From a virus (taxonomy: Duplodnaviria; Heunggongvirae; Uroviricota; Caudoviricetes): DNA of 64,000 nt. Every line of letters starts with the position of its first letter. The stretch's first letter is position 1. The stretch lies in IMG/VR virus record IMGVR_UViG_3300015615_000881; one strand, 5' to 3'. This document shows positions 1 to 64,000 of this stretch, piece after piece. The translations under genes and the position numbers were made by a program. The notes under the pieces were generated by a model. The model saw only the letters and a program-made list of their open reading frames with translations. It was not told where the DNA came from and ran no database searches.

Positions 1-158
1 CCGCTGCCTCAGCGCTGGCCCACTGGATGGTTTCTTTCACCGTCCTGTCTGCGCCATTGTTGACGAGGAGGAGTTGTTCCACTGACTGGTCGATGGATGC
101 AATGCAACGACGAAGCAGGTCGCCCCGGTTCAACACCGGAATGCCAAGAACGGGAATA

Positions 159-1178
159 CTAGACATGCGTCAACCACTCCTTTCTCTCGAGATACCACGC
201 GACGGTCCGGCTGAGGCTTTCATGGAACGCCACCGGAGCCACCCAACCAGCCCGCTTCAACTTCTCCCCGTTGAGGGCGTACCGTCGGTCGTGCCCGGGG
301 CGCGCCGCGTGGAAGTCCACCAGCTTGTAGTTGAGCTCCTCCTCCATCATCGACGCGACCGCCTGCGCGAGCTCAAGGTTATCGATCTCGATTTCACCGA
401 CCACGTTGTAGCGGTCCGGCAGCCGGGCTCCATTGCCCCCCTCGTAACCGGCCGGCGCCAGATTCCGAAGAATATGCAGAAGGGCGTCGGCGTGGTTGCG
501 GGCGTGGAGATAGAAGCGGCTCCCGATCGATTGATCGGAACCGTGGATGGTGACGGTGCGGCCGGCCAGGATGGAATGGATGATGTTCGGCACGAACTTT
601 TCCGGGTCCTGCATCTCGCCGATGTTGTTCATTGTGTTGGTCAACACGACCGGCACGTCGTAGGTCCGCCAGTAGGAAACGGCGATGGCCTCTTGTGCCG
701 CCTTGCTGGCCGCGTAGGGATTGCTGGGAACGATCGGACTCCATTCCGCGTGGCACTGACCATCGTAAGCGGCGCCATAGACCTCGTCGGTGCTGATCTG
801 GATGAACGCTTCAATGGTCCTGTGCCGGGCGAACTCCAGCATGTTCAGCACGAGATCGACATTGTTCCGCACGAAGGCCACCGGGTCCTGGATGGACCGG
901 TCAACGTGGGATTCGCTGGCCATGTTGATGATGTAATCCACCGGACCAATCTCGCGAGTGGTCAGCGCCGAGAGGGGCGCGCGCAGATCGTGGGTGACAA
1001 CCGTCACCCGCTCCTTCCATTCCGGATGCGACCGAAACATCTCCACAATGCGATCGGCCAGGCCTTTGTGGCGGAAACTGTCCAGGGCCACGAGGCGCCA
1101 GTCGGTGTTGTGCATCACATGCGCGAGTGTGTGCGCGCCAATGAACCCGCCGGCGCCGGTGAGAAGGACAGTCTTCAT
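159..1178 (-). CDS. rfbB: dTDP-glucose 4,6-dehydratase (extended SDR family)
   Basis: It has an N-terminal Rossmann motif (TGAGGFIGAHT), the catalytic Y-x3-K (YAASKAAQ) and the ISTDEVYG motif typical of RmlB. Length is 339 aa. Confidence 0.75.
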   Translation of the reverse strand: MKTVLLTGAGGFIGAHTLAHVMHNTDWRLVALDSFRHKGLADRIVEMFRSHPEWKERVTVVTHDLRAPLSALTTREIGPVDYIINMASESHVDRSIQDPVAFVRNNVDLVLNMLEFARHRTIEAFIQISTDEVYGAAYDGQCHAEWSPIVPSNPYAASKAAQEAIAVSYWRTYDVPVVLTNTMNNIGEMQDPEKFVPNIIHSILAGRTVTIHGSDQSIGSRFYLHARNHADALLHILRNLAPAGYEGGNGARLPDRYNVVGEIEIDNLELAQAVASMMEEELNYKLVDFHAARPGHDRRYALNGEKLKRAGWVAPVAFHESLSRTVAWYLERKEWLTHV

Positions 1179-1951
1179 GCCGTCTGTAGATTCGGTTGAC
1201 TTGATTGGATTTTTTCCCAGACCGCGACCAGTTCCCGTCGCAGATCATCCAGGTCCCCGTTGTTGTCCACGGTGTGGGCAATACCCTCAATCGCCTCCAC
1301 ATTCTCGCTCGAGTGGACGGGGGATCGTTCGATCAGCGGCAGGTGAACTTCGCCGCCGAACAGGCGCGCTCCAAATTCACCAGCCCACCATTCCATGAGC
1401 GGTTTGAATCGCGCTTCATCGCCCTCGATCCCGTCGAGGCTGCCGCCCCACCCCATGTTCCGGATGCACCGGACAATCTCACGGCGGATGACCCATAAAT
1501 TTGTGGAGGACACCTGACTCAAGTCCACGACGCCCCGGGGCCGTGATTCAGCCGCGGGCACTTCCCGCAGGATCCGGATGACGATGCCGCCCCGGCTGTT
1601 GACGAAGTCGGATTCGTTCTGAAACCGGACGTCGGTCACCACCAGGGCATCCGCCCGGGTGAACTGAATCGACTCGTCCATCCGGCGCAGCCAGTAGTCG
1701 CCACCGAAATACGCCCTTCGAAACTCGGTGCCCCACCATTGGAGCAGGACCCGGAAGCGTTCCTTGTCCGCCTCGATGTCGCTGAGCTCCACCTGGGAAC
1801 CGACGCTGCGCAGTGCGCGAACCACCTCGCGCTTGAGCGGGTCGGCGAATGCGCTGCGATAGATCCTGGAGCGGCCGCCGATGCGTCTCAGGATTTCGAA
1901 GGCGGTGTCTTTTCCGCTGCGCTTTTTCCCACAGATTCCGATGAGCCTCAT
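1175..1951 (-). CDS. phage deoxynucleoside monophosphate kinase (T4 gp1-like)
   Basis: P-loop GICGKKRSGKDT at the N-terminus. LLQWWGTEFRR...DYWLRRM and VVTDVRFQNE...GGIVIRI match the T4 gp1 core. A second copy of the ERF(K/R)xL(L/M)(Q/E)WW(G/A)xEF motif occurs C-terminally, indicating an internal duplication. Confidence 0.6.
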   Translation of the reverse strand: MRLIGICGKKRSGKDTAFEILRRIGGRSRIYRSAFADPLKREVVRALRSVGSQVELSDIEADKERFRVLLQWWGTEFRRAYFGGDYWLRRMDESIQFTRADALVVTDVRFQNESDFVNSRGGIVIRILREVPAAESRPRGVVDLSQVSSTNLWVIRREIVRCIRNMGWGGSLDGIEGDEARFKPLMEWWAGEFGARLFGGEVHLPLIERSPVHSSENVEAIEGIAHTVDNNGDLDDLRRELVAVWEKIQSSQPNLQTA

Positions 1952-2991
1952 ATCTTTCCGGTGAAGGGAACCCAGTTGAACACTCCGTGTTGACCGATCA
2001 GAAATGCGACCTGGGACGGGACGGCGTGCCGACCCTGGCTGTGATCAAACTCGCTGGTGCCGGACAGGGACCCGTTCACCAGAATGTTCCCCTCGATGAC
2101 ACAGGGAACGTGGAAGTGATCGATCGACCAGTAATGGAAGCCGCGACTGGTGTTCATCCGGCGCTTGGCTTCCTTGCCAATCATCCGGCTGAACCCGTAG
2201 TAGGGCAGACCCGCCCACCCCTTGATCGTGTCGCCGTGTTCACTCAGCACCTTGAAATGGTCCACCTTTACGAGGCTCTTCATGCCCGTTGCCTCATGGA
2301 ACCGGATGTTCTGGCATCGGACGAGAGCCTGAATGGTCAGCATGTGCACGAGGTAACTCATGCTGTTCGTCGTCTTCTGCTTCGCCTGCGGCTTGGGATT
2401 CAGCCGCCCGTGATTGTCGGCTCCGACCAGGCTGACATCGACCGTTTCGAAACAACCTGAGATACGCCGGATCACTTCACCCAACAGCAGGCCGGCCTTG
2501 GCAGTCTGCTGCGGGAGCGGGAATTCGTTGGTAACGCGGAGTTCCTCGTGAATGTTACCGGAGATGTAGTCGCCTTCGCAGAAGACGATGCAATGCTGGA
2601 TGCGATAGGCCTTTCTCTGGATCTCCACCCACTTCAGAAAGTCTCCGATGATGGTGAAGATCCGGTTCTCAGCGATCGCGTAATTGAATCTGCCAAACCC
2701 TTCTGTTTCCCGGGCCAGCGTGCGCTCTCCAATGTGCCAGTCCGAGAGTTTGATGGCGGCGGAGACCACCGGAAGATTCCGTGACGCGGTCTGAACATGG
2801 TAGGGCTTGAACGGTTCGGCGGCAACGATGGCCGCGGCAGTCTCGCGGGCGAACTCCTCACTCTCGCCAATCTTGGCCTGCAAACGCTTGATCGTTTTCT
2901 CATTGGCACGAACCTGCCGTTGAAGGAACTCAAACCTTTCCTTCGTGAGACCACCCGCCTTGATCTGAGCCACCGTCATATCGCCTTTCAT
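1948..2991 (-). CDS. calcineurin-like metallophosphoesterase (SbcD/Mre11-like phosphoesterase)
   Basis: Metallophosphatase motifs are present in order: GDYISG, GADNHGR and DHFHVP. There is a coiled-coil-like N-terminus. The start forms an ATGA overlap with the downstream gene. Confidence 0.55.
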   Translation of the reverse strand: MKGDMTVAQIKAGGLTKERFEFLQRQVRANEKTIKRLQAKIGESEEFARETAAAIVAAEPFKPYHVQTASRNLPVVSAAIKLSDWHIGERTLARETEGFGRFNYAIAENRIFTIIGDFLKWVEIQRKAYRIQHCIVFCEGDYISGNIHEELRVTNEFPLPQQTAKAGLLLGEVIRRISGCFETVDVSLVGADNHGRLNPKPQAKQKTTNSMSYLVHMLTIQALVRCQNIRFHEATGMKSLVKVDHFKVLSEHGDTIKGWAGLPYYGFSRMIGKEAKRRMNTSRGFHYWSIDHFHVPCVIEGNILVNGSLSGTSEFDHSQGRHAVPSQVAFLIGQHGVFNWVPFTGKI

Positions 2992-3263
2992 TGCCCCCCC
3001 TCCTTTATCGCGGCGCGAACTGTGTCCGGGTGCCCATACCAGTTCCGCCCGCCGTGTCTGACTCGGTACCTCTTCATCGATGGATCAACTACGTGAGGAT
3101 CGAGCGAGTCATGGTTTGTGTAGCCAGCCAGCAATGCCAGTTTTCTCTTGGTGATCAGGTGGCCCTTTGGATATTTCTCCAGAATATTGACCAGCTTTTT
3201 AACTGGCGGAGGTAGGTGCTTTGAAGCCGGAGGACAGGCGCCCTCGAAGATGATTGTTCCCAT
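2988..3263 (-). CDS. hypothetical small protein (possible winged-helix DNA-binding)
   Basis: ORF with a GGAGGA ribosome-binding site 6 nt upstream of the ATG at 3263. ATGA overlaps occur at both ends. There are no recognisable motifs. Confidence 0.35.
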   Translation of the reverse strand: MGTIIFEGACPPASKHLPPPVKKLVNILEKYPKGHLITKRKLALLAGYTNHDSLDPHVVDPSMKRYRVRHGGRNWYGHPDTVRAAIKEGGQ

Positions 3264-3265
3264 GG

Positions 3266-3496
3266 TTATCCTCCGCCTTTCTCCAACCACTCGTTATGTT
3301 TGGTTTTCCGGGAGTTGATCTCCGCCTCAATCTCCAGCAGCTTTGGATCGTCAGCCGGCTTGGTCTTTGCGTCGCGAAAGTAGCAGTCGAGCAGGCACCG
3401 CATGACCACGTCCGTCTCTGCTATTTGCGCTGCGGTTTTCATTCCCCTTTGAACAACTTCATCCATTCGTCGGCGATGCGGTCCCAGGACAACCAT
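3266..3496 (-). CDS. hypothetical small protein
   Basis: An ORF that fills the gap between the glycosyltransferase gene and the 2988-3263 gene. The true start may be the internal Met (MKTAAQ...). Confidence 0.25.
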   Translation of the reverse strand: MVVLGPHRRRMDEVVQRGMKTAAQIAETDVVMRCLLDCYFRDAKTKPADDPKLLEIEAEINSRKTKHNEWLEKGGG

Positions 3497-4800
3497 TCCT
3501 TGATGCAGTCCGGGAGTTCGACGCGGCCGGTTCTCAATTGAGCATAGATTTGGTATGCCGCCTCTTTGTAGTTCACAGGGAAGCGGACCCGTGTATCCGT
3601 CGAATTTACAATCGCAATACCACTCACGGGCAGGCGAACCACCCTGACCGCAGCGGTCTGGAGGCGGTCGAGTATTTCAGCACAGGCCGTGTGGTAGGGA
3701 GCCGCGACCGGACAACCGGCCGCGGCCGCCTCTGTGATAGGCAAACCCCACCCCTCACCGAGCGTCGTCGTCAGGAAAAGATCGGCAGCGTTGTACAACT
3801 TGTTCAACTTCTCTTCACTCCACAGCGGCTGGTTCCCCATCCAATGCCCACCCGATTTCTCGTCGGTGCAGCGCCAGTCTTCGGTATATTTGAGACCCAT
3901 CTGACGGGCGAGAATCTCCAGATGATGCGAGTCGTCATGCACGTTCCAGGCGGTCATGTGCATCAACAATCTGACATTCCGAACGCCCGGAATCGGATTT
4001 GCGGCGTGGTGAAGCTTCAGTTCCTTGAACGTTTGGAACGTGCTGATGATCCCCTTGCGGGGTTGGTTGGCGCTGACGTTTACAATCAGAACATCATCCG
4101 ACTTCAGCCACCCGGGCAGTAACTCTTCCACCAACTTGAATCTTGGGTCCGGCAGCTTCCGGTACACACCGGTGTCAACGCCATGTGGCAGGACGCGGAT
4201 CTTCGATTCCCAGTCTGTGCCAGGATCCTGAATCGCCGAGACGGCCTGTTCCCTTCCCCATTCGCAGTAGGCAACCGGAACATCGACGTTCCGGATTATG
4301 TCAGCCCAGCCTGGTTCCAGCGGCGCATCGACCGGGAAGTAGAGGAAGCTGCGCGCCCCCAGTTTAGTGCATGCCTCACTCAATACCGCCGGGAATTTGC
4401 AGTTCGAAAGCCCGAACGTGTCCTGCATCAGCCAGACGTGTGTGTAGGGACGGCCAGCCCGATGCGCCATTTCCAACCGGCTGATGAATCCCTGCAGCTT
4501 GGGCTGCGTCGCCCAGTCCGCAAATCCGGCGGGATAGATTCGATAGGGAAGTTCGTGCGGCCAGCCGTTGAAGTTGATGCCCCAGACATCGATCTCACCG
4601 AAGGAGGCATGCCAGCGCTTGAGAAGGTTCTGGGCTACCCGGGCGAACCCGGTGTTCACCGTTGGCGAATCACATAAGCAGAGCAGCCGCATAAAAACAG
4701 GGAGGTCTGTGAGTTGGTCATCCGGATCGCATTGCGATCTCAGTACACACTTCACGCCTCCCGTGATGGTCAGCCTGAACGAACCGGCAGGCGTTGTCAA
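3439..4800 (-). CDS. GT4-family glycosyltransferase
   Basis: The C-terminal GT-B signature GEGWGLPITEAAAAGCPV (the E-x7-E motif of GT1/GT4 enzymes) is present. The true start is probably the internal Met MRLLCLC near position 4692, because the ORF-track start is a TTG codon. Confidence 0.7.
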   Translation of the reverse strand: MTTPAGSFRLTITGGVKCVLRSQCDPDDQLTDLPVFMRLLCLCDSPTVNTGFARVAQNLLKRWHASFGEIDVWGINFNGWPHELPYRIYPAGFADWATQPKLQGFISRLEMAHRAGRPYTHVWLMQDTFGLSNCKFPAVLSEACTKLGARSFLYFPVDAPLEPGWADIIRNVDVPVAYCEWGREQAVSAIQDPGTDWESKIRVLPHGVDTGVYRKLPDPRFKLVEELLPGWLKSDDVLIVNVSANQPRKGIISTFQTFKELKLHHAANPIPGVRNVRLLMHMTAWNVHDDSHHLEILARQMGLKYTEDWRCTDEKSGGHWMGNQPLWSEEKLNKLYNAADLFLTTTLGEGWGLPITEAAAAGCPVAAPYHTACAEILDRLQTAAVRVVRLPVSGIAIVNSTDTRVRFPVNYKEAAYQIYAQLRTGRVELPDCIKEWLSWDRIADEWMKLFKGE

Positions 4801-4814
4801 CAGATTCTGTTGAC
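4796..4814. promoter_or_regulatory. conserved palindromic element, perfect copy GTCAACAG-ATT-CTGTTGAC
   Basis: A 19-bp site with perfect 8-bp inverted arms. It lies at the tail/glycosyltransferase module boundary and ends in a TTGAC (-35-like) box on the coding strand. Confidence 0.5.
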
Positions 4815-7162
4815 TATTCCGAGTAGTCGAAGTCCGTCAGCAGTTCCGTGAAACTGAATGCCACCTGCCAGGCCGGAACCTTGACCGGCGTGGAGTCCGG
4901 GTTGTACGAGGAGTATCCGGCCCGGGCCACGCCCTCGTCCATCGGCACGAAGACGGGCGAGACGCTCAGCCTGGGTTGCTGGCGATAACGCACGGCCGGC
5001 GCGGCGGGCATTCCAATCGTGCCGTAGGGGTAATGGTATTGACGCCGTGCCCACTCCATCGCCGCAGTTTCACTGGCCGCCTTGACCCGGCCGCTGACTG
5101 TCCGGCGCCCGCCCTGGTTGCCGCACACCTGCACCAGGTCCCGGCCGAATGCCGTCGCGCGCAGGACCAGCCGGGCACCGCTGAACTCGATGTCCTCGGT
5201 CACCTCGCATTCCAGGATGGTATCCTCGTTGGCCATCCGGGTCTGGTAGGTATCCGCGAAATCCAGCTTGAGAAAATACTCACCGGACGAAGGCGCATCA
5301 TCGGCCGCGCTGGCCCTGACTCCGAATGACTTCTCCCGATCCTCCAAACGCTCGCTCTCGGTCAGGTTGCCCAGGCCTCCGCTCGCAATTTGGGTCAGCA
5401 CCCAGTCCGCATCGGCCCGGGAACTTGCCCAGATGCTGCCCTGCAGGCGCGTGATGCGCTGCCGGTTGAGATAATCGTTTCGGACCAGATGACTGTAGCG
5501 CAGTGCGACCTCGCCGCCGGAGGCCTTCTGCCGGTGGACGGAGAACTGGAAGTCGAGCCGCATCTCATGGCGGGCGTAGTTGATCCCGATGGACTCCCCG
5601 GAATTCACAACGTCAGCCCAGGTGCCGGCGTTGGGCGGGGTGCGCGTCGCACCGGTCGGAACTCCGGACGCCAGTCCGATCTGCTGCCGGCTTTCCGTGG
5701 TCCGCTCATTTCTGAACATGACGGTGCCGTAGCCAGACTTGAGCGTGTTGTAGTGCGTGCGGGCGGTCGCAAAGTTGGCCGCCACCACGTATCCACTGAC
5801 CGTCTCGGAGTTGAGACCAAACGTTTCCGCCGAGATGTCGCTCGTCACCTCCATGTACACCCGGGATCCCTTGAGTTGGTACTCGAAATTGAATTCGACC
5901 GGGCAGAATCGTTCGCTCGAGCTCGTGGCGTTGTCGCTGGATTGTTGATTGTCGTTGGCGGTAACGGTGCCCGTGATGAGCATCTGATGTTTGGCGGCCC
6001 CGAGGGACTTCGCCTTGGTGACGGCCGCCTGGTAGGCGGTTGCCCAGGTCGCCGCCTTTCCCAGAACCGTCCCTGAGTAGGTGCGACGGATGAATCCCGA
6101 CCGCACGTCCTCGGTGTCGCTCATGCGCAGGGTCGAGACCAGGGCGCCGGCGGCCTTGCTCAACAGATATTCGTCGTCGAACCGAAGCTCAATGAATGTG
6201 GCGCCGTCCGTATCCGCGTGGACTTCCTGATCCGTCTCGCTCGTCGTCATCGCGGACAGCGTGTCCGGGGCTCGGGAAGCCACCAAGGCCGCACGGATGG
6301 TGGCGAGCTTGGCCTTGGCGGCAGCCAGGCTCTCGGCGCCCACCCGCCCCGACAGCAGCACGGCGGTTGTGCCATCAGGATTCTGTGACCGGGTCGTGAT
6401 GGTGAACTCCGCCAGCGCATACCCGGCTTCATTCGGAAAGTGTGTGTAGGTGGCGGAGAGACTCCAATCGATGGCGTCGCTCGCGTCGTTGATGTCGCAC
6501 GAGAAATCCTCAACCCGGACCACCTTGTCGAAAGCGCCGTATTTCAACTGGCCGTCGGCTCCGTTCACCTGCTCGATCATCTCGTCCTTGGCCGCCTGCA
6601 ACACGGCGCGTCGGTCGGCCAGCGGCGCCTTCGGATTGGCAAGAAACTGGCCGGTCAATCCAATCCGGCCGGAGGCCCCCGACCGATGGCTGCGCAGGTT
6701 CGAGTATCGGCTGGCGGAGTAGGACTGGTTGGTGCGCGTGACATGCCCGAGCGTGACCTCATCGAGCTGGCCGGAACGCTTGAAGATGGCATCGATCCCG
6801 TTCGGATGCAGATCTTGCTCATAGTAGGCGAAGACAATCTCGATTGACTGCTGGTGAGATCCCCACTGGTTGGGTTCGTCGGGCAGGTTATGGGATTGAA
6901 CCGTTGCGGTCTGATCGAGGAAGACGTTTTCTGTGACCTCGTCCAGCCATTTCAACTGGCCGTGCTGGGTCTTGAGCGCCTCACGGACCACGTTGACCAG
7001 GTTGCGGTTGTCCTGGAACGAACGTTGGAATACGTCGATGCAAACGCGCAACAGGCAGCGCATGCGGTGCGGGGTCGAGTCCGGCTGGGATTCGAATTGC
7101 TGACCGCCAATTCTCAAAACGCCGAGCCCGTGAAAGGCGACGTCGTTGTAGAAGAGTTGCAT
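4814..7162 (-). CDS. large tail protein downstream of the tape measure gene (distal tail/hub-like, function unresolved)
   Basis: A 780-aa ORF immediately after the tape measure gene. It has no recognisable catalytic motif. The probable start is MQLFYND. Confidence 0.35.
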   Translation of the reverse strand: MQLFYNDVAFHGLGVLRIGGQQFESQPDSTPHRMRCLLRVCIDVFQRSFQDNRNLVNVVREALKTQHGQLKWLDEVTENVFLDQTATVQSHNLPDEPNQWGSHQQSIEIVFAYYEQDLHPNGIDAIFKRSGQLDEVTLGHVTRTNQSYSASRYSNLRSHRSGASGRIGLTGQFLANPKAPLADRRAVLQAAKDEMIEQVNGADGQLKYGAFDKVVRVEDFSCDINDASDAIDWSLSATYTHFPNEAGYALAEFTITTRSQNPDGTTAVLLSGRVGAESLAAAKAKLATIRAALVASRAPDTLSAMTTSETDQEVHADTDGATFIELRFDDEYLLSKAAGALVSTLRMSDTEDVRSGFIRRTYSGTVLGKAATWATAYQAAVTKAKSLGAAKHQMLITGTVTANDNQQSSDNATSSSERFCPVEFNFEYQLKGSRVYMEVTSDISAETFGLNSETVSGYVVAANFATARTHYNTLKSGYGTVMFRNERTTESRQQIGLASGVPTGATRTPPNAGTWADVVNSGESIGINYARHEMRLDFQFSVHRQKASGGEVALRYSHLVRNDYLNRQRITRLQGSIWASSRADADWVLTQIASGGLGNLTESERLEDREKSFGVRASAADDAPSSGEYFLKLDFADTYQTRMANEDTILECEVTEDIEFSGARLVLRATAFGRDLVQVCGNQGGRRTVSGRVKAASETAAMEWARRQYHYPYGTIGMPAAPAVRYRQQPRLSVSPVFVPMDEGVARAGYSSYNPDSTPVKVPAWQVAFSFTELLTDFDYSE

Positions 7163-7212
7163 CAAGGACCTCCGCGGACATTCGCCCACAAGCCGGGGTA
7201 AAAGTCAAACCC

Positions 7213-10200
7213 TCAGAACGGCACACCAGTGAAACCGTTCGCCTGGGCCGGCTTGGAGGAACCACGCGACGAGGACGCCCGGTCCAGCGCATCGGCAAAA
7301 GCGTGCGCGCTGGCGGCGGCTCGGTCCATGCCAGCGGCGGCGGCCTCACCGGCGGGGCCGAGCGTGCTGATGAACTCCTGACCGGCGGCCATCAAACCAT
7401 CCGTCATCGCCGCAAGAATGCCGCCCTTGTTTTCCGAGAATCTCTGGAAGGTCTCGAGATCCATTCCAAATGGGGCCAGGGCATTCTGCTCCCGGCGGTT
7501 CTGGCGCATTGCCTGGCCGCCGGTCAGCATTTCCATGTCGGCGCGGGCAGCGGGGGACAATCCAAAGAAGGAACCCGCGTTCATGCCGTTGGACATCGAG
7601 GAGACCGCCATCTTCCGCAGCAGATCGGAGGGACTGGACGTCAACAGGCTGAGTTGGAATTCCTTCTGCGAGTCGAGCGCGATCTGGCGCTCCTCGTTTT
7701 TCAGTTGCAAGAGACGCTCCTGGATTGCCTGCTCCCCCTTCAGGCCCTCGAGCTCGAGCATGTATTGCCGGACCCGGTCGTTGTCGGTCAGCGTGCGCTT
7801 CTGGGAAATCGCCAGCAGTTGTTCGGCGATCGCCTTCTGCCGGGACAGCAGACGCTCTGCTTCATTGTAACCCACGCCGGCGACGGTCAGTTCAGAGAAC
7901 CGGGCAGCAATGGAACGCCGGTCGGCAAGTCGCGCGGCGCCCTGAACCTCCGGCCGCGACAAGGCGGAATACTCCATCCCGTATTGCTCATTGAACCGGG
8001 ATGGGTCGGAGTACTGGGACAGGGCGGACAGGTAGCCGCTTCGCCGGAACAGTGCGTTCAAGGCGCCACCGGTTCCAGGCAGGGCGCCCTGCAGGGTTTG
8101 CAGCCCGCCGGCCATACCAAGCGACAACTGTTCACGACCGAGTTGATTGAATTCCGCAGCGCGACCGGCGCGCATTCGGTCATTGGCAGCGCCAAAATTC
8201 AGCCCCAACCGTGATCCGAACCGTACGAGGCGGCTGCTCATGTCAAACTCGCCGGTTTCGGTGATGGTGGAATCGACCAGATCCCGGAACATCCGGTTAC
8301 CGTTTAGGTCGATCCGGCTGAGGACGGCGAGGGCGGCTTGCATGGTCGGAGGGAGCCGGTCACCGAAGCTGACCTTTCCGAATGCGTTCATCATCCTGAA
8401 CCCACCCGAGAAAGCGCCAATGCCGGTCGAGATCCGGTTGCCGATTCCGCCGGAACCGGCCTGGTTGACGAACCGGATCCATTCCGTGGTCAGTCCGGTC
8501 CACTGACTCTTGATGGATCCGATGATCTTGGTGTTCTCGACCACCGCCGAATCCTGATTCTTCAAGTTGTCGGCCGACTGATCGAGCACCTTCCCATAGT
8601 TCTCCAACGCCGTGGCAATTCGATTCGCCTGGTTGCGGCCGAACAACCCAAGGAGCTCGCCGCGGCCGCGGGACTCGAGCGACAGGTATTTGTTCGAGAG
8701 TTCACCCAGGAGTTCGGCGCCCGGCTTGAGGGTGTTCTCGCCGCTGAGGACCTCAAACCCGAACCGGGACCGGAGCGATTCCTGAATCACCGGGTTTTGC
8801 AGCCCGGACAGGATGGCCTTGGTGCTGTTACCGAACTGAGCGCCGGCTTGGCCGCTGACGCCGGAGGGAATTCCGATCAGAGGAATCAACACATCCAGTG
8901 GAATCCCCGCGTCCTTGGCGATGGTGGCGGTCCGGGTGAGGCCTTCGAAGATGTCCTTGTTGGTGACGCGAAACTTGTTGCTCGTGTTGTTGATCTGACC
9001 GAGCACCTTGACCATGTCCTCGCCGCGGAGGTTGAAGTTCAGCATCAAGGCCGAGAGATGCTCGGTCGCCTTACCCGCATCGATCTCCGCCACATTGGCC
9101 GCCATCAACGATGCACGCACACCGTCCTGAACTTGCTTTCGGTTCAGGCCGAGCCGGGACCAGGCAATCGCCGAGTCCATCGCCTCTTCCGTGCTTCGAC
9201 CATTGGCGGCGGCGAGCGCCAGGACGTCGTCGGTCAACGCCTTCGCGGTACCGCCAGCGCCGCGGAACACTTGGTCCAGGCGGCGGGTCTGTTGCTCGAG
9301 GTTGACGAAGGCGCGAGCCGAACCTCCAGCAACACCTGTCAAGGCGCCAATCGTGCCGACAGCCGCCCCCCACCCTCCCACCGTCAACACGTTGCGTGCG
9401 AATCCAGGCAGCGTGAAGCCGGTGAGGCCTCGAGTCACCAGCCTGCCCTGCCCGCCCATGAGCGTGCCCAATATGCCGCCACCACCACCGGCGCCGGGCG
9501 GTATGGGCGGGGGAATGGACATCGGCGGCGGACTGAACCTGTCCCACACCTTTTGAACGGCAAGATTCTGACGCGAGGAACGATTGAAGTACCTCTGGTG
9601 CTCCCGGGCGGCCCGCTCCTGCTCGACGAATGCCTTCTCCGATTCCTTCATCGCGCGCTCGCGCGCCTTTTCGAAGGCGATTTCAGATGTGCGCGGGCCC
9701 ACCTGCGGACTGCCCTGGCGGAGTCGCTCCGACTGAGCCAGGAATCTGTCGGCCTGGGCCGAATACAACTGGGTGATACCTTCCGGGCCGGGAATGGCAC
9801 GCACATTTCCCGCGTGACGCCGCAAGGCAGCGGCCAAGGCAGGCGCGTCACCGGTGCGGATTCCCGCTCTCGCGATCCTGAAGGCCTCTTCCTCGAGCGC
9901 ACGCAACCGGCGCGCTTCGGCACCAGCACCACCCGATCCGCCCCCTCCGCTGCCGCTGCCAGTTCTCCGGCTGCCGCCGCCGCCGCCACCGGAACCGACT
10001 GCCGGAACCTGACCAACCACGGTCGCGGTGATCTGGGAGGCGGGAATGACCAGCGCAATCTGGCCGGAAACCGCTGCGGTATGGGCGCCAACCGGGTCGT
10101 TGGCCATCGTCGGCGTCCGGCGGAAGATGCTGCGGTAGTTTCGCGCCTGCCGGGATTCGAACGATTCCAGGAACCGGGCGGCCGACTCACGGCTGGCGAA

Positions 10201-10617
10201 TTCCGATCCCGCGCTGCTGGAGAAGATCAGCCGTTGTCTGAGTGCCGCGATCTCGTTGGCCGTGCGGGCATTGTCCGACCGCTTGCCCTGCGCCACGGCG
10301 GTATTCAGGCGCGAGATGGCGGTGCGGATCTCTTTCTCAGCGGCCAGCCCAGCTTCGCGAATGATGGTCGGATCCAACCCGAACATCTTCGCAACGCTGG
10401 TCGTGGATAGGTCCTTGCTGGAAATCCCCGACCGAAATACCTCAGCAGACCGGCCGCGGGACAGGCCGCTGAACATCGCATTGATGTCGCCGATCTCCTT
10501 CTTGATCAGACGCAACGACGCCAGGGTTTTGTCCAACCCAGTGACGTCGCCAGCCTTGCCAACGACGTCCAGCCTTATTGTTTCGCGCAGATCTTCCACA
10601 GCTATTGCAGGCCCCAT
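7213..10617 (-). CDS. tail tape measure protein
   Basis: It is 1134 aa with Gly-rich runs (GSGGGGGGSRRTGSGSGGGGSGGAG) and a TP901-type tape measure core (ATEHLSALMLNFNLRGEDMVKVLGQ...). It sits directly downstream of a G/GT frameshift chaperone pair. Confidence 0.7.
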   Translation of the reverse strand: MGPAIAVEDLRETIRLDVVGKAGDVTGLDKTLASLRLIKKEIGDINAMFSGLSRGRSAEVFRSGISSKDLSTTSVAKMFGLDPTIIREAGLAAEKEIRTAISRLNTAVAQGKRSDNARTANEIAALRQRLIFSSSAGSEFASRESAARFLESFESRQARNYRSIFRRTPTMANDPVGAHTAAVSGQIALVIPASQITATVVGQVPAVGSGGGGGGSRRTGSGSGGGGSGGAGAEARRLRALEEEAFRIARAGIRTGDAPALAAALRRHAGNVRAIPGPEGITQLYSAQADRFLAQSERLRQGSPQVGPRTSEIAFEKARERAMKESEKAFVEQERAAREHQRYFNRSSRQNLAVQKVWDRFSPPPMSIPPPIPPGAGGGGGILGTLMGGQGRLVTRGLTGFTLPGFARNVLTVGGWGAAVGTIGALTGVAGGSARAFVNLEQQTRRLDQVFRGAGGTAKALTDDVLALAAANGRSTEEAMDSAIAWSRLGLNRKQVQDGVRASLMAANVAEIDAGKATEHLSALMLNFNLRGEDMVKVLGQINNTSNKFRVTNKDIFEGLTRTATIAKDAGIPLDVLIPLIGIPSGVSGQAGAQFGNSTKAILSGLQNPVIQESLRSRFGFEVLSGENTLKPGAELLGELSNKYLSLESRGRGELLGLFGRNQANRIATALENYGKVLDQSADNLKNQDSAVVENTKIIGSIKSQWTGLTTEWIRFVNQAGSGGIGNRISTGIGAFSGGFRMMNAFGKVSFGDRLPPTMQAALAVLSRIDLNGNRMFRDLVDSTITETGEFDMSSRLVRFGSRLGLNFGAANDRMRAGRAAEFNQLGREQLSLGMAGGLQTLQGALPGTGGALNALFRRSGYLSALSQYSDPSRFNEQYGMEYSALSRPEVQGAARLADRRSIAARFSELTVAGVGYNEAERLLSRQKAIAEQLLAISQKRTLTDNDRVRQYMLELEGLKGEQAIQERLLQLKNEERQIALDSQKEFQLSLLTSSPSDLLRKMAVSSMSNGMNAGSFFGLSPAARADMEMLTGGQAMRQNRREQNALAPFGMDLETFQRFSENKGGILAAMTDGLMAAGQEFISTLGPAGEAAAAGMDRAAASAHAFADALDRASSSRGSSKPAQANGFTGVPF

Positions 10618-11359
10618 TGAGCCTTCTGCCGCTCAAACGGATTATCCGGCACCTTCTTGTTGTTGGACTCCCCGAGCATTTCCGACTGATAACTTTCACG
10701 CAGCGACTTCTCGAGTTCGTGCGCAATCAAACGGGCCCGGCGATCGGGATGCTCAGCCCTCCATTGACTGAGTGTATAGCCGAAAGCCCGGGCAGTTTCA
10801 AGCTCGATGAATTCAAAGTGGGGCGGAGACAGCTTCTTCCACCCCTTCGACGGCGGTTTTTCGACGGGCTTCCACCCCCTCAACTCTGGGGCGAGGCGGG
10901 TGTTAAGGTAAAATTTACACGGTCCTCGACATTGACCTCCGCAGCGGTGATCTCGGAGAAAATGTGGCCGAGGATCTCTTCGGTAAAATGCGATTGAACG
11001 GCGGCGGTGATCTGCTCCTGGCTGGCCATGGACAAACCCGGGTGCTTGGAGGCAAACCAGGGGCACGCAATATAAAGCGTCAGCGATCGAGCCGACAGGC
11101 TGGCCTTGGCAATTGCTTCCTGATACTGGGGGTCGCTCAGATCCGGCACCTGTTCACCCGGTCTTGGCCCGGCAATCATCTTGGGCCGGACCCTCTGGAC
11201 AATGGCGGTGATCTCCGCGTCTTCCTTGGGAGTCAGCTTCCGGCAGGGCACGGAAACTTCCCGTCCACGGTGAATGAATTTTACGGTGATGTTTTCACCA
11301 CAAATCCTGTCGATGTCATCGAGGGTCGCGGCGGGATAGGATTGCTTTGGTTCTTCCAT
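10602..11359 (-). CDS. tail assembly chaperone GT fusion produced by -1 programmed frameshift
   Basis: The -1 frame opens exactly at the slippery site. It reads ...EDRVKFYLNTRLAPELRGWKPVEKPPSKGW... and continues to position 10602, overlapping the tape measure start. This is the classic siphovirus G/GT arrangement. Confidence 0.5.
10880..11359 (-). CDS. tail assembly chaperone (gpG-like)
   Basis: A 159-aa ORF immediately upstream of the tape measure gene. It ends ...EDRVNFTLTPASPQS and contains an A_AAT_TTT slippery heptamer 10 codons before its stop. Confidence 0.55.
   Translation of the reverse strand: MEEPKQSYPAATLDDIDRICGENITVKFIHRGREVSVPCRKLTPKEDAEITAIVQRVRPKMIAGPRPGEQVPDLSDPQYQEAIAKASLSARSLTLYIACPWFASKHPGLSMASQEQITAAVQSHFTEEILGHIFSEITAAEVNVEDRVNFTLTPASPQS
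10910..10916 (-). promoter_or_regulatory. -1 ribosomal frameshift slippery heptamer A_AAT_TTT
   Basis: On the minus strand the sequence GTA AAT TTT ACC has the canonical X_XXY_YYZ form. The -1 frame continues as KFYLN..., matching ORF 10602-11066. Confidence 0.5.
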
Positions 11360-11360
11360 A

Positions 11361-11603
11361 CTAGGTCATTGCGGGTTTATCGACGCTGACTTTCTGGGGT
11401 TGCAGGGGACGATTGAAGGTCAAGACCTCGTGCCAGAGTTTCCCGGTGAAGAGAAGTTTCAGCCGGGCAGCGACAGGCACGCTCCAGCAAATCACAATGG
11501 TGCCGTTTGGATCATCCGGAACACGATACGCCGGCAACGGGAAGTACTCTGGCTGGTCCTTGGCGTACGTGGTGTTCTGCTCCGGAAACTGGATGGGATT
11601 CAT
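11361..11603 (-). CDS. hypothetical small protein between the tail tube and chaperone genes
   Basis: The ATG at 11602-11604 overlaps the TGA of the upstream gene (ATGA). The product is an 80-aa Pro-rich protein starting MNPIQFPEQ... Confidence 0.3.
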   Translation of the reverse strand: MNPIQFPEQNTTYAKDQPEYFPLPAYRVPDDPNGTIVICWSVPVAARLKLLFTGKLWHEVLTFNRPLQPQKVSVDKPAMT

Positions 11604-12124
11604 ACTTTGATTTGATAGATTAGCTGACCGCTGGCGCTGACAAACTGCTGATTCCAATCGGTGCCGGGAACGATTGACGGCTTCCGGGCGCGGAGATGTT
11701 GGATGCCGGCGCGGGCCAGGTCCACGGCGCAGGATGGATTGGTCAGGATCGCCTTCAGCAATTCAGCCGTCCGTTGCACCAGGGAACGGCCGTCGCCGGC
11801 GTCCACAGGTTTCCCCTTAATCCAGAAGTTCCATACCACGTCGGAGCGGGCCATTCTTCCGCCGTCGTGTTCCCACGTGCGCTCGCGGCCCGGCTGGCAC
11901 ACCACCCGGATCTCAACGCGGGCTTCGTTTGCAGTGCCCGTGTCCATCGGCTGCTTGATCGGACCCTGATCGAATACGATCAGGGCCTTGGGAAATACCA
12001 CCGCCGGGTTGGTCCCAACAACATGCGAGGCGCCGTCGAACCAGAACGACAGATACTCGTGCCAGAGTTTTTTGCTGGCACTCTCGATTGTCAGTTCACT
12101 GATGGGATTGGATGAGAGGGGCAT
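11600..12124 (-). CDS. putative major tail (tube) protein
   Basis: A 174-aa ORF in the canonical position upstream of G/GT and the tape measure gene. The call rests on synteny only. Confidence 0.4.
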   Translation of the reverse strand: MPLSSNPISELTIESASKKLWHEYLSFWFDGASHVVGTNPAVVFPKALIVFDQGPIKQPMDTGTANEARVEIRVVCQPGRERTWEHDGGRMARSDVVWNFWIKGKPVDAGDGRSLVQRTAELLKAILTNPSCAVDLARAGIQHLRARKPSIVPGTDWNQQFVSASGQLIYQIKV

Positions 12125-12861
12125 CAGATCAGGGATTCACCGGTTTCACGCCACAGCTTTCGAATCTCCTGCTTTACCAACTGGGGCAATTGATTCAGAA
12201 CCATCTGGCGCCAGGCGTTGAGGATTGTGATTAGCCATTGACCGGCCGTCTCGGTGTCGAGGGCAGCCGTGGAGGGCTCCTGCTCCTGCAACCACGCCTG
12301 GATGGCGGCGGCCAGGCCGGCGCGATTGGCAGCCTCGGCATCGATCTTGGGATCAAATAGCAGCATCCGGATCCGGCGCGACAGGTCGCGGTAGAACTGT
12401 TCCGGATCCGCGGCGGTGGCGAGCTCGGCCTGCTCTTCGAGACTCAGCTCCTTCTCCTGGCGGACCCAGTCCTCGATGGCCTTGTCCACCTCGGCGAACA
12501 GGACCTCTTCGTCTTCACTCGGCTGATTCTGTTTGCCCTTGTGAGATTGGATTGCTGCCATGGCCGTGACCGCGGACTGCACCGTTCCACTCAGGCGCAC
12601 GTCGTTCTGGGGCGGGGTGAGGAGCAGGCTGAAACCGCTGATCCCGAAGATCTGCGACCGGATCCCGGCGATGAAGATGGGGATCAACCGTCTCTTGACC
12701 GGGTCCGTCTCCAGACTTTCCAGCGCAAGCCGCGCCGCATTGTAGGCGGGCAGGCGCCATCGCTTCGGGTCCATCGACCGGAGCATGACCGCCGGGAGTC
12801 CGGCACGGAATCGCTCCAGTCTCCGGATGACGCCGTCGAGGTTCGTGTCGATGGCGATCAT
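12124..12861 (-). CDS. hypothetical head-tail joining / tail completion protein
   Basis: A 245-aa ORF coupled by stop-start overlap to the tail tube gene. It has no motif. Confidence 0.3.
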   Translation of the reverse strand: MIAIDTNLDGVIRRLERFRAGLPAVMLRSMDPKRWRLPAYNAARLALESLETDPVKRRLIPIFIAGIRSQIFGISGFSLLLTPPQNDVRLSGTVQSAVTAMAAIQSHKGKQNQPSEDEEVLFAEVDKAIEDWVRQEKELSLEEQAELATAADPEQFYRDLSRRIRMLLFDPKIDAEAANRAGLAAAIQAWLQEQEPSTAALDTETAGQWLITILNAWRQMVLNQLPQLVKQEIRKLWRETGESLI

Positions 12862-13265
12862 GTCACCTTCTCGAGCAGGACCGTGCGATAGAGCCGTTGA
12901 TTGCGCTGCACCACATCCCAGGCTTTGGCCAGTTTCTGGCTGACCTTTTTCTGCTCGTATTGCTGGCCGTCGATGGTGAATCGAAGCGCTTCCTTGCCGT
13001 CCAGCGGGGCGTCGTAGGCGAAGTCAACAATCAGATCCCCCACTTCAATTTCCGCGTACTGACGAACCGCGCTGACGGAACCGGCGGAGTGAACGAAAGC
13101 CTTGATCGTCAGAGTTTGATCGGTGGCAACCGCGCCAACGTGTTGCTGGGTTACCGGATCAAGGGTGCCGCCGACGTAGCTCTTCCATGTCAGGATGACG
13201 GAGGTCCCGTCCTTCGACAGGTTCAGTTTTACCCGCCGCTTGATCGATGGGAGATTCGACTGCAT
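12858..13265 (-). CDS. hypothetical head-tail connector-like protein
   Basis: The ORF-track N-terminus (MCRGFDSRP...) is a translated tRNA and was trimmed. The probable start is MQSNLPSIK at 13265. Confidence 0.35.
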   Translation of the reverse strand: MQSNLPSIKRRVKLNLSKDGTSVILTWKSYVGGTLDPVTQQHVGAVATDQTLTIKAFVHSAGSVSAVRQYAEIEVGDLIVDFAYDAPLDGKEALRFTIDGQQYEQKKVSQKLAKAWDVVQRNQRLYRTVLLEKVT

Positions 13266-13756
13266 TCGGCCTCGTACAGGTTGGCGAAACGGCGGGCCCG
13301 GTCGAGAATGGGCGCAGGGGCGGGAATCGAACCCGCGACACACAGTTTATGAGGCTGCGGAACTACCACTGTTCTACCCTGCATCAGATACTTGGGAGCA
13401 TTCCACAGAACGTAGAGTTCCCGGGCGCACGGCGGCCGGCCGTGCCGCCTGCTGAATCCAGCGATGCGCTCCACCAGAATCGCCCGCGCCTCCGGCCATT
13501 CCGGCCGGCGCGACCGCGTCAACCTGGGGTGGATCTGGAACCGGCCACGTTCGCCGGCGGCACCGATGAGACGCGGGTTGTCGCCGGTCTCGATTTGAGC
13601 CAGGGCGTGACGCAAGGCGGACTCGAAAGGCAGGCGGCCACGGTGGGAGCAGACAACCCGAGGGTGACCCAAAAACATTCCCTCGCTACAAGGATGAGCC
13701 GCCAGTTGCGGCGCGAAGCCGCAGAGCAAAAGCATGAAAACGAGTGCCCAACGCAT
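13229..13756 (-). CDS. secreted SLT-domain lytic transglycosylase
   Basis: Signal peptide MRWALVFMLLLCGFAPQLAAHP. Family-1 SLT active-site motif QIETGDNPRLIGAAGERGRFQIHP (compare ESxFNPxAxSxxGAxGLMQI). The last ~50 codons run through the tRNA, so the true C-terminus is uncertain. Confidence 0.5.
   Translation of the reverse strand: MRWALVFMLLLCGFAPQLAAHPCSEGMFLGHPRVVCSHRGRLPFESALRHALAQIETGDNPRLIGAAGERGRFQIHPRLTRSRRPEWPEARAILVERIAGFSRRHGRPPCARELYVLWNAPKYLMQGRTVVVPQPHKLCVAGSIPAPAPILDRARRFANLYEAECSRISHRSSGG
13309..13383 (-). tRNA. tRNA with CAT anticodon (Met, fMet or Ile2-lysidine type)
   Basis: A 75-nt cloverleaf on the minus strand. The acceptor stem is TGCAGGG/CCCTGCG with a U1-G72 wobble. 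The D-arm is GAAC-AGTGGTA-GTTC. The anticodon loop is CTCATAA (CAT). The T-arm is GCGGG-TTCGATT-CCCGC. The discriminator is C and the CCA is encoded. The anticodon stem has one C-A mismatch. Confidence 0.65.
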
Positions 13757-13801
13757 TGGTGCGCAGAATCTGTTTATTCTGTGGACTTGTCAACCCGAAT
13801 G

Positions 13802-14578
13802 TCACAGCGCGAGGGGCTCCTCGAACCCCACCGCCGTGAGACCCTCCACGCCGAGGGTCGCCTTCAGAGTCCCGACCGAGAATTCAAACCGGGCGGGCGA
13901 GGCCTCCGGGGTTGCCTCGATCAGGGCGGGTGTGTAGATCCTCCCGCCGGTCATAACGCAGCCCAGGCGGAGGCTGCCACGCCAGAACTCCAGGCGGGGC
14001 GTAAACAGGCGGTCCACCTCGAGAAACTCATCAGCCGTCACCCCCTGGGATCGGATCGTGGCACAGGGCGCGCCGTGGATGGAGATGTTGATTCCGCTCG
14101 GAACCGGGAGAATTGCGCCACGGTTGTCCAGTGAAGCCACCGCGGTGAACACCCCGGAGACGTAGTTGTAGAGCCTGACGTCCTCGATCCCGTCAACCCA
14201 TCGAACCGTCAGAGGCAGGTCCGGCGCGAGACCCGTCACCAGGTTGGGATCAGCCGTCTCCAGAACGATGGCGGCATTCGTCGCCGCATCTGCCTCGACG
14301 CCGGCGAAAGCGCGCACCAGCCAGCGGATCTGGTGGCCGACCGGCACGGTGCGGTTGATCTGGATGGACTGCCGGATCTCGCCGGTGCCCGGTGAAATCT
14401 GAAACTCTTCACCCGTCAGGACCCCGTTGACCTCCAGCGCAATGAAAACGAATCCCGCCACGGGCCGGGTCAGCACGATCGAGGCCGACGTGATCGAGCG
14501 CGGCGCTGTCCAGTGGTAGTGACCCATGAAGTATTCACCCGTGACGAGCGCGGCCGTATGCTTGAAGATGGATTTCAC
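13802..14578 (-). CDS. structural protein carrying the repeated EVNGVLTG beta-domain (one copy)
   Basis: A probable GTG start at 14578 overlaps the upstream TGA (GTGA). It contains GEYFMGHYHW...IALEVNGVLTGEEFQISPG...GHQIRWLV. Confidence 0.4.
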   Translation of the reverse strand: MKSIFKHTAALVTGEYFMGHYHWTAPRSITSASIVLTRPVAGFVFIALEVNGVLTGEEFQISPGTGEIRQSIQINRTVPVGHQIRWLVRAFAGVEADAATNAAIVLETADPNLVTGLAPDLPLTVRWVDGIEDVRLYNYVSGVFTAVASLDNRGAILPVPSGINISIHGAPCATIRSQGVTADEFLEVDRLFTPRLEFWRGSLRLGCVMTGGRIYTPALIEATPEASPARFEFSVGTLKATLGVEGLTAVGFEEPLAL

Positions 14579-15768
14579 GCCAGCCTCACCTTCATGTTGA
14601 CGCTGACCTCGGTCGGGCAGTTCAAAGGCGAAGCCGGTCCACTGACGGATTTCCACCGGACCTGGTCACCCACATTCAGCGAGCGATTCAGGTTGTCGAG
14701 TGGAACCCGGGACTGGCCGGCGGGAATGGTGACGTCCAGGCTGGCGTCAGGTACCCCGTTGATCACCGGCCGCAGCACGGAGAATCCACCGACCGGGGGA
14801 TTGCAGTTCACCACGACACTGATGATCTTCGACGACTTGCTGGCATTGTATTCCCCGAGGCAAAAGGCCCCGGTCGTCAAAGCGCCCACGCTGGTAAACA
14901 GGATGTCCGCATCCATGTCCCCGTAGAGCGCGCCAATCACCCCCGTCCCCGTCGGGCGGATCCGCATGATGGTGCTGGCGATCCAGGCCGCGTCCGTGAT
15001 CGAGGCCGGTGCCGACGTGCATTTCCAGCGCACCTGGCTGTTGGCGGGAATGGTGATCCCGGGCGAAATACTGGCGGACACTTCCTGGTTGAGCGTGCCC
15101 ACCGGAATCTGGATCGTGGTGGACGTCAGGACCCCGTTGACTTCGAGCGTCAGGGTGCACGGGCTGGTCTGGGGAGCGTAGGAGATGACCTTGACGGATT
15201 CCAGCGCCACCTCGTCGGCCCACAGGTAGTGACCCTGAAAGTAATCGCCCAGAGCGATCGGGCCATCGTGAAAAAACGGGACGTTCTGCTCGGCGCTCGC
15301 GGCAACGATTGGGGAATAGATCCCGGTGCCCGACCGCTGGGTGTAGTACTGCGCTCGAAACGACTGGCCGGCGCCGTATTCCATGATCCCGTTGCTGTTG
15401 AGAGTCCAATTGCGCGCCGTGACACCGTAGTAGGTGCGTTTGTGCCAGCGATTCTTCTGCTCGTCGTTCCAGACGATCTCGAAAACGAAACGCTGGTTCG
15501 GCCGCGGCTGGTAGTCCTCCATGGCCGGAAGTGGCAGAACCCACACCCTGGCGATGTCAATCCCGTGCCGCTCATCGACATGGTAGGCGGTCTTGTATTC
15601 GTCGCCGGTTCCGGCCATCAAAACTTCTTCGAAGTCGAACCCGATCTGCATCTGCTCAATGCAGGCGCCAATCCAGACCGGTTCGGCGATGATCGCGGCG
15701 CCGGTCGGGTCCGACGGATACAGGGAAACCGTCGCTTCGTGCAGGACGAATAGCTGGTTCTGTCCCAT
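14575..15768 (-). CDS. structural protein with two copies of the EVNGVLTG beta-domain
   Basis: Copy 1 is GHYLWADE...LEVNGVLTSTTIQIPVG...SQVRWKCTSAP. Copy 2 is GEYNASKS...PVINGVPDASLDVTIPAG...DQVRWKSVSGP. Confidence 0.45.
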   Translation of the reverse strand: MGQNQLFVLHEATVSLYPSDPTGAAIIAEPVWIGACIEQMQIGFDFEEVLMAGTGDEYKTAYHVDERHGIDIARVWVLPLPAMEDYQPRPNQRFVFEIVWNDEQKNRWHKRTYYGVTARNWTLNSNGIMEYGAGQSFRAQYYTQRSGTGIYSPIVAASAEQNVPFFHDGPIALGDYFQGHYLWADEVALESVKVISYAPQTSPCTLTLEVNGVLTSTTIQIPVGTLNQEVSASISPGITIPANSQVRWKCTSAPASITDAAWIASTIMRIRPTGTGVIGALYGDMDADILFTSVGALTTGAFCLGEYNASKSSKIISVVVNCNPPVGGFSVLRPVINGVPDASLDVTIPAGQSRVPLDNLNRSLNVGDQVRWKSVSGPASPLNCPTEVSVNMKVRLA

Positions 15769-15771
15769 GGG

Positions 15772-16680
15772 TTACCGGGCGATGACGGTGAGATTGAGAC
15801 TGACTTCACTGATCGAGTTTTCCGGGGTGACCGGGGCGGCAGTGCAACGCCAGCGGAGGCTGTCGCCCGCGGCCAGGTTCTTCTGATAGGTCGCCTCGGC
15901 GTGGACGGCGCTCGCGGCAATGGTGATGGTATCCTCGATCGCCAGGTTTCCATTGACCTCGGGCACAATCGTGACGGGGCCGGTGCCGGCGGCGCAGTTG
16001 AGCACGGCCTTGACGTACTGCACTGGCCGGGTCGCCTTGTATTCGCCGAGCAGGTAAGCCCCGGAGAGCAGTGCCCCGACGTGGGTGAACAGAATGTTTT
16101 GGTCCATGTCGCCTCCATTGGATGAACTACTGGCGCCGCCTTCGGATACCGTGAGTGTTTGCCAAGAACCGTCCACCTTGACCTCCGTCATCAGGGCCGG
16201 CAGGCACAGACCGTGCAGCCCCTCAAACCAGCCGGTGAAGTGTTGCCAGCCGCTGAACATGGCCTCTCCGTTCTCGAGGCGGTGAATCACGTCCTCCAGA
16301 TGATTCATGAAGTCGCGATAGGACCCGAAGGTCTCGCTCATCGCGCGCGTCTTGTAACCCTGGAACGAGGGGTTGGGCGCGATGAACATCACGGCGACTC
16401 TGTAAACCAGAAGAGCGAAGGCGTTGGGATCCGTCAGGTCGGGAGTGATGTTCAGGCGGTTGGGGGTCAGGGTGTAACCCTTGGCGAAGTTCATCCGCAC
16501 GGCCGTCCGCACGGCGCCTTCAATGGCGCTGTTGGCGTACAGGGGAATCTCCGGGTCGCGATCGCCGAGCACGGCGCGAATCGGTTCCTGCAGTTCAGTG
16601 ATCGGCGTCATGGCGCATTCCTTAGCTTCAACAGAAAAGGCGGACGCACTCGCATGCGTCCGCCCCCTCAATACCCGCAC
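15772..16680 (-). CDS. structural protein with a C-terminal EVNGVLTG-type beta-domain
   Basis: GEYKATRPVQYVKAVLNCAAGTGPVTIVPEVNGNLAIEDTITIAA...DSLRWRCTAAPV. It is coupled to the upstream gene. Confidence 0.4.
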   Translation of the reverse strand: MRVLRGRTHASASAFSVEAKECAMTPITELQEPIRAVLGDRDPEIPLYANSAIEGAVRTAVRMNFAKGYTLTPNRLNITPDLTDPNAFALLVYRVAVMFIAPNPSFQGYKTRAMSETFGSYRDFMNHLEDVIHRLENGEAMFSGWQHFTGWFEGLHGLCLPALMTEVKVDGSWQTLTVSEGGASSSSNGGDMDQNILFTHVGALLSGAYLLGEYKATRPVQYVKAVLNCAAGTGPVTIVPEVNGNLAIEDTITIAASAVHAEATYQKNLAAGDSLRWRCTAAPVTPENSISEVSLNLTVIAR

Positions 16681-16683
16681 CTC

Positions 16684-17529
16684 CTACATCGCCGTCAGGT
16701 AGGCGACATCTTCAAAGACTCCGCTGGCATCGAACATGGCCTCCCCCTCCCCGTCAGGAAGCGTGGGCTGGACGCGGACATTCATCTCGAGAAAGTAGAT
16801 GTTGTCCGTATGGATCTTGCCTTCCTTCACCACCTTCACGAGCCCGGTGCAGGGAATGCCGTCGAACTTGATGATTCCGTCGCCGAACCCGAATTGCTTG
16901 ACACCAATGGACAGGTCAGGCCGTTCACTTCTCCCGGGCTTGGTGAACGCGGAGGCGTCCATGCCGCAGGCAATCGCAACCGGGATGCTGGCCTTGGTGT
17001 TGAAGCGCATGTCGGTCGCGCACCCCACCTGGGTGAACGTCGAGAGGGCCGGCATGGCGAACAACGTCACCTTGCAGCCCTTGGCGGCGGCTTCCGCCGT
17101 GGTCGCCACGATGCTGGTGATGTTCTTGAACTTCTTGTTGGCGCCCTGCACCACATCCACCGCGTACCCGACCTGGAACACCTTGGTCTGATCCTTGGCA
17201 TACGGAGGCGGTTTGAAGGTGACCGTCGCCGAAATCGGGGCGGCGGTCGAATCCAGTCCGTTCACCGTCAGGACGACGTTGCTGGCGCCACCGTTCAGAC
17301 CCGTGCGGGTTTCGACCACCGCAATGAGGTCGTTTCCGCTGGTCTGGTCGGGGGCATTGACCGGGTCCGGATTCCAGATGCCGGAGTTGGTGCCCATGAA
17401 CTGAAACTGGCCAATCTCAATGGCGTGCTCACGGGAGAGAAAGACGGCCTTCTCACCGCCCAGCGTCGGCTTCTGAGCCAGCACGTAGTCTTGGGAGTTC
17501 AGGTCCAGTGGTGCGTAGATTCCGGACAT
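16684..17529 (-). CDS. hypothetical virion structural protein
   Basis: A 281-aa ORF with an AAGGAGA ribosome-binding site 7 nt upstream, preceded by the conserved palindromic element and a hairpin. It has no motif. Confidence 0.35.
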   Translation of the reverse strand: MSGIYAPLDLNSQDYVLAQKPTLGGEKAVFLSREHAIEIGQFQFMGTNSGIWNPDPVNAPDQTSGNDLIAVVETRTGLNGGASNVVLTVNGLDSTAAPISATVTFKPPPYAKDQTKVFQVGYAVDVVQGANKKFKNITSIVATTAEAAAKGCKVTLFAMPALSTFTQVGCATDMRFNTKASIPVAIACGMDASAFTKPGRSERPDLSIGVKQFGFGDGIIKFDGIPCTGLVKVVKEGKIHTDNIYFLEMNVRVQPTLPDGEGEAMFDASGVFEDVAYLTAM

Positions 17530-17578
17530 ATCGTCTCCTTGTGATCGATCCGGACCGGTGTCAACCGGCCCGGATCTT

Positions 17579-17601
17579 GGTCAATTGATTCGGTGGACTA
17601 C
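17579..17601. promoter_or_regulatory. conserved element copy (GTAGTCCACCGAATCAATTGACC on the coding strand) plus downstream hairpin and TTGACA
   Basis: It lies between the capsid gene and the next structural gene. A GATCCGG...CCGGATC hairpin and an AAGGAGA ribosome-binding site follow. Confidence 0.45.
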
Positions 17602-18755
17602 GTGCGGTAGGCGACCCGCGCCACATTCACCCGGTGGGGTGCGGGGATGGTGAAGCCGATCACCTTGGTCATGCCGCGCTCGGCCCAGTTCTTACTCTTG
17701 AACACGTCCTCGAAGACGTCGTCGTGACTCGGCTTCGTGTAGATGGTTCCCACCGGCTTGGTCAACTGCGCGTAGAATTTCTTTGCCGGCAGCGTGTTGT
17801 CCGGGATGATGGTCCACCGCACACCCAGGTAATCGAACGACGTGTAGTTGTTCATCAACTGGTCGGCGGTCGAGTTGTTCGTGGAGCCCGTCGGAACAAT
17901 CTCGTCGGCCAGTTGGACTGCGTCCTGAGACGGAACCACGATCCGACCAGTCGGGCGCAGGGGTCCATCCGAGAAGCTGTTGGCCCACTGATCGCAGTAG
18001 CCAATCAAGGAGCGAAGCGCTTCCAGGCGGAATTTGCTTGAACCGTTGGAGTTCGGCGCCTGGATGTCGTTCGTGCTCGGCAGGTTGCTGGTGTCGATCC
18101 GCGTGTTGGGCACATAGACCCGGCTCACCTTGTTGCCGGTCAATGTGAAAGCGCCGAAGGCGCCGCCGCTACCAAGGGCGGCCGTCAGCAACGCAAACGC
18201 CAGCGCATCCACCTGGTTGGCCATGTCGAACGCGATATCGACATTGCGCTGGGCGGACGCCGCGATGTTGCCGTTGTAGATGTCGCGCAGGCGATACCCG
18301 AACTTTTCCGTGGCGAGCGTCTTGAGCGGAATCAGGGTCTCCGCCTGGGGGTTGACCGCCTTGATCAATACCGGCTCACCATCCTCACCCATGTAGCCGA
18401 CATTGATTTGCTGTTTCGTCTCGTTCTGGATCACCGGGCGGTCCGCATCACCCAGCTCCACAATCCGGAAGAACAGGCTCCCGAAATTGAGCGAAGGATA
18501 GATGAAGTTGTTGATCTGCTCACTGCGCAGGGCGTTCAGCGCCACCTTGGCTTCCTGATCGCCATCGTGCGCCCTCTTCATCAACGCGATCGCCTTGCCC
18601 GGGTCCCCTTCGGCACCCTTGATGGAGGCGAGACGGCTCTTGACGGACTCGTGCAGGTCAACCTCTTTGCCTTCGGCATCGATGCGGACGCCGTTGAGTG
18701 AGATGACATCCAACTTCTTTTCGATCTGTGTGAAATCGAGGTTTTTGACTTTCAT
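17598..18755 (-). CDS. putative major capsid protein
   Basis: It is 385 aa and sits immediately downstream of a scaffold-like coiled-coil gene and a small decoration-like gene. Its composition is typical of HK97-fold capsid proteins. The call rests mainly on synteny. Confidence 0.45.
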   Translation of the reverse strand: MKVKNLDFTQIEKKLDVISLNGVRIDAEGKEVDLHESVKSRLASIKGAEGDPGKAIALMKRAHDGDQEAKVALNALRSEQINNFIYPSLNFGSLFFRIVELGDADRPVIQNETKQQINVGYMGEDGEPVLIKAVNPQAETLIPLKTLATEKFGYRLRDIYNGNIAASAQRNVDIAFDMANQVDALAFALLTAALGSGGAFGAFTLTGNKVSRVYVPNTRIDTSNLPSTNDIQAPNSNGSSKFRLEALRSLIGYCDQWANSFSDGPLRPTGRIVVPSQDAVQLADEIVPTGSTNNSTADQLMNNYTSFDYLGVRWTIIPDNTLPAKKFYAQLTKPVGTIYTKPSHDDVFEDVFKSKNWAERGMTKVIGFTIPAPHRVNVARVAYRT

Positions 18756-18794
18756 GTTGCTTGGTCTCCAGTTCCAGGAATGGTTGGTTGTCGA

Positions 18795-19274
18795 TTAACG
18801 GATGATTTCCGCTCGGATCCGGACGTTGCCCACAGTTTCGGGGGTGAGTTGAGCCGACAGGCGGTAGAACACCTGGTCGCCACCCTGCGCGGCGCGCAGC
18901 TTGCCGTTGTTGAACGACAGGGCCGCTCCAACCGAACTGCCTCCGGTGATTGCGCCGGTACCGGAAGTCGTCAGCATTCCGCCGTTGTTCAGGTCCCCCT
19001 CGACCTCGATCTCGTCTGCCTTGCAGAGCGAGCATTCATCGCCGGCGGTGAAGGGCAGTTCCAGGCGACCGGGGAAGACGTGATCGGCGAGGACCGGGCC
19101 GCCCGCCACAACATCCCGGGTTACGAAACCGAGGAAGTTGGTGCCGCCGGCCAGGTCGGCCGAGGCGGGATCCGAAGCATGGGACCCGTACGCGATGCCA
19201 CGGGCTGCGGCATTGGCGATCTTGCGCGAGATGTGATCACCCCGGTAGGGACGACGAATTTCGAACTGAGACAT
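18795..19274 (-). CDS. putative head decoration/cement protein
   Basis: A 159-aa Gly/Ala-rich ORF between the scaffold and capsid genes. Confidence 0.3.
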   Translation of the reverse strand: MSQFEIRRPYRGDHISRKIANAAARGIAYGSHASDPASADLAGGTNFLGFVTRDVVAGGPVLADHVFPGRLELPFTAGDECSLCKADEIEVEGDLNNGGMLTTSGTGAITGGSSVGAALSFNNGKLRAAQGGDQVFYRLSAQLTPETVGNVRIRAEIIR

Positions 19275-19381
19275 ATTCTTTTTCCTCCTCGACCGGATTC
19301 ACCGCCAGTCGGGCGGCCATCGCTTACTTGGTAACCCGCGATGTGGGTCGCCCGGCACACCCGGGCAAAATTCAATTGTTG

Positions 19382-20158
19382 CTAGACGGCGCCAGCGTAG
19401 CCAATTCCTTCCGGCTTGCCGCCGCCCCCCGCAAACGGGTTGGCGCCGGACTTGCCGCGAAACTCTTCCACCAGCTTCAGGTCCCGCTGGTAGGCGTCTT
19501 CCGAAGCCCACAGAGAGGCGCCGATCGAGCCGTTGAGCGAGGTGATCCCCTTGGCCTTGAGCTCGGCCGCACGCCGGTCGGCGATGGCCTTGGCATCGTT
19601 GAATGCCTTCTCGTCACCGGCCAGCAGTTCGTCAGCCGGGGAAGGCAGGCCGCACTTGGCGAGGGCTTCGCGCCGGGTCCCGGCCAGGCGGAACTTTTCG
19701 GTCGCCGCAGTCTCTCCGGCGGTGCGCGCCGCCGTTACGTCCGCGGTCAGCTTTTCCTTGGTCACCAACTCGCCGGATTCGATCCGGCCCTCCAACTCAG
19801 CCAGCTTGTTGAGGGAAACCTTCTGGCCCTTGATCGCCTCCTGCAGCTCGCGATTGACTCCGAGCACCGCGTCCTGCGCGCCGCACAGCGACTCCACCAC
19901 GGAATTCAGGGAGGTATCCTCCTTCACGTCGGCGGGATCCGGAAGCTCCTTCACCGAAGCCTCGAGGGATTTCCGGGTGCCGTTCAATTTTTCCCGGGCA
20001 GCCTCCGGAAGTTGTTCGATGATCGCGTTGAGGCTGGTGACGGCGCCGGACAAAGCAGCGTGGCTGGCTTTGTAAATTTCGGGAGTGGTTTTCATGAGAT
20101 TGGTCGCTTGGCTTTGCTTTCTGATCGCCTCCTTGGCGATTCGAACGATGCGCATCAT
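19382..20158 (-). CDS. putative capsid scaffolding protein
   Basis: 258 aa, strongly alpha-helical and coiled-coil (Ala/Glu/Lys/Leu-rich), located upstream of the capsid gene, with a Gly-rich C-terminus. Confidence 0.4.
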   Translation of the reverse strand: MMRIVRIAKEAIRKQSQATNLMKTTPEIYKASHAALSGAVTSLNAIIEQLPEAAREKLNGTRKSLEASVKELPDPADVKEDTSLNSVVESLCGAQDAVLGVNRELQEAIKGQKVSLNKLAELEGRIESGELVTKEKLTADVTAARTAGETAATEKFRLAGTRREALAKCGLPSPADELLAGDEKAFNDAKAIADRRAAELKAKGITSLNGSIGASLWASEDAYQRDLKLVEEFRGKSGANPFAGGGGKPEGIGYAGAV

Positions 20159-21036
20159 GAACCATATCGCGAAAGTGAAGTCAACTCTTTTTTTGACAGA
20201 TTAGACAGATTCTGTAGAACGGCCTCGATTTGTTCGATCACAGCCGGGTTGATCTCTCCTTCCGCCTCCAGGCTGGCCAGCATCTGCTCGATGCGCGCCG
20301 TCGGTTCGGCGCCGCGCTCCACCATCGCAAATCCGTTGTAGTGATTGAACCCGTTGACGCCGCCCATGACATAGACCACGTCCCGGTTCTGCCACCGGCC
20401 GACATAACCGCCGTCGGCACGGCGTTGCGTCATGCGCCCCTTCTTGAAGTCCCGGGTCGCGAGTAGTTCGGAAGCCGCCGCGGAGAGCGGGATGTAATCC
20501 CAGCCCGGGCAGAGGTTTCCCGGAGTCGCCTGCACCGCGAATCCACTCGCATCGGTCTGGTATTTGATCTCCATCGAGACCGCGTACGGACGGCGGCCGG
20601 CCTGGTGTTTGCCGATGATGCGATCGGCGCCGTCGGCCATCTTGAACAGACTCGCCACCGCGCGAATGCCGGGCGCTTCGGCCACACTGGCCGGCACGCT
20701 CCAGCCGGTGATCGGCGCCTTGGGAAATTCGACAGCCACCACGCTGCCCAGGATCCGGTCCTTGTAAATCGTCTCCGGATCGTACACCCGCATCAGGTGC
20801 CCGTAGTTGACGACCTGGTGCAACAGGGTGTCGTAGGAGTTCGCGACCGTTTGCGGGTGAACGCAGTCGCCGTAAAAGGTGACGACGGGAAAGCTGTGAC
20901 TCAGCGAGCAATCCAGGTAGGCCTTGCTCTGGTCCGGCGTGAATTTCTGACCGCCGATGGTGATGGCCTGCTCGCAGATGGCGATGCTGGCCTCGCCAAT
21001 CAACAAGCCACCCGCGTCTGTTTTTGCGTCGCTCAT
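20155..21036 (-). CDS. hypothetical head morphogenesis protein (possible prohead protease or minor capsid protein)
   Basis: A 293-aa ORF coupled to the scaffold gene. It has no clear catalytic motif. Confidence 0.25.
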   Translation of the reverse strand: MSDAKTDAGGLLIGEASIAICEQAITIGGQKFTPDQSKAYLDCSLSHSFPVVTFYGDCVHPQTVANSYDTLLHQVVNYGHLMRVYDPETIYKDRILGSVVAVEFPKAPITGWSVPASVAEAPGIRAVASLFKMADGADRIIGKHQAGRRPYAVSMEIKYQTDASGFAVQATPGNLCPGWDYIPLSAAASELLATRDFKKGRMTQRRADGGYVGRWQNRDVVYVMGGVNGFNHYNGFAMVERGAEPTARIEQMLASLEAEGEINPAVIEQIEAVLQNLSNLSKKELTSLSRYGS

Positions 21037-21077
21037 CTCTACCTCCTGCCTGCCGTTACCATATCCGGACGATCAAT

Positions 21078-21395
21078 TCAAGAAAGGTCCGCAACAATGT
21101 TGATCGTATTGTAGCCTTCCGAGGGCACCGTGAGGACCTTGCCGTCGGCAAAGGTCACCTCCCATTCCTGACGGTGCTCGCCCTCGGTATCAACAATGTC
21201 GGCAACGGCCTGGATGGAAACCTTCCCGTCGGTGGGGGTCGGCGAGATCGTAGCCGGAAGCGACAGGCGCAGGGCGCCCTTCGACATCAGGAATTTTACC
21301 GTGGTGCCGGTGAGATCCAAGGCCGCGCCGGCATAGAGCAGGGTGTCCTCAATGAGTTGTTTGGTGTCGTTCCGTTTGATGGTGATGGTGCTCAT
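21078..21395 (-). CDS. hypothetical small protein
   Basis: The Arg-rich ORF-track N-terminus was discarded. The probable start is MSTITIKRND, directly after the stop of the repeat protein. Confidence 0.3.
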   Translation of the reverse strand: MSTITIKRNDTKQLIEDTLLYAGAALDLTGTTVKFLMSKGALRLSLPATISPTPTDGKVSIQAVADIVDTEGEHRQEWEVTFADGKVLTVPSEGYNTINIVADLS

Positions 21396-22510
21396 GGGTT
21401 CGTATGGATTGAGCCGGTTGACTTCGGGCAGTCCAGGTCCGAAGCCGACGGCAGGACAGACGGGCTTGAATTCGACCGGCTCGACCGAAACGATGATTGC
21501 GTCGGCGGCGCGGAAAGCGACGAGACGGCGACATCTCCCTTTCCGATCCTGGCGATCAGCGGAACGGCGGCGAAGGCATCGCAGGTTTCCGCAACGACCA
21601 GGACCTCCTCGATCGGGGCCAGATAGGTCCCGTTTCCAGAGACCGCGTCGGCGATCGTCAGCGACTCCGTGCAACTCACGGTCAGGAGTAGCAGAGCGCC
21701 GATGTTCTCCTGAATCACCAGAGTCTCCGTAACCTCACCCGCGGCGATCAGGGTGGCCGAGCATTCATCGACGACGGACAGGGTGTCACTGACACTCTCC
21801 CCCGCAGACACCAGTGCCGCACTTTGTTCATCAGTGGCGGCCAGGCTTTCGGACACGGCGCCGGCGGCAGTCAGCACCGCCGACGCCGAGTCGGTTACAT
21901 TCAGCGATTCAGCTACGGTTCCCGCCGCGGTCAGGACGGCACTCTGGCTGTCGGCAGCCGCCAGCGTTTCCGAGGTGGCACCCGTCCCGGTCAGGGTCAC
22001 CGTCTGGGCATCCGCGGCGGACAGGGTTTCCGCCAGGAGACCCGCGGCAAGGAACACCACGGACTGGCTCTCAGAAGACGATAGTGATTCCGTGCAGGTC
22101 CCCGCGGCGGTCAGGACGACACTCTGGCTGTCGGCAGCCGACAGGGTTTCCGTGATCGACGAATCGAAGGTGGCGACGACGGATTGTGACTCCGCCGCGG
22201 AAAGCGTTTCCGTCGCGGTGCCGGCCGCCGTCAGGACAAAGGACTGACTCTCGGTGGCCGTCAGGCTCTCGGTGGCCGTACCCGAAACGATGAGCACCAC
22301 CGATTGTGATTCGGAAACGGAGAGGGATTCCGGGACGGCGTCAACGAAGATGGCGGCACCCGACTGGGATTCCGACGCCGAAAGACTTTCGGAGAGTGTC
22401 CCAACAAACGTTGCCGCTACGGATTGACTCTCGGCGGCGGAGAGTGCTTCCGTAACGGATCCGGATTGAACACCGGTATCAACAGCCCCAAAGAAGAATC
22501 TGACAGGCAT
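21392..22510 (-). CDS. tandem-repeat fibrous protein (~15 x 20-aa repeats, consensus E(S/T)LSAA(E/D)SQSVVLTAAGTAT)
   Basis: The protein is almost entirely 20-residue repeats encoded by 60-bp DNA repeats. Confidence 0.55.
   Translation of the reverse strand: MPVRFFFGAVDTGVQSGSVTEALSAAESQSVAATFVGTLSESLSASESQSGAAIFVDAVPESLSVSESQSVVLIVSGTATESLTATESQSFVLTAAGTATETLSAAESQSVVATFDSSITETLSAADSQSVVLTAAGTCTESLSSSESQSVVFLAAGLLAETLSAADAQTVTLTGTGATSETLAAADSQSAVLTAAGTVAESLNVTDSASAVLTAAGAVSESLAATDEQSAALVSAGESVSDTLSVVDECSATLIAAGEVTETLVIQENIGALLLLTVSCTESLTIADAVSGNGTYLAPIEEVLVVAETCDAFAAVPLIARIGKGDVAVSSLSAPPTQSSFRSSRSNSSPSVLPSASDLDCPKSTGSIHTNP
21601..22500. repeat. ~15 imperfect 60-bp tandem repeats (in-frame, coding)
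   Basis: Successive 60-nt blocks begin nnAGnGnTTCCG... and align column by column from about 21600 to 22500. Confidence 0.8.
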
Positions 22511-22514
22511 TGCA

Positions 22515-22829
22515 TCACTGGGTCGTTGGAATGCTGAACACGAAATCGGCCCACTCTTTGGGGGCGGTCTGGTCGATACAGACGACCGTCACCACGTCGG
22601 CATTCATCTCGGTCGAACTGAGCGCGATCGTGACGAGAACGCTGCTCGCCGGCGAGTTGGTCGGAAGCGTCGTCAGGTTCGCCAGAGCACCGCCGTCCTT
22701 GCTGACTTTGAAATCGCCCGCGGCCAGGGTCGGGGTCGATTTGAAGTTGCCAGGGTTGGCGTAGTCTTCCAGCGAGATCTGTATCTGAAAGTCCTCGTTC
22801 TTGGTCGGTGGGTTGTAAGGGGCTGCCAT
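22515..22829 (-). CDS. hypothetical protein
   Basis: A 104-aa ORF between the BNR protein and the repeat protein, with a short intergenic gap to each. Confidence 0.3.
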   Translation of the reverse strand: MAAPYNPPTKNEDFQIQISLEDYANPGNFKSTPTLAAGDFKVSKDGGALANLTTLPTNSPASSVLVTIALSSTEMNADVVTVVCIDQTAPKEWADFVFSIPTTQ

Positions 22830-22832
22830 AAC

Positions 22833-24014
22833 TCAGAATCCCAGTATGCTTTGCGCCCGTGGCTGCAAGATGGGCGCGTTCACCATGATTTCATCAAGTG
22901 TGATGTCGTTGTGAAACGCCACCACAGGCGGGCCTGTGAACCTGGGTATCGTGCAGAGCCAGGTGATGTCACGGGAGACTGAAGTCAACAACGTCTCCGG
23001 ACTCCAGGTAGCGCCGCCATCGGTCGAACACTTGCAGTAGATGTTGACGAGAGTCAGCCAGTTCTCGCCGCCGCCACTCGCCCCGGCATAGAAAACCCAC
23101 CAGTAACCGGTGCCGGTGTCGAGACCGACGCCGCACAAGGCCTGGTCGTCCGTGCTGTTCAACACCACGTTGGCGCTCGACTCGGTGATCGCCGATTCCG
23201 TGATCGTCCAGAACCTGAGATCGGCGTTCGCGGTATCGATCGCCGACCAGGCGGCCAGCAGGATACGGTTGTTGGTTAGATCCACGGTGGCCGCGTAGTG
23301 GGGCCACGACGTCGCGGCCACCTGCTCCGTCATGGATGTGGCGATGCTCGTCTCCGCCCAGGTGTTCGCCGAATCATCGTAAATCTGCCGGCTGATTTCG
23401 TTGGCGGATATATCCCAGAATATGCCGATGATGTCCTGATTGTCGGCCGCAAAGCCCGGCACCAGAATCATCATGTCCTGCGTGGCAAGCGTCTCATTGA
23501 TCGTGCGCGCCGCGTCCCAGGCGCCGTTGGGAACGTTCGCATTCGGTAGCCGGAAAAACCCGCCCTCAGCGCCGGCGTCGATGCAGGTTCGGCAATAGAC
23601 GTTCCCACCCCGGGCGCGGGTGATCGAAAGAGAACCGCCGGCGGCAGTGCTCGTTCCGGCAAAGATGGTGGTTTGCGTCGAAAGCGCATCCGCGGATGCG
23701 GTGTTCACCGTCCGATAGAGCGTGTCGGATCCGCCGGATTCCGTATAGGCGCAGTGGATCAGATCGCCACTGATCCCGGACCAGCGGTCATACCAGATCG
23801 AGATGGCTACGATGGTGCCGGCAAAGACCACCGTGGGCGCCCCCCAGGTGAGGCCTTTATTCGTCGATTTTCGGAACGCAAGGTCGGATCCGGTATCGAC
23901 GTAGAAGAGATAGAGATCGCCGTTGTTGGCCTGGACAAGATAGGTCGTGCCGCCACCGCTGAATTGAAGGAGGCCGGCCGTCCGGGCGGCAAGGATGTCG
24001 GCACGATTGGGCAC
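22833..24014 (-). CDS. BNR/Asp-box repeat beta-propeller protein (sialidase/glycosidase-like)
   Basis: Asp-box motifs STNKGLTWGAP and STDGGATWSPE (S-x-D-x-G-x-T-W). Length 393 aa. It has no signal peptide. Confidence 0.55.
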   Translation of the reverse strand: MPNRADILAARTAGLLQFSGGGTTYLVQANNGDLYLFYVDTGSDLAFRKSTNKGLTWGAPTVVFAGTIVAISIWYDRWSGISGDLIHCAYTESGGSDTLYRTVNTASADALSTQTTIFAGTSTAAGGSLSITRARGGNVYCRTCIDAGAEGGFFRLPNANVPNGAWDAARTINETLATQDMMILVPGFAADNQDIIGIFWDISANEISRQIYDDSANTWAETSIATSMTEQVAATSWPHYAATVDLTNNRILLAAWSAIDTANADLRFWTITESAITESSANVVLNSTDDQALCGVGLDTGTGYWWVFYAGASGGGENWLTLVNIYCKCSTDGGATWSPETLLTSVSRDITWLCTIPRFTGPPVVAFHNDITLDEIMVNAPILQPRAQSILGF

Positions 24015-24015
24015 G

Positions 24016-24684
24016 TCACACGTTGAGTGTGTAGGTCACGTCGATCTTGTCGCCGTTCCCGACGGTCTTGCTCCCGTTGGAGAAATCACCCGCACTGAAC
24101 AGAATTCCGGTCGTATCGTCCTTGGTCGCGGAGCCGCCGTTGTTGATGAAGCAGCCTGCCACGGTTCCGCCCGAGGTGAACGTGAACTGTTGCACCGGAG
24201 CGGCGGAACTTCCGCCGGAGGCGGCATTGAAGGTGATGGACGGACGGTTGCCGGTATAGACCGGCGCGTTCGCCAGCCCCACCTCACTCCAACCGGAGTG
24301 CGAGGCCTGGGTGTCGCCGACGACGGCACTGCCCGTCCCCTTCAATCCCATGCGCACCGTCTGCGTGTAGGACGAGCCCTTCAGATACTTGTCGAGGAAA
24401 TCGTTCTTGCCGACGGTCGTGACCAGGTTGTCGATGTGGTCGCGCCACTTCTCCTTGCCATCGGGCCCGTAACAAACGGCTTCGAATCGGCCTTTCAGCC
24501 GGAGGGTGTCACCGATCAATCCGCCGCGAGTGACTACCGCGGCCTGGCTGTCCACAACCGAAAGTTTATCGTTCATTTTTGTTCTCCGTATGAATTTGAC
24601 TCTCATTTGAGCGGCTGGTTTTCGACCAGCAGCTCGAGATGGGCGATGTACTCCAGCGCTGCCTTCACCAGATCCGGGGCACAC
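24016..24684 (-). CDS. hypothetical protein (probable start at internal MNDKLSVVD, ~24576)
   Basis: An ORF adjacent to the BNR gene. Its C-terminal half is Gly/Ser/Thr-rich. Confidence 0.35.
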   Translation of the reverse strand: MCPGSGEGSAGVHRPSRAAGRKPAAQMRVKFIRRTKMNDKLSVVDSQAAVVTRGGLIGDTLRLKGRFEAVCYGPDGKEKWRDHIDNLVTTVGKNDFLDKYLKGSSYTQTVRMGLKGTGSAVVGDTQASHSGWSEVGLANAPVYTGNRPSITFNAASGGSSAAPVQQFTFTSGGTVAGCFINNGGSATKDDTTGILFSAGDFSNGSKTVGNGDKIDVTYTLNV

Positions 24685-24848
24685 TCTCGCGCCTTCGCGT
24701 AATCCGGGTGCGCCAGCAACCGACGACCGTAATCCAGGTGAATCTCACCAGCCACGATCGGCGGTCGATCCAACGGCCGGGGCGGAGGCGGAGTGCTGCT
24801 ACACCCCGTCAGGAGGAGGAAGGCGACGAGCGCGATCGATTTTTTCAT
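24603..24848 (-). CDS. small proline-rich outer-membrane lipoprotein, o-spanin (Rz1-like) candidate
   Basis: Lipoprotein signal MKKSIALVAFLLLTGC (lipobox LLTGC) followed by CSSTPPPPRPLDRPP. It is about 81 aa and lies immediately downstream of a TM plus coiled-coil gene. Confidence 0.4.
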   Translation of the reverse strand: MKKSIALVAFLLLTGCSSTPPPPRPLDRPPIVAGEIHLDYGRRLLAHPDYAKARECAPDLVKAALEYIAHLELLVENQPLK

Positions 24849-24980
24849 TGTACCTCTCCACCAGATTCTTTTTGGCCTCCGCCTGCTTCGCCGCATCCGA
24901 CCTGTCCCGACTGGCCCTGCGAAATCGAAGAGCCTCCGTCAGCGACTCAAACAGTTTCGCGATCGCCGCGCCGATGCCAC

Positions 24981-25229
24981 TCACTCGTATTTCTTTCGCG
25001 CCAAGGCCAGCAGGACACTCAAGGCCGCCTCGTTGGCTGCGACCTCCGCGCGTAGTTCCGCGAGATCCGCGCGGACCGCCGCCGCCTCAATCCGACTCGC
25101 GCGCTGGTCCTCGTTGTAGGACGACTGCGTGACGAACAGATGGTAAACCGCCACCAGTGTGGCAGTTGACACGCCACCAATCGCCGCCAGCTTCTTCCTG
25201 CCTGACAATTGTGTCGGCTGGCCGGACAT
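24981..25229 (-). CDS. i-spanin (Rz-like) candidate: N-terminal TM helix plus coiled coil
   Basis: A TM segment (AAIGGVSTATLVAVYHLFV) is followed by a coiled-coil (RADLAELRAEVAANEAALSVLLALARKKYE). The adjacent 61-aa coiled-coil ORF at 24799-24984 in another frame may be its continuation. Confidence 0.35.
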   Translation of the reverse strand: MSGQPTQLSGRKKLAAIGGVSTATLVAVYHLFVTQSSYNEDQRASRIEAAAVRADLAELRAEVAANEAALSVLLALARKKYE

Positions 25230-25232
25230 GGG

Positions 25233-25595
25233 TTATTGATGGCCGGTCAGCTTGATCGAGAACACGTAGTCGAGTCCCCAGGCGAACCAGCGGAAGATGA
25301 TGTTGCCTTCGATCAAGGCGAGAATCTCGTCGTCCCGGGTCGTCGGCGTGGTCTTCACAAACCCATGGAGCCAGGTCATTCCCGGCTTGAATACCGCACG
25401 GAAGCCGACGATGACCCCGAAGATCTGCGCCACGACACCAAACTTTCCCGTGAAAATGCCGATCAACTGGGTGATCCAGGCGGTGTCCACCGGGACGGGC
25501 GGTTGGGCCGGCGATTCCTGCGCAAAGGCGGACACCAGACCGGCGAAGATCGTCACGAGCAACGTGAAGACGACGAGGCGAACGAATGTTTTCAT
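25233..25595 (-). CDS. holin-like small membrane protein (2 TM)
   Basis: From the MKTFVRLVVFTLLVTIFAGLVSAFA start there are two hydrophobic helices in about 120 aa. It is located in the lysis-like cassette. Confidence 0.3.
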   Translation of the reverse strand: MKTFVRLVVFTLLVTIFAGLVSAFAQESPAQPPVPVDTAWITQLIGIFTGKFGVVAQIFGVIVGFRAVFKPGMTWLHGFVKTTPTTRDDEILALIEGNIIFRWFAWGLDYVFSIKLTGHQ

Positions 25596-25630
25596 GGCGT
25601 GGAGGAGAGTTGGAGTTGATTTGCTCAGGC

Positions 25631-26134
25631 TCAGTGGACCGGGGGCAGGCCCGTGTCCACCAACGCGGTATTGACCGACGCGCACATCGTCCTCGCCACG
25701 AAGATGGGCCACTTCTCCGGATCCAACTCCGCGTTGAACCGATCGGCGTAGAACCCTTGATAGAGCGCGATGATCCCGTCCTTGATGGCGAGCACGTCCT
25801 GATCGAGCCCGGATTGCAGCCCGGCCGTGGCGTTGTTGAGCGAGCCGATCAGGAAGTCGGGGGAGAACTTGCCCTCCGCCTCCATCTGGCAGAACACCGA
25901 GCCAACGGCCCGGTAATAGTTCCCGAGTTTGACCCGCGTTCCAGGGCTCTGGTTCGCCAGGACGGCACGCAGGCTGACGGTGACGAGCGTCTGGGCCGCG
26001 GCCGTCACCTTCTCGGTCCGGACCGGGTCAAACACTGGGTGGCCGGTGTTGGGATCGGTGGACCGGCAACCGTTCGAGAGCAGCAGGGTGGCGCCGAGGA
26101 CGATGGATGGAATGATTCGGAATAGTTTTTTCAT
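25631..26134 (-). CDS. lipoprotein of unknown function
   Basis: Lipoprotein signal MKKLFRIIPSIVLGATLLLSNGC (lipobox LSNGC). About 167 aa. Confidence 0.4.
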   Translation of the reverse strand: MKKLFRIIPSIVLGATLLLSNGCRSTDPNTGHPVFDPVRTEKVTAAAQTLVTVSLRAVLANQSPGTRVKLGNYYRAVGSVFCQMEAEGKFSPDFLIGSLNNATAGLQSGLDQDVLAIKDGIIALYQGFYADRFNAELDPEKWPIFVARTMCASVNTALVDTGLPPVH

Positions 26135-26135
26135 G

Positions 26136-26381
26136 TTAGACTCCAATGTTTTTGCTGGCCGGCTCCTTGGATGCACGCTGCGCCTGCCACCGTCTGACTG
26201 CCCGGGCGATCCACGAGAACAGTTTGATGCCCGTCAGGATGGCTGTGAACGTCCACGCCAGGGTTTGCACGAACAGATTCCAATTGGCCAGGGACAGACC
26301 GGTGCTTGAAGCCATCGCCGCCACAACGTATCGGTATCCTGGCATTTCAATGTCCCCCAGCCGGTTGAACCAGTCGCGCAT
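26136..26381 (-). CDS. small 2-TM membrane protein (holin/antiholin-like)
   Basis: The probable start is MRDWFNRL. The ORF-track N-terminus (MTWSTESTESTE) is a translated palindromic DNA element. Confidence 0.3.
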   Translation of the reverse strand: MRDWFNRLGDIEMPGYRYVVAAMASSTGLSLANWNLFVQTLAWTFTAILTGIKLFSWIARAVRRWQAQRASKEPASKNIGV

Positions 26382-26393
26382 TGCCTCACTTTC

Positions 26394-26428
26394 GGTTGAC
26401 TCTGTCGATTCTGTTGACCAAGTCAACG
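26394..26428. promoter_or_regulatory. composite copy of conserved element (GTTGACTCTGTCGATTCTGTTGAC-CAA-GTCAAC)
   Basis: It lies at the 3' boundary of the secreted-protein operon and contains a GTTGAC-CAA-GTCAAC palindrome. Confidence 0.45.
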
Positions 26429-26432
26429 TTTT

Positions 26433-28571
26433 TTATGATCCCCGGATGACATACCGCACCCGGACCGTGGTTTGACCGCTCGAGGTCGCCGTGCTCTTCT
26501 TGATCCAGATGTTGGTGAAGGCGGTGGCGCTTTCACTGGTCTTGTTGCCGCTGTCCACCAGGAGCTTTCCGGTGCCGGTCGCCACGGCGGCGTTGACGAA
26601 CTTCGTCTGGGACGCCGTGGTGCCCACGTCGATGGTCCCGGCGTTGAACGCCACCTCCCGGTCGAATTCCACGTCCAGGATCCCGCAGTTGGGCGGCAGT
26701 TCGAGTAGCTTCGTGGTATTGGCGGAACTGGAGATTTCGGAGTGCAGGTAGGTCTTCTGCACCACCATTTCATTGGCCATCCGGGGTCTCCAGTGGTACA
26801 CCCCGCCACCCATCTCGCCGGCGGCCGGCGCACTCGACAGTTTGTTCGCGGAACGGTCCGGGATGAATTTACCGATGCCCACCTGGAGGTCTGGCTCCAG
26901 CATGGCGCCAATCTCCTGCAGGATGACGTTGTCGAGGAAGATGCTTCCGCTGGCGCTCGGAGCGACCCGGCGGATGCCAAAGTTCGCCGACGCCGCGACA
27001 AACTCATGGATGAACTGGGCGTAGGACGTCGAGAGAGTGTTGGTCCAGGCGGTGTCCCCGGTGGCGCCGGAGGATCCCGCATAGCAGACGGTCGCCCCCC
27101 GCTTCGCGTAGTACGTGACCCGGTAGCGCTTCCCGGGCGTCATGGCGCCCGTGGCATTGATGCTGACGTTGCTGTCCGAGGCGTCCACGTCCAGCCGGCA
27201 GGACCGGGTTCCGGCGAAGGGCGCACCGGTCTCGTTGTTGACGGTGGACGTGCCGGCCGTCGTTTCCGACCAGCTCGCGAATACGTCCGCACCGCCGCCG
27301 CCCAGCGTCTCGAAATCCCCGTTCAAGGTGGCGGGGTTGTAGTGAACGATCGCGCTCTGGGCCGCCCATTGATCGGCGTACGAGACCCCAGCTTCGCGCA
27401 ACCGGGTGACGTCGGACGGCGACAACCCGCGGTTGAACACCGCCGCGGCCGTGATCAGGTCGCTGAATTGAAGGCTGTTGTCACTGAGGGTAAACGTGGT
27501 GTTGGTGATCGAGTCGTAGAAATTCGGAGGCGCGCCGCCGGTCGTCGTTTCAGAAAAGGCCGGCACCACCCCGTTGAGATAGATCGTCAGAGTCCCGAGT
27601 GACCTGGTGATCACCAAATCCGTGAACTTGCCCGACAATCCCCCGGGCGCGCCGCCAACCACACCGCTGACACCGGAGATGGAGCGCTTTCGGGTTGAGG
27701 CTGCCGAGTGCTCGGTGTGGATGAATTCCAACGCGCCCGAAGCCAGCGGAAATCTCGCCTCCAGGCACTTCCCAAGTCCTCCGCTGACCGAGAAGAGTTC
27801 GGTCGCCGCCGCCGCGACCGAGATGGTTTCCGGACACTTGAACCTGACCCAGATCGTGTAGTCGTTGGTGTCCAGAGTGGGTAGCGTGAAAGGAAGCGAC
27901 GCGCCGGACACCGTCCAATCGAAGTACAAGCCGCCGGCGGTGATCTTCGCATTGTTGACATTGTCGATGTAGTTGGATGCCCAGAACGTGGAGGCCAGGC
28001 GGTCCGTTGGCGAGCCGGAAACCAGAACGCCATCGACAAAGACAAGCGCATTGGTTCCGACGTTGAGGTCGCTCTGGATTGACCATGAGTTGGTGCCCGA
28101 TTTTCCCTGGATGAACTTGGCACCGCTGGTTCCGTCAGCCTTGACGATGCCGGTAGTTGAGACGCCGTTGGACGCGAAGTTGGGAAGATCGAGGGTCTTG
28201 TTCGAAAGCAATTCCTTCGCGCCGACCCGGGACACGGTGTTCGTGTCATCCTGGGCGGCGGGATTGCCCAGGAAGTTGAAGTTGAACAACTGATAGTTCC
28301 CGAGAGATGAATTGTAGGTCCGGATCTGAAACGAGTTGGTCCCGGTGAACTGACCCGATAACGTGCGGCCGGTGATCAGGGCTGGCAAAATGACATCCGC
28401 AAGCCGATTCGTGCCGGCGTTCTGGTTGAGTCCCTGAATGGTGGTGCCCGCGTTGTTGTTCTGGCCAAAGAAGCCGGGCAGCACTTTGTCGTAGGTGCTA
28501 TTGCCGATCACAGTCCGCTGGGCGTGCAGCGGAAGGACGAGGACCAGTAGAGCGATCGCGAATCTCATCAT
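26433..28571 (-). CDS. secreted large protein with conserved N-terminal QNNNAG...NAGTN module
   Basis: Signal peptide MMRFAIALLVLVLPLHAQ. The N-terminus GQNNNAGTTIQGLNQNAGTNRLADVILP is paralogous to that of 31346-33349. The rest is Gly/Thr/Ser-rich and beta-rich. Confidence 0.45.
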   Translation of the reverse strand: MMRFAIALLVLVLPLHAQRTVIGNSTYDKVLPGFFGQNNNAGTTIQGLNQNAGTNRLADVILPALITGRTLSGQFTGTNSFQIRTYNSSLGNYQLFNFNFLGNPAAQDDTNTVSRVGAKELLSNKTLDLPNFASNGVSTTGIVKADGTSGAKFIQGKSGTNSWSIQSDLNVGTNALVFVDGVLVSGSPTDRLASTFWASNYIDNVNNAKITAGGLYFDWTVSGASLPFTLPTLDTNDYTIWVRFKCPETISVAAAATELFSVSGGLGKCLEARFPLASGALEFIHTEHSAASTRKRSISGVSGVVGGAPGGLSGKFTDLVITRSLGTLTIYLNGVVPAFSETTTGGAPPNFYDSITNTTFTLSDNSLQFSDLITAAAVFNRGLSPSDVTRLREAGVSYADQWAAQSAIVHYNPATLNGDFETLGGGGADVFASWSETTAGTSTVNNETGAPFAGTRSCRLDVDASDSNVSINATGAMTPGKRYRVTYYAKRGATVCYAGSSGATGDTAWTNTLSTSYAQFIHEFVAASANFGIRRVAPSASGSIFLDNVILQEIGAMLEPDLQVGIGKFIPDRSANKLSSAPAAGEMGGGVYHWRPRMANEMVVQKTYLHSEISSSANTTKLLELPPNCGILDVEFDREVAFNAGTIDVGTTASQTKFVNAAVATGTGKLLVDSGNKTSESATAFTNIWIKKSTATSSGQTTVRVRYVIRGS

Positions 28572-28933
28572 CTCAAGAACACGCAGATCCCAGTGCCGTA
28601 CTTGCCGGAGGATGGCGGCGGGTTGTCGAACTTCTCCTTGGACACCGAAAGCCACTTGAAGCTCCGATGCTGAGCCCACGGCAAGTCATCCTTGATCCTG
28701 AACACCGGGGCGGGCGCGTTCGTCACCCCGAGTTGTTCGGAAGAGCAGACGTAATCCCATTTGATGTTGTCATCCGTCACATACAACTCGAAGTAGGTGG
28801 GCACGCTGGTGGAATCCACCTGCTTGAAGTTGAACGAGGTCACCGTGGCGGACTGGGGCGGCATCGGCACCGGAGGAGCCGACACCAACCCGACCGTGGC
28901 CAGGACGATTGCTGAAGCGATTAGTTGTCTCAT
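28568..28933 (-). CDS. small secreted protein
   Basis: Signal peptide MRQLIASAIVLATVGLVSAPP. 121 aa. ATGA coupling at both ends. Confidence 0.4.
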   Translation of the reverse strand: MRQLIASAIVLATVGLVSAPPVPMPPQSATVTSFNFKQVDSTSVPTYFELYVTDDNIKWDYVCSSEQLGVTNAPAPVFRIKDDLPWAQHRSFKWLSVSKEKFDNPPPSSGKYGTGICVFLR

Positions 28934-30624
28934 TGTTTGATGCGCTGGCGCCTTTCGGTCGGCGCGGCGTCGTTGTCGTTGATGTTTACCTGGGCGGAGG
29001 TTGGGCTTGCCGGCGTATAGGATCCGGCGGCGATGTTGAGTATGATCGTTTCAGTTCCCTCCACCGCCGCATCGTCCACGGCGGTGATGGGAATCGTGAC
29101 GCTGGACTGGCCATTGGGAATCACTACCGAGGTGCCGATGGTTCCGTAGTCGCCTGTCTCCGTCGCGCTGCTGCTGCCGTCGATGGTGAAGTTGACGGTC
29201 AAGCCTCCGGACGTGGAACCGGTTCGCGTCACCTGAAAGCCGCCGGCGGACCCACCCTCGGTCGCATTGCCGAGGGAAATGATGCTGACAGTCGGGGTCG
29301 TTCCACCCCCGGTAAATTCAAACCTCCCGACATCTCTCACCCCCTCAGCAATGGCGTTGCCGTCACCGTCCAGAATGGCAAGCTGAGGAGCCGTACCGGC
29401 GTTTCTCAGTGCGGACGTTGAGGTCAACCGGAAATTGTTCCAGGCAACAAAATCCGCGTTGTACTGATCTCCAAAAAGGGAGTTGGGCGTCGTGAATGAA
29501 GAACCGATACGGTTTTCCAAATTGGCCCTCAAGTTGTCTGACGAGACGCAATTCGACGCCACGCAAGCAGGTACTCCGGAGCCGATAAAAAAACCGTTTG
29601 CCCAGTTGCTGATGGCGGCGCAATTGACCCACCTGGCGCCCGTCGAATTGGCGCTGTCGATGGCGAAACCGCCGCCGACACCAGTCGCTTGGTTGCCATT
29701 CCGCACCGCCGTGCAATTCTCCCAAAGGGTATCAATGGCTCCATAGGCGGCATAGAATCCGATAACGACGTTTGTCGCCTCGCAGTTGATGAACTTGTTG
29801 CCGATGCCCTGATACGCCCCGAATCCGCGAGGCATCAGAGCCCCTGTGCTGAACCCGCGGCAGTTGATCAGGATGTTCGAATTGACCGAACCTGAACCCC
29901 CCGTGGCGTTCACATGAAAAGCGTGGGGGGTGCCACCACCGGACTGATCAGCGCCAACGCAGTTGGTATAGTAGCCAAGGCTGGACCCGATATACCACGC
30001 GTGCTGATCGTTATCTCCCAGATAATTCAACCAGCCATTATTGGTCGCGATGCAGTCGTAGAAAGAGACTCCATTCATGTTCTGGAGCACCCCGTGACGA
30101 CCGGCGGAATCTGTGAACTTGCAGCCTTTAAAAACGTTGGACGAGCTGGCAGTCCCAACATTATAGCAAGTCAATACCGGGGAATCTGAAATACTGTTGG
30201 TCAGAGACCACCAGATGTTCTCGAACCAGACAAAGGACTTGTCCACTGGATCGAAGTTGTAGTTGCCGAAAAAGAGCGCGGGAGAATTCCACGTGTTGTC
30301 CGGAGCCACCTTAACGTTGTGACCGGGATAGGCCATGATCCGCGTGTAGTTGCCACCGGTCCCGTTCTTGATCTTCATCTTGGAGACGTTTCCACCGGTC
30401 GATGAGTCGGTGCCCATCCCCTCGTTGTACACACCCTCCAGAATCTGTAGAGTGTCGTTGGCCTGCATGTTGTTGATGCCGTACACGATGTTCCGCCACG
30501 GAGCGTTGGTGGAAGTGCCGGCGTTGGCGTTGTTGCCGTAGAGGGCGACGTAGTTCGTCTGCGCGGCGCTAAGCCACAGCGGCGTCCACAGAATCAATTG
30601 GCTGATGAGCAGGAGTGTCTTCAT
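28930..30624 (-). CDS. secreted right-handed beta-helix (pectate-lyase-like) protein with C-terminal Calx-beta domain
   Basis: Signal peptide MKTLLLISQLILWTPLWLSAAQT. Repeated NC...N beta-helix rungs (INCRGF, INCEATN, ENCTAVRN, VNCAAISN, SNCVSSDN). C-terminal Calx-beta signature DGSSSATETGDYGTIGTSVVIPNGQSSVTIPITAVDDAAVEGTETIILNI. Confidence 0.55.
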   Translation of the reverse strand: MKTLLLISQLILWTPLWLSAAQTNYVALYGNNANAGTSTNAPWRNIVYGINNMQANDTLQILEGVYNEGMGTDSSTGGNVSKMKIKNGTGGNYTRIMAYPGHNVKVAPDNTWNSPALFFGNYNFDPVDKSFVWFENIWWSLTNSISDSPVLTCYNVGTASSSNVFKGCKFTDSAGRHGVLQNMNGVSFYDCIATNNGWLNYLGDNDQHAWYIGSSLGYYTNCVGADQSGGGTPHAFHVNATGGSGSVNSNILINCRGFSTGALMPRGFGAYQGIGNKFINCEATNVVIGFYAAYGAIDTLWENCTAVRNGNQATGVGGGFAIDSANSTGARWVNCAAISNWANGFFIGSGVPACVASNCVSSDNLRANLENRIGSSFTTPNSLFGDQYNADFVAWNNFRLTSTSALRNAGTAPQLAILDGDGNAIAEGVRDVGRFEFTGGGTTPTVSIISLGNATEGGSAGGFQVTRTGSTSGGLTVNFTIDGSSSATETGDYGTIGTSVVIPNGQSSVTIPITAVDDAAVEGTETIILNIAAGSYTPASPTSAQVNINDNDAAPTERRQRIKQ

Positions 30625-31349
30625 GGTTTGATGGCGTAGGCGAGGATGGTCCACGCGGTTGATCCTCCGAGAGTGTACGAGTGGGTGACTGACCCCGTCC
30701 CACCTTCAGTGGAACAGATGGCCGTGGTGAACGCGGATTGACCTCCGGTCCAACGCTGGGTCTGGTCGGCACCGACGGCCAGTGAAACGTTGCCGTAGTT
30801 CATCGAAGCGCCGATGAGCATCTCCCCCGTCGAAAGGGTTAGTGAGGTTGACGGAGTGGTGCTGGTGCCGGAGGCGGTGATCCCGTTTCCTTCCGCCTGA
30901 GTTTGCGCCGCGCCGTTGAAAGTGACAACGCCGATACACCACTCAGAAACGGCCGCGGAATAGGTGACCACGGCGTCATACGTGCCCGCCGCGAGGCTGC
31001 CGATCCCCACTCCCCACAACGACAGGTTCACCGAAGCGCTATCGACGATATTCGTGAGCTTCGAACAGGCCACTCCATTGAAGGTGACAGACGTAATGGT
31101 ACGGTTTTCCCAGTTGGCGAACCCAACCGCCGCGTAACCTGACGAGTGAGATCCCCCCGTGGTGATTGTGTTGGTTATCGTGGTCTGGGAGCCTTGAGCT
31201 TGAGTCGCTGTCGAGGCGTAGGCAAACGACACGGAGCCGCCCCCACCGCCTCCGCCGGCGGAGATCGGCTTGTTCCACGCGGGATCCTGGAGCGTGTTCG
31301 GCTGGGCGAACGCCGCCAGGCAGACCAGCAATGTGAGCCCGCGAATCAT
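30621..31349 (-). CDS. secreted Gly/Thr/Ser-rich protein
   Basis: Signal peptide MIRGLTLLVCLAAFAQP. It has a GGGGGGG run and is 242 aa. Confidence 0.4.
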   Translation of the reverse strand: MIRGLTLLVCLAAFAQPNTLQDPAWNKPISAGGGGGGGSVSFAYASTATQAQGSQTTITNTITTGGSHSSGYAAVGFANWENRTITSVTFNGVACSKLTNIVDSASVNLSLWGVGIGSLAAGTYDAVVTYSAAVSEWCIGVVTFNGAAQTQAEGNGITASGTSTTPSTSLTLSTGEMLIGASMNYGNVSLAVGADQTQRWTGGQSAFTTAICSTEGGTGSVTHSYTLGGSTAWTILAYAIKP

Positions 31350-33349
31350 TTGAATCGTCGCAGCGCGAATGAGGTGTTGGTCTCGCTGGGGCCATGACTG
31401 ATCAGGCTGATCATGGCCGCGGTTCCGTTGGTGAGGACGTAGGTGTAATTCTCGTCGTCCTTCGGCGGATTCATGGAGGAATGAAGCTGAATGTTCCGGT
31501 TCGCGCCGGTTGCCCTGACATACAGTTGGTAGCTCCGGCTGAAGGCGTATTCCGTAGCTGGCCGGTTCGTGGTGAACAGGAAGAGGTCGTTCGAGAGCAC
31601 CGCCACCGCACCCTCCCGGGTAAAGTCGGCGATGTAGTTCGTGACACTGCTCGATGCGGTCAACAGGCCGGTTTCAAACTCATTGGCCATCAGGTGCGGT
31701 TGGTCGTAATCCCCAAACATCCGGCCGGCGGCATACCAAAAGCGGAGGACGGTCGTTTTCAGCGGAGGAAGCTGGGGACTGATCTCACCCACCCAGTAGG
31801 ATTCCGCGGAGGGCCAGGTGACGTTGATCCCGTTGGTCGTCGCGGACGCGGTGTTGGTGATGTAAACGAAGACGGGCGAGGTCTGAAGGTTTGTATCCGC
31901 CGGGAGTCCCGCGAAGGAGATGTTGACCGTGTTCGTCGCGGTGATCCGGTAGGCGTTTGTCTTGGTGGGATCGATGACGATGGTGTTCGCGGTGAGGTGC
32001 ACCAACGGCACCGTGTAGGTGTTGAGAATCTTCAGCCCGCCGAACGCGTGCGGGCTGTTGTTGGTCCCACCCTCGGAGGTCGAGAAATCCCCCTTGAGAA
32101 ACCCGCCGTCAATCTTCAGACCGTTGCCCACCGCCGCCGCCCCGACCAGCCCGCCGCCGCCCGGGTTCAGGAGAAGGCCGGATGGGGTGTTGCTGAGGAC
32201 AATGCCCGGGCCGACCCTCATCGCATTGCCGTCGAGGTTCAGCCAGTTGGTCGATGAGTTGTTGGTGCCGCTGCCGGGCCCGACCATGAACGCCGCGGTG
32301 GGGTCGCCGAGGTCGATCCTTAACGTGGCGCTGTCGATCGACAGACCATAGTGCAGCGCCGCGCTGACCGGGTAGAGCGTGATTTTTCGGCCGGTCGTGG
32401 AGGAAAATATCTCGATCGCCCCGTTGTTGCTGTTGGTGGTGATCGTCCAGGCCGTTCCCGCCGTGTAGCCATTCGTCGCGTGGTAGCTGGTGGCGCGAAC
32501 AATATCGAGGCCAGTCGTTCCGGTGAGTGTCGGGCTGCCCTGGCGGACGGCGAGGCCGCTCCCCGTGAAGTCCGGCATGAGGCCGAAGAATTCTGCTGCG
32601 GAATCGATCTCGGTGGACCGGATGATGTTGAGGCCGCCCAGCGCCGTCTCGAGCTCCGCCTCCGTATCGACGTCGATGGTGTTGTTGCTGCCGTCACTCC
32701 CCAGCAGCCCGGTTCCGTAGGTCGCCGTGTCCGCCCCGGTACCGCCGCGAGCGCGCTCGATCTGTCCCGAAGGGAAGAAGGCGGTGGCGTTGTCTCCGGC
32801 GTTGGCGGTGCCGGACGAGGCCGCAAAGTTGATCGTGATGTCGTTCGGCACCTGGCCGTCGGTTAGCACGCCCTGCAGATCAGGTAGATCCATGACGCCT
32901 TCCAGCGCCGACTCCAGGGAACCGATCGTGATGCTGCGTTTGGCGTTGGAGTCGGGGGCCGATTCGATGATCAGAAGGTCCGAGGCAATGGGAGTCGCCT
33001 TGCTGGCGATGCCGGCAATTTCTCCGGATTGATTGTCGTGGATCGCCGCGGGGTCATCGCCACCACCCCCACCGCCACCGGGTGCCGTGACGTAATACCA
33101 CCGGTGCGGCGCGGTGCCGTTCGTGGCAACCGTGAGTCCGCTGCCCCACACAATCGGAATGACGTTGATGTCAAATTGATTGGTCCCGGCGTTCTCCCCG
33201 ATTCCAACGATGGCCAGGCCCGCGTTGTTGTTCTGGGTCCAGAAGTTGGTGAGGAACTGGTCCTCCGGCTTCTTACCGAGCAGCGTGATCTGCGCGGAGG
33301 CCTCCAGGCAGGCCGCGAAAATGCACAGCAAGGCGATGATTCGCTTCAT
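31346..33349 (-). CDS. secreted large protein, paralog of 26433-28571 (shared QNNNAG...NAGTN N-terminal module)
   Basis: Signal peptide MKRIIALLCIFAACLEASAQ followed by TQNNNAGLAIVGIGENAGTNQFDINVIP. Length 667 aa. The operon is preceded by the conserved palindromic element plus a TTGACA box. Confidence 0.45.
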   Translation of the reverse strand: MKRIIALLCIFAACLEASAQITLLGKKPEDQFLTNFWTQNNNAGLAIVGIGENAGTNQFDINVIPIVWGSGLTVATNGTAPHRWYYVTAPGGGGGGGDDPAAIHDNQSGEIAGIASKATPIASDLLIIESAPDSNAKRSITIGSLESALEGVMDLPDLQGVLTDGQVPNDITINFAASSGTANAGDNATAFFPSGQIERARGGTGADTATYGTGLLGSDGSNNTIDVDTEAELETALGGLNIIRSTEIDSAAEFFGLMPDFTGSGLAVRQGSPTLTGTTGLDIVRATSYHATNGYTAGTAWTITTNSNNGAIEIFSSTTGRKITLYPVSAALHYGLSIDSATLRIDLGDPTAAFMVGPGSGTNNSSTNWLNLDGNAMRVGPGIVLSNTPSGLLLNPGGGGLVGAAAVGNGLKIDGGFLKGDFSTSEGGTNNSPHAFGGLKILNTYTVPLVHLTANTIVIDPTKTNAYRITATNTVNISFAGLPADTNLQTSPVFVYITNTASATTNGINVTWPSAESYWVGEISPQLPPLKTTVLRFWYAAGRMFGDYDQPHLMANEFETGLLTASSSVTNYIADFTREGAVAVLSNDLFLFTTNRPATEYAFSRSYQLYVRATGANRNIQLHSSMNPPKDDENYTYVLTNGTAAMISLISHGPSETNTSFALRRFK

Positions 33350-33404
33350 TTGAAATGCCTCCTCGGCATCAGTAACTCCGCCATGATGCAGAATCCCTTT
33401 GCTC

Positions 33405-33425
33405 TGTCAATGGATTCTGTTGACT
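33405..33425. promoter_or_regulatory. conserved element copy (GAGTCAACAGAATCCATTGACA on the coding strand) with -35-like TTGACA
   Basis: It lies 56-76 nt upstream of the ATG at 33349. An inverted repeat CAGAATCC/GGATTCTG (33388-33395 and 33411-33418) flanks it. Confidence 0.5.
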
Positions 33426-33428
33426 CCG

Positions 33429-35075
33429 CTACGGAATGATCTCAATTCCGTTGATGGCGACGTGATACCCCGACCCGGCGCCAAGCAGGGGTGTCAGTCG
33501 CACTTTGATGATTCCGTTGCTGTCGGCGCGCAGGACAAAACTCTGGATGTTCGCCTTGAACTTCCCGCCGGCGGCCGCGATGACGTCGTAATTGGACACG
33601 CTTTGTGTCGTCTGGCCGATCACCTCGATGTTGAACCGCTGGTCGCCGGTGTTGTTCCACAGGATCTCGGCGAAGTGGAGCCGCACCGTGTAGTCCAGGG
33701 CGCGGGCCAGACCGGGAATCGTGTAGGTCAGCGGGTAGTTGTCGTAGAACTTGCCCCGGTGCGATTGATAGACCGCCTGGGGCGCCGGACTCACCACACC
33801 GCTCACGTCGATCGCATTGGGAACCGCGCCGGTTCCCCCGACGTCATAGTAGGCGTCGGCCGCGAAGGGTGCGGCGGCGGACCCGCCGCAGTTAAGCTTG
33901 ACCGTCGGGATGCTGCTCAAGGCGGGCTGCACATTCATCTCGAGATAGACGAAGCTCGCGAAATTCTCCACCCCGCTGCCGGCCGGGACCCCGCTGGTGC
34001 ATATCCACCGTGCGTACTCACCCACCTCGATGAACGTGCTGCCGAAGGTGACAGCGTTCTGCACCTCCACACCGTGGGCGCCGGCCGGGATGTCGATGGT
34101 GTCCCCCGTCAGGACGCCGTTCACCTGGAGGGCCAGCCGTTGCGGCAGAATCCCGGGATTGGCGGTCAGGTTCGTCTTGGTGACCAGCATCCGCTGCTCC
34201 CAGCGCTTGCGGCCACCGATGTAGTCGCCCAGGGCGACGAAGTCATGCCGCGTGTACAGCACCGGCTGATTCAACTGCACGAGGCTGACGTACTGGTCGA
34301 GCTTGACCTTGTCTGCGGCCGACAGGAGTCCGTCCGTGGACGTGGTTGCCACCGGGTGCGTGTGCTCGTAAGCCGCGGCGCCGCTGGTGCCGATCTTCGT
34401 GTAGATTCCCGCACTCGTATTGAGAATCCTGGCGCCCGGCGGGTTCGGATCCATCTTCACGTCACCGGAGATCTTCTGATCCCCGTCCACGATGGTGGGT
34501 GTCAACGTGGTGGACGCCTGGACCGTGACCTTGTTGTGCAAACCAACGTGCCCGTGATTGCCGCGGGCCACCTGGTTGACTCCGGATCCGAAATCGACCT
34601 GCAACCCGTCGCCCTCAATGATCAGGCCACTGTCGCCAGAAAGTTTGACCTCGCCGGCGAGGACCTGCCCGCCCGGCCCAGCCAGCGTGAACTCAATCGA
34701 CGTGCTGGTGCCAAGCGTTACCGGATCATGCAGCCCGCTGTGGGTATGGTTCTCGCTGGCGACGCCGGAGGTGGACAGGCCGTCACTATCCGAGGTGAGT
34801 CCCCCACCTGGCTTCAATGCAACCGCGGCGGACAACTCGCCGCCAGGGTCGTCATAGTTCCAGCGAACGGTGTGACTGTCCTGGATCAGGGCGGCGACCT
34901 GATCGGCCGTGGCCTCCGCAAAATCCGTGATCTGGCTCGACGTGTGCGTGTGGCCGGCGTCAACCCCAGATGAGATGGCCGCCTGCATCTGATCCAGACG
35001 CACCAGATGATTCGGAAGAGTCGCGGGATTCTCCGACGTGAACTGGGCTCCGGTGACGTTTCCGAGTTTGGCCAT
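33429..35075 (-). CDS. tail fibre protein with N-terminal HxH collar repeats and C-terminal malectin-like carbohydrate-binding domain
   Basis: Repeats GHTHTSSQITDF, ENHTHSGLHDPV, GNHGHVGLHNKV and YEHTHPVATTST match the phage tail fibre repeat. There is a central EVNGVLTG-type beta-domain. The C-terminus YTVRLHFAEILWNNTGDQRFNIEVIGQ matches the malectin signature. Confidence 0.6.
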   Translation of the reverse strand: MAKLGNVTGAQFTSENPATLPNHLVRLDQMQAAISSGVDAGHTHTSSQITDFAEATADQVAALIQDSHTVRWNYDDPGGELSAAVALKPGGGLTSDSDGLSTSGVASENHTHSGLHDPVTLGTSTSIEFTLAGPGGQVLAGEVKLSGDSGLIIEGDGLQVDFGSGVNQVARGNHGHVGLHNKVTVQASTTLTPTIVDGDQKISGDVKMDPNPPGARILNTSAGIYTKIGTSGAAAYEHTHPVATTSTDGLLSAADKVKLDQYVSLVQLNQPVLYTRHDFVALGDYIGGRKRWEQRMLVTKTNLTANPGILPQRLALQVNGVLTGDTIDIPAGAHGVEVQNAVTFGSTFIEVGEYARWICTSGVPAGSGVENFASFVYLEMNVQPALSSIPTVKLNCGGSAAAPFAADAYYDVGGTGAVPNAIDVSGVVSPAPQAVYQSHRGKFYDNYPLTYTIPGLARALDYTVRLHFAEILWNNTGDQRFNIEVIGQTTQSVSNYDVIAAAGGKFKANIQSFVLRADSNGIIKVRLTPLLGAGSGYHVAINGIEIIP

Positions 35076-35078
35076 GGT

Positions 35079-36404
35079 CTATCCGGTGGCGGGATCGGGG
35101 GTGCCGGAGGGGCGCCCGTTGGGTTTCCTGCCAGGACGATCGCCGTGGGCCGGGTCGAAGATGGGCAGGTGCTGATGCAGAGGATCCTTGTGCTCCGCCT
35201 CCTTATTCGCCTTTTCTTCTTCTGGGTCGAGCCCGCCTTCCTGCAGGAAACTCGACTGGCTGCCGGCACCGCTGGTCAGCGCCATCTTCATGTACTCGAG
35301 CGCAACCCGGGGATCGTTGAAGCAACGGTTGCTCCACTGGAGTTCCAACTCGGTGTCGTAGGCTTCCTTGATCACCGTTTCGACGTGCCGCTCGACCAGC
35401 TCGCGCTCCGCCAAGGCCTCCTGCTTGAGGAGGTTCATCAGGTAGGGCGCCGGCGTCTTCGCCAGCAGCATGTAGCCGACGGCGCCAGCCCACACCTGGA
35501 GCCGGACCAGCACGTCGTCCCACTTCTTTCCGTCGAACACCTTCGGGTCAATCGTGACGTACTTGATCACATGATCAAAGTTGGTGGTGATCTCCATGAA
35601 ACCCACCTGCCCCTTGAACTTCTTCTCGATCGCGTCCCCGCGCTCCTTCTTCCAGAAGTGCGCGGGTGTGCCGGCCTTCGATCCCTGCTTGATCTCATGC
35701 CCGAGCAGGTGCTGGCGGATGGGTGAGCGAGCCAGAAATCCGCACAGGGAGCCCTGAACGTCCATGCCCTGAGCCTGCGAAAGAATACGAAAGGCCGAAT
35801 ACATTGACGGCTGACCCAGCCCATCACCCACCCGGCAGGTCTTGAGAACCTTGAATCGGCGGCCCTTTGTTGGATCCAGAACCACGGTCCCCGTGAATTC
35901 CTTCTTCAGTTCATCGGGAAGATCCGAAGCCTTCCACTTGGGGTAAAACTTCAGTTTCTCGAAACCCAGCGCATCCGTGTAATCGCAGCATTCCAGCGGC
36001 AGTGTGAGTGGGTGCGCGTTAAGAATGCCCGGTGCATTCTCCAGCCAGAGGGTGATGACGTTCGAATAAATGAGCCGGTCCTGCCACACTGACCGGACGT
36101 AGTCGTAGAACCATTCGGCATTCTCCTCCAGAAAGGCTTTGCTTTTGTCGGTCTTCCTGACCCGAAAGCCTGAGTTGAAAAACGCCTGCTTGAGGCCAAC
36201 GATGGTTCGCACCCACCAACTATCATCGTACCAATCAGAACAGATCTTGAACGACTCCTTGAGATCGTCCGGCGCCTCGGCCCTTTGCAGCGAGCCGAGC
36301 TTTACCGAACGATGATCGTGAATGTCAACGGTGCAGTAGGATCGCTCTTCGCGCGCGCGCTTTGACCTTGGCATGTGCGGACCTCCAAAGGCGCACCAGA
36401 ACAC
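35079..36404 (-). CDS. hypothetical 441-aa protein coupled to the tail fibre gene
   Basis: An ORF preceded by the conserved element and the CTCTATAGAG palindrome. No motif. It could be a fibre-associated or portal-like protein. Confidence 0.3.
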   Translation of the reverse strand: MFWCAFGGPHMPRSKRAREERSYCTVDIHDHRSVKLGSLQRAEAPDDLKESFKICSDWYDDSWWVRTIVGLKQAFFNSGFRVRKTDKSKAFLEENAEWFYDYVRSVWQDRLIYSNVITLWLENAPGILNAHPLTLPLECCDYTDALGFEKLKFYPKWKASDLPDELKKEFTGTVVLDPTKGRRFKVLKTCRVGDGLGQPSMYSAFRILSQAQGMDVQGSLCGFLARSPIRQHLLGHEIKQGSKAGTPAHFWKKERGDAIEKKFKGQVGFMEITTNFDHVIKYVTIDPKVFDGKKWDDVLVRLQVWAGAVGYMLLAKTPAPYLMNLLKQEALAERELVERHVETVIKEAYDTELELQWSNRCFNDPRVALEYMKMALTSGAGSQSSFLQEGGLDPEEEKANKEAEHKDPLHQHLPIFDPAHGDRPGRKPNGRPSGTPDPATG

Positions 36405-36407
36405 AAA

Positions 36408-36432
36408 GACTCTATAGAGTCAACAGAATTGC
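36408..36432. promoter_or_regulatory. conserved element copy in opposite orientation plus GACTCTATAGAGTC palindrome
   Basis: It lies between genes 36482-37294 and 35079-36404. The sequence is AGACTCTATAGAGTCAACAGAATTGC. Confidence 0.45.
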
Positions 36433-36481
36433 ATTACGGGAAGCCCGCCTGGTGAACCGGGCGGGCGGCGGGCGGGGCAGC

Positions 36482-37294
36482 TTACTTCACCAGTTCTTGG
36501 CGAGCTGCGTCAACGGGCAGCTTCAATCGGGCAAGCGCCTCGTCCGCCAATTCCAGGCAATGCCGGAGCGAGTCCCGGCAGTGAGTGAGGCGACCGGCGA
36601 CTTGCTTGTCGGATCCAGATAGGACCGCGCGCACGGCCTCGCCGACATTGCCGGCGTTCCACAAATTGAATTGCACGCCGCTTGCGATCTCAAAGTTACG
36701 GATGGCCTCCCGGAGCGCGGCCGCGTCGAGCTCGATCCGTTCGGCGTTGTGTTTGGCTTGCATGGTCGCCAATTCTTGCCCCTGCTTGTAGCCCTCCTCT
36801 TTCCCTTCATTGCGCGCGCGCCTCAACCTGGCCGCCGGCGTCGCCTGCTCGACGATGCGCCGGACGAGCGCCGCGACAAAGCCTCGATCGACCGGCTCGG
36901 GTTTCATCAGGACCGGGACTTTCGCGCATTGAAGCCTGCCCGCGGTGTCGAGCTCCAGGAGGCCCCAATTGATCGGGAGCTCGTCGAGCTTCACAATTCC
37001 CGGGGAGCCGGTCGCCACAATCCAATTGTCGCAAAACTTTGCGATCGGATCCGCCTTGCCTGGATCCTGGAGCTCGCGGATCCAGTCGCCGCGGGAAACC
37101 TTGACCTCGATGCCGACGATCTCCAGGCCACGCGACGGCCAGAGGCCGACGAGCACAACGTCGGCGTGACGCCGGCAGCGGAATCCGGTCGAGTTGCCGA
37201 CCTCCTCGACGAGGGCGTACGCCTCGGCCGGATACTTCCGACGGAGCGCGGCGACGACGTCGGCGGCCGTTGCCTTTGGCTTGGCAGGTTTCAT
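36482..37294 (-). CDS. PD-(D/E)xK-like nuclease-fold protein with C-terminal coiled coil
   Basis: HADVVLVGL...LEIVGIEVKVSRGDW matches the D...(E/D)xK restriction-endonuclease-fold motif. The C-terminal segment is helical. Confidence 0.35.
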   Translation of the reverse strand: MKPAKPKATAADVVAALRRKYPAEAYALVEEVGNSTGFRCRRHADVVLVGLWPSRGLEIVGIEVKVSRGDWIRELQDPGKADPIAKFCDNWIVATGSPGIVKLDELPINWGLLELDTAGRLQCAKVPVLMKPEPVDRGFVAALVRRIVEQATPAARLRRARNEGKEEGYKQGQELATMQAKHNAERIELDAAALREAIRNFEIASGVQFNLWNAGNVGEAVRAVLSGSDKQVAGRLTHCRDSLRHCLELADEALARLKLPVDAARQELVK

Positions 37295-37337
37295 TTATCC
37301 TTTGGTTTTGGATCCGGAGGGCGGAGCGCGCCGGCCG

Positions 37338-38183
37338 TCAGTTTGCCGTGCCAGAGCGCCATGGCCACGGAGAGCTTCTCGGCGTCGCGAAGGTGATCGG
37401 GCCAGGGAATTCCCTGACTCGCAAGCCTTCAGGGAACTGGGCCATGTCGGTGATGGCCTTCGGACCCTGACCGGAGATCTGCTTCATGAACAACCGGACG
37501 CCACGGTCCGACGCCTGATCCGCGAGGGCATGCGCCCAACCGAGTTCCATCGGCCGGGCGCCAGCGCCACTCTCTGCGCCCGCGATGATCCAATCGGGAA
37601 CCGAGTGGCCAATCGTTAGGGGTCCCAGCATCGGCTCGACGCTGACGAAGTGAACCTTCGCGGGAATCGTCAACAGCAGCGGGACTCGCTGTGTCCAATA
37701 CTTCTGGTTCTCCGCACTGACACCGAGCCACACGTTTGGCGGGCACGAATCGCCATTCGCCCATCCCAGAACGCTGTCGGGCATGAGATCGTATGCCAGT
37801 GCCGCGAGCTTCATTCGCTTCCACCAATTCTCCGGTCGCTTCGTCAGCAGCAGCCAGTCGAGGTTTGGCGTGCTCGAGATCACGCAGAGTAGATTCGCCA
37901 GCCACTCTGCCGGCACTTCCTCATCGAGCCAGTCAGCCAGCGAAGCGCAGAACACCCGGGGCCGGACCGCGGCGCCCGCGGCATGGCGATTCCACCGGTC
38001 CGGTTGCCGCCAGTAATCCTTGCTGGTTCGACTTCGAGGATTACCGGGCCCCCACTTGACGCGGTGATACCGGTGATCCTGCATGTGCTCGGCGTAGCAT
38101 TGCGCGCAGCCCGGCGATACCTTGCTGCAGCCGATCCACGGGTTGAACGTGTGTGTCGTCCAACCAATTGCCGAGTTTTCCAT
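37338..38183 (-). CDS. DUF5131 (phage Gp37/Gp68 family) protein
   Basis: The N-terminus IGWTTHTFNPWIGCSKVSPGCAQCYAE matches the hallmark IEWTxxTWNPxxGCxxxSxGCxxCYA three-Cys motif of PF07505. Confidence 0.6.
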   Translation of the reverse strand: MENSAIGWTTHTFNPWIGCSKVSPGCAQCYAEHMQDHRYHRVKWGPGNPRSRTSKDYWRQPDRWNRHAAGAAVRPRVFCASLADWLDEEVPAEWLANLLCVISSTPNLDWLLLTKRPENWWKRMKLAALAYDLMPDSVLGWANGDSCPPNVWLGVSAENQKYWTQRVPLLLTIPAKVHFVSVEPMLGPLTIGHSVPDWIIAGAESGAGARPMELGWAHALADQASDRGVRLFMKQISGQGPKAITDMAQFPEGLRVREFPGPITFATPRSSPWPWRSGTAN

Positions 38184-38186
38184 AAG

Positions 38187-38369
38187 TCAATCTCCTTGGC
38201 CATTCGCGCTGCATTTCTTGCAGAGAATTTGTTTGCCTGTGAATTGTGATTCTCGCAGCGGGATCGTGTCGCCGCACAAATCACAAACCTCAAGAACGGC
38301 ATCCGGGGGAATGCCAATCAAGGGCACTTTGAAGCCGTCCTTTTCAACAACGGCATGGTCGGCCTTCAT
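38187..38369 (-). CDS. small zinc-ribbon protein
   Basis: CDLCGD...CKKCS (two CxxC pairs) in 60 aa. Confidence 0.3.
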   Translation of the reverse strand: MKADHAVVEKDGFKVPLIGIPPDAVLEVCDLCGDTIPLRESQFTGKQILCKKCSANGQGD

Positions 38370-38848
38370 TGCTCACACCCCTTTCCAATCGCTCCTTCAT
38401 CGTCCGCCACCGAGAACTTTCTCCAATGCACCCACCCGGCGAATGGGCAGTGAAACCCCCACTCCCGATACTTCGGTCCCGTGATGAACAGCGTCCAGCA
38501 CTCGCCGTTGTGCAGTTCAATCCGATGAGCGAATTTCCCAGACCATCGGAGCCTGATTGCGCCAGCCTTGAGAATCTGCATGCGATTGATCCCGCCGGCC
38601 GCGATCGTGTGCTCGGTGTATTCCCCCCTCAACAGGACAGAGCAATTGATCCACGGATGATCGTGCAATGCCCTGTCGTCGTCGCTGCGCAAGAAGTAGT
38701 GCAGGTAGATGTTGAGGACGCGGTTTCGAGGGATCACCCACCATCGGTACATATACGGGTTGTCCGCTCCGCCGATGATAAAGTCCGGCGGCCGACGCAA
38801 CGCAACCTTCGTTAAGAGCAATCTGGTGAGGAATCGAACCATGTTCAT
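38366..38848 (-). CDS. cupin-fold protein
   Basis: The probable start is MNMVRFL. The upstream ORF-track extension overlaps the neighbouring gene and is low-complexity. Cupin-like motifs are LHDHPWINCSVLLRGEY and AHRIELHN. Confidence 0.35.
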   Translation of the reverse strand: MNMVRFLTRLLLTKVALRRPPDFIIGGADNPYMYRWWVIPRNRVLNIYLHYFLRSDDDRALHDHPWINCSVLLRGEYTEHTIAAGGINRMQILKAGAIRLRWSGKFAHRIELHNGECWTLFITGPKYREWGFHCPFAGWVHWRKFSVADDEGAIGKGCEQ

Positions 38849-38850
38849 AA

Positions 38851-39663
38851 TCAGAAGCTGCTGAACATCGGATCTTTGGAGCCAGTGTCCCATTGACCGT
38901 CGTTTTCCTTCAGCCACGTCAGAAATGCCGTGTTCGCGTACATCAAACCGCTGACGAAGTCCTTCTTCCCCTTCGCACCAAACTGCCGCGCGTTGCGTTT
39001 CGTGAAGAGCCAGCTTCCATCCTCCTTGGTCGCCACCAGGATGTTCTTCAACTGCGAGAGCAGCACCGTCAGGTTCTTCAGGCACCACACCTTTTCCTCG
39101 CTCCAACCCATCATCCTTTCCCGCGGCCAATCCTTGATCGGCGGTACAAACCCCAGTTCGCAGTGGTCCAACGCCTCCTTGAGCGAGGAGTACAGCGTGT
39201 CCACCAACACATCGTCCCCCGTCAGCGACGGCCATTGGGATTCGATGCACGGATCACCTCGCTTGCACATGCTCAGGATGAAATGCGCTTGGACCACGGA
39301 CGTTTCGTCCGGTGTGACGATCGGGGTAACTTCCGTGTCGATGTTCTCGATCGTCTGCCTCGAAAGACAGAGCTCGCGCTTTACCCACTGACCACCTCCG
39401 CCCGGGTCCAGGCATATCCGCGCGAAATTGAATCGCCGGTGCAACTGGTGAATGATCCCACTCCACTGCCGCGCGCTGGCCTTCCGGATCCGCCGCGCGT
39501 AAAGGACGTCGCGCCACCAGTCGGCGGGATTGTTCGACAACGCACCATCTGGAGCCTGGTGACGAGGTGTGGCGCGCATCGCTACCAGCGCTCCATCGTC
39601 GGAGCGGGCGCTCTCGCTTGGAGCCGCGTCACCACCCAAAAACCAGAAGGTGTTGTCCGTCAT
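38851..39663 (-). CDS. hypothetical protein
   Basis: A 270-aa ORF with an AAGGAAA ribosome-binding site. The conserved GTAGTCCACCGAATCA element lies 17 nt upstream. Confidence 0.35.
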   Translation of the reverse strand: MTDNTFWFLGGDAAPSESARSDDGALVAMRATPRHQAPDGALSNNPADWWRDVLYARRIRKASARQWSGIIHQLHRRFNFARICLDPGGGGQWVKRELCLSRQTIENIDTEVTPIVTPDETSVVQAHFILSMCKRGDPCIESQWPSLTGDDVLVDTLYSSLKEALDHCELGFVPPIKDWPRERMMGWSEEKVWCLKNLTVLLSQLKNILVATKEDGSWLFTKRNARQFGAKGKKDFVSGLMYANTAFLTWLKENDGQWDTGSKDPMFSSF

Positions 39664-39917
39664 TTCCTTGTTCTACTGATTCGGTGGACTACATCAACAA
39701 ACGTCTTCCGATCAATCTCGATCGCACCCAACGCCACCGCCTTCTTTCGCTTGGTTTTGCAGATGTCGAAGTGCGGATACTTCGCGTTCTGGAACCACCG
39801 ACGACTCACGCCAATGGCATCCGCCATCGCGAACAATTCCTCTGTGGTGTCCACGATCATGTGACACATGAGCATGCCGCGGAACGGCCAGATCGGTGCG
39901 TCAACGTAGCAAGCCAT
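39660..39917 (-). CDS. DUF4031-family protein
   Basis: MACYVDAPIWPFRGMLMCHMIVDTTEELFAMADAIGVSRRWFQNAKYPHFDI matches the DUF4031 pattern (xVYVDd...W.HL.AD...EL..fA..lG..r.Wf..HYDi). Confidence 0.45.
   Translation of the reverse strand: MACYVDAPIWPFRGMLMCHMIVDTTEELFAMADAIGVSRRWFQNAKYPHFDICKTKRKKAVALGAIEIDRKTFVDVVHRISRTRK
39676..39692. promoter_or_regulatory. conserved element copy (GTAGTCCACCGAATCAG, 16/16 identical to the copy at 17585-17600)
   Basis: It lies 17 nt upstream of the ATG at 39663 and overlaps the 3' end of the DUF4031 gene. Confidence 0.45.
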
Positions 39918-40320
39918 TGTCCGTCTTCCATTCGTCCAGGTTTATCGGCCGCACCAGCCAGCCGTATTCGCGCGTCAGGTTGGTCAACGGAATTGATTCA
40001 AGGACGTTTGTGAACGAGACGGCTTTCCAGTGTGTGACCGAAACCAGGTTGGAAGACACCAACCCGATCTCGCGATTGTCCAACCAACGGTGAATCGCCT
40101 TTTGCAACGGCGATTCCGGATACCCTGGGTGTATCCGACACGGCTCGTTCGTGTTTGCGTGGTAGAGGTCCAGGTAAGGTTTTCCAGCCTGCACCCAGTG
40201 TCCAATATCGGCCTTGTGCCATGTCTCGGCGCGGACCCATTGCGGCGGGTCCACGCGGAACGGGATCGGTTCAGGGTTCGCCGCGAGAATGGCGGCGGCG
40301 ATTGCATAGGGTAGGATCAT
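39901..40320 (-). CDS. hypothetical protein with shared C-terminal SNLVxVxxWK...TNVLESxxxTNLTR domain
   Basis: The C-terminus LVSSNLVSVTHWKAVSFTNVLESIPLTNLTREYGW is paralogous to the C-termini of 55312-55896 and 54559-55308. Confidence 0.35.
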   Translation of the reverse strand: MILPYAIAAAILAANPEPIPFRVDPPQWVRAETWHKADIGHWVQAGKPYLDLYHANTNEPCRIHPGYPESPLQKAIHRWLDNREIGLVSSNLVSVTHWKAVSFTNVLESIPLTNLTREYGWLVRPINLDEWKTDNGLLR

Positions 40321-40425
40321 GCGGTTATGTTTTAATCGTCATCGTCGTCGTCTCCAAAGATCTCACCGTCCTCGTCAACGCCACCTTCCGGATTTTCGTT
40401 GACGTTCATGGTCGGTGACAGCGGT

Positions 40426-40707
40426 TCATAACTCGATTCTGGTTACGGTGGCCTGACCGCCGTGAGATTCCACCCATGGAATTAACTTCGCGACAAAGCA
40501 GTCGGGGCAGATGTCGATTGTAGTTTCCTCGACTTCCCCGCAGTCCCGACTGGTCCATCCAGTTTCGAGCTTTACAGTGGATTCTGAAACGTCGCCGTAC
40601 TCCTTTTTCCACGATCCTCCTTCTTTCACGCGATGGCAAAGATCGCACTCGATTTCCTTAATCAGCCGCCGCGTAACCGATTCTGTTTTGTCGATGAACT
40701 TTTTCAT
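40426..40707 (-). CDS. small Cys4 zinc-ribbon protein
   Basis: From the start MKKFIDKT, the motifs CDLCHR...CPDC are present. Confidence 0.3.
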   Translation of the reverse strand: MKKFIDKTESVTRRLIKEIECDLCHRVKEGGSWKKEYGDVSESTVKLETGWTSRDCGEVEETTIDICPDCFVAKLIPWVESHGGQATVTRIEL

Positions 40708-41384
40708 ATTTGAAACCCACTGGCCGAGGTTGCGCAGCCAGCCTTCCTTACCAGGGTCTTGTGTGCCATCGACACATCTGGTGGGCCCCAATTGATCACA
40801 ATTCCCTCAAAGGGAAGACCGTGCTCGACTTGGAACCAATCCGCCATTTCCCCGAAAGAGTCGAACCCGTCACGCATTGCAAACTCCGCCTGCTCGGTCC
40901 GGCGAAGGAACACTTTCTGTGAGTTCAAATCATCAGGGGTAAGTGCATGGGCAATTTCGTGGTAGGAAATGGTGATCGCGTAAACAGACGTGATCTTCCA
41001 TTGGCCCAGGCGGCGGTGCTTGCTTCCAAAAGGTTTCCCGCACCATGCCCGACAGTCGATGATGTCGCCGGTCCTGGGCATTCTCTTCGGCACCGGCCGC
41101 ACCGTTTGCTGCTTCGCTCCGGATCTGACCAAGCCAGAGAATTGAGGCTTGAACATCCGCACGAAGCGACGAGGGGCTGCCGGCAGCTTCTCCGCCTCCG
41201 GCGGAGACGGCAGTGCACGCCGTTCCACCCGGGCACCGCACCGTTTGCATCGCGCCCAGCGCTTGCTGATCGCCCGGGTTCCAAAGCCGCACTTCGGGCA
41301 CATTGCGCCCTGATGCAGGAGAATCCCAAGCACGAGTGGGATTCCGTCTATATGCGCGAGGGGATGTGTAATTGCCTCACCCAT
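40704..41384 (-). CDS. zinc-ribbon plus ASCH-like domain protein
   Basis: CPKCG...CKRCG zinc ribbon. The segment FKPQFSGLVRSGAKQQTVRPVPKRMPRTGDII resembles the ASCH GxKxxExR...GD core. Confidence 0.4.
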   Translation of the reverse strand: MGEAITHPLAHIDGIPLVLGILLHQGAMCPKCGFGTRAISKRWARCKRCGARVERRALPSPPEAEKLPAAPRRFVRMFKPQFSGLVRSGAKQQTVRPVPKRMPRTGDIIDCRAWCGKPFGSKHRRLGQWKITSVYAITISYHEIAHALTPDDLNSQKVFLRRTEQAEFAMRDGFDSFGEMADWFQVEHGLPFEGIVINWGPPDVSMAHKTLVRKAGCATSASGFQI

Positions 41385-42356
41385 TTAGTTCCTCGTCATC
41401 GGTTCGAGGTTGCGCTGCCGGCCGAGCTCGACGCAGCTAAGGATCGCTTCCTCCGTGAACCACCCCTTCCCGCTCTTTGACCAGACGCCAAACACTTCGC
41501 CGAGGGCGTCCGCCCGATCGAGTTTATCGCGCAACGTGTCAATGGTCCGTTGGACCCTAAACTTTTTGAACGTGCCCCCGTCCCGGGTCGGCAGGTCGGA
41601 GTAATCCTTGAAGTTGTAGCTGATGGTGGCGTAGTCCGGATTACCGCGTTTGACCTGCTTCTCGTTCGCGCTGTAGCGCTCGTGGGCTGGATGCAACTGG
41701 GTCTTGGCGGGAGCGGAAAACGTAATGTGGTTCGACCAGATCGGGTGTGATTGGTTCCACGATTCCTTGGTGACGCGGCCGATCAACTGACTGTCGATAC
41801 CGTCGCTCGACGCATCGATGTGAGTCCATTCGTCAATCAGCATCGTGTTGAACCGCAAACTCGATTGTGAGAATGCGTTCTTCATGAACGATGGCGCCGG
41901 CATCGCCACCGTCGCCCCGTTCTTGAAGTACGCCATGTAACAAGCGGCGCCCTGGACCTTGGCGGATCCCTTTTCCTCTCCGGTCTCATCCAGACGTCCG
42001 AGGTGTGCCGAGAATATGGGCGCAGTGACAGTGGAGTAGTAACGCCAGAAGGTTCGCTTGCCGGTTTCGAAGACTGGGTAATACACGCCGGCGTCATGCG
42101 CAGATCCCGAGTAGGAGAGCAGGATGCACCGCAGTTGCACATAGCCCCAGTCAACGATGGTCTTGCCGCTCGAGAATCCCGAACTGTCAATGACCTCCGG
42201 CACCCACCAGTAATACTTGAGGCGGCAGCGCTGGAAGACGTCCAGGTCGATACCGAGGATAACCTTGAACCCGAGAACCGGGTCGCAAAGGAAATCCTCG
42301 AGCATCTGAGCCGTGACGGTCAGCCGCTTCGGAATGACTGGAGTGATAATCTGCAC
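41385..42356 (-). CDS. P-loop ATPase, possibly a terminase large-subunit ATPase domain
   Basis: Walker A SGFSSGKT and Walker B TMLIDEW. It is only 323 aa and no nuclease domain was recognised. Confidence 0.3.
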   Translation of the reverse strand: MQIITPVIPKRLTVTAQMLEDFLCDPVLGFKVILGIDLDVFQRCRLKYYWWVPEVIDSSGFSSGKTIVDWGYVQLRCILLSYSGSAHDAGVYYPVFETGKRTFWRYYSTVTAPIFSAHLGRLDETGEEKGSAKVQGAACYMAYFKNGATVAMPAPSFMKNAFSQSSLRFNTMLIDEWTHIDASSDGIDSQLIGRVTKESWNQSHPIWSNHITFSAPAKTQLHPAHERYSANEKQVKRGNPDYATISYNFKDYSDLPTRDGGTFKKFRVQRTIDTLRDKLDRADALGEVFGVWSKSGKGWFTEEAILSCVELGRQRNLEPMTRN

Positions 42357-42362
42357 GACGCG

Positions 42363-42581
42363 TCAGACCGCCACCAAGGGTTGAACCGAAGTCAACGCGA
42401 CCCCGCCAGCCACTCCGTCCACCATCACCATCGCGCTGTGACCACCCACTACCCAGGCCTTTGATCGGGTTTTGGTTATCTCTGGTTCTCGGGGTGGATT
42501 GAGCAACCTGTATCGACGGACGGGTGTCCCGATGGGGTAGGTGCCATTCCAATAATCCACGATGCTTTGCAGTTTTCTCAT
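42363..42581 (-). CDS. hypothetical small protein
   Basis: An ORF filling the gap between neighbouring genes. Confidence 0.2.
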   Translation of the reverse strand: MRKLQSIVDYWNGTYPIGTPVRRYRLLNPPREPEITKTRSKAWVVGGHSAMVMVDGVAGGVALTSVQPLVAV

Positions 42582-42584
42582 ACG

Positions 42585-43106
42585 TTATGATTGCGGTTTC
42601 ACTTCCAATGCGTGCGTTGGCCACCAGGTCCCGTCTCCTTTCGGCACGGCTTCCCTGATGAGCCACGGGATGAGTTTCCATTCCCAATCTTGCGATTTCA
42701 TCCAGCCGCCTACACACATTGCGTTCACGTCGAACACTTCCTCATTGTCATTGCGCAGAGCCACCCAGTGCGTGTGTCGGTAGCGCACTCGCATCGGCAC
42801 ACCAGGCTTCGTCCACGGGCCTCCAAATTGCACGCGCATCAAACCATGCTTGAGTTTCGGGATCCGGCCGCCCCGCTCATCGCTTCGATACACCTGCTGG
42901 TATTGTGCGCCCGACCGCTTCAACACATCCAGCATGAGCGTCGGATTGGTGTAACCCTTGGCCTCGAAGTCGCCCATCAAAGGGCGAATCTCGGCGGGGG
43001 TCAGATGGAGCACGGCGCAGAGCGCACCCGGTCCGCAGTTGAAGCACCAACCACAATTATTGGCGTCGGAGAGCGTGAACCGCACCGGAATCGAAAATTT
43101 AGTCAT
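42585..43106 (-). CDS. hypothetical Cys-motif protein (NCGWCFNCGPG)
   Basis: The probable start MTKFSIPV forms an ATGA overlap with the upstream ORF. The Cys-rich motif is reminiscent of a thiol-protease or zinc-binding motif. Confidence 0.3.
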   Translation of the reverse strand: MTKFSIPVRFTLSDANNCGWCFNCGPGALCAVLHLTPAEIRPLMGDFEAKGYTNPTLMLDVLKRSGAQYQQVYRSDERGGRIPKLKHGLMRVQFGGPWTKPGVPMRVRYRHTHWVALRNDNEEVFDVNAMCVGGWMKSQDWEWKLIPWLIREAVPKGDGTWWPTHALEVKPQS

Positions 43107-43300
43107 TCCGGCTGGCGAGTGGGGCATTTGATAGGCACGATTAGACTTCGATCCCAATCGTCGTCGTACCAGTAGTCTTCAAAATCCTCGGTCAGGTATT
43201 TGATCATCGGGTCATCTCCCGGAACGATGACACACAGATACCAACGGGCACCTGAGCCGATGTCTGTCCATGCCCAGAACGGGCCGATCGGTTGTTTCAT
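43103..43300 (-). CDS. hypothetical acidic small protein
   Basis: The probable start is MKQPIGPF. The C-terminus is Asp/Trp/Tyr-rich. Confidence 0.2.
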   Translation of the reverse strand: MKQPIGPFWAWTDIGSGARWYLCVIVPGDDPMIKYLTEDFEDYWYDDDWDRSLIVPIKCPTRQPE

Positions 43301-43304
43301 ATTG

Positions 43305-44450
43305 CTACTGCGCGGGCAGGTGCAACGGGTCGTATTCGTTCTGGAGCGGGTCATCGCTTTCCAGGTCGGGCAGGCGTTCCTGTTCTTCATCGCTGACGTG
43401 CTGGGCCGCGGCCGTCCAGGCTGCGTCGAGCTTCTTCAATTGCCCTGGCGTGAAGTGGGACTTCCACTTCGGATCCCACAAGCCGGCCTTCGCGGCATTG
43501 AGATAGACAACCAGGCCGGCCCGATACCGGGGCTCGGGCGCCTGCACGCTCCGACGGCATTCCACCTGGATCTCCACGGCGGTGAAGATCCCATCCACGC
43601 GGGCGCGATCGCCTTTCGCCATGTAATCCCGGTGCCCCTCGATCAACTCCGCCACCACACCGACAAAGGCCATCTTCCCACTGATGGCACCAGCCCACGG
43701 GGCGATGACATCGATCTGGGTCAGTTGTTCCCGGTACCGGTCCTGCATCTCCTGCTGCAGTCGCACGACTTCACGATGCTCCTTGCTGCCGAACTCGTGC
43801 CGGGCGGATTTCACTTCCGCCCGGCGGATCTGCATTTCATTGAGCAGGGTTTGGCGCGCCAGCTCCGCGGCCATCTGGTGGTCGAGTAGTTTCGTCCACC
43901 GCTCCACTCGCATTGAAAACCAGAATCGCTCCGCTTGGGTCTCCGCCGCATCGCGGCCAGGCACGGCAAAGAGACTGTCCGGGAACCCGTATTTCTCGAG
44001 GATGCTCTCCTTGAACTCAATGGCCTGTTGCGGGGATGCCGGCGGCGGCGCTGGATCCAGCGTTGGCGCAACACCGAGCACAATCCCACGCACAGCATCA
44101 ATCTCCTGGGAGAGTTGCGCCCTGGAAACACCGAGAGCGGCGGCGAGCTCTTCCCGCCCCCAAACGCGCAGGTCGTCGGGATCCGAGTCCGCCCGGGGAA
44201 TCATTGGCGCGATGCCGAACAGGCGGCGCACGATCAACCAGGACCTGGCGTGCTGGCTGACGCGGGACACGAATTGAGCCAGGTCGGTGACCTGCGAGAA
44301 TTCCGACTCGAACAGGTCGTGCCGGGAGATGCGCCACGGCTCGTTGGCCGGGCCGGAAAACTCTCGGATCGGACCGGCTTGCACCTGGGCAGGCGGAGGA
44401 GGAGGCGAGCCGAGCTCTGGTTGCATTGAGTCTTTGGATTTCCGGGGCAT
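43305..44450 (-). CDS. HTH-containing protein (possible small terminase or regulator)
   Basis: The segment EELAAALGVSRAQLSQEIDAVRGI is HTH-like. The N-terminus is Pro-rich. 381 aa. Confidence 0.3.
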   Translation of the reverse strand: MPRKSKDSMQPELGSPPPPPAQVQAGPIREFSGPANEPWRISRHDLFESEFSQVTDLAQFVSRVSQHARSWLIVRRLFGIAPMIPRADSDPDDLRVWGREELAAALGVSRAQLSQEIDAVRGIVLGVAPTLDPAPPPASPQQAIEFKESILEKYGFPDSLFAVPGRDAAETQAERFWFSMRVERWTKLLDHQMAAELARQTLLNEMQIRRAEVKSARHEFGSKEHREVVRLQQEMQDRYREQLTQIDVIAPWAGAISGKMAFVGVVAELIEGHRDYMAKGDRARVDGIFTAVEIQVECRRSVQAPEPRYRAGLVVYLNAAKAGLWDPKWKSHFTPGQLKKLDAAWTAAAQHVSDEEQERLPDLESDDPLQNEYDPLHLPAQ

Positions 44451-44453
44451 AAC

Positions 44454-44843
44454 TCAGCGGGGAACGTCCTCAAGATATAAGGTGTCCAGTGGGTTCTGTG
44501 CCGCATTCGTCGAGGCGGATGGAGGTAGATCAAAATCGATTTGTAAATCGATAGCGTAGCCGGTGCTGGTGCTGTTCGTGATAAAAATTGCCCCGGGCGC
44601 AAAGAATGTCGATGGGCTCATGGTGACGGTGTGGCTGATATAAATCCCCTGATTGTCTGGTGTCCAAGGATGCCGCACGGCGCGACTTCTGACCTCCAGG
44701 CTGTGGTGTACCGTGAATTCGTCATTCTTGAATCCGAGACACCACCACGGCAGCGCGAGAGTCAGTTCCTGCCCGCGGTAGTACGTGCGCCAGCCGATCA
44801 GGACCATGAAACCGACGGCGAAGGTTATGAGAAATGCCCTCAC
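44454..44843 (-). CDS. membrane-anchored hypothetical protein
   Basis: N-terminal TM helix MRAFLITFAVGFMVLIGW. Confidence 0.3.
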   Translation of the reverse strand: MRAFLITFAVGFMVLIGWRTYYRGQELTLALPWWCLGFKNDEFTVHHSLEVRSRAVRHPWTPDNQGIYISHTVTMSPSTFFAPGAIFITNSTSTGYAIDLQIDFDLPPSASTNAAQNPLDTLYLEDVPR

Positions 44844-44846
44844 AGC

Positions 44847-45194
44847 CTACAGTTCTACGCCGTGACGCTTCAGGCCGTACGACCGCTTCGTTTCCGGTTC
44901 AATCTCTGGCGCCATCGCCTCGAGCTCGATGACGCCGTTCGTGCCAACCAGCGCCTCCATTGGCATCACCAGGTTTAACCGATCGTTCTTCTGCACAATG
45001 AAGGCGCCACTGGAATAGACCACGAAGTTCGAGAAGCCCCTCGATTCCAGTTGCATGAACGATTCCGAGACGAGGCTGAGTAACTTGGCGTCGGGCAGCT
45101 TCTCGATGGCCAGCGTCCTTTCCAGCTTTGCGACTTTGTCGCGATCGCAGCCGGGGACGAGTAGCAGGACGGCGAGCAGGATCATGAGTTTCAT
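44847..45194 (-). CDS. lipoprotein
   Basis: MKLMILLAVLLLVPGC lipobox. Confidence 0.4.
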   Translation of the reverse strand: MKLMILLAVLLLVPGCDRDKVAKLERTLAIEKLPDAKLLSLVSESFMQLESRGFSNFVVYSSGAFIVQKNDRLNLVMPMEALVGTNGVIELEAMAPEIEPETKRSYGLKRHGVEL

Positions 45195-45200
45195 ACGTTT

Positions 45201-45929
45201 TCAGTCTTCGGGTAGTGCGGATGCCAGGTCTCGAAGGTTGGCGAGCGCCTGCTCAGTGGTTGGAGGTATTGCGGGGTGACCCCGGTTGGTGACGATCCAT
45301 TTGCAGATCGCATCGATTTGGTCTGGGAGGTAGTCCTCGAGCGCACGCGCGGCGTCGGAAATCAAGGTCTCTGAATAGCCGATGGAGGTGGGTGGCCTAT
45401 CCTGGCGGAACAGGGCGTTGTCAAATGCCTTGATCAGAATCATCACCCGGCGCACTTGTTCGGCGGAGAGGGGCGTGCCGTCGGACTGGCGCCAGTTCTC
45501 CGCCGGAATCAGCAGGCTTTGAACTACCGCTTCGTCGCGCGCGAACCTTCGCACAGAGCGGGTGTGCCGACTGGCGGCGGCGCCTTTGAGGTGGAATGGT
45601 ACGTGGCTGGGATCAAGGTGGGGGTTGCAGCGGATGAATCGGTTGCAGATCCAGCCGCCCTCGGTCTCCTTGAGAAACTCACCAAGGGTGGCCACCGCAT
45701 TCAGGTCACCGCACCGACAACTGGCATTGAAACGCGGCAGGCTTTCTGACCGCAGAAAACCGTTACGGCCGGTGGCCTCGAGTTCGTAACTGAGATCGAC
45801 CCAGAGACGCATCAGCAGGCCGGTCGCGAGGGCGGGCGGGTTCGGCTGGCCGGAGCGCTCAATGCGGTGGACGCAATCGAGGTACTCCGGCCAGCGCTCG
45901 AAGTCGTTCGGTATGTGCAGAACGGCCAT
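45201..45929 (-). CDS. hypothetical protein
   Basis: A 242-aa ORF with no motif. Confidence 0.35.
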   Translation of the reverse strand: MAVLHIPNDFERWPEYLDCVHRIERSGQPNPPALATGLLMRLWVDLSYELEATGRNGFLRSESLPRFNASCRCGDLNAVATLGEFLKETEGGWICNRFIRCNPHLDPSHVPFHLKGAAASRHTRSVRRFARDEAVVQSLLIPAENWRQSDGTPLSAEQVRRVMILIKAFDNALFRQDRPPTSIGYSETLISDAARALEDYLPDQIDAICKWIVTNRGHPAIPPTTEQALANLRDLASALPED

Positions 45930-45931
45930 GA

Positions 45932-46264
45932 TCAGGTTTTGTCGGCGCGGGCGATGGCGGCCGCATCAGTGTAACGAAAGCTGGGGTACCGTTGGGCGAG
46001 CTTGCTCATATTGCCGGCGAGGCACTGCTCGCGGGTGATCCCCAGGTGGCGGCGCAGGTCTTCCATGTAGAATTCCATATCACCGAGTTCCTCAACGATG
46101 TTCGGGACATCGATCGCCTTGCCGTAGATGATCTTCTTCTTGATCGCGTCCACCAACTCGCCGGCTTCGCCACTGATCCCCAGAACGGCGTGCATCAATC
46201 CGGCGTCACGGCCGTTCATCTGGTCGAGAATCGTCTGGCCGGGTTTCACCAGGGCGGCGACCAT
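45932..46264 (-). CDS. MazG-like nucleoside triphosphate pyrophosphohydrolase
   Basis: LGISGEAGELVDAIKK...NIVEELGDMEFYM...NMSKLAQR matches MazG/NTP-PPase helices with metal-binding Glu/Asp residues. The probable start is MVAALVK. Confidence 0.6.
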   Translation of the reverse strand: MVAALVKPGQTILDQMNGRDAGLMHAVLGISGEAGELVDAIKKKIIYGKAIDVPNIVEELGDMEFYMEDLRRHLGITREQCLAGNMSKLAQRYPSFRYTDAAAIARADKT

Positions 46265-46286
46265 GCTTTGAAATGCAGCTTCCACG

Positions 46287-47291
46287 TCAGGCCTTGGCGG
46301 GAGTGGTGGTGTAAATCGCATCCGGTTGCATGTCCCGCTCGGTTTGCATCAGCTTCAAGGCGGCGACTGTCTGGCGCATGGTGCGGTTCAACCCCTCGGC
46401 GGATCCGTCGAACATGATCATGTTGCCCGTGCCGTGTTCCGCGACGTGTTTGACCCCTTCGATCCACATGCTGAAGGCGATCAACGACACATCCAGCTTG
46501 TATTTCTCGAGTAACTCGGCGGACGACGCCATGCCTTTGGAGACTTCTTCACGGAATGCGGCGGCGCCAATGCCGCGCAGGCGGGAGGCCTCCGCTTCGG
46601 CCATGGCGGCGATTTTAATTGCGGCCCCCTGAGCCTCGGCTTCCTTCGTTTTCTCGATCAGCAGGGCGGCGCCCTCGTTGGTTGCGCTGGCGATCTTGTT
46701 GAGCGAGGCCACCACCGCGTTCATGGCCGTGGTGATTTCCTCGTTGAAGGTGATCTCGCGCACCTGCAAATCGATCAGTTGGTGGCCCCATTCGGCGAGT
46801 CGAAACTGGATCTGGCCGGTGACAAAATCGTTGATCTCCGATCGCAACCCAAGGACGTTCTGCTGCTGGGTCTTGGCGACCAGACCGCGGATGGTCGATT
46901 CAACCAGACCGTGAAACGCTGTTTTGAAATCATCCGATGAGTCGAATGCGTAGGCAGCACGTTTGACCGATTCATCTCCGTCATCGGCGAGGGCCGAGAC
47001 CACCACGATGTCGAGGGTCACAGTCGCCTGATCGAGGCTGATCGCCTCAAACTCGAGTTCGTCGCTCAGGTTCTGAAGCGTACCCGTTATGGCCACGCGG
47101 TCGATGAACGGACATTTGAAGTTCATGCCCGCACGAAGCACGCGATGGAACTGGCCCAGGCGCGTGACCACACCGAACCGGCCTTGCGGAATGATGACAA
47201 TTTGTTTCAGGGCGATGATGCCAATGATGATCCACAGAACAGTCTTCAGGATCTGGGAACCGTTGCTCGAAATGAATGCGATGGGGTCCAT
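46287..47291 (-). CDS. SPFH/band-7 (stomatin/HflKC-like) domain membrane protein
   Basis: N-terminal TM (ILKTVLWIIIGIIALKQIVII) and an SPFH core (IIPQGRFGVVTRLGQFHRVLRAGMNFKCPFIDRV...). The C-terminal segment is coiled-coil and Ala/Glu-rich. Confidence 0.6.
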   Translation of the reverse strand: MDPIAFISSNGSQILKTVLWIIIGIIALKQIVIIPQGRFGVVTRLGQFHRVLRAGMNFKCPFIDRVAITGTLQNLSDELEFEAISLDQATVTLDIVVVSALADDGDESVKRAAYAFDSSDDFKTAFHGLVESTIRGLVAKTQQQNVLGLRSEINDFVTGQIQFRLAEWGHQLIDLQVREITFNEEITTAMNAVVASLNKIASATNEGAALLIEKTKEAEAQGAAIKIAAMAEAEASRLRGIGAAAFREEVSKGMASSAELLEKYKLDVSLIAFSMWIEGVKHVAEHGTGNMIMFDGSAEGLNRTMRQTVAALKLMQTERDMQPDAIYTTTPAKA

Positions 47292-47296
47292 AATGG

Positions 47297-47704
47297 TTAC
47301 TTGGTTTTGAGAGGGCGGTGGTAGTGGCGGGTTTGTCCATTGAACTGACCGTAGAAAGTGCCGGAGGAGGCTTGGTACGTGAGGTTGGACCAACCCATGT
47401 AATTCAATTCCTGGATGCCGACGATCACGTTGTTCGCGCAGGCGTCGAACGCATCCTTGATCGGCATGAGTTGACCTGACGGCCCGGCGTCAGGTGGGGC
47501 TTGCGAGTTGGGTGGCCTGAACTCCGGCGGAACTGCGGTCTGCGCCGACGGAAGTGGTTGAGACGCGGGCAACTGATAGTAGATCGCCGGCAGTGGCGCA
47601 GGCGGCATTGCCGGCGCAGGGGAACGCAGCGTGAGGTGGGCGACTACGCCCAAGGCGCAGGCGACGAGGAAGGCGTGTTGTAGTGGTTTGAGTTTTGGAT
47701 CCAT
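47297..47704 (-). CDS. secreted proline-rich protein
   Basis: Signal peptide MDPKLKPLQHAFLVACALGVVAHLTL followed by a Pro-rich region. Confidence 0.35.
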   Translation of the reverse strand: MDPKLKPLQHAFLVACALGVVAHLTLRSPAPAMPPAPLPAIYYQLPASQPLPSAQTAVPPEFRPPNSQAPPDAGPSGQLMPIKDAFDACANNVIVGIQELNYMGWSNLTYQASSGTFYGQFNGQTRHYHRPLKTK

Positions 47705-47712
47705 GGTGTTTC

Positions 47713-47736
47713 GTTTCTGTTGACTCTGTTGACTCG
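47713..47736. promoter_or_regulatory. conserved element copy (GAGTCAACAGAGTCAACAGAAAC on the coding strand)
   Basis: It lies 9 nt upstream of the ATG at 47704, between the methyltransferase and secreted-protein genes. Confidence 0.45.
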
Positions 47737-47747
47737 CACACGGGGAT

Positions 47748-49145
47748 TCATTCGGAGAGCACGGCCGTCACTAGGGACCTGGCGGTGTTGCATGGCACAG
47801 CGTTGCCAATCTGGCGGATGATGTCCTTTTTCGTCCCGGTGAAGTTGTAGTCGGAAGGGAATCCCTGGGCGGCGGCAAGTTCGTGAGGTTGGAGCATTCG
47901 ATACAGAATCTCCAGACGGTATTGCTTGCCATCGATTTTCATCTCGGGCTGGACCAACCCAAAGCGCGGGCGGGTAGTGACCGTTCCAAGTGGTTCGCGG
48001 ACGGAACGAGTAGTGCCGGTGCCGTAATATTCGACGAGGAAAGGCTCGACCAATCCAGCATGAACGCCGCCGGCGGAAATGGTCGGCACCGGTTCGTCGA
48101 TCGATTTTGCGGAAGCCTCAAGCTGACTGTGCTCGGTGCCCCGCAATTCAACCAGGTATGGTTGGATCAAAGCCATCGAAGCGCTTCCCACGACGGTTTG
48201 CAAAGGCTTGGCGACTGAACGAGCCGGAGAGGCATTCTGTTGGCCGATGATGAAAGGCTCGATCAGTGCCATCTCCCCTCGATTGGCGCAGGTGATTGTC
48301 GGGACTGGTCTATTGATGGAATGGACACGGCGATCAGTGCCGGATGAGTGAGTGACGTGGATAATGAAGGGTTCAAGCACCGCACCACCGTATTTCCTCA
48401 ATCCGGCGGCGATTCGGCGAAGGGTGTTTTCTTTGAGCGGACGTTCCCGGCTGAAAATCGAGGACCCCTTGATTCTCCAGTCAATGATCTCCCGAGCGGA
48501 TCTCCAGCGCTGGCTCGACTCCAATTGACGCTCGGCATCCGGTTTGAAATGGGTCGGTGACGGCCAGGCAAGTTTCCGGCGGCCGCGGACTGCCTGAACA
48601 AACAAGCGCTGCCGCGTCGTTGGATCACCGTAGTCAGCGGCGCAGAGGATTCGCCATTCGACCTTGTAACCGAGGGACTCCAGCATGCCGAGCCAGGCTT
48701 TGAAAGTCGCACCCTTCTTGGATTTGAGCGGGCGCCCACGGCGGCCCAGCGGGCCCCACTCCATGAACTCCTTCACGTTCTCGACGAGGATGACGTCCGG
48801 CCGAAGGGCCTCCGCCCAACGCGTGACGCAGTGCCCGGACGCCCGGCTTTGATCGTTCATGGGACGCCCACCGCGCGCGCGGGAATGGTGGGTGCACTCC
48901 GGAGACGCCCAAAGGATGTCCAACTTCCCGTCCGGATACAGGTGGCGCGGATTGATTGAGTCAACCGACGCGCAGACGTGCCGGGCACTGGGGTGGTTCG
49001 ATGTATGCGATTGGACGGCGACCGGCCAATGATTGACAGCGGTGAGCCGGGGCTCATACCCAAGCGACTCGGCGGCCTGCATTGCGCCGGTGCTCGTTCC
49101 GCCGGCGCCACAGAACAGGTCCGCGATCTCCAGGACTTTGGTCAT
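47748..49145 (-). CDS. DNA (cytosine-5)-methyltransferase with expanded, internally repeated target-recognition region
   Basis: Motif I DLFCGAGG. Motif IV WASPEC. Motif VI ILVENV. Motif VIII TRQRLFVQAV. Motif X QIGNAVP. Between motifs VIII and IX there are four tandem PxPTIT...(E/Q)PF(I/L) segments. Confidence 0.8.
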   Translation of the reverse strand: MTKVLEIADLFCGAGGTSTGAMQAAESLGYEPRLTAVNHWPVAVQSHTSNHPSARHVCASVDSINPRHLYPDGKLDILWASPECTHHSRARGGRPMNDQSRASGHCVTRWAEALRPDVILVENVKEFMEWGPLGRRGRPLKSKKGATFKAWLGMLESLGYKVEWRILCAADYGDPTTRQRLFVQAVRGRRKLAWPSPTHFKPDAERQLESSQRWRSAREIIDWRIKGSSIFSRERPLKENTLRRIAAGLRKYGGAVLEPFIIHVTHSSGTDRRVHSINRPVPTITCANRGEMALIEPFIIGQQNASPARSVAKPLQTVVGSASMALIQPYLVELRGTEHSQLEASAKSIDEPVPTISAGGVHAGLVEPFLVEYYGTGTTRSVREPLGTVTTRPRFGLVQPEMKIDGKQYRLEILYRMLQPHELAAAQGFPSDYNFTGTKKDIIRQIGNAVPCNTARSLVTAVLSE

Positions 49146-49339
49146 GCCATCACTGTCTCAACCTCGGAGACCTCGTCGAGCGAGACCGGACCTGGCTTGT
49201 TGCTGAGATAGACAACAATCTTCCCGTCCACGGCGGCAATGCTTCGGATGCGATAGAGCACTCCGTCATGCGGACCGCCAACGACGGGATGATAACGAAC
49301 ATACTGGCCGATTTCGATTTGGGTTTCATTCATACTCAT
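49142..49339 (-). CDS. hypothetical small protein
   Basis: ATGA-coupled to both neighbouring genes. Confidence 0.3.
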   Translation of the reverse strand: MSMNETQIEIGQYVRYHPVVGGPHDGVLYRIRSIAAVDGKIVVYLSNKPGPVSLDEVSEVETVMA

Positions 49340-49626
49340 TGTTCCACGTGTAACAGTTTGCTTGCTCGTTGCAAGTAAATTCTACCGAATAAACTGTTTC
49401 GACTGACTGCCAGCCACCGATTGAGGGCGGCGCGCCGTGCCGGGCAACCGCAATTCCCGAGGAACTTCTCCAGCCATTCCGGGCCGGCAGCGATGATGGC
49501 GCGCTTGATGGGGTCCGACTTGAGCGCGACCAGGTCGCCGAGGCCGAACACGTCCTCCTTCTGCACCTTGAACCCACCTGGCGGCGCTACCTCGTAGCCG
49601 AGAGCGGTCTTTCGAATGAGAGCCAT
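49336..49626 (-). CDS. hypothetical small protein
   Basis: ATGA-coupled. 96 aa. Confidence 0.3.
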   Translation of the reverse strand: MALIRKTALGYEVAPPGGFKVQKEDVFGLGDLVALKSDPIKRAIIAAGPEWLEKFLGNCGCPARRAALNRWLAVSRNSLFGRIYLQRASKLLHVEQ

Positions 49627-52600
49627 CAGTCAACGAGCTCCGCCTCGATGTATGTGGTTTGATCGACCAGCGGTGTGACCGTGACGCTGCGGGCGCTGGT
49701 GTTCGCGCAGCGGACACCTCCGGCGGATCGATTGTGGCCGATATAGAAGGTGCCGCCGGGAGGCTGGCCGGCGTCAAGGACTCCGGCCGGCGGCATAAGC
49801 TGACAGACCTCCGTGTTCGTTTGGTCGTCCTCAAACCGGTAGCCGTCGGCATCCTGGTCCCAAAAGTATGGAGTGGGGGTCTGGTTCGGAAAATTGCAGG
49901 GCGTAGCTTCCGCCTGGGTGGAGACCACAATCCCCCTGGGGACGGAGGTGAAGGTATGAACACGCGCAAGGAAACCGACGGCGCCGCCTTCCACAAGACC
50001 TTGGATCAAGGGCGGCAGGGCGTGAAGCGCGAGGGCATCGGTGGGCTGCATTCTCCAGTGAGTCACGGTCCTGAAGGAACTGAGCGCGAAAAGCCCCTCC
50101 CCACCAAAGCAGGGTTCGAGGGCGTTGAATCCGCCGAACGATGATGAGCCAAATCCGAGGCCGGCGGGTAACTCGTCCCACTCCTCGAGGTCGTTGCCGG
50201 GAAAGGCTTGACTGGCGGCGGGCAGCCCGGTGCTGGCCACCGCCTTCTTGTTCGCGTCGGTTTGGCAGATGGTGCCAGGTGGCCAGTTGGGTGCGATGCT
50301 GTCCGACCCGAAGTAGCTTTGACCCCGGGCTTGCAGCCGGAACGGGAGCATCATCCGCAGTCTCGTCAGTTTGTTGAAGACCTTGGCCATCCGGTTGAAC
50401 ACCTCGGCGCGCAGGACTGTGTTGGTCTGGGCGCTGAAGCCGAACATGGTGTCGGGGCGCTGGGCCGATGACATCGGGCCCTGGGACCGGCCACCGAACG
50501 CGTCAAAGAGCAGATTGTCCCAGGTGAAGTCGAACGAGGCGGTGATCGTGTCACCAAGCATCTGACCGCAGGTGGAGCAGCCGTAGGCCTGGGTGGTGGT
50601 GCCGTCGAGGAACGCTTCGCAGTACGCGCGCTGGTGCAATTCCATCTGCTGCATGATGTCCATCACAATCTTCGAGTCGCGGTCGGGATCGATGACGTCG
50701 TTGCCGTCCTCGTACTGCAATGGTGCCAACCGACAGAACAGGAAATCCGGATAGATTGATGCGTAGGGCGGGCCGAGCGTGGCGACCCGGATGTCACTTT
50801 CGGCGCCGTTGTCGCCGATCTTGGGCAGTGGTTTGTAGGAGGTCTCAGACTCGATGCCGCCGGTGTGAATGTGGTAGAGATATTGTCGGATGCCGTTCTC
50901 GAGGGACCGGTAGGGTTCGGCGGTGAGTTGATCCGGGGACCAGGTGTTCATGTCCGACGAAATGTCGCCGCCGATGCCGAAGTCGGCGGGACTGCAACAG
51001 TGGAAGCGACTCTTGAACGTGAGCTTGATGACCTCGTTGGCGCCCGGCGTGTCCACAATACAACTCTCGAGCTCGGGCCACGGTTCGTAGATCCGGCAGC
51101 TTTTGTAGAACCAGGTGCGCGTCTGGGCATCGGACGTTTGAAAGAACTGGTTGGACGTGCCTGCGTAGCGATAGCCGCTTGGGGCCTCCGGGGAAATGAG
51201 GCGGCTGATGCCGTAGTTGAAGTGGAAGCGCAGGTCAGGATTGTTGTAGCCGCGGATCTGGAGAGACCAGAAATGGCAGCGATCGCAGAGGGAGAAGTAG
51301 TCCGCCATGGCGGCGGGTTTCCACTGGCTGCTTTCGCTCCAATGCCAGGGCTTGAACTCCACGTTCATCAAGTGCTGGTTCGTGGTCCCCTGCTTGAGGG
51401 CGACGTGCCGGATGCCGTCGTAGATCCAGGGGCGGGCGTCGCCGGTGTGGGCAAACTCCTTGAGGCCGGCCAGGCCGGTGAATTTCTGACCGTTGGAGTA
51501 GTTGACCGGCGCTTCGGACGGACCGTAGGTGACGTGTCCGGACGTCGCGCGAACGATGTATGTCTCGCCTTCGGTGATCTCGCCAGTGAGGGTGGCGGCG
51601 ATGGGGGGCGCAATGTTGTGGAACGAATCCACTTCCATGTTGTTTTCACCGAGGGCGTACCGGGCGAACCAGAGACAGGACTTGCCATTCTCGACGGCGT
51701 ATTTGAGGACCTGCGCGCGAGGCACGAGGCGCATCAGGTCGCGACAGAGCCTGCGGGCGGCTTCATAGACAGGCTTGTCGTTGATGAACACACCCTCCAA
51801 TGGAAGACCTGGGGCACCGGAGCGGTTGAGGATGAGGCCGTGGTCGAAGTAGGCGTCGGACAGAATCTTCGGCGACAGGTAGCGGGTGCCGTCGCCATCG
51901 ACGGTGGCGATCGAGTCGCCGGTGGTGGTTGAGAGGCGCAGGACCAGATATTGGTCGTGGATGTCCGGCTTGTATTCGAGTTGCTCGGTGCATTCGATGT
52001 CGATGCGACCGGTGGCGTCCTCGAACACGGCGAGTGATTTGAGGCGGAACGAAAGGGGGCTCGGGTGAGGACCATCCGGGAAGGTGACGATCTGGCCCGG
52101 GACGTCGTCGGTAAGGACAATCTCCTTGAGCACCTTCCCATTGGTGCCGATCGCTTCAATGATGGCAGCGCCGATGAGTTTCGTGCATTTGAAGAACGCG
52201 GAGCCCAGGACAAATCCAGGTTCGTAGGCGTGAGTCGTTCCACCGCCAACGTGCGAGAACACCTGGCCGGCCTGGAAGACTTCGCCGGCGAGGAAGAACT
52301 GGGGCAGGTCGCGGACAACAAAGGATCCGTTCCAATGCCCGATGTTGGGGCTGAGCAGGTACTGGCTGGCGTTGAATCTTTCCACGTCGAATCCGAAGTC
52401 CTCGATGCTGTAGCCCGGGCTGGCGATCTCACCGACGGATCCGCGGTAGTCCTTGACGTACGCGGCCAGGCCCATGCGCGTGAGATGATCGCCGTCGGAT
52501 TTGGTGAGGGCCCCACCACACCGGTATGGCCCTTCGATGTAATCCTTGGTGCGAAGCGCGACCGGAATGTTGCTGCCCCAGACATAGACGAAGTACGCGG

Positions 52601-53393
52601 GGGGCGTACGCCCGATGAACCGGACGTGGCCGTTCACATTCGGACACGTCCCAGGAAAGCTGACCTCCTGCAGGCCGGGTCGAATCGGGGTGAAGAAGAT
52701 TCGGTGGTTGGGCGTTGGTGGTTGATCTTCAGTCGCGTCGCCACAGTCCCCGAGGTATTCCGGAAGCGGAAGGTAACCGCCGTAGGATTTGCCGTGGACG
52801 ATGGACCCACTGCCGCTGAGCGAGATCCGCACCACACCGTCATCACCGGCGACCGGGACCCACACGTCCGGGGTCAGTTGCTGAATCTTGTAGTAACTCT
52901 GGGCCGCGGCGAAGGCATTGGCGAGTTCGTGACCGGTGACGGGGTCGTACTGTCCGCGCTGAACCTTGCCGAGCTCCCAGATGGCTTCAATGGAGTCGTC
53001 GGGCTTGAGTGGCACGACCTCGAGGCGGACGTGCTCAGGGTCGGTGATCGGGTTTCCGAAGTGAAAGCCCATGAATGGACACGACAGGTTGGCGCCGGTG
53101 CCGAAACCGGGGTCAACGATGGGCCAGTCCGCACGGGCGATGTATGGGTCGAGATGGACGTAAAACTTGAACATCTCGAACATCGAGGGCCACAGGAGGG
53201 CAAGACCGCCACCGCTGGTGTCCGGATTACGGACCTGCCGAAAGCCGTTGAGGATGTAAAAGCAAACGCGCCAGGGCAGGTCGCCGATGGACCGGAGGCG
53301 ATCGTTGTCGGCGGTCGCCATGGCGTTGATCTGGGTGCTGGTGACCGGATCATCGATGGCGACTTCGGGAACGCGTTTGAAAACGAGGGCCAT
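49626..53393 (-). CDS. very large hypothetical protein (1255 aa), possible virion-associated
   Basis: A long uninterrupted ORF rich in Gly, Pro and aromatic residues. No catalytic motif was recognised. Confidence 0.45.
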   Translation of the reverse strand: MALVFKRVPEVAIDDPVTSTQINAMATADNDRLRSIGDLPWRVCFYILNGFRQVRNPDTSGGGLALLWPSMFEMFKFYVHLDPYIARADWPIVDPGFGTGANLSCPFMGFHFGNPITDPEHVRLEVVPLKPDDSIEAIWELGKVQRGQYDPVTGHELANAFAAAQSYYKIQQLTPDVWVPVAGDDGVVRISLSGSGSIVHGKSYGGYLPLPEYLGDCGDATEDQPPTPNHRIFFTPIRPGLQEVSFPGTCPNVNGHVRFIGRTPPAYFVYVWGSNIPVALRTKDYIEGPYRCGGALTKSDGDHLTRMGLAAYVKDYRGSVGEIASPGYSIEDFGFDVERFNASQYLLSPNIGHWNGSFVVRDLPQFFLAGEVFQAGQVFSHVGGGTTHAYEPGFVLGSAFFKCTKLIGAAIIEAIGTNGKVLKEIVLTDDVPGQIVTFPDGPHPSPLSFRLKSLAVFEDATGRIDIECTEQLEYKPDIHDQYLVLRLSTTTGDSIATVDGDGTRYLSPKILSDAYFDHGLILNRSGAPGLPLEGVFINDKPVYEAARRLCRDLMRLVPRAQVLKYAVENGKSCLWFARYALGENNMEVDSFHNIAPPIAATLTGEITEGETYIVRATSGHVTYGPSEAPVNYSNGQKFTGLAGLKEFAHTGDARPWIYDGIRHVALKQGTTNQHLMNVEFKPWHWSESSQWKPAAMADYFSLCDRCHFWSLQIRGYNNPDLRFHFNYGISRLISPEAPSGYRYAGTSNQFFQTSDAQTRTWFYKSCRIYEPWPELESCIVDTPGANEVIKLTFKSRFHCCSPADFGIGGDISSDMNTWSPDQLTAEPYRSLENGIRQYLYHIHTGGIESETSYKPLPKIGDNGAESDIRVATLGPPYASIYPDFLFCRLAPLQYEDGNDVIDPDRDSKIVMDIMQQMELHQRAYCEAFLDGTTTQAYGCSTCGQMLGDTITASFDFTWDNLLFDAFGGRSQGPMSSAQRPDTMFGFSAQTNTVLRAEVFNRMAKVFNKLTRLRMMLPFRLQARGQSYFGSDSIAPNWPPGTICQTDANKKAVASTGLPAASQAFPGNDLEEWDELPAGLGFGSSSFGGFNALEPCFGGEGLFALSSFRTVTHWRMQPTDALALHALPPLIQGLVEGGAVGFLARVHTFTSVPRGIVVSTQAEATPCNFPNQTPTPYFWDQDADGYRFEDDQTNTEVCQLMPPAGVLDAGQPPGGTFYIGHNRSAGGVRCANTSARSVTVTPLVDQTTYIEAELVD

Positions 53394-53671
53394 TAGCTAA
53401 TGACGGGTTTGAAGGGTTTCTGACGGGTTATCGTGGGCGGGGTTGATGCCTCCAACTCGGATTGAATTGCTGAAAACTCCTTGTGCATTTTGCTGTTCGG
53501 GGGCACCGGCTTCTGAAGCGCCACCAGCAGATCCTTGTTTATTTCGTCGAGTGGGTGTGACCCATCCCCCAACAGACACGATCTTCCGGCGTGCGAATAG
53601 CGCCACATTCCAGCTCTGGCGCCGACCGCGCATTGACGCCAATGCGCCATCCGGGGATCAGTGGATGTCAT
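53393..53671 (-). CDS. hypothetical small protein
   Basis: A weak ORF coupled between neighbouring genes. Confidence 0.15.
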   Translation of the reverse strand: MTSTDPRMAHWRQCAVGARAGMWRYSHAGRSCLLGDGSHPLDEINKDLLVALQKPVPPNSKMHKEFSAIQSELEASTPPTITRQKPFKPVIS

Positions 53672-53910
53672 GGCTTTAGTTGCCAGTCCGGCTTCCAGAA
53701 TGGCCCCTTCATGTTCCTGAATCCGCTGGACATGCCCGGCTTCAATTCAACGAGGGTGAATTGTTCTTTGCAGTGGGCGCATTGGGTTTTGTCCCCAAGC
53801 TTCGCGGTGGGCATACCCAACCCCACTGCGGCGGTGCAACAACGAAATGTGCCCGCAGGCTCCACAGCATAGTCAACGGTGTCGAGTTTCATGGCTTCCT
53901 CCCGTGCCAT
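53668..53910 (-). CDS. small Cys-rich (zinc-finger-like) protein
   Basis: CC...C-x2-C spacing (FRCCTAA...CAHCKE). Confidence 0.3.
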   Translation of the reverse strand: MAREEAMKLDTVDYAVEPAGTFRCCTAAVGLGMPTAKLGDKTQCAHCKEQFTLVELKPGMSSGFRNMKGPFWKPDWQLKP

Positions 53911-54299
53911 TGTCCGTTGTCGTCAACGTATATGTAGTCAACCCACCACCAGTTGCTACCCAGGACTGTGGCGGTCTCGGTGCCGTCGTCCCACACGATT
54001 TTCCCAGGCTTGCCGATTGGTGGGGCGTCGGAGACTTCCAGGCGGGCTGGAAAGTGAGTTTCAGTCCACAATCGTCGGTGGCAGAACACACAGACATGAT
54101 GGTTCTGCCAATCGGCTTCACCTGGTGGTTCTTTTACGGACACGACGCGGGAGAACTTCTTTGTCGCATTGATGCATCTCTCGGCTGGGCAATTGATCTT
54201 GAGACATTCGGGATCGGAGAAGTATCCGTCATACCGAATCGTGTGCCACGTTTGGCAGGGCAGCGCGCAGAGAAGGAGTAGTGAGAGTGGAATTGTCAT
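53889..54299 (-). CDS. secreted Cys-rich protein
   Basis: Signal peptide MTIPLSLLLLCALPCQTW and multiple Cys residues. Confidence 0.35.
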   Translation of the reverse strand: MTIPLSLLLLCALPCQTWHTIRYDGYFSDPECLKINCPAERCINATKKFSRVVSVKEPPGEADWQNHHVCVFCHRRLWTETHFPARLEVSDAPPIGKPGKIVWDDGTETATVLGSNWWWVDYIYVDDNGQWHGRKP

Positions 54300-54568
54300 A
54301 GTGGGAGACCGTCGTTTACGTGGCAGCGGCGTTCGATGAATTTGATGTACTCCGGGTTGAGTTCGATGAGGCAGGCATGGCGCGAGAGGCCGAGGGCGAC
54401 TTCACCGACGGTGCCGGATCCGGCGAAGGGATCGAGGCCGATCTGACCGGGGACACCGTAGTCACGGAGCCCGTAGTAAGGGGGTGACGTGACGCAGCAG
54501 TGGACGGAGTTATCCGGCAACTGGCGGAGGCGCTCGAGGCAATCGCCCTGGATGATTCTTACCGCCAT
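54296..54568 (-). pseudogene. internally deleted beta-class N6-adenine/N4-cytosine DNA methyltransferase remnant
   Basis: Motif IV (CCVTSPPYYG) and motif I (LDPFAGSGT) are only about 20 aa apart in a 90-aa ORF. Intact PF01555 enzymes have roughly 130-200 aa between them. Confidence 0.45.
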
Positions 54569-55308
54569 GAGAAATCCTTCGTCGGCACGCGCTGGATTTC
54601 AAAGCGGTAGCCGCGGGAGGTGTAGTTGAATGCCACGGAGTCGATGACGTTGGTGAACAGCCGGCCTTTGTATTCGGAGATGGAGAGGAGGTTGCTGGCG
54701 ACGAGGCCGTATTCACGGTTCGGCAATTCCAGTAACGAGACTACGCCGTGGCGTTTTGCGACGGCGATCCATTCATCGGTGGCGTGATCGGACCAGTTGG
54801 TGGCGAGCACCCAGACGGGTGGGTAGGAGGTGACGTCGCCGATGGAGACGCTGGTGCAGGCGGACCATGTGGAACTGGCGAAGGAGTGATTCATCTGGCC
54901 GCGCACGACATTCATCTGGCCTGGGGCTTGGATGCGGTTGGGCTCCTGGTCACCGGCAAAGAGGTTGGTGCTGGTGCCAAGATAGATCCCGCGACCGATA
55001 TTGGTCGTTAGGTTATGGTGATAGAGGATGCGGGAACGGTGCGGGCCGGGGTCGGTTGGCACCTGCATTGGATGGTTCGTTGATTCACGGGGGGCGATCG
55101 AGTTTGCGGCGCGCCGCAATTCTGCGAGCAGGGCTAGGCTTTTTTCGATCGTTCGGTCAGTGACGACCGGGTCGCCGGATTCGCTGGTGGCGAGCCAGTC
55201 GCGGCGGATTTCATTAACGGCGGAGCCGACTCGGATGGCGGAGTAGGAAATGGCGCCGAGGCAGAGTAGGCAGACGAGGGCTTTGATGGTGTCGATGGTT
55301 TTTTTCAT
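54559..55308 (-). CDS. membrane/secreted protein with shared C-terminal domain
   Basis: N-terminal hydrophobic segment (ALVCLLCLGAISY). The C-terminus REYGLVASNLLSISEYKGRLFTNVIDSV is paralogous to those of 55312-55896 and 39901-40320. Confidence 0.35.
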   Translation of the reverse strand: MKKTIDTIKALVCLLCLGAISYSAIRVGSAVNEIRRDWLATSESGDPVVTDRTIEKSLALLAELRRAANSIAPRESTNHPMQVPTDPGPHRSRILYHHNLTTNIGRGIYLGTSTNLFAGDQEPNRIQAPGQMNVVRGQMNHSFASSTWSACTSVSIGDVTSYPPVWVLATNWSDHATDEWIAVAKRHGVVSLLELPNREYGLVASNLLSISEYKGRLFTNVIDSVAFNYTSRGYRFEIQRVPTKDFSWR

Positions 55309-55311
55309 AAG

Positions 55312-55896
55312 TTACTCATACCGGCGGACTACCTCCTCGCGGAATGTTCTAGTCAGATTGGTCACGATAACCGATTCAAGGACGTTGGTGTGCTTGACGC
55401 CTTTCCACTCGATGACGGCGACGAGGTTGGATTGGACGGTGCCGCGCTCCAGGGGCGGCGGCGTTGAAACAACGTTGCCGTTGATCATGACTTTGGTGGG
55501 AACCTGATCCACCCAATTCGTATGCAACTGCCATTGTGGCGTGGTGCACAGTAGGTCCGAGCCGTTGAATGATACGCTTACTATTGTTCTCGGCGGCGGC
55601 GCATTCGTCATCACCGGCGACGATTGGACTGTCCACGTGTCGGTTTCGATGAGTGCCGACGGCTTCACGCCCAGAAAGTCCGCGGCCTCCTCTCGTGTCA
55701 TGTGGGAAAGTGGCGTGTAGTGGTGAAACTTGACATACCCGTCATCCATGAAACGAAGCCACACGGACCCTTGGTTGGTGCCGGATCGCCACAAGACTTG
55801 ACCGGCGGCAATTTGTTCTGCCTTGTGGTCAGAGTAGCACCCGGACAACAGAAGCGTGGAGGTGAGGATTAGGGCGAAGGTGATGATGTTTTTCAT
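55312..55896 (-). CDS. lipoprotein with shared C-terminal SNLVAVIEWKGV...TNVLESVIVTNLTR domain
   Basis: Lipobox MKNIITFALILTSTLLLSGC. The C-terminal paralogous domain is present. Confidence 0.4.
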   Translation of the reverse strand: MKNIITFALILTSTLLLSGCYSDHKAEQIAAGQVLWRSGTNQGSVWLRFMDDGYVKFHHYTPLSHMTREEAADFLGVKPSALIETDTWTVQSSPVMTNAPPPRTIVSVSFNGSDLLCTTPQWQLHTNWVDQVPTKVMINGNVVSTPPPLERGTVQSNLVAVIEWKGVKHTNVLESVIVTNLTRTFREEVVRRYE

Positions 55897-55900
55897 ACGA

Positions 55901-56251
55901 TTAACGGTTCAGGATGAGTTCGCAGTAGATGACGAGGCCGCGGCGGAGGAATACCTTTTGGAAGTGTTCTTCGAAATCGAGCAAAGGATCGAGGCGGCTG
56001 GGTTCGGGCTGCCAGGCGCGTTGGAGTTCCCACAGGTATTCGGATAGGGAAGTTGTGCCGTGCGCCTTCCAGAAGGCCATGGCTTTGGTGAGGTCGGTGT
56101 TGAGATCGCTCCAATCGATCCAGTTGTTGAGAGCATCCCGGAGGGCGGGACCACGCCAGCGCTGACGGCAACGGACTTTGTATTCGTCGTGCGTTGGCAC
56201 CTTCAGACCCGCTGAGGCGGGCACGTCCAGCAATTGGATCTGTTCGGTCAT
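55901..56251 (-). CDS. hypothetical protein
   Basis: The probable start is MTEQIQLLD. The ATG lies 5 nt after the 3' CCA of the tRNA-like element. Confidence 0.3.
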   Translation of the reverse strand: MTEQIQLLDVPASAGLKVPTHDEYKVRCRQRWRGPALRDALNNWIDWSDLNTDLTKAMAFWKAHGTTSLSEYLWELQRAWQPEPSRLDPLLDFEEHFQKVFLRRGLVIYCELILNR

Positions 56252-56255
56252 GTTG

Positions 56256-56367
56256 TGGTGGAGGAGCCCGGATTCGAACCGTGCGGTGGCGGGTCGCACA
56301 TCTTACCCATAGCCAGCCGCTCTTAGTGTGCTCTATAGATCTCGTTCCCAACGAGCAAAGCTCCCCC
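56256..56367 (-). ncRNA. 112-nt tRNA-like element (perfect T-arm GG-TTCGAAT-CC, acceptor GGGGGAG/CTCCTCC, encoded ACCA 3' end)
   Basis: The element exactly fills an intergenic gap. The D-arm-like CTCG-TTGGGAA-CGAG is present. No clean anticodon arm could be drawn, as roughly 30 extra nucleotides include a CTCTATAGAG palindrome. Confidence 0.3.
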
Positions 56368-56368
56368 A

Positions 56369-58972
56369 TTACGCCCAGCGGGCGACAACCTTTCCTCCGC
56401 CTGTGCCGGACCCGAGGCCGGCCATGATGAGGCGGACGTTTTCGTCGGCGATCTTCTGCAGCGCGAGACCGACTTCGATCGCGCCGGATTCGCCTTTGGA
56501 TTTTGAGGTCAGGTAATCCTGACCGTTGACCTTGACGAGAGAGTCGTTGACCTCGCAGGGGCCTTTGACGCGGACGAGGCAGCGGCCTTGGGGTTGAACG
56601 TGCAAAATGGAATTGGCGGGTTCGTTATTGCGGGTGACGACGCCGGCGAGAACGGTGTGATCGGCGGCGGCGGACGTGGGCATGACGGAGCGGGTGCCGG
56701 TGTTGACGTCGTCGCCGGCGGTGACGGGTTGGCGCCAGAGAGGGGTGCCGACGGCGAGATGGGAATCGTCGGGTGGACTGTCGATGACGGTGGGGACAGT
56801 GGGATCGGAGTGGCCGAGGAAACCGCGAAAGGCGTCGGACAGGTTCTTGTACGTGCGACGGCTTTGGCGGAGACCGGCGGCGACCATTTTCAGGGCGCGG
56901 GCTTGTTCGATGAGTTCCTGCTGGCCTGGGTAGAGGGATTGTTCGGCGCGGCGGCGGTCGTAGTCGCGTTCGGGTTCGTAGAAATTCTTGCTGCGTTCGT
57001 TTGCGAAATCAACTTCCTCCCAGTGTCCGTCGGCGCCGTAGTGGAGGGTCAGGCGGTTGTAAAAGCCGTTGAGTTGAATGGCCGTGTCGCCGGCGAGGAG
57101 GTAGCGGACGAACCCGCCGTCGGCGATGAGCAACTGGCGGGTGAGATAGGCTGTGCCGATGTCGATGGCTTTGGATACGGCGGTGGTACCGTCGGCGAAG
57201 GGGATCTCGATGGAGGCGCCGGAGACGGGGTCAAGGAGGTATTCGGAGTGGAGTTGGGGTTCGTTGACGGTGTAGTCGAGGGATCCGTTGGGGGTGGCGA
57301 CGGTGCGATAGATGAAGGGTTCGGCCTCGAAAGTGAGGCAGGCGATGACGGGTGGAATGGTTATGTCGATGCCGTCGATGACGCGGAACACGGCGTGGCC
57401 GTCGATGCGCTCGACGAGGCTTTCCGCGCGGATGACAGGTCCGTCGAAGAGAACGTATTTGTAGCCCTGGCCACTGTCGTCGATGTGGAACTGGGCGGCG
57501 GACCAGGTGGTGAGTGCGTCGGACCAGTTGGCGAGGTTGAAGCGGTCGGGGGAGAGGCCGCGGAAGATGTCCTGGGCGACCTGGTAACCGCGGATGATGG
57601 CCAGGCCGTTACCGTCGATCGGGGCGTTTAGGTCGGCGGTCATCACGCCCGTCGCGGGATTGAACTCGACTCTGGCGATCTGCTGTTCGACCAGATTGTA
57701 GGACCGGAGTGGGATCTGACGGACGACTCTTCCCCGCCCAGGGGATGGTTCGATGACGGCGAGATTGTCGGGAGGTTTGAAGCATCGGAAAAGGATGGTG
57801 TTGATGTACTGGACGCACGGCATGTCGAGGCGGGTGCGGCCGGCGAACTTGCGATAGTCGCGGAAAACCTCACCGGAGGGAGGACTGAGGGTGTCCTCGT
57901 GGGCGGCGAACTGACGGAGGGTCATCAGGGTGGACCGGGCGCGGGCTTTATGGCGGCCGATGATCTGTTCGGGATCGTCGGGTTGGCTGGTGTAGGGCAC
58001 GCCTTGTTCGTCGTTGAAGTTTCTGAAGACGTAGTCGTGGAAGAGTTCTTCGTCGTAGAAGAACTGCCATGCCGTGTTCCAGGCGGGCTCGAGACCGACG
58101 TTGATGATCTGGTAAACGTTGCGGCCGCCGAGAACGAAGACGCGCGTGGGCGCGGAGTTCATGGCGGTGCCGTCGCGGAGGATGTCGGTGTTGGGGGGAA
58201 AGACGAAGCGGCCGTCGGCAGAGAAGGAGCCTGGGGAAATGGATTCGTTCTGGCGCAGGACCCCCATGCGGGTCCAGTAGAGGGTCAGGCGTTGGGAGAG
58301 GGTGAATGTGAGACCCTGGCGGGCGCTGACTTCGACGAGGAAGGCGTCGAGGCGGCGGCCGTTGGTGGCATCGATGTTGAGAAGGGTCCGCTCGATCTGG
58401 TCGGGGTGATAGACGCGGGCCCATGGGGTGCCGATGGTTACGCCGGAGAATACGTAATCGAGGACCTGGGAGACGGACAGTGGGGTGTCGGTGTAGGTGC
58501 GGAGGCCTGAATCAAAATTGTTGGGTAGAATGTGCCAGTAACGCTTGCGGCGTTCAGGGAGACCGGTGACGGGCGAGTTCTCGATGGTGGTGTACACCAT
58601 GTTGAAGGCGCAGAAGGTCCAGTCGTCCTGGAGGTATTTGCGTTGGTCGAAGAAGCGGAGGATGCGGGTCTGGCCGCCGGATCCGGCGGCGGAGACGTCG
58701 GACATGCAAACGCCGTGGAAGACGCGGCCGGCGAAGGAGATCTCGGTGTAGGAGCCGACGGCGACGCCGCGTTCGCGGATGGCGGTTTGGACGACCACGT
58801 CGGGATTGGTGACGGATTCAGCGACGTAGTCGATGGTGGCCTCGCCGGGTTGGGCGCCCCAGGACATGGTGAAGTCGAGCTTGCTGATCTGGAACTGGGC
58901 GGCGGCTTGCTGGCCGGGACCGCGGAGTGGATCACGGACGGAAATGACCGGGGGTGGAACAGGATCAGGCAT
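56369..58972 (-). CDS. very large hypothetical protein (867 aa)
   Basis: A long ORF with no recognisable motif. It could be structural. Confidence 0.45.
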   Translation of the reverse strand: MPDPVPPPVISVRDPLRGPGQQAAAQFQISKLDFTMSWGAQPGEATIDYVAESVTNPDVVVQTAIRERGVAVGSYTEISFAGRVFHGVCMSDVSAAGSGGQTRILRFFDQRKYLQDDWTFCAFNMVYTTIENSPVTGLPERRKRYWHILPNNFDSGLRTYTDTPLSVSQVLDYVFSGVTIGTPWARVYHPDQIERTLLNIDATNGRRLDAFLVEVSARQGLTFTLSQRLTLYWTRMGVLRQNESISPGSFSADGRFVFPPNTDILRDGTAMNSAPTRVFVLGGRNVYQIINVGLEPAWNTAWQFFYDEELFHDYVFRNFNDEQGVPYTSQPDDPEQIIGRHKARARSTLMTLRQFAAHEDTLSPPSGEVFRDYRKFAGRTRLDMPCVQYINTILFRCFKPPDNLAVIEPSPGRGRVVRQIPLRSYNLVEQQIARVEFNPATGVMTADLNAPIDGNGLAIIRGYQVAQDIFRGLSPDRFNLANWSDALTTWSAAQFHIDDSGQGYKYVLFDGPVIRAESLVERIDGHAVFRVIDGIDITIPPVIACLTFEAEPFIYRTVATPNGSLDYTVNEPQLHSEYLLDPVSGASIEIPFADGTTAVSKAIDIGTAYLTRQLLIADGGFVRYLLAGDTAIQLNGFYNRLTLHYGADGHWEEVDFANERSKNFYEPERDYDRRRAEQSLYPGQQELIEQARALKMVAAGLRQSRRTYKNLSDAFRGFLGHSDPTVPTVIDSPPDDSHLAVGTPLWRQPVTAGDDVNTGTRSVMPTSAAADHTVLAGVVTRNNEPANSILHVQPQGRCLVRVKGPCEVNDSLVKVNGQDYLTSKSKGESGAIEVGLALQKIADENVRLIMAGLGSGTGGGKVVARWA

Positions 58973-59196
58973 CAGTGTCTCCCGAACATATCGGTGAAAA
59001 TGTCGGCGCCGCGTTGGCCGCCGAGTTTCCGGAGGTCCTCGGCGAATTTGTGACCGGCAGTGTGGCCGGCGGAGTGGCCAGCATCGTAGGCACGCTCGAT
59101 TTGTTGTACCAAGCTGGCGGGTGCGAGGGTGATCCGGATGGCTTCAAACAACCGTGGGTTGTTGGCTTTGATGCTGGCGATGTAATCGTCCCGGGT
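58972..59196 (-). CDS. hypothetical small protein (GTG start overlapping upstream TGA)
   Basis: A GTGA junction at 59196. The ORF-track N-terminus is low-complexity and was ignored. Confidence 0.2.
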   Translation of the reverse strand, partial: TRDDYIASIKANNPRLFEAIRITLAPASLVQQIERAYDAGHSAGHTAGHKFAEDLRKLGGQRGADIFTDMFGRH

Positions 59197-59402
59197 CACA
59201 GGAGGTGTTCGTTGATGACCTTGTGCTCGCGGATCTCGATGGCTGGGCGGGCGCGAAAATCGAAAACCTTGCCGGTGGGGGTGAGGAGGCAGAGGCGATG
59301 GGTGCGGCGATCTTCGCCCCAGCGCCAGTTCTTGTGGTTGGTGAGAAACGCGAGGTGTTCGAGTCTCACACTGGCCCACGTGAATTTTTTCCCTCTGGCC
59401 AT
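59196..59402 (-). CDS. hypothetical small basic protein
   Basis: A 68-aa ORF at the start of an operon, about 260 nt downstream of the primase gene. Confidence 0.3.
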   Translation of the reverse strand: MARGKKFTWASVRLEHLAFLTNHKNWRWGEDRRTHRLCLLTPTGKVFDFRARPAIEIREHKVINEHLL

Positions 59403-59632
59403 TGTTTATGTCGATTCTATTGTCTTGGATGCTCCATCTGGTTACTGGCCGTTGGCTTCAGTGTGCTTTAGCATGCCGACGCATAGAGGACACCTGGCAG
59501 TAACGCCTCGAAGGCCTCCTAAATGTCTCTCGCCGTAAGTTGTAACTTGCGACCCAGACATCGCCGCGTTGAATCGACTCATTCATCAACGGGCACCACC
59601 TGACAACGACGCTTTTTTGAATTTCCATACGC

Positions 59633-59663
59633 TGTTGACCGATTCGACAGATTCTATTGATTT
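59633..59663. promoter_or_regulatory. degenerate copy of conserved element (ATAGAATCTGTCGAATCGGTCAACAG)
   Basis: It lies immediately downstream of the primase-helicase stop and at the head of the next operon. Confidence 0.35.
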
Positions 59664-62600
59664 ACGTTGTGCCTGGCAAGTTTTCTTCGCCGTCTTTTGG
59701 TTCGACGGCGTGGACGATCTCGAAGAGTTCGCCCTTGCGGGGATCGACCCATTCACCGGTGGGCCAGGAGACGCCGGGAGACTTTTCCCATGAGTCGCGC
59801 ATGACGTCGTCGGTGACGGGTTGGTAGCCGAGTTCGTGGAAGTCGAGGTCAACGGCCCAGCAGTTGGAGCCGGCGGGGGCGTCGCCGAACCGTTGCTTGT
59901 GCACGCAGCCGTTGGGAGGGTTGACCCAGGACCGGCGCTGGCTCATCTGCGACTTCAGGTCGGAGTGGTTGAGGGACATGGTTTTACCCTGTTGGCGGTA
60001 GTGGCGTTGGAGAAGGTCGAGAACGACGCCGTGAACGAAGTAGAGGCGGTAGCTGACCCATCTTATGCCGCGGAAACAGTGGACACATTCTTCGTGTGCA
60101 TCGTGGGGATCGACGCCGGGGGGATGGATTGATTCACCGAGGCGGCGGGCTTTGAACATTTTGGACAGGTCGGCGCGGCCGTGGCCGAAGACGCCGGCGC
60201 GGAGGGCGTTGACGATGTCGGTCCAGATGCGATTGACGTCCACGTTTTCGGCGACGGTGGCGCTGCCGGCGGCGCATTCGACCAGGGTAAACCTGTGAAA
60301 CTGTTTGATGTCGGTGGGGGAGTGGGAGTTTAGGAGTGAGACCATGGAGGCCATGGCGGAGTAGCCGACGCCGTAAACGTAGCGGGCGCGTTGCTCGATG
60401 GACTCGATGGCGGGATCTGCCATCCACTTCTCGAGGTTCTCGAGTACGCCTTGAACGAACTTGGGGCGGTTGCGGAGGAGGTGGCGGCCGAGGAGGTAGA
60501 ACTGGTCGCAGTTGGCCTGGAACCAGTCGAAGTGATTGACGCGGCGTTTCTGGTCGGAGACCTGGATGTGGGGGAATCGGGAGCGGACCTGGGCGTCGGA
60601 GGAGGTGGCGATGCCGGTGACCACGACGCTGCCGAGGATGCGGCGCATGCCCTCGCCGAACGTTTTCTTGATGCCGGCTTCGCGGTTGTAGGAGTTCTTG
60701 ATGGTCTCGATGATCTCCGGGGGGCTGTCGGTTTGGAACTCCTCTAACCACACCGGCAGGTTGGAATACTGCTGGAGGACGATGCAGATGCCGACGCGGG
60801 AGGAGCCTTTGAGGACGATGCCGACGTCCTTGGTGAAGCCCCAGATGTGTTGGAGCCATTTGGCGGTGGATGATTTGCCTTTGCCTTTTTCGCCGTGGAG
60901 CCAGAGGCCTGGGAAGGCGGTGAACTTCTGGTAGAGCTCGGGAGCGGCGGCGTAGGCGAGCATCATGCCGAGAGTGAGGTAACCTTCGTAGCCGCCGAGG
61001 GCGTCGTTGAGGCGGGTGGAGACGTTCTGGAAGAGATCGACGATGGCCTCGTTTTCGGATTCGAACTTGCCGCCCACAGCATCGAGCCAGACGTCTTTGG
61101 CGTTGATGTCGGGACGCATGAGGGGGCGGCCCAGTTTGAACTCTTCACCTTCGTGGTCGCGATCGGCCATCTTGTACCCCTTGCCTTCGTGCCAGAGGAT
61201 GCCGGTTTGTTTGTCGGGGGTGAGTTCGACGTTGTCGCCGAGGATGAGGTCGTCGAAGAACCAGAGTTTGGAGCGGGAATGCCAGCCGAAGTAGGGGACC
61301 TCGAGTACGGATTTGTGCGCGAGGGCGTTGGCCATGTCCTTCTGGAGGTTTTGCATCTCGCGTTCGCCGGCGCCCCAGGTGGCGTTGGCGTGGAGGTTGA
61401 GCCAGACGCGCATCTGTTTGGGGGCGCTCCAGGATTCGGCGTCGAGATCGAGGACCTCGGTTTTTTCGCCGTGGATGTTGAAGATGCGAACAAGACGGCG
61501 CAGTTCCCCGCTCTCCTTTTGGAGGATGTGCAGGGGAATCATGTAGAAGTCGGTGAACTGTTCGGGGACACCTTCGAGGGCGATGGAGCAGGCCCATTCG
61601 TAGTCGAGGTCGTGCTGGTGATGGGCGATCTCCCGGCGGAAACGCCAGTTTTGTTCGTAGTTGGCGTCGTCGGGGACCTTGTCTTTGCGTGGCAGGGGTT
61701 TGAGTTGGTAATACCCTTCGGTTAGTTCGCGATACTGGCGGGAGAGCCATGAGAGATAGGTGAGGGCGGCGTCGGGGATCCGGCCTTGTTTACGGCGGCA
61801 CTCCCACACGAAATCGGTGAGCTTGCGGACGAGCCACTTCTCGCGGTCGCCGGCGCGGGGCAGTTTGGGTTCGTAGCTGATGGCCCGGAGTTTTCGGTGG
61901 ATGGTCTTTTCCTCATCTTCAGAGAACAACCCAAGCTGACGGAAGGACGAGACGGTATGGGACTTCTTTAAAACCTCGACGAAGACTTTTTGAATCGGCG
62001 GCTTTCTCGACAGCCAGTCAGGTTCGGCGGCGGGTTGGTCGGAGTGGAGGAGGTGCGACAGGTGGCCATCCCAGTCGGCCTTGCCGTTCTCGTCGCGCCA
62101 GTCGTTGGGGAGCACGCAGACGCGGGCGTCGTAACCGTCACGGGCGAGTTGCTCGGCGAGGTAGCGGGCCCAGACCTGGGTATCGTAGCGTTTCCAGGGA
62201 TCCTTTTTGAACCCGGGCAGATTTGGGTTGCCTTTGTCCTCGTTGTCGAAGGCGACGCAGACGCGGCGGGCGCCGGAGGATCTGAGCCACTTCTCGAGGG
62301 CGGCGCGGACCCACCAGGATCCGCCGCTGGACTTGCTCATGCTGATGCCTGGCAGGGCGGCGACGCCGAAGGCTGCCGTGCCGTCCTCCTTGCGTAAATC
62401 TCCCAACACCTGGCTCACGGCAAGTGCCTTGAACTCACCCTCGCAGATGATGGCGGTGTCGAACTTGCGTTGATTCTGGCGGTCGGGAAAGGGGACGTAG
62501 AGATGGGGCGATCGCCCTTTGAGCATCTCCTTGTGTGGGCGCAGTTGGAGGAGGCGGCCGCGATCGTCGAAGTAGGGAATGAGGATTGGTTGGGTCCAGT

Positions 62601-63918
62601 CGAACTCCCACTCATTATCCTTGTCGCCTTCAGTCCGGGGCTTCTTACACTTGCGGCCCCAACCGTGGTAGAACGGGTTGGGCTTTGGTTCAGAGCGTTC
62701 GTGTTGGACCCACAAGCCACAGGCGATGAGGGTCTCGAGTTTGAACTCCTTCTCGAGAGAGAGAAGGATTTCCTTGTTGGAATGGTTGTTGGATTTGAGA
62801 GGCTGCCGGGTGTCGGCGATGAGGCCGCGTTTGATCCATGTTTTTTGGGCGTCGTCGTCGGTGAGAGAGATCCGGTTGTAGAACACGGCGAGCGCATCGG
62901 AGACTGATCGATCATCTTCACCGTCGTCCGGGCCATCAGGCGGAGGACCGCCAGGCGGTTCGGACGGTGGCCCAGTGGGCGGTTGGAATACTGAAATAGA
63001 AGGCGCTCCGGCAGAATGGGGCACTGCTGATGCAGCGTCCTGCGGAGCGCTCGGAGTCCCTTCGGGTTTACCTGCACCGGGGGATTGTTCCGTGAACAAC
63101 TGGGGACCATCCGGAAGAGCGGGAGAACTTTCGGATGCAGCGGGGCTGCCAGTTGAAAGCGAAGAAATCAGTACGGCACGAGGTTGCCTTGGAGAAAGGA
63201 AAGGCCCCACGACCCCTAGCCGTTCCAGTTCTTCAATTATTTTCGCGGCTACAGAGTTCCCGATGCGCAAATTGGCCTTGATTTCGCGCGCGGAACACGA
63301 CTGGGTCCGGATCACCAGGTCGCGGGCGGCGGCCACCCGGGCGGCCATGATCAACTCGGGCGTGAGCTCCGCGACTGCGACTGTTGCAGCGGGGGGCGGA
63401 TTCGTTGCATCCGGAGGCGGAATCGTTTCACCAGCCGCTGCAGTTGTCTCACTCTCAGGTTCGGGGACTTGTGGCTCTGAAGGTTCGGACGGTGGTTCGG
63501 GGAGGGCGGATGGAGGTGGAATGACGGCGGCGGCTTCTGGATCAACAGGCCCGGAGACCCGGCGGGGGCGCTGGCCGGGCATGATGCTGGGTGAGTGGGT
63601 CGGTTCCTTCCATACACCAGCTTCCTTGAGGTAGGTCTTGAAGGCCTCCGCGCGGCCAATGGACAGCTTGTAGCCGAGGTATCCGACCTCGTCGAACGAC
63701 GCCTTTGGCCCGCTGGTGCCGCTGGGGCACGACGTGTGGAAACACTTGAACCACTGGCGGGATCCACGCTCGGAAACGCTGGCACCGGACTTCCGGCAGA
63801 AAGGGCATGGAAACCCTTTCCACTTGCCATTCTGAGGGCCGTCTCCGTACTGTTCCATCAACAGCTTGAGCGGCAGAGCAGCCCTGGCGTCCTCGATCCT
63901 TGCGTTATCAGCACTCAC
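59662..63918 (-). CDS. bifunctional DNA primase / SF3 (D5-like) helicase, P4-alpha-like, with FtsK-gamma-like winged helix
   Basis: CHC2 zinc finger FPCPFC...FKCFHTSC. A Pro-rich linker. wHTH LRIGNSVAAKIIEELERLGVVGP. TOPRIM motifs IICEGEFKALA and VAFDNEDKG. Walker A GEKGKGKSS and Walker B WLEEFQTD. Length 1418 aa. Confidence 0.75.
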   Translation of the reverse strand: MSADNARIEDARAALPLKLLMEQYGDGPQNGKWKGFPCPFCRKSGASVSERGSRQWFKCFHTSCPSGTSGPKASFDEVGYLGYKLSIGRAEAFKTYLKEAGVWKEPTHSPSIMPGQRPRRVSGPVDPEAAAVIPPPSALPEPPSEPSEPQVPEPESETTAAAGETIPPPDATNPPPAATVAVAELTPELIMAARVAAARDLVIRTQSCSAREIKANLRIGNSVAAKIIEELERLGVVGPFLSPRQPRAVLISSLSTGSPAASESSPALPDGPQLFTEQSPGAGKPEGTPSAPQDAASAVPHSAGAPSISVFQPPTGPPSEPPGGPPPDGPDDGEDDRSVSDALAVFYNRISLTDDDAQKTWIKRGLIADTRQPLKSNNHSNKEILLSLEKEFKLETLIACGLWVQHERSEPKPNPFYHGWGRKCKKPRTEGDKDNEWEFDWTQPILIPYFDDRGRLLQLRPHKEMLKGRSPHLYVPFPDRQNQRKFDTAIICEGEFKALAVSQVLGDLRKEDGTAAFGVAALPGISMSKSSGGSWWVRAALEKWLRSSGARRVCVAFDNEDKGNPNLPGFKKDPWKRYDTQVWARYLAEQLARDGYDARVCVLPNDWRDENGKADWDGHLSHLLHSDQPAAEPDWLSRKPPIQKVFVEVLKKSHTVSSFRQLGLFSEDEEKTIHRKLRAISYEPKLPRAGDREKWLVRKLTDFVWECRRKQGRIPDAALTYLSWLSRQYRELTEGYYQLKPLPRKDKVPDDANYEQNWRFRREIAHHQHDLDYEWACSIALEGVPEQFTDFYMIPLHILQKESGELRRLVRIFNIHGEKTEVLDLDAESWSAPKQMRVWLNLHANATWGAGEREMQNLQKDMANALAHKSVLEVPYFGWHSRSKLWFFDDLILGDNVELTPDKQTGILWHEGKGYKMADRDHEGEEFKLGRPLMRPDINAKDVWLDAVGGKFESENEAIVDLFQNVSTRLNDALGGYEGYLTLGMMLAYAAAPELYQKFTAFPGLWLHGEKGKGKSSTAKWLQHIWGFTKDVGIVLKGSSRVGICIVLQQYSNLPVWLEEFQTDSPPEIIETIKNSYNREAGIKKTFGEGMRRILGSVVVTGIATSSDAQVRSRFPHIQVSDQKRRVNHFDWFQANCDQFYLLGRHLLRNRPKFVQGVLENLEKWMADPAIESIEQRARYVYGVGYSAMASMVSLLNSHSPTDIKQFHRFTLVECAAGSATVAENVDVNRIWTDIVNALRAGVFGHGRADLSKMFKARRLGESIHPPGVDPHDAHEECVHCFRGIRWVSYRLYFVHGVVLDLLQRHYRQQGKTMSLNHSDLKSQMSQRRSWVNPPNGCVHKQRFGDAPAGSNCWAVDLDFHELGYQPVTDDVMRDSWEKSPGVSWPTGEWVDPRKGELFEIVHAVEPKDGEENLPGTT

Positions 63919-64000
63919 GCAAGGTCACACACGAGGCACAATCAGGAGTTATTAGCTTGATAATAAACATCTTAGACAGGTAAGTTCGAATTTACACTTC

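Follow-up and report, generated by a model that had tools for sequence, protein, structure and literature searches.

Cluster A mycobacteriophages carry many short sites for an L5 gp71-type repressor, the stoperators, which are found genome-wide in promoters and in short intergenic spaces; repressor bound at these sites blocks both initiation and elongation (PMC9283540). We describe a motif in an uncharacterised prophage in a Verrucomicrobiota chromosome that resembles stoperators in its many dispersed copies, which here occupy 14 gene junctions of the prophage within the window (the whole stretch of 64,000 nucleotides that was analysed). However, a stoperator is an asymmetric site of 13 bp that a monomer binds and whose function is strictly orientation-dependent, whereas the sites described here are 19-bp dyads of two 9-nt halves, in mixed orientation and with extra halves in tandem or everted. 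Nor, in the window and the flanking parts of the 164-kb contig that were covered, did we find a counterpart of the L5-type operator at the early lytic promoter by the repressor gene, or any other immunity-type divergent region with the motif; the only divergent gene pair seen, to the left of the window, has a position weight matrix (PWM) score of 10.1.

Three other systems invite comparison. The 17-bp palindrome of Cluster O mycobacteriophages, TGTTCGGNNNCCGAACA, is a short-armed dyad with an A/T-rich spacer of 1-3 nt, present in tens of dispersed copies. The motif described here is likewise a short-armed dyad repeated mostly at gene boundaries, but this is an analogy of layout and not a case of homology: sequence, phage and host phylum are all unrelated, and the arms of the Cluster O palindrome are invariant, whereas the halves here are degenerate and also occur singly, in tandem or everted. 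In the IncP-1 KorA/KorB system, palindromic operators stand at many operon heads, in variable position relative to the promoter, and a small dimeric regulator controls the plasmid backbone. There, as here, palindromes recur at the operon heads of a mobile element; that element is a plasmid with operators of 12-13 bp and known regulators, whereas here the element is a phage with 19-bp dyads and a regulator that is only putative. Foldseek matches to KorA were weak and non-significant. Lastly, Cluster K start-associated sequences are asymmetric, contain the ribosome-binding site and lie at a fixed distance from the start codon. The motif here also lies a few bases upstream of some start codons, but it is symmetric, has no Shine-Dalgarno sequence and varies in its distance to the start. 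The arrangement is of a known kind, here in a very poorly known phage lineage, and on balance we favour reading the motif as the operator of a phage-encoded, dimeric, sequence-specific DNA-binding protein, with copies at the junctions of transcription and translation units.

A family of half-sites and dyads at 14 loci

The palindrome GTCAACAGA-W-TCTGTTGAC at 4796-4814 had been described as one of at least eight copies of an element found at module boundaries. All eight of the positions listed in that preliminary description hold real copies, and the family is larger: six further loci added by a PWM scan (1182, 13759/13768, 20192/20201, 30584, 39983 and 59406) bring the total to 14, spread over 1182-59661. 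On the + strand, 4796-4814 reads GTCAACAGATTCTGTTGAC, the sequence that headed the preliminary description being that of the - strand; it can be parsed as 8-nt arms with a 3-nt spacer or, equivalently, as 9-nt halves around one base. A second near-full copy of the 19-mer lies at 33406-33424. The unit of the motif is a 9-nt half-site, (A)GTCMACMGA, and the dyad consists of two inverted halves flanking one A/T; extra half-sites are either in tandem, abutting at 9-nt spacing, or everted with a 3-nt spacer. PWM scores at the sites range from 14.7 to 28.8. The sites, together with one weak site at 16627, are listed here by coordinates, with no strand assigned.

1182-1200: dyad GTCTGTAGATTCGGTTGAC, within the 3'-terminal part of gene 1175-1951, ending 3 nt short of the ATG with which the epimerase gene (159-1178) begins; PWM score 23.6
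4796-4814: perfect dyad GTCAACAGATTCTGTTGAC, in the gap that precedes the glycosyltransferase gene, with an overlap into the stop codon (TAG) of the 782-aa gene; PWM score 28.8
13759-13786: a dyad with one further half in tandem (three half-sites), in the gap that follows gene 13802-14578; the array ends 2 nt short of the ATG of an ORF that was not called as a gene, has a signal-peptide-like start and lies upstream of tRNA-Met; TTGACA immediately 5' on the sense strand
16627-16645: weak, degenerate site TTCAACAGAAAAGGCGGAC, in the gap that separates two core genes (281 aa and 279 aa); PWM score 12.2
17580-17598: dyad GTCAATTGATTCGGTGGAC, sharing bases with the TAG that ends the capsid-like 385-aa gene; PWM score 23.5
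20192-20219: tandem half plus dyad (TTTGACAGA TTAGACAGA T TCTGTAGAA), within the 3'-terminal part of the 293-aa core gene; the 258-aa core gene starts 52 nt further on
26391-26427: three half-sites in tandem, joined by one that is everted (GTTGAC caa GTCAAC); the array fills the 51-nt gap after the 712-aa gene
30584-30602: dyad GTCCACAGAATCAATTGGC, in the signal-peptide codons of the 564-aa gene, its centre 31 nt downstream of the ATG; identical at 17 of 19 positions to the reverse complement of the 17580 site; PWM score 20.3
33406-33424: dyad GTCAATGGATTCTGTTGAC, in a gap of 79 nt that precedes the 667-aa gene; one arm is the -35 of a sense-strand TTGACA-16-CATCAT (10/12)
36410-36437: three half-sites (CTCTATAGA GTCAACAGA A TTGCATTAC), located in the intergenic space that precedes the 431-aa core gene; sense-strand TTGACT
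39671-39689: dyad TTCTACTGATTCGGTGGAC, within the 3'-terminal part of the DUF4031 gene, ending 7 nt short of the ATG that starts the 270-aa core gene; PWM score 21.7
39983-40001: site GTCAACGGAATTGATTCAA, internal to gene 39901-40320; the DUF4031 gene starts 75 nt downstream of it; PWM score 16.7
47706-47733: two abutting direct half-sites (TCTGTTGAC twice) plus one degenerate, inverted half, in the gap of 43 nt that follows the C5 methylase gene, ending 10 nt before the next ATG
59406-59424: site TTATGTCGATTCTATTGTC, its end 3 nt short of the ATG that starts the 68-aa gene; PWM score 16.6
59632-59661: dyad TTCGACAGATTCTATTGAT with an everted half (CTGTTGAC cga), directly adjoining the stop codon (TAA) of the 1418-aa primase-like gene; the dyad centre is the -10 of a sense-strand TTGCCA-17-TAGAAT (10/12)

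Enrichment above shuffled expectation, on which the preliminary description had made the importance of the motif depend, is seen in counts that are independent of any trained model. The 19-mer, allowing up to three mismatches, is present at 2 loci (0.00 expected), GAATCNNTTGAC was found 3 times (0.23 expected), CTGTTGAC 12 times (1.85 expected; shuffle maximum 5), and GATTCTGTTGAC, allowing up to two mismatches, 25 times (4.70 expected; maximum 10). A PWM trained on the sites gives 17 matches of at least 14 bits, as compared to 0.37 in shuffles, a figure that is circular because the matrix was built from the same sites that the count covers. The identity over 16 of 16 nt reported for two copies was confirmed: the 16-mer GTAGTCCACCGAATCA is common to the 17580 and 39671 sites. 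By contrast, what had been described as the fusion of some copies to a separate -35 box (GAATC-NN-TTGAC) is a right half-site, with TTGAC as its outer arm. A proposed second palindrome did not hold up either: CTCTATAGAG at 36410 is one half of the motif in degenerate form, placed in tandem with GTCAACAGA, and its supposed copy at 56.3 kb is only CTCTATAGAT, which has no PWM match.

At all 14 loci the site centre falls within -31 to +113 nt of a start codon, a zone that covers 18% of the window; measured from the gene that follows, centres lie from 113 nt (250 nt at one locus) upstream of the start codon to 31 nt downstream of it. In the preliminary description each copy sat in a short intergenic gap, but this holds for only nine loci; the remaining five (1182, 20201, 30584, 39671 and 39983) are inside called genes, all of them within about 100 nt of a start codon or gene junction. 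Five loci end 2-10 nt before an ATG. The copies are spread across the replication, accessory and structural regions of the prophage, and they are found where conserved core genes adjoin inserted blocks of lineage-specific genes.

Promoter-like hexamers and stem pairing

The motif might itself be a promoter specific to the phage, or else an activator site of class-II type. Transcription by host RNA polymerase, unaided or assisted by a phage-encoded sigma-like or adaptor protein, would then start at each copy, with TTGAC as the -35 and the dyad centre near -41. Three of the four sense-strand sigma-70-like matches in 60 kb touch a site, and consensus promoters are otherwise rarer in the window than in shuffles (5 vs about 12.5). 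The hexamer pair at 33406 has this geometry's -35, the TTGAC upstream of the 431-aa gene is conserved in four lineages, and in the related phage L002 all three sites are promoter-like on the sense strand right after stop codons, with spacers of 17-18 nt (TTGACT-18-TCTACT, TTGACT-18-CATACT and TTGACA-17-TTAAAT); the L002 sites would also fit an activator or promoter element. Nonetheless, we consider it rather unlikely that the motif is a promoter or activator site. A sense-strand sigma-70-like hexamer pair is present at only three of the 14 loci under a strict rule and at six under a relaxed rule, leaving eight with none, and among the three strict loci the motif is the -35 at one and the -10 at two, which argues against the uniform promoter class that had been suggested. 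Relative to the predicted start, sites with a hexamer pair are centred at -39, -17/-19, -8/-10 or +1; this variable position points to an operator or roadblock rather than a fixed promoter element. Moreover, the better-conserved half is upstream, pointing away from the downstream gene, at eight loci, and downstream at three, while both halves are good at three; as evidence of a stoperator-like correlation between orientation and the direction of transcription, this distribution is not significant. The promoter reading also sits poorly with the five sites that end just before an ATG and with the site located 31 nt past the start of a gene, and no phage RNA polymerase or sigma factor was found.

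The same proximity to start codons raises the possibility of action at the RNA level, with the transcribed motif, as a hairpin or in single-stranded form, serving as a processing site, stabiliser or translational operator. Copies abut or overlap starts that lack a Shine-Dalgarno sequence at 1182, 13759, 47715, 59406 and the capsid gene of L096/L004; the perfect copy would form an 8-bp stem, and one stem-preserving change is seen between palindromes of L093 (GCAGATTGGAAATCTGC vs GCAGGTTGGAAACCTGC). We nevertheless regard action at the RNA level as very improbable. Across 20 copies, 62.8% of cells are paired, as compared to 64.8% in shuffles, with 438 of 500 shuffles scoring at least as high as the observed set, and there is no covariation (score 0.036, vs 0.076 in shuffles). 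Degenerate copies (17580, 1182) retain only five of nine pairs and have internal mismatches, direct tandem halves such as those at 47715 are unable to pair, and the orientation on the mRNA strand is mixed. This independent drift of the two halves indicates a protein-DNA site, not a hairpin. The motif does not fit a structured RNA or DNA hairpin element, such as an N4-type hairpin promoter, an RNase site or a translational operator, since stem pairing is not maintained. Nor does it fit intrinsic terminators, with a G+C-rich stem-loop and a T run after it: only 36421-36408 qualifies on the sense strand, with 26412 and 59632 qualifying only on the antisense strand.

A putative operator and its reader

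An operator for a dimeric regulator, as first proposed in the preliminary description, fits the dyad symmetry of the motif, the independent variation of its halves without compensatory pairing, and the occurrence of single halves in tandem or everted. We infer that a protein binds the sites, that the phage encodes it, and that its action is mainly negative, the last because sites overlap promoter-like hexamers variably or sit on the start of the next gene. Each monomer would read one 9-nt half-site, (A)GTCMACMGA, with conserved contacts at T2, C3, A5, G8 and A9. Two monomers would occupy the 19-bp dyad, and abutting or everted extra halves would allow cooperative extension. The bound protein would act by promoter occlusion and as a roadblock to read-through, such that a whole one-directional gene train may be silenced or timed, and inserted accessory blocks insulated from core genes.

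Weighing against this reading, no DNA-binding protein or repressor was recognised in the window. The candidate put forward earlier, a 373-aa helix-turn-helix (HTH) protein (43305-44450), gives only sub-threshold signals (Pfam HTH_3, E 0.05; Foldseek sigma region 4, E 3). Its HTH is conserved in relatives that have different palindromes, and it is therefore unlikely to be the reader of the motif.

Host DNA, inserted gene blocks and relatives

The motif is restricted to the phage. PWM scores reach at most 10.7 in 5 kb of host flank, below 11 bits throughout, and about 30 kb of verrucomicrobial host-type loci contain no match of at least 12 bits; both samples are small. The motif is also absent from the 9.8-kb left extension, where the best score is 10.1. 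A host REP/MITE-type repeat is not supported, as there are no copies in the host flank or in the related verrucomicrobial loci sampled.

The absence of copies from host-type DNA likewise bears on whether the motif is the target of a host factor or epigenetic switch, such as GANTC methylation or DnaA- or GcrA-like proteins. The basis for this idea is that the centre, GANTC, is a CcrM/HinfI-type site, found in 11 of the 14 core dyads and in 15 of the 20 overlapping 19-mer registers listed, that some halves resemble DnaA boxes (GTCCACA), and that a beta-class N6/N4 methyltransferase remnant is encoded at 54296-54568. However, this remnant is only 90 aa long, the host belongs to the Verrucomicrobiota and is not an alphaproteobacterium, CCAC is present in only four of 28 halves, and motif variants track the phage lineage; we judge a host factor or epigenetic switch to be highly improbable. 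A CcrM/GANTC-controlled site in particular does not fit, since GANTC is not avoided in the window (308, vs 344 +/- 18) and there is no intact cognate methyltransferase.

Sites in the window flank several blocks that are missing from L002: genes of 226, 93, 139 and 85 aa, genes of 175, 60, 281 and 270 aa, and a block of 15 kb that separates the 431- and 293-aa genes. Widespread PHROG families account for the inserted genes, whereas the core genes match none. The motif could be a scar of recombination or mobility (a linker, a boundary or a MITE/REP-like element) with no regulatory role of its own. We consider such a scar improbable, given that sites also separate core genes that are direct neighbours (17580, 20201) and are retained at homologous core junctions of relatives in which the insertions are missing (4969 and 8643 in L002; 1012 in L003). 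In addition, there are no flanking direct repeats, no longer conserved element surrounds the 19-mer, and host DNA has no copies.

The preliminary description had looked to homologous positions in related phages for support, and this is borne out in part. Some relatives have the motif, with PWM scores of 23.2, 21.8 and 18.3 in L002, 16.7 and 16.0 in L003, and 16.0 in L004, L007 and L096. In more distant relatives the palindromes differ but share the CAGA..TCTG arms, suggesting lineage-specific specificity, as expected of a phage-encoded reader. Counting against an operator is the scarcity of sites in relatives at about 60% capsid identity, with none in L095 and one in L096, in 6-7 kb. Some of the sites in relatives are at homologous junctions: before the 431-aa core gene in L002, and between the 293- and 258-aa genes in both L002 and L003. 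Indeed, L003 has a good site in the gap homologous to that between the 281- and 279-aa core genes, where the site in the window is weak (16627).

A dispersed 19-bp dyad near gene starts

The palindrome that the preliminary description placed at 4796-4814 is present, reading GTCAACAGATTCTGTTGAC on the + strand (the sequence that headed that description is the - strand), and has a near copy at 33406-33424. Simple patterns of the motif lie strongly above dinucleotide-preserving shuffles, and of all 7-mers in the window ATTCTGT exceeds a maximal-order Markov expectation most.

Simple motif patterns observed in the window and expected from dinucleotide-preserving shuffles
19-mer, up to 3 mismatches: 2 loci observed, 0.00 expected
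GAATCNNTTGAC: 3 observed, 0.23 expected
CTGTTGAC: 12 observed, 1.85 expected (maximum 5)
GATTCTGTTGAC, up to 2 mismatches: 25 observed, 4.70 expected (maximum 10)

A symmetric position weight matrix (PWM), run over the window together with 9.8 kb to its left and 5 kb to its right, yielded 14 loci; there is also a weak site at 16627, and a match at 48096 is probably due to chance. With the final PWM, the best score was 10.1 bits in the left extension and 10.7 bits in the host flank, versus 14.7-28.8 bits at the sites. All eight positions originally listed hold a copy, and the 16-nt identity of the copies at 17580 and 39671 was confirmed. The exact 19-mer is absent from IMG/VR.

Motif loci in the window, in which all genes are on the - strand
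1182: in coding sequence, just before an overlapping ATGA start
4796: in a gap
13759/13768: in a gap
17580: in a gap
20192/20201: in coding sequence, 52 nt before the next start (20201)
26391/26400: in a gap
30584: in coding sequence, centre 31 nt after the start
33406: in a gap
36410/36419: in a gap
39671: in coding sequence, just before an overlapping ATGA start
39983: in coding sequence, 75 nt before the next start
47706/47715: in a gap
59406: in a gap
59634/59643: in a gap

The motif is built from a 9-nt half-site; two inverted copies of it flank a central A or T to make up the 19-bp dyad. Across 28 halves, the successive positions of the half-site are G18, T26, C24, A15/T7/C4, A22, C16/T11, A14/C7/T5, G25 and A28. 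Extra halves abut in direct tandem, at 9-nt spacing, at 47715, 26391, 20192, 13768 and 36410, and everted halves with a 3-nt spacer are found at 26414 (GTTGAC-caa-GTCAAC) and 59632. Two elements that had been described separately dissolve into this architecture: "CTCTATAGAG", taken for a second palindrome at 36410, is a degenerate tandem half of the same motif, and "GAATC-NN-TTGAC", taken for a fusion to a -35-like box, is the right half of the dyad.

Judged by the gene calls attached to the contig, nine loci occupy nine of the ~21 gaps of at least 25 nt, often in contact with the stop codon that ends the preceding gene (TAG-TCAACAG, TAG-TCCACCG, TAA-ATCAATAG), and the other five lie within coding sequence near a junction. 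The original placement of the copies at gene heads in intergenic gaps thus stands for the gap loci and for proximity to starts, but not for the five coding loci. With gap loci and coding loci both near junctions, every one of the 14 site centres lies between -31 and +113 nt from a start codon, and this zone makes up 18% of the window. Locus 13768 is included only by counting an uncalled ORF that starts at 13756, and 59643 only via the neighbouring site at 59406, because 250 nt separate its own centre from the next start downstream. At five sites, 2-10 nt separate the end of the site from the ATG, and four of these five genes have no Shine-Dalgarno sequence. The uncalled ORF, whose N-terminus is signal-peptide or lipobox-like (MRWALVFMLLLCGF), lies in a 536-nt gap in the gene calls (13266-13801) that also holds the tRNA-Met (13309-13383).

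Promoter-like sequence and base pairing

Sigma-70-like consensus pairs are scarcer between 1 and 60 kb than in shuffles (5 versus ~12.5). All but one of the five are in sense orientation, and three of these four touch a motif site:

33406: TTGACA-16-CATCAT, motif gives the -35
13768: GTGACA-18-CAGAAT, motif gives the -10
59643: TTGCCA-17-TAGAAT, motif gives the -10

Under relaxed rules, a hexamer pair is found at 6 of the 14 loci, versus ~1.7 expected, with the site centre at -39, -17/-19, -8/-10 or +1; the other eight loci have none. Because the geometry varies and eight loci lack a pair, the motif is not a fixed promoter part in this genome, and the phage-specific promoter class suggested in the preliminary description is not seen as a uniform one. 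Rather, the motif overlaps promoter-like sequence at varying places or sits on the very start of a gene. At only three loci does the motif touch a terminator-like hairpin with a T run, and at two of these the hairpin is antisense. Across 1-60000, intrinsic-terminator-like sites number 37, versus ~54 in shuffled sequence.

It could be that the motif acts as an activator site or as a promoter element. Indeed, the sites in the relative L002 are promoter-like: each lies in sense orientation at the 3' end of a gene, its dyad overlaps or reaches the stop codon, and a plausible -10 follows at 17-18 nt. Nonetheless, repression fits better than activation, since the geometry varies and activation needs fixed spacing, and we consider an activator or promoter role unlikely.

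We also asked whether the symmetry reflects a hairpin, using an ungapped alignment of 14 window copies and 6 copies from relatives (20 in all) in which nine nested pairs were counted. Paired cells amounted to 62.8%, versus 64.8% with partners shuffled among copies (438 of 500 shuffles were at least equal), and the covariation score was 0.036, versus 0.076 in shuffles. Pairing is no better than in shuffles; therefore, the symmetry arises because each half keeps to the consensus while drifting independently of the other, and no stem is maintained in the motif copies. This test argues against an RNA hairpin, an N4-type DNA hairpin promoter and a processing site. In the direct tandem halves, pairing is impossible. 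These observations favour a dimeric or oligomeric protein that recognizes double-stranded DNA; the symmetric dyad, the independent drift of its halves and the unpairable tandem halves all fit the earlier suggestion of a site for a dimeric DNA-binding protein.

Host, relatives and shared junctions

The window corresponds to bases 40857-104856 of a 163,965-bp JGI metagenome contig. It encodes tape-measure and capsid-like proteins, a C5 methylase, a tRNA-Met and a primase-like protein of 1418 aa that contains an FtsK-gamma domain; most of the other proteins have no match. Directly to the right lie host purA, uppS, cdsA, dxr and rseP (L009 1-5000, contig 104.9-109.8 kb), and the purA product shares 82% identity with its counterpart in a Verrucomicrobiia MAG and 68-72% with those of Chthoniobacterales. 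Given these adjoining housekeeping genes and the purA identity, we conclude that the element is a prophage-like insert in the chromosome of a member of Verrucomicrobiota. At the right element/host junction, where the first phage gene (primase-like, 1418 aa) is divergent from purA, neither an integrase nor a tRNA attachment site was seen. A second contig (L010) is identical to L009 and so gives no polymorphism information.

Several other features of the element deserve mention. A one-strand sugar/LPS-type cluster (window 159-4692, L008 11013-15993), containing an epimerase, several glycosyl-/heptosyltransferases, a cytidylyltransferase and a methyltransferase, follows the tail genes, and is itself followed by an SNF2 helicase block on the opposite strand. 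In a 90-aa ORF at 54296-54568, motif IV (SPPY) of a beta-class N6/N4 DNA methyltransferase runs straight into motif I (DPFAGSGT); as it lacks the central part of the enzyme, the ORF is probably a remnant. The gap that follows the 867-aa gene holds a tRNA-like RNA (56252-56368, - strand; MFE -45.7 kcal/mol, z -2.5) with an acceptor stem of 7 bp, D and T arms (the latter GGUUCGAAUCC) and a 3' CCA, but with ~50 nt extra in place of the anticodon arm; it scores 17.6 bits against Rfam tRNA-Sec (gathering score 47), and ARAGORN is silent.

Megablast found no similar phage among deposited phages, IMG/VR yielded no relatives of the 1255-aa and capsid-like proteins, and the capsid-like gene is in no GTDB genome. 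Among 5.8 billion proteins, the capsid-like protein has only 24 relatives.

Motif sites in relatives, with capsid identity to the window phage
L002 (58%): 4969 (23.2 bits), 6707 (21.8 bits), 8643 (18.3 bits)
L003 (58%): 1012 and 4738, in junction gaps
L004, L007, L096 (61%): one site each, overlapping the capsid-gene start
L095 (60%): no motif in 7 kb

The motif recurs at homologous positions, at three junctions shared with L002 and/or L003 by tblastn synteny:

Upstream of the 431-aa core gene: window 36419, L002 4969
Between the 293- and 258-aa core genes: window 20201, L002 8643, L003 1012
Between the 281- and 279-aa genes: window 16627 (weak), L003 4738

In relatives, almost all 5' untranslated gaps also contain heptamers repeated in tandem, often in place of a Shine-Dalgarno sequence: (xxxCCAA)n in L093 (4135-4203, 8736-8921, 12770-12921, 17018-17072, 18603-18668), (GGTTGAT)n/(ATCAACC)n in L003 (3671-3753, 5758-5839) and (TCAGGGT)x12 in L096 (2724-2869). 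In the more distant relatives L092 (14413-14638) and L093 (13813-14055), the 431-aa homologue is preceded by a TTGACG box and then, immediately before its start codon, by a strong intrinsic terminator. This layout is reminiscent of PR'-tR' of the lambda late genes and would require antitermination.

Relative to L002, the window phage has accessory gene blocks inserted between core genes, with motif sites at the block-to-core junctions 39671, 36419, 33406 and 26400; the inserted genes belong to common PHROG families, and the core genes match none. The more distant relatives, found via the 373-aa protein (41-45% identity), are without the motif and have palindromes of their own at comparable places: TTACAGACGTCTGTA in three gaps of L092, one abutting an ATG, and GCAGATTGGAAATCTGC in L093. 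The motif and these palindromes share the arms CAGA..TCTG, with spacers of 1, 2 or 7 nt in different relatives. Palindrome specificity thus follows phage lineage, which points to a phage-encoded reader. A bolder reading, which we think very unlikely, treats the motif together with its counterparts in other lineages as a "junction code" found only in this group of Verrucomicrobiota phages. Each gene-block junction would be bound by a rapidly evolving phage factor, which would stand in for the usual promoter and Shine-Dalgarno signals by restarting transcription or by allowing genes that lack a Shine-Dalgarno sequence to be translated, and which would also mark where accessory blocks are inserted. 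If true, the sites would be promoters or insulators of a new class rather than simple repressor operators.

A putative operator and its reader

On balance, we lean towards reading the motif as an operator. We infer that a protein binds the dyads, that the phage encodes it and that it acts mainly negatively: a phage-encoded dimer would bind the dyads and spread cooperatively to adjacent halves, occluding RNA polymerase at sites over -35/-10-like hexamers and blocking read-through of the one-directional gene train at sites on gene starts or in short gaps. The outcome could be genome-wide silencing or timing, with inserted blocks insulated from core genes. The logic of the KorA/KorB operator sets resembles this layout. 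To our knowledge, almost nothing is known of gene regulation in Verrucomicrobiota phages, and we know of no regulatory data for this phage group or its host phylum. The dispersed stoperators of Cluster A mycobacteriophages, which are asymmetric and orientation-dependent (PMC9283540), are alike in layout, but the motif described here lacks their defining asymmetry and shows no significant orientation bias. The 17-bp palindrome of Cluster O phages, whose function is unknown, looks similar but is unrelated in sequence. The arrangement is no new principle but a variant of known dispersed-operator layouts. Nonetheless, a 19-bp putative operator with 14 mapped copies is usable as bait for its regulator, helps to delimit transcription units and to recognise related prophages, and lets one ask whether stoperator-type genome-wide silencing evolved independently, with a dimeric reader, outside Actinobacteria.

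Pfam and PHROGs searches of ~45 window ORFs gave no DNA-binding family. The 373-aa protein (43305-44450), first put forward as the regulator, has a sub-threshold HTH_3/YdaS signal (E 0.035-0.05). Its AF2 model (pLDDT 85) has no significant PDB structure match, with local, non-significant similarity (E 3-6) to sigma region 4 (TM 0.67, 71 columns, E 3) and to KorA-like structures. It is a conserved core protein with 46 homologues, and its helix-turn-helix is nearly identical in the window, L002, L092 and L093; since the palindromes differ while the helix-turn-helix is nearly constant, this protein is a poor candidate. No PDB sequence match was found for the 1255-aa, 867-aa or 373-aa proteins, and the DxDGD motif of phage RNA polymerases is absent from every coding-strand frame. 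Among known sites, CcrM was rejected because GANTC is not depleted, DnaA boxes resemble only 4 of the 28 halves, and LexA and FNR/CRP sites, by their generally known consensus sequences, have the wrong arm order and spacing. Shortly downstream of the 1255-aa core gene lies a 16-bp parS-like palindrome, TGTTCCACGTG(G/T)AACA (window 49340-49355), which also occurs at L092 9092-9107, L093 8837-8852 and L094 953-968, in two distant relatives at the homologous place. It could be a partition, packaging or regulatory site, and we speculate that the 373-aa protein might be its reader.

Follow-up and report, generated by a model that had tools for sequence, protein, structure and literature searches.

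Background

Previous studies on siphophages showed that tail tube proteins can carry Ig-like or FN3 domains, such as the Big_2 domain of lambda gpV, those of T5 pb6, the Big_1 domain of YSD1, and the FN3 domain of SPP1 gp17.1* (Fraser et al. 2006; PMC8718954). These C-terminal domains stick out from the tube, are often dispensable, and have been proposed to make weak contacts with carbohydrates (PMC8718954). Another type of accessory domain is known from the 936 group of lactococcal phages, where CBM "bricks" occur on the neck passage structure, the MTP extension TpeX, the evolved Dit and the RBP (Hayes et al. 2019, PMC6669499), and where those of the neck, MTP and Dit bind host cells (PMC6669499). 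On fibres, a TNF-like domain was described in gp24 of cyanophage Pam3 (PMC9608196).

We show herein that a window of 64,000 nucleotides (the whole stretch of DNA analysed) encodes a new, previously undescribed module, termed J, of an uncultured lineage of long-tailed phages. J is found on a probable tail tube protein, on the products of the two genes that flank it, and on a tail fibre.

Results

A repeated domain in four virion genes

An initial annotation of this DNA had described a repeated beta-domain of ~90 aa, in at least six copies, in three adjacent structural genes and in the tail fibre. The repeat in this window is real and far above chance, and its occurrence in the fibre as well as in three neighbouring virion genes is borne out. 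Pairwise BLASTP comparisons of the copies gave E-values of 1e-3 to 5e-23 at 22-36% identity, and leave-one-out HMMs, in which four copies built the model and the fifth was scored, gave 46.9-74.6 bits, while shuffled versions (500 per left-out copy) did not pass 9.5 bits; shuffled controls had been proposed by the annotation itself. Its figures needed revision: the domain has ~108 residues rather than ~90, and there are exactly five copies, in four minus-strand virion genes, five also being the sum of the annotation's own list.

15775-16098, minus strand: J of helN-J (J HMM E 2.4e-42)
14953-15285, minus strand: J copy 1 of the tube protein, residues 162-272 (J HMM i-E 5.5e-47)
14578-14907, minus strand: J copy 2 of the tube protein, residues 288-397 (J HMM i-E 2.1e-43)
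14246-14575, minus strand: N-terminal J of J-Cext (J HMM i-E 3.8e-46)
33924-34265, minus strand: J of the tail fibre, residues 271-384 (J HMM i-E 1.3e-40)

A sixth copy was not found when the six frames of the window were searched with a five-copy and a 159-sequence family HMM, the best non-J match of both having an E-value of ~0.2-1. The family consensus, GxYxxGxYxW...LxLEVxGVLTG...IPxG...VRWK..SxP, agrees with the motif first noticed, G(E/H)Y...EVNGVLTG...IxIPxG...VRW. At the DNA level, identity among the copies is confined to patches of 13-34 nt at the conserved motifs, which argues that the duplications are old.

Among 1.84 billion proteins, J forms a small metagenomic family, with 328 clusters at E<=1e-3, and these sort into four conserved architectures. 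Single copies and profiles of 5, 8, 36, 39 and 43 sequences had no match in Pfam, PHROGs or PDB sequences, and no source names the domain. The description of the family as unannotated therefore stands, the profile search of Pfam suggested at the time having matched no family. Relatives of J were likewise not found among annotated phages or in IMG/VR or GTDB genomes. A degenerate DNA pattern for LEVNGVLT retrieved 14 IMG/VR loci, none of which had a match to the J HMM; ORF listing of three of them showed chance matches within unrelated genes. A word-indexed homologue search retrieved one protein with the J profile and eight with the tube alignment.

Predicted fold of J

In a predicted model and a fold search, J shows the ten strands of a jelly roll (~110-150 residues). 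Its predicted fold class is thus a jelly-roll beta-sandwich, which supports the earlier term "beta-domain". Fold matches, for which the matched query residues were not reported, were ascribed to J by their aligned length of 100-115 residues and tight rmsd, and by the absence of any other domain of ~110 residues in the model. The closest folds were TNF ligands, C1q, BclA and cement proteins, all of which are obligate trimers; matches to CBM6/36 were almost as good. The corresponding Pfam families of TNF, C1q and BclA_C (PF00229, PF00386, PF18573) were not matched by any of the five copies, and a BclA_C match at E 0.78 in one of eight helN-J relatives is noise. A 39-sequence J profile matched no PDB chain.

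The initial annotation had guessed at an Ig-like or lectin-like domain. A lectin-like J is possible. That J is instead an Ig-like decoration of the Big_2, FN3 or I-set type would agree with Ig-like domains being the most frequent decoration of tail tube proteins, and the five-copy profile weakly matched the Ig-like S-layer domains 4uid/4uj7 (E 0.012). However, this match was gone with the 39-sequence profile, and Pfam Ig families were matched neither by the five copies, even at E<=10, nor by the four full J proteins at E<=0.1. As the predicted fold is a jelly roll and not a Greek-key Ig-type sandwich, Ig membership was rejected, and this reading appears very improbable.

A probable tail tube protein with two copies of J

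14575..15768, minus strand: tubeN-J-J (397 aa), probable major tail tube protein with two C-terminal J copies
15289..15768, minus strand: N-terminal domain with predicted tail-tube fold, residues 1-160

In a predicted model, residues 1-160 of the 397-aa protein adopt a beta-sandwich of the tube/Hcp type, and the protein is a probable major tail tube protein. This N-terminal domain is common to 45 representative clusters. The full protein matched no tail or tail-tube family in Pfam or PHROGs, and a 43-sequence profile of the tube domain matched nothing in the PDB. Modelled as a monomer, the protein had a pTM of 0.50, with J in no fixed packing against the tube domain; single-sequence AlphaFold gave an unusable model (pLDDT 38.7).

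The gene lies 4 kb upstream of the TMP gene (7213-10617, 1134 aa; PhageMin_Tail, E 3.6e-21), in the same operon-like block, and the same order from tube to TMP is present in L017-L019, the related loci that reach the TMP gene. Six genes and a tRNA separate tubeN-J-J from a chaperone-like pair, which is not the usual adjacency. By hhalign, no relationship was detected between nine neighbouring genes and the profiles of tube, Cext, helN and J, nor among these four modules themselves. PDB searches with the putative capsid protein (385 aa) and with a 281-aa protein gave no match. The J-bearing proteins of this block had been called head-proximal, which does not suit a central gene with a predicted tail-tube fold; with such a fold, its J copies would line the whole tail.

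The flanking genes helN-J and J-Cext

15772..16611, minus strand: helN-J (279 aa), predicted helical N-terminal domain (16102-16611) and C-terminal J
13802..14578, minus strand: J-Cext (258 aa), N-terminal J and a conserved C-terminal domain, Cext, of ~147 aa (13805-14245)

The start of helN-J is most likely the ATG at 16611, not 16680; an identical 279-aa product is present in a public protein collection. In each of the six related loci, the gene directly upstream of the tube gene encodes a homologue of helN, which lacks J in five cases. helN-J is possibly a neck or adaptor protein, the neck being a location that we infer.

The architecture of J-Cext is common to 38 representative clusters. 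The gene starts with a GTG at 14578, which shares nucleotides with the TGA stop of the gene upstream (GTGA) and follows an SD-like AAGGTGAGG; such a stop/start overlap is typical of translational coupling. In SPP1 gp17.1* and TpeX of the 936 group, a frameshift extends the MTP, and on this precedent a programmed -1 frameshift could fuse the 397-aa protein to the 258-aa protein, so that J-Cext would be carried by a fraction of the tube subunits. The frame of 13802-14578 is indeed -1 relative to 14575-15768, and is open for 29 codons upstream of the GTG, to 14665. Nonetheless, 14575-15768 contains no X_XXY_YYZ heptamer in frame, and a frameshift within the last 29 codons would remove the last strand of the second J copy. 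Moreover, the tube and J-Cext genes are separated by three genes in the related locus L021 and by one in L018. Given these intervening genes, the missing heptamer, and a start with an SD-like sequence and overlap of its own, a frameshift-made extension was rejected as scarcely credible.

The tail fibre

33429..35075, minus strand: tail fibre (548 aa), shaft with HTH/DKxKLD-type repeats, J and a malectin-like C-terminal domain
33537-33899, minus strand: malectin-like domain, residues 393-513 (Pfam PF11721, E 1.6e-11)

The malectin match, at 44.9 bits versus a cutoff of 23, is above the gathering score, and the fibre also has a weak match to PTR (phage tail repeat). Its shaft is common to 16 representative clusters, in several of which J is the very C-terminal domain. 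The location of J at the distal C-terminus of several fibres, and here next to a malectin domain, supports a role in binding.

Copy number and history in related loci

Across relatives, the tube protein carries 0, 1 or 2 copies of J, J on helN is present or absent, and a gene set has 2, 3 or 4 copies. One relative without J was found, L016, in which the tube domain is fused to Cext by a linker of ~7 residues. All four related loci with both J and Cext (L018-L021) resemble the window in that tube and Cext reside in different genes and a J flanks the break on either side. L017 additionally contains a stand-alone J of 124 aa of the J-Cext type.

By position, the first J of the tube protein is orthologous to the one J that most relatives carry. 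The second most resembles the J of helN-J (36-42% identity); in L017, by contrast, the second tube J is nearest to copies of the first type (41-49% identity). Because their nearest kin differ, a second tube copy arose independently, at least twice. J copies cluster with those at the equivalent position in other phages, which indicates that most of the paralogues are old, and concerted evolution of copies within a genome was not seen. Thus, of the suggestion that J was "duplicated and shuffled between proteins", duplication and movement hold, but recent shuffling does not.

Discussion

The explanation that we favour, and consider somewhat better than evenly probable, is that J is an accessory jelly-roll module that decorates the solvent-exposed surface of the particle and makes weak, multivalent contacts with host-surface glycans; exposure and glycan binding are the most likely properties that we infer for it. 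The lineage would equip several of its virion proteins with J as an accessory, the sites in the window being the C-terminus of the tube protein (two copies), the N-terminus of the Cext partner, the C-terminus of helN, and the fibre before its malectin-type domain. Tail and fibres together would then display J in hundreds of copies, and contacts with host glycans would raise the efficiency of adsorption, as has been suggested for the Ig-like, FN3 and CBM decorations of lambda gpV, T5 pb6, SPP1 gp17.1* and the MTP, NPS and Dit of the 936 group. The variable copy number, together with the twice-independent gain of a second tube copy, fits a dispensable decoration of the avidity type.

J might alternatively be a structural brace or cement that packs on tube subunits or rings and stabilises a long tail without binding the host, comparable to YSD1 domain 2, the 80alpha C-arm or capsid cement proteins. 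Tail length scales with TMP length, and the long TMP of this phage implies a long tail. The Ig domain of lambda, for its part, adds slightly to intra-ring contacts (PMC8718954). However, the same module lies beside a carbohydrate-binding domain in the fibre and at the tips of other fibres, the monomer model does not fix it against the tube domain, and neither its absence from L016, a close relative in the tube domain, nor its varying copy number is expected of an essential brace. We therefore regard a brace as improbable, though less so than an Ig-like domain or a frameshift.

A role as an adhesin alone leaves one feature unexplained, namely the presence of J on each half of a split tube protein. 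Conceivably, though still with a low probability, J is a docking module, whereby association of J domains on different polypeptides reassembles the split protein non-covalently, and J of the tube tethers J-Cext, helN-J and stand-alone J proteins in a general plug-in system for virion accessories. Under a scenario of similarly low probability, in which J would self-associate instead of, or in addition to, acting as an adhesin, an original tube-Cext chain gained J, J was duplicated, and a break between the copies divided the chain, whose halves are held together by J-J association; the J "plug" may then have brought the helical protein and stand-alone J proteins to the tail, and perhaps fibres too. 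The arrangement in the related loci (one chain in L016, a split with flanking J elsewhere, up to the three intervening genes of L021) and the stand-alone J of L017 are in favour of docking, as are the trimeric nature of the nearest folds and the location of J within trimeric fibres. Against it, the almost equally well matching CBM6/36 domains are monomeric, the number of J copies per gene set is inconsistent across relatives, and J copies of tube and Cext from the same genome are no closer to each other than to those of other genomes. Cext, being packed on the tube when fused, might also dock there unaided, and the J-less state is known from a single relative. Docking is thus less likely than decoration, but more novel: if true, phage virion accessories would have an assembly system of the cohesin/dockerin kind, and the tube protein would be a natural case of a split structural protein rejoined through an oligomerisation domain.

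On the favoured reading of J as a surface decoration, a jelly roll of the TNF/C1q/CBM-like kind can fill the role on tail tubes that is usual for Ig-like domains, and J, if it binds glycans, could serve as a compact binding scaffold. J enlarges the catalogue of accessory modules that decorate phage particles by one for which Pfam and PHROGs have no model and sequence searches detect no relative of solved structure. A J HMM would permit annotation of ~330 protein clusters from uncultured phages, and would also flag genes for tail tubes, tube partners and fibres that sequence does not otherwise reveal. Moreover, split tube genes go together with the presence of J, and this correlation offers a testable case of domain insertion and gene fission remodelling a virion protein.

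Among known systems, CBM6/CBM36 domains are among the fold matches of J but have no sequence match to it, and occur in glycoside hydrolases rather than phage virion proteins. Also near by fold are the jelly-roll knobs of the TNF/C1q/BclA type, which include human 4-1BBL, EDA and C1q, Bacillus BclA/ExsFA, and the knobs of collagen-repeat phage fibres in BFVD. There is no sequence-family match to these either, and J, unlike them, also occurs on a putative hexameric tube protein and in tandem. With the Ig-like and FN3 domains of siphophage tubes, J shares the arrangement in which a tube domain of ~160 residues at the N-terminus precedes one or several small beta-sandwiches, and the use of the same domain type on other structural proteins. 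It differs from them in being a predicted jelly roll and not a Greek-key Ig sandwich, in lacking Pfam membership, in its two tandem copies, and in having a separate partner protein that opens with the same domain.

The CBM bricks of the 936 group are likewise related beta-sandwich modules on neck, tail tube and tip or fibre proteins, added at C-termini or inserted, in combinations that vary between related phages. An auxiliary role in host binding has been proposed and partly demonstrated for the bricks; for J such a role is putative. No sequence relationship between the two is detectable, and the predicted jelly roll of J is of the TNF/C1q/CBM6 type and not a BppA-type CBM. Nor does the J system use a frameshift, as TpeX does; instead, the ancestral C-terminal domain of the tube protein is now the product of a separate gene that bears its own J.

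A repeated domain in four proteins of the window

In the part of the window that carries J, every gene is encoded on the minus strand. The repeated domain J (signature GxYxxGxYxW ... LxLEVNGVLTG ... IPxG ... VRWK..SxP, about 108 residues) occurs in four proteins.

15772-16611, minus: helN-J, a predicted helical N-terminal domain (helN) and one J at the C-terminus
14575-15768, minus: tubeN-J-J, a predicted tail-tube-fold domain (tubeN) and two J copies
13802-14578, minus: J-Cext, one J at the N-terminus and a C-terminal domain (Cext)
33429-35075, minus: fibre gene, one J before a malectin-like domain

The five segments are 22-36% identical in pairs (BLASTP, E 1e-3 to 5e-23), and leave-one-out HMMs built from four copies give the fifth 46.9-74.6 bits, against at most 9.5 bits for shuffled J (500 shuffles per copy). 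The repeated domain that the initial annotation described in three adjacent genes and the fibre is therefore real and significant against shuffled controls. Its "at least six" copies are exactly five, as no sixth was found in the whole window, in six frames, with a 5-copy HMM and a 159-sequence family HMM. At the DNA level, the copies have only short patches in common, confined to the conserved motifs, which argues that the duplications are old.

Gene boundaries were checked by public protein entries identical to the 279-, 258- and 548-aa products. The start codon of the 258-aa gene is a GTG sharing bases with the TGA of the gene before it (GTGA), and an SD-like AAGGTGAGG stands six nucleotides ahead of this GTG. 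A -1 frameshift fusing the 397-aa (tubeN-J-J) and 258-aa products was rejected: the tube gene contains no slippery heptamer, the 258-aa frame begins at a start codon of its own, and other genes lie between the two in related loci L021 and L018.

No match was obtained in Pfam for any of the five copies, even at E<=10, in PHROG through the J region of any of the four proteins, or among PDB chains by sequence with a 39-sequence J profile, and a name for any J-family protein was found in no source; the family is unannotated, as first proposed. A marginal S-layer match (E 0.012) was lost with the deeper 39-sequence profile. Searched exhaustively with HMMER, 1.84 billion cluster representatives yielded 328 proteins at E<=1e-3 (147 at E<=1e-10), the best 150 of which sort into the same four types as in the window.

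J architectures among the best 150 of 328 proteins
N-terminal domain of ~160 aa, then one J: ~35 clusters
N-terminal domain of ~160 aa, then two J: ~10 clusters
J, then a conserved Cext of ~150 aa: 38 clusters
Helical domain of ~165 aa, then J: 8 clusters
Fibre shaft, then J: 16 clusters

In fibre-type relatives, J either ends the protein or precedes a malectin-like domain. The window belongs to a 164-kb JGI metagenome contig, and the same proteins occur on a second contig of 198 kb; searches of 50,697 deposited phage genomes, IMG/VR and GTDB species genomes gave no J relatives. Three proteins of the representative library (P0083, P0119 and P0123) each carry 3-8 tandem, shorter J-like repeats (RKNGV..TI.AG..G.F.D..V..GD.I.W) that match the J profile in its central part only. 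Their sequences suggest a wider superfamily of repeat proteins beyond J, without Pfam annotation.

Gene block around J and the remainder of the window

Gene block in transcription order
385- and 281-aa proteins: first; putative, probably capsid-related
helN-J, tubeN-J-J, J-Cext (minus): consecutive, after the 281-aa gene
tRNA-Met (CAT), 13309-13383 (minus): after J-Cext, inside the structural operon
Genes of 135, 245, 174 and 80 aa: after tRNA-Met
Chaperone-like pair, 10602-11359 (minus), 159 and 93 aa: after the 80-aa gene, just upstream of the tape measure gene
Tape measure protein, 1134 aa: PhageMin_Tail, E 3.6e-21

The tRNA is overlapped by a 175-aa ORF (13229-13756), probably spurious and absent from the JGI gene calls. 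In the chaperone-like pair, the second frame extends upstream without a stop codon for 183 nt inside the first gene, with an in-frame slippery A_AAT_TTT at 10910-10916 and G_GGT_TTG further upstream; the pair is a candidate for a G/GT-type -1 frameshift. The 135-, 245- and 174-aa proteins presumably resemble head-closure, gp10-like and terminator-type connector proteins, judging by family signatures. If so, the tube-fold protein would be the sole tube candidate; hhalign, a search unable to exclude a second tube-like gene, detected none among the neighbours.

The stretch separating the fibre gene from the putative capsid genes (22833-33349, minus) is occupied by a run of large adhesin-like genes, none containing J. 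Their Pfam matches are BNR_2 (393 aa), Laminin_G_3/ConA-like (748 aa) and Calx-beta (574 aa), and the N-terminus of a 667-aa protein resembles a signal peptide. A GT4-type glycosyltransferase gene (3439-4800, minus; Glyco_trans_1_4/phrog_2170) lies in the tail module, two genes downstream of the tape measure gene. The non-structural half contains a cysteine-dioxygenase-like gene (38366-39250, minus; phrog_4786, E 2.7e-52) and a DNA methyltransferase (47748-49145, minus; phrog_116, E 2e-78). Pfam and PHROGs leave most of the 64-kb window without annotation; among three very large ORFs (59662-63918, 49626-53393 and 56369-58972, all minus; 1418, 1255 and 867 aa), an FtsK gamma domain in the first is the sole domain match.

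Predicted structure of the tube protein and J

Single-sequence prediction of the 397-aa protein gave pLDDT 38.7, and a 43-sequence alignment of tube-type relatives gave mean pLDDT 90.5 with pTM 0.50, so that the domains are confident and their mutual arrangement is not. Structure matches of this model include Haloferax virus HFTV1, Sf11 gp24, which is a tail tube protein (PMC12724387), 80alpha gp53, R4C, SPP1 gp17.1*, the GTA tube protein, Hcp and contractile injection system tubes. Foldseek concurs (TMt 0.57-0.64), and residues 1-160 are thus predicted to have the tube fold.

Another set of matches (100-115 aligned residues, 2.5-3 A rmsd) consists entirely of jelly rolls, including a nanovirus capsid protein, and BFVD yielded collagen-repeat phage fibre knobs (TMt 0.58, 19% identity). 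The fold-match outputs come without matched query residues; we infer from the length, the tight fit and the lack of any other compact ~110-residue domain in the model that these matches belong to J. The eight to nine strands predicted per copy are compatible with this assignment. The suggestion that J is Ig-like found no support, since no Ig or FN3 chain occurs in the fold-match lists and Pfam gave no match at E<=10.

Variable J content in related loci

Six related loci were retrieved and scanned with module HMMs. The gene order is kept, and the J content varies.

Module content of the window and related loci
Window and L020: helN-J; tubeN-J-J; J-Cext
L019: helN; tubeN-J; J-Cext
L021: helN; tubeN-J; three inserted genes, then J-Cext
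L018: helN; tubeN-J-J; one inserted gene, then J-Cext
L017: helN; tubeN-J-J; stand-alone 124-aa J, no Cext gene
L016: helN without J; tubeN-Cext fusion (310 aa, ~7-residue linker) without J

Identity matrices indicate positional orthology across loci for the first tube J and the J of J-Cext. The second tube J is sister to the helN J in the window and L020 (38-42% identity) and to the first tube J copies in L017 (41-49%); a second J was therefore gained at least twice on the tube. The genes inserted in L021 and L018 make the region near the tube-to-J-Cext junction and tRNA-Met look like an insertion hot spot.

L016 is the only J-less relative found, J being absent from its whole 8.7-kb contig, and its fusion gene (L016:5751-6683, Ga0137464_1000994) is key to the idea of insertion followed by fission. 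Docking between J copies on separate polypeptides is the main rival to a decoration role, though we consider it rather unlikely. It is the only model that directly explains both the presence of J at the break point on the tube protein as well as on its former C-terminal domain, Cext, and the existence of a stand-alone J, and the nearest folds of J are obligate trimers; however, J stoichiometry differs between relatives, and Cext might dock unaided. Less probable still is a purely structural brace, with which neither the J-less relative nor the J copies in fibres agree well.

In L016:4507-5340, helN is fused to an N-terminal segment matching Pfam BppU_N (E 3.6e-6) and showing homology to what is a gene of its own (105 aa) in the window (21078-21395, minus), another fusion/fission difference between relatives. 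The fusion is a hint that helN might be part of a structure on the tail or baseplate side and not of the neck.

Proposed role and comparison with known systems

On balance, we lean toward J being an exposed, multivalent adhesion or decoration module. The variable copy number with independent gains, the position at the tips of some fibres, the neighbouring malectin domain in the window fibre, and the likeness to CBMs and receptor-binding knobs all point to this role. J would project from tail and fibres, making many weak contacts together. A tail measures about 1.5 A per tape measure residue; the 1134-residue protein would thus specify a tail of about 170 nm, displaying perhaps several hundred J copies.

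The J-bearing tube protein is built like lambda gpV, T5 pb6, YSD1 and SPP1 gp17.1*. Behind their tube domain, these proteins carry small sandwich domains, which stick out from the tail, can often be dispensed with and were proposed to contact surface carbohydrates (PMC8718954). J is spread over a putative neck-side protein, the tube protein and the fibre, and its combinations differ from one relative to the next. A parallel is found in the 936-group lactococcal phages, whose CBM "bricks" include two with demonstrated binding to host cells (PMC6669499). The proposed role of J is that of Ig-like and CBM decorations, but every test applied places it outside their families; with TNF, C1q, BclA_C and CBM6/36 it has only the jelly-roll fold class in common, with no membership by sequence. 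A published description calls TNF-like domains rare in phages (PMC9608196). The one unusual feature is the splitting of the tube gene with a J on either side of the break, which would be more noteworthy if J copies do dock to each other. We regard J as a new domain family with what is probably a familiar job.

Follow-up and report, generated by a model that had tools for sequence, protein, structure and literature searches.

Phages that carry several receptor-binding proteins (RBPs), such as CBA120, G7C and K1-5, place a conserved N-terminal anchor on several of their tailspikes or fibres, and fibre genes usually follow the tape measure gene and the small tail-tip genes. Phage envelope proteins are also encoded in late regions, as are Lom and Bor of lambda and Llp of T5, the last of which protects progeny by masking the receptor that T5 itself uses. 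Among exported proteins with related architectures, the MAT fibres of Bdellovibrio bacteriovorus combine a signal peptide, a conserved N-domain of ~130 aa, a trimeric fibre and a variable tip; the tips have lectin folds or beta-sandwiches, and MATs are localised to the predator surface or to prey (PMC10769870). WceF of Pantoea stewartii is an exported glycanase with a tailspike fold that acts on the cell's own exopolysaccharide (PMC7949094). Phages of P. gingivalis encode signal-peptide proteins that obey the "Q-rule" (PMC10367356), that is, Gln directly after the signal peptidase I (SPase I) site, which was described for Bacteroidetes in a survey that did not take in Verrucomicrobia or Planctomycetes (PMC5837995).

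The prophage operon analyzed here, comprising genes A to E, resembles each of these systems in part. As in multi-RBP phages, an N-terminal module (N-module) recurs in two of its proteins (A and E) ahead of different distal domains, adaptor-plus-tip splits occur, and a depolymerase-like protein with a putative beta-helix is a neighbour; unlike the multi-RBP proteins, which have no signal peptides and are assembled in the cytoplasm, every component here, even the small ones, has a predicted Sec leader. The MAT-type arrangement of leader, N-domain (~165 aa in this operon against ~130 aa for MATs), fibre-like shaft and variable tips, with paralogues sharing the N-domain, recurs in A, E and the wider N-module family as a likeness of architecture; a profile search of the PDB returned no MAT N-domain. 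MATs, however, are chromosomal genes of the predator, whereas this operon lies in a prophage and adjoins lysis-like genes. WceF, with its tailspike-like right-handed beta-helix and N-terminal export signal, provides a model for C, but it is encoded in a bacterial EPS cluster and exported folded through a Tat leader, while C is phage-encoded and combines a Sec-type leader, a Calx-beta domain and a putative beta-helix. Lom, Bor, Llp and the P. gingivalis phage proteins are likewise products of phage signal-peptide genes among or near tail genes, and cleavage leaves the P. gingivalis phage proteins with Gln at their N-terminus, as is predicted for four of the five proteins here; all of these are single, small and without RBP architecture, in contrast to a coupled operon of five genes with large fibre, lectin and glycanase-like products.

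Operon layout and the palindromic element

The five co-directional open reading frames (Table 1) overlap by ATGA start/stop sequences at all four junctions, the start of B overlapping the stop of A, and their coordinates concur with the JGI gene calls for the source contig. These two sources agree on the consecutive, ATGA-coupled genes that a sequence-only reading had described. Shine-Dalgarno use is low in the window (the whole 64,000-nucleotide stretch analyzed), at 18 of 57 genes. The window comes from an uncultured bacterium, in which it forms a prophage adjoining the host genes purA-uppS-cdsA-dxr-rseP, and elsewhere it encodes the glycan-modifying genes for an epimerase and glycosyltransferases. 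One neighbour of the operon is a signal-less tail-fibre gene, the other a group of holin/spanin-like genes. Its earlier placement within the structural region holds only loosely: the only robustly identified structural gene, that of the tape measure (7213-10617), is 16 kb away.

A pattern search for the palindromic element upstream of A returned eight gene-strand matches at six places, compared with 0.12 expected, and one further match on the opposite strand inside gene C (nine in total); a repeat search located a seventh copy at ~39671. Six of the seven copies fall in short intergenic gaps, four directly follow a stop codon, and the copy at 1182 falls within the final codons of the gene before it. 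The sigma-70-like match at the copy upstream of A is the only one in 24000-37000. This distribution is that of a putative general operon-start or promoter motif, present in seven copies, and not of a cassette boundary. The sequence-only reading had the operon flanked by the palindrome and bounded by it as a cassette: the flanking copies are present, but the element precedes at least seven transcription units, structural ones included. The GC and GC3 values of the five genes are within the prophage's range, indicating native base composition, and together with the recurrence of the element before other units they give no indication that the cassette is mobile or was acquired recently.

Searches of the operon proteins gave no match to a defence or exclusion family, which counts against the explanation preferred below. 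A moron or mobile lysogenic-conversion cassette is not supported, given the native composition, the absence of cassette-specific repeats and the failure to find a terminator on the coding strand of the operon, a promoter-like site being present. Sharing of the control element with other operons also argues against a separately regulated lysogenic-conversion moron.

Table 1 Features of the operon and its neighbourhood (a slash marks the predicted cleavage site)
Feature	Position	Strand	Description
Signal-less fibre protein	33429-35075	-	Four HxH motifs, C-terminal malectin; outside operon
Palindromic element	33406-33424	-	GTCAACAGAATCCATTGAC; upstream of gene A; 0 mismatches
Sigma-70-like promoter match	33410 to 33383	-	TTGACA, 16 nt, CATCAT; overlaps element upstream of A
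Shine-Dalgarno of gene A	33358-33364	-	GAGGAGG; only strong ribosome-binding site in operon
Gene A	31346-33349	-	667 aa; signal peptide 1-19 (…EASA/Q); first ~45 aa of N-module at 20-66; poly-Gly 91-97; fibre-repeat region ~98-260 (AIHDN..GEI.., ANAGD.ATAFF..GQIERARGGTGADT.., IDVDTEAELETALGG); orphan C-terminal region 261-667
Gene B	30621-31349	-	242 aa; signal peptide (…AAFA/Q); poly-Gly 32-38; ~200-aa domain
Gene C	28930-30624	-	564 aa; signal peptide (…LSAA/Q); putative right-handed beta-helix ~22-440
Calx-beta domain of C	28969-29241	-	Residues 462-552; Pfam PF03160
Gene D	28568-28933	-	121 aa; signal peptide (…GLVSA/PP), then ~100-aa domain
Gene E	26433-28571	-	712 aa; signal peptide 1-18 (…PLHA/Q); LamG-like 231-388; CBM4_9-like 415-494; conserved C-terminal domain to residue 712
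N-module of E	28002-28517	-	Full module, residues ~19-190
Second element copy	26400-26418	-	3 mismatches; downstream of E, upstream of holin-like gene
Five small envelope proteins	24603-26381	-	Continue the predicted exported run; putative roles, from topology
Holin-like	26136-26381	-	2-TM; topology
Lipoprotein	25631-26134	-	Topology
Signal peptide + TM protein	25233-25595	-	…SAFA/Q; topology
I-spanin-like	24981-25229	-	TM + coiled coil; topology
O-spanin-like	24603-24848	-	Pro-rich lipoprotein; topology

Signal peptides and the shared N-terminal module

Signal peptides were called by an in-house heuristic and inspection, using Sec/SPase I criteria that had to be satisfied in the first ~15-35 residues: a positive n-region, a hydrophobic h-region of 7-15 residues and a c-region whose -3/-1 residues are small. 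Leaders of this kind are present on all five operon proteins (from A to E, MKRIIALLCIFAACLEASA/Q, MIRGLTLLVCLAAFA/Q, MKTLLLISQLILWTPLWLSAA/Q, MRQLIASAIVLATVGLVSA/P and MMRFAIALLVLVLPLHA/Q), and the n/h/c pattern with small -3/-1 residues in each bears out the classical signal peptides previously assigned to them; the five leaders have neither a twin-arginine motif nor a lipobox. By permutation, a run of five signal-peptide proteins among 66 genes has P = 3.6 × 10−4, and a run of ten exported or membrane proteins, obtained when the five small downstream genes are counted, was reached in 0 of 200,000 shuffles. Gln occupies the predicted +1 position in A, B, C and E and in the small signal-peptide and TM protein, while D has A/P. 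Among Calx-beta relatives, the closest named one is from Verrucomicrobiia.

The N-modules of A and E are 42% identical over 65 aa (E = 5 × 10−10), in agreement with the earlier observation of a post-signal module common to two of the proteins. Among 1.84 billion representatives, the module's relatives form 26 clusters, which on sequence grounds constitute an uncharacterised family; its predicted structure was too poor for fold comparison. Residue ~21-58 is where the module begins in the 23 members whose length suffices to reveal the N-terminus, a signal peptide precedes it in the family members examined, and the predicted mature N-terminus is Gln in 22 of 22 proteins (20 retrieved members plus A and E). 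C-terminal to the module the family varies, with nothing, a fibre, a pectate-lyase-type beta-helix or LamG plus CBM, and stand-alone members of ~200 aa carry their own leader. Protein E is split in two other loci, L007 and L010. The LamG/CBM half is leader-bearing in each of them; the N-module half begins with a separate leader in L010, and in L007 it is truncated by the end of the contig. The leader is also kept in homologues of C and D, the D homologue in locus L006 (L006:1956-2318) being 57% identical with the signal peptide included and adjoining a C homologue, upstream of which lies a partial homologue of B.

Because the N-module family is always leader-bearing, the split halves of E have leaders wherever their start is visible, and five other loci show signal peptides on fibre-like proteins, the operon signal peptides look genuine, functional and under selection. 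Their conservation in homologues, split halves and the N-module family makes export of A to E from the cytoplasm the most economical reading.

Domains, neighbouring genes and comparable loci

The repeat region of A is common to 20 metagenomic proteins, one of which (P0010) matches annotated tail fibres of cultured cyanophages over a different stretch of P0010. Neither A nor E has a match in 50,697 cultured phage records or in the PDB, B has none in Pfam, PDB or NCBIfam searches, the S74 chaperone-protease domain was not detected in the operon proteins, and the window holds no signal-less paralogue of A to E. In C, the Calx-beta domain proposed from the sequence alone scores 31.8 bits against a cut-off of 27 for PF03160 and coincides with the one stretch that AlphaFold modelled confidently (pLDDT 88-96 over residues 441-550). 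The pectate-lyase-like beta-helix suggested for the same protein draws only indirect support, from an xNCx motif that recurs every 23-33 residues and from a homologue (P0030; 49% identity, 96% coverage) that carries PF22842 (Pel9A-like_beta_helix); against it, C has no Pfam match to a beta-helix family at E ≤ 1, and for the greater part of residues 12-440 the modelled pLDDT is < 50. With LamG, CBM4_9-like, Calx-beta and beta-helix-like domains and fibre repeats, the domain content appears adhesin- or depolymerase-like, and together with the conserved leaders it favours the earlier suggestion of exported proteins of this type. Tail fibres and spikes, however, are made of exactly this list of parts, a counterpoint to the explanation that we prefer below and to the sequence-only view of the cluster as something other than tail fibres.

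The operon and the five small genes downstream encode ten predicted exported proteins in a row. No family match was found for the five small proteins, whose counterparts in L006, identified by inspection, are a lipoprotein sharing CxMxxEGKFSP, a protein with a signal peptide (…VAFA/Q) and TM segment, one with a TM segment and coiled coil, and a second lipoprotein. On the other side of the operon, the signal-less protein matches Pfam Malectin (E = 1.6 × 10−11) and the monocin side-fibre protein FtbO (PDB 9j1l; E = 1.9 × 10−8), shares a domain with 14575-15768 and 13802-14656, both in the structural region, and is likely a virion fibre.

Signal peptides on fibre-like proteins were found in five other uncultured phage-like loci, four of which have them on between two and seven adjacent genes. 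The 38-kb phage L012 encodes three signal-bearing large proteins, about a fifth of its genome, behind a tape measure gene and four genes for small proteins; occupying so much of a genome at the fibre position would be costly for accessory genes, which is a further counterpoint to our preferred explanation. In L014, a row of at least six proteins of fibre, beta-helix, SGNH and LamG types is leader-bearing throughout, with no signal-less fibre visible in the part of the contig seen. In the window, L006, L010, L012 and L014 the signal-bearing proteins come just before lysis-like genes, and no integrase was present in the parts of L012 and L014 seen. Similar predicted exported runs thus recur in uncultured phages unrelated to this one, and none of the functions described so far accounts for them.

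Possible functions of the predicted exported proteins

We propose, at a probability of roughly 0.45, that the operon is an exported module derived from receptor-binding proteins and acting on envelope glycans. The five proteins would be built from RBP parts, namely fibre repeats, a beta-helix glycanase-like protein with Calx-beta, LamG/CBM lectins and a shared docking module. Their transcript would begin at the promoter-type element common to the prophage's other operons and would be translated in fixed proportion, with a strong ribosome-binding site used once and ATGA coupling thereafter. The proteins would pass the inner membrane unfolded and be freed of their leaders, so that four of the five would start with Gln; folding and association would follow in the envelope, where A and E probably dock via the common N-module. 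There they most likely would attach to and cleave polysaccharide of the host envelope itself, masking or destroying receptors and helping release. As to timing and fate, we infer that the adjacent holin/spanin-like genes would lyse the cell and free the proteins, which would not be built into the virion in the cytoplasm, since the virion has its own signal-less fibres. The spanin-like pair points to a two-membrane host, so that Sec export would end in the periplasm unless another system acts. Surface display of A to E is unexplained, since no outer-membrane secretion signal (T9SS CTD, autotransporter or lipobox) was found in them. The visible part of L014, where the fibre-like proteins all bear leaders, is a further counterpoint to the proposed module.

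Somewhat doubtful, though the first rival to consider, is the reading of A to E as real tail fibres or spikes that are exported, folded in the oxidising, Ca2+-containing periplasm and attached via the N-module at lysis. The modular layout, with a conserved N-terminal adaptor, variable tips and adaptor-plus-tip splits, is that of receptor-binding proteins, and the cyanophage match of P0010 points the same way, but A and E themselves lack matches among the cultured phage records. Leaders on the small proteins B and D would be expected had the assembly line moved to the periplasm, yet our literature search found no tailed phage with Sec-using fibres, attachment after lysis would be diluted and inefficient, and canonical fibres that adjoin the operon are signal-less, as cytoplasmic assembly would have it, whereas A to E bear predicted export signals. 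The usual fibre position of the L012 proteins, the location before lysis-like genes in the window and four other loci, and the control element shared with other prophage operons are consistent with this rival.

It is unlikely that the operon is a lysogenic-conversion module, whose expression in the lysogen would equip the host with a glycanase and with surface fibres of the MAT type that serve to adhere, to capture polysaccharide or to remodel biofilms. The promoter-like site upstream of A could suggest such a role, but its element also precedes other prophage operons, including one in the presumed structural region, and separate lysogenic expression is therefore not indicated. The architecture is the same as in Bdellovibrio MAT surface fibres (PMC10769870), whereas no signal for outer-membrane export or anchoring was found. 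While the prophage's position beside host genes and its epimerase and glycosyltransferases, suggestive of investment in the host surface, fit this alternative, the native base composition, the lack of a terminator and the same runs on the phage-like contigs L012 and L014, with no integrase in the parts seen, do not.

That the hydrophobic N-termini, called as they were by heuristic and inspection, are start-codon artefacts or uncleaved tethers of cytoplasmic fibres is highly improbable, as ATGA coupling, a single strong ribosome-binding site and the independent gene calls all pin down the starts, the positive charge N-terminal of the hydrophobic core predicts the bulk of each protein to be outside, AxA-type sites with an invariant +1 Gln extend across 22 family members, and the separately encoded halves of split E each bear a leader.

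A leader-bearing operon in a divergent prophage

Our own ORF calls, and independently those of JGI for the source contig, placed the five operon genes A–E at the coordinates that the sequence-only reading had reported, and its ATGA coupling was found as a start/stop overlap at four of four junctions. Translation of B to E is probably coupled, since within the operon a strong Shine-Dalgarno sequence (GAGGAGG) stands only before A; Shine-Dalgarno use is low throughout the window, with a 4-mer or better in 18 of 57 genes and about seven strong sites. In all five N-termini a basic n-region precedes an uncharged hydrophobic core, and positions −3 and −1 hold small residues, which bears out the claim that each protein begins with a leader (a Sec/signal peptidase I signal peptide). 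By a heuristic and inspection we counted seven such leaders, four lipoproteins and five N-terminal membrane segments among the 66 genes of the window, amounting to 16 envelope-directed products (about a quarter). Five consecutive leaders had P = 3.6 × 10−4 in a permutation of the 66 genes, and adding the five small envelope proteins encoded after E lengthens the run to ten, a length that did not occur in 200,000 shuffles. Under the usual topology rules, positive charge ahead of the hydrophobic core combined with AxA-type sites predicts that the bulk of each protein lies outside the cytoplasm, and we regard export of A–E as highly probable.

The 164-kb contig extends past the window at its high end, where the host genes purA, uppS, cdsA, dxr and rseP begin after about 30 nt; this identifies the window as a prophage in an uncultured bacterium (JGI sample 3300003278). 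Neither Pfam nor PHROGs recognised a terminase, portal or capsid gene in the window, so the phage is very divergent; its recognisable functions are a tape measure, a primase/helicase, a DNA methyltransferase and an exonuclease. Genes lie on the minus strand throughout, apart from one ORF at the prophage/host junction.

The palindromic element, with copies on both sides of the operon, had been taken as the boundary of a cassette, an idea that did not survive. A pattern search for GTCAACAGAATCNNTTGAC-like sites returned nine at three or fewer mismatches against 0.12 expected, a count in which two perfect palindromes appear on both strands and one opposite-strand match lies inside gene C; a seventh gene-strand copy, at ~39671, came from a repeat search. 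The seven gene-strand copies precede the epimerase gene, the glycosyltransferase gene, 16684–17529, the holin-like gene, A, 35079–36374 and 38851–39663, four of them directly after a stop codon. This recurrence before other operons, together with GC and GC3 of A–E inside the prophage range, rules out the palindromes as marks of a mobile cassette. The copy before A holds the sole sigma-70-like promoter match in 24–37 kb (TTGACA, 16 nt, CATCAT), and we read the element as putative operon-start punctuation, combining a promoter with a regulator site.

Coordinates of the operon, of other prophage features and of related loci (window positions unless a locus is named)
Feature	Coordinates	Strand	Length	Description
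A	31346–33349	minus	667 aa	operon gene
B	30621–31349	minus	242 aa	operon gene
C	28930–30624	minus	564 aa	operon gene
D	28568–28933	minus	121 aa	operon gene
E	26433–28571	minus	712 aa	operon gene
Upstream fibre-like gene	33429–35075			directly upstream of operon; leaderless; four HxH motifs; C-terminal malectin domain; matches FtbO
Portal-like gene	35079–36374			portal-like by eye only
BNR/sialidase-like repeat gene	22833–24014			leaderless; weak Pfam BNR_2 match; after lysis-like genes
phrog_8123 gene	24016–24576			leaderless; after lysis-like genes
Tape measure	7213–10617			
Glycan-modification block	159–4692			NAD-dependent epimerase (159–1178); GT1-type glycosyltransferase (3439–4692)
Block continuation	L008 11013–15993			flank past the window; two GT9 heptosyltransferase-like genes, methyltransferase, cytidylyltransferase
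Host genes	L009 1–6000			flank past the window
Junction ORF	62975–63634	opposite	219 aa	could be repressor or recombinase
Repeat-bearing gene	21392–22510		372 aa	60-nt units at 21903–22272
tRNA-Met (CAT)	13309–13383			between tape measure and presumed head/tail genes
Gene adjoining tRNA-Met	13229–13756		175 aa	signal peptide
L012 run	8565–17438			leader-bearing 479 aa, leader-bearing 1114 aa, 212 aa, leader-bearing 1155 aa
L014 run	67–10913			fibre, beta-helix protein, SGNH esterase, second fibre, LamG protein, 1010-aa protein, 108-aa protein, all with leaders

Domains and relatives of the operon proteins

A and E share a post-signal module (the N-module) at 42% identity over 65 aa (E = 5 × 10−10), in keeping with the conserved segment noted from the sequence alone. 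The Calx-beta domain that the sequence-only reading gave to one protein was likewise confirmed, in C, and Calx-beta domains are calcium binders; the pectate-lyase-like beta-helix claimed with it has only indirect support, from a homologue (49% identical) that carries Pel9A-like_beta_helix and from an xNCx motif spaced 23–33 residues apart in C, which itself had no Pfam beta-helix match. AlphaFold modelling gave pLDDT 49.5 for C (9 sequences), with the Calx-beta domain as the sole usable part, and 52 for the N-module (12 sequences), too poor for a fold search. Comparison of A, B, C, E and an N-module profile with PDB sequences gave absent or spurious matches, NCBIfam and PADLOC returned nothing meaningful for A–E or the five small downstream proteins, and the window holds no leaderless paralogue of A–E. 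The LamG and CBM4_9-like domains point to polysaccharide binding, and cleavage by the predicted beta-helix is possible.

Searching 1.84 billion representatives with E residues 19–204 yielded an N-module family of 26 clusters that has no match in Pfam, NCBIfam or PDB. Of the members, 23 are of sufficient length to include the N-terminus, and in these the module starts at residue ~21–58, directly after the leader; in A, E and the 20 retrieved members the predicted mature protein begins with Gln, and the motif (I/V)x(V/I/L)LG(K/R)...D(K/R).L..FW.QN.NA...GLN comes next. The C-termini range from none (~200 aa, ending ...DGVLTAAQ) to long fibres with LPTAS...G.LS..DW..FNSKQ, pectate-lyase-type beta-helices and LamG+CBM, the architecture of a docking domain that bears interchangeable tips. 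In two metagenomic loci (L007 and L010) E is split into a stand-alone N-module protein followed by a LamG/CBM protein; the LamG/CBM half has its own leader in both, and the N-module half has one in L010 and runs off the contig end in L007. Of the computational evidence for a functional leader, the separate leader on each half is the strongest, and we consider non-functional leaders on A–E very improbable. A third locus (L006) keeps the order B-C-D (33%, 49% and 57% identity) and lacks E; its C and D homologues bear leaders, the B homologue runs off the contig end, and small envelope proteins that appear to match those after E follow, then an integrase.

Twenty metagenomic proteins match A in its central region only, sharing the motifs AIHDN..GEI...IEDSA, ANAGDSATAFF..GQIERARGGTGADTS and IDVDTEAELETALGG; about 14 of the 20 have a signal-peptide-like leader by inspection, and their contigs are phage-like. 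L003 encodes a terminase, a Mu-type portal and a protease, with three large leader-bearing proteins among the downstream genes, and L013 a GP7-type capsid protein. L012 is a 38-kb genome whose fibre protein is present on 20 contigs; its leader-bearing run comes after a short tape measure and four small proteins, and more small proteins lie behind it. In L014, small proteins follow the leader-bearing run, one of them (108 aa) also leader-bearing. The L012 and L014 runs are longer or larger than that of the window, on contigs unrelated to its phage. L002 has two consecutive leader-bearing proteins and then a superinfection-immunity gene; the genes upstream have no Pfam match and those downstream encode AraC-type regulators, RmuC, transposases and a guanylate cyclase, which suggests the end of a prophage. 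Runs of leader-bearing receptor-binding-type proteins are thus recurrent and no quirk of the window. A proposed match between B and the ~200-aa gene after the L003 fibre gene was rejected, as no similarity was detected. IMG/VR scans with A, E and the N-module alignment found no relatives, and cultured-phage searches with A and E gave no match.

Destination and role of A–E

Canonical leaderless fibres are also present in the prophage. The gene directly upstream of the operon matches the side-fibre protein FtbO of monocin, a Listeria tailocin. A ~100-aa domain of its product recurs in two structural-region proteins 19 kb away, 14575–15768 (34% identity, E = 7 × 10−10) and 13802–14656 (31%), suggesting a family of leaderless fibre/baseplate virion proteins. 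The BNR/sialidase-like and phrog_8123 proteins may be further glycan-binding proteins of the virion. Directly after E lie genes for a two-TM holin-like protein, a lipoprotein, a leader+TM protein, a TM+coiled-coil protein and a Pro-rich lipoprotein. These roles are drawn from topology; the final two proteins look like a spanin pair, implying a two-membrane host.

The sequence-only reading proposed a secreted or surface adhesin or depolymerase cassette rather than tail fibres. We favour, at a probability of roughly 0.45, an exported module derived from receptor-binding proteins that binds and cuts the host's own envelope glycan. A–E, in which no outer-membrane secretion signal was found, would accumulate in the periplasm or envelope of a two-membrane host and be released by the adjoining lysis-like genes; receptors would be masked or destroyed through binding and cutting of the envelope glycan, aiding the escape of progeny, and the virion would be served by the leaderless fibres instead. 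We infer the timing, location and target of this action throughout. The logic is that of T5 Llp or a receptor-destroying enzyme, here assembled from adhesin parts of the phage itself.

The main rival, which we hold to be possible but doubtful, is that A–E are real tail fibres that mature in the periplasm and join the virion at lysis. The leader-bearing proteins of L012 occupy the fibre-slot position, the L014 set is leader-bearing in its entirety and small accessory proteins carry leaders too, all of which would fit real fibres; the leaderless fibres of the prophage would fit the exported glycan-binding module. Equally doubtful, in our estimate, is the broader proposal that an uncultured tailed-phage group sends its entire receptor-binding apparatus (fibres, spikes, lectin tips and helpers) through Sec, with the tail fibres folding in the periplasm and joining the virion only at lysis; if true, part of virion assembly would take place outside the cytoplasm, something known for no tailed phage. 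A MAT-like module of adhesins expressed by the lysogen is less likely still, as no anchoring signal was found in A–E and their control element is common to other operons. By architecture, the closest analogue is the family of Bdellovibrio MAT fibres (PMC10769870), whose genes are cellular.

Lack of a signal peptide has been put forward as support for a phage origin of such proteins, as against bacterial surface proteins (PMC6199706). That expectation is broken by whole leader-bearing operons of receptor-binding-type proteins in this prophage and five other phage-like loci, which also have an uncharacterised N-terminal docking domain in common. No report of Sec-dependent tail fibres was found in the literature searched. 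In multi-RBP phages N-terminal anchors are common to several spikes, to our knowledge never behind Sec leaders. WceF (PMC7949094) shows that an enzyme with a tailspike fold can be exported and work on polysaccharide of its own cell, but its export is by Tat. The operon combines features of phage receptor-binding modules, of exported fibre adhesins and of phage-encoded envelope proteins, all of them known, and is not yet categorically new. Phages may deploy exported copies of their receptor-binding toolkit on the envelope of the host, where these would mask or destroy receptors, aid release or remodel the surface; alternatively, maturation of tail fibres can take place outside the cytoplasm. 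Both outcomes would alter the annotation of such genes and metagenomic prediction of host-range determinants, and the N-module family (alignment A5) and the loci are defined material for deciding between them.

Host and other features of the prophage

A genome scan with the A alignment gave no host match. The epimerase had a 52% match in a Candidatus Adlerbacteria MAG and nothing better, and cluster look-ups of phage and host proteins gave one named match, a Verrucomicrobiia Calx-beta fragment. A|Q sites also occur in B, C and 25233–25595, although these lack the N-module, and recall the Q-rule of Bacteroidetes, described in a survey that did not include Verrucomicrobia and Planctomycetes (PMC5837995); P. 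gingivalis phages encode Q-rule proteins (PMC10367356). The likeness is only a lead on the host.

The glycan-modification block continues past the window, and since the palindromic element stands before both its epimerase and its glycosyltransferase gene, the prophage may carry it as a module that modifies LPS or the cell surface. Within the gene for the 372-aa protein, which had no family match, a 60-nt (20-aa) unit occurs at least five times, four in tandem and one more after a 120-nt step, with 60–84% identity to the reference copy. In the replication region, an 80-nt repeat (74% identity) in 39901–40320 and 55312–55896 encodes a common 36-aa segment (61% identity) in a small protein with a hydrophobic N-terminus and a lipoprotein; other exported proteins of this region are encoded at 54559–55308, 53889–54299, 44847–45194 and 44454–44843.
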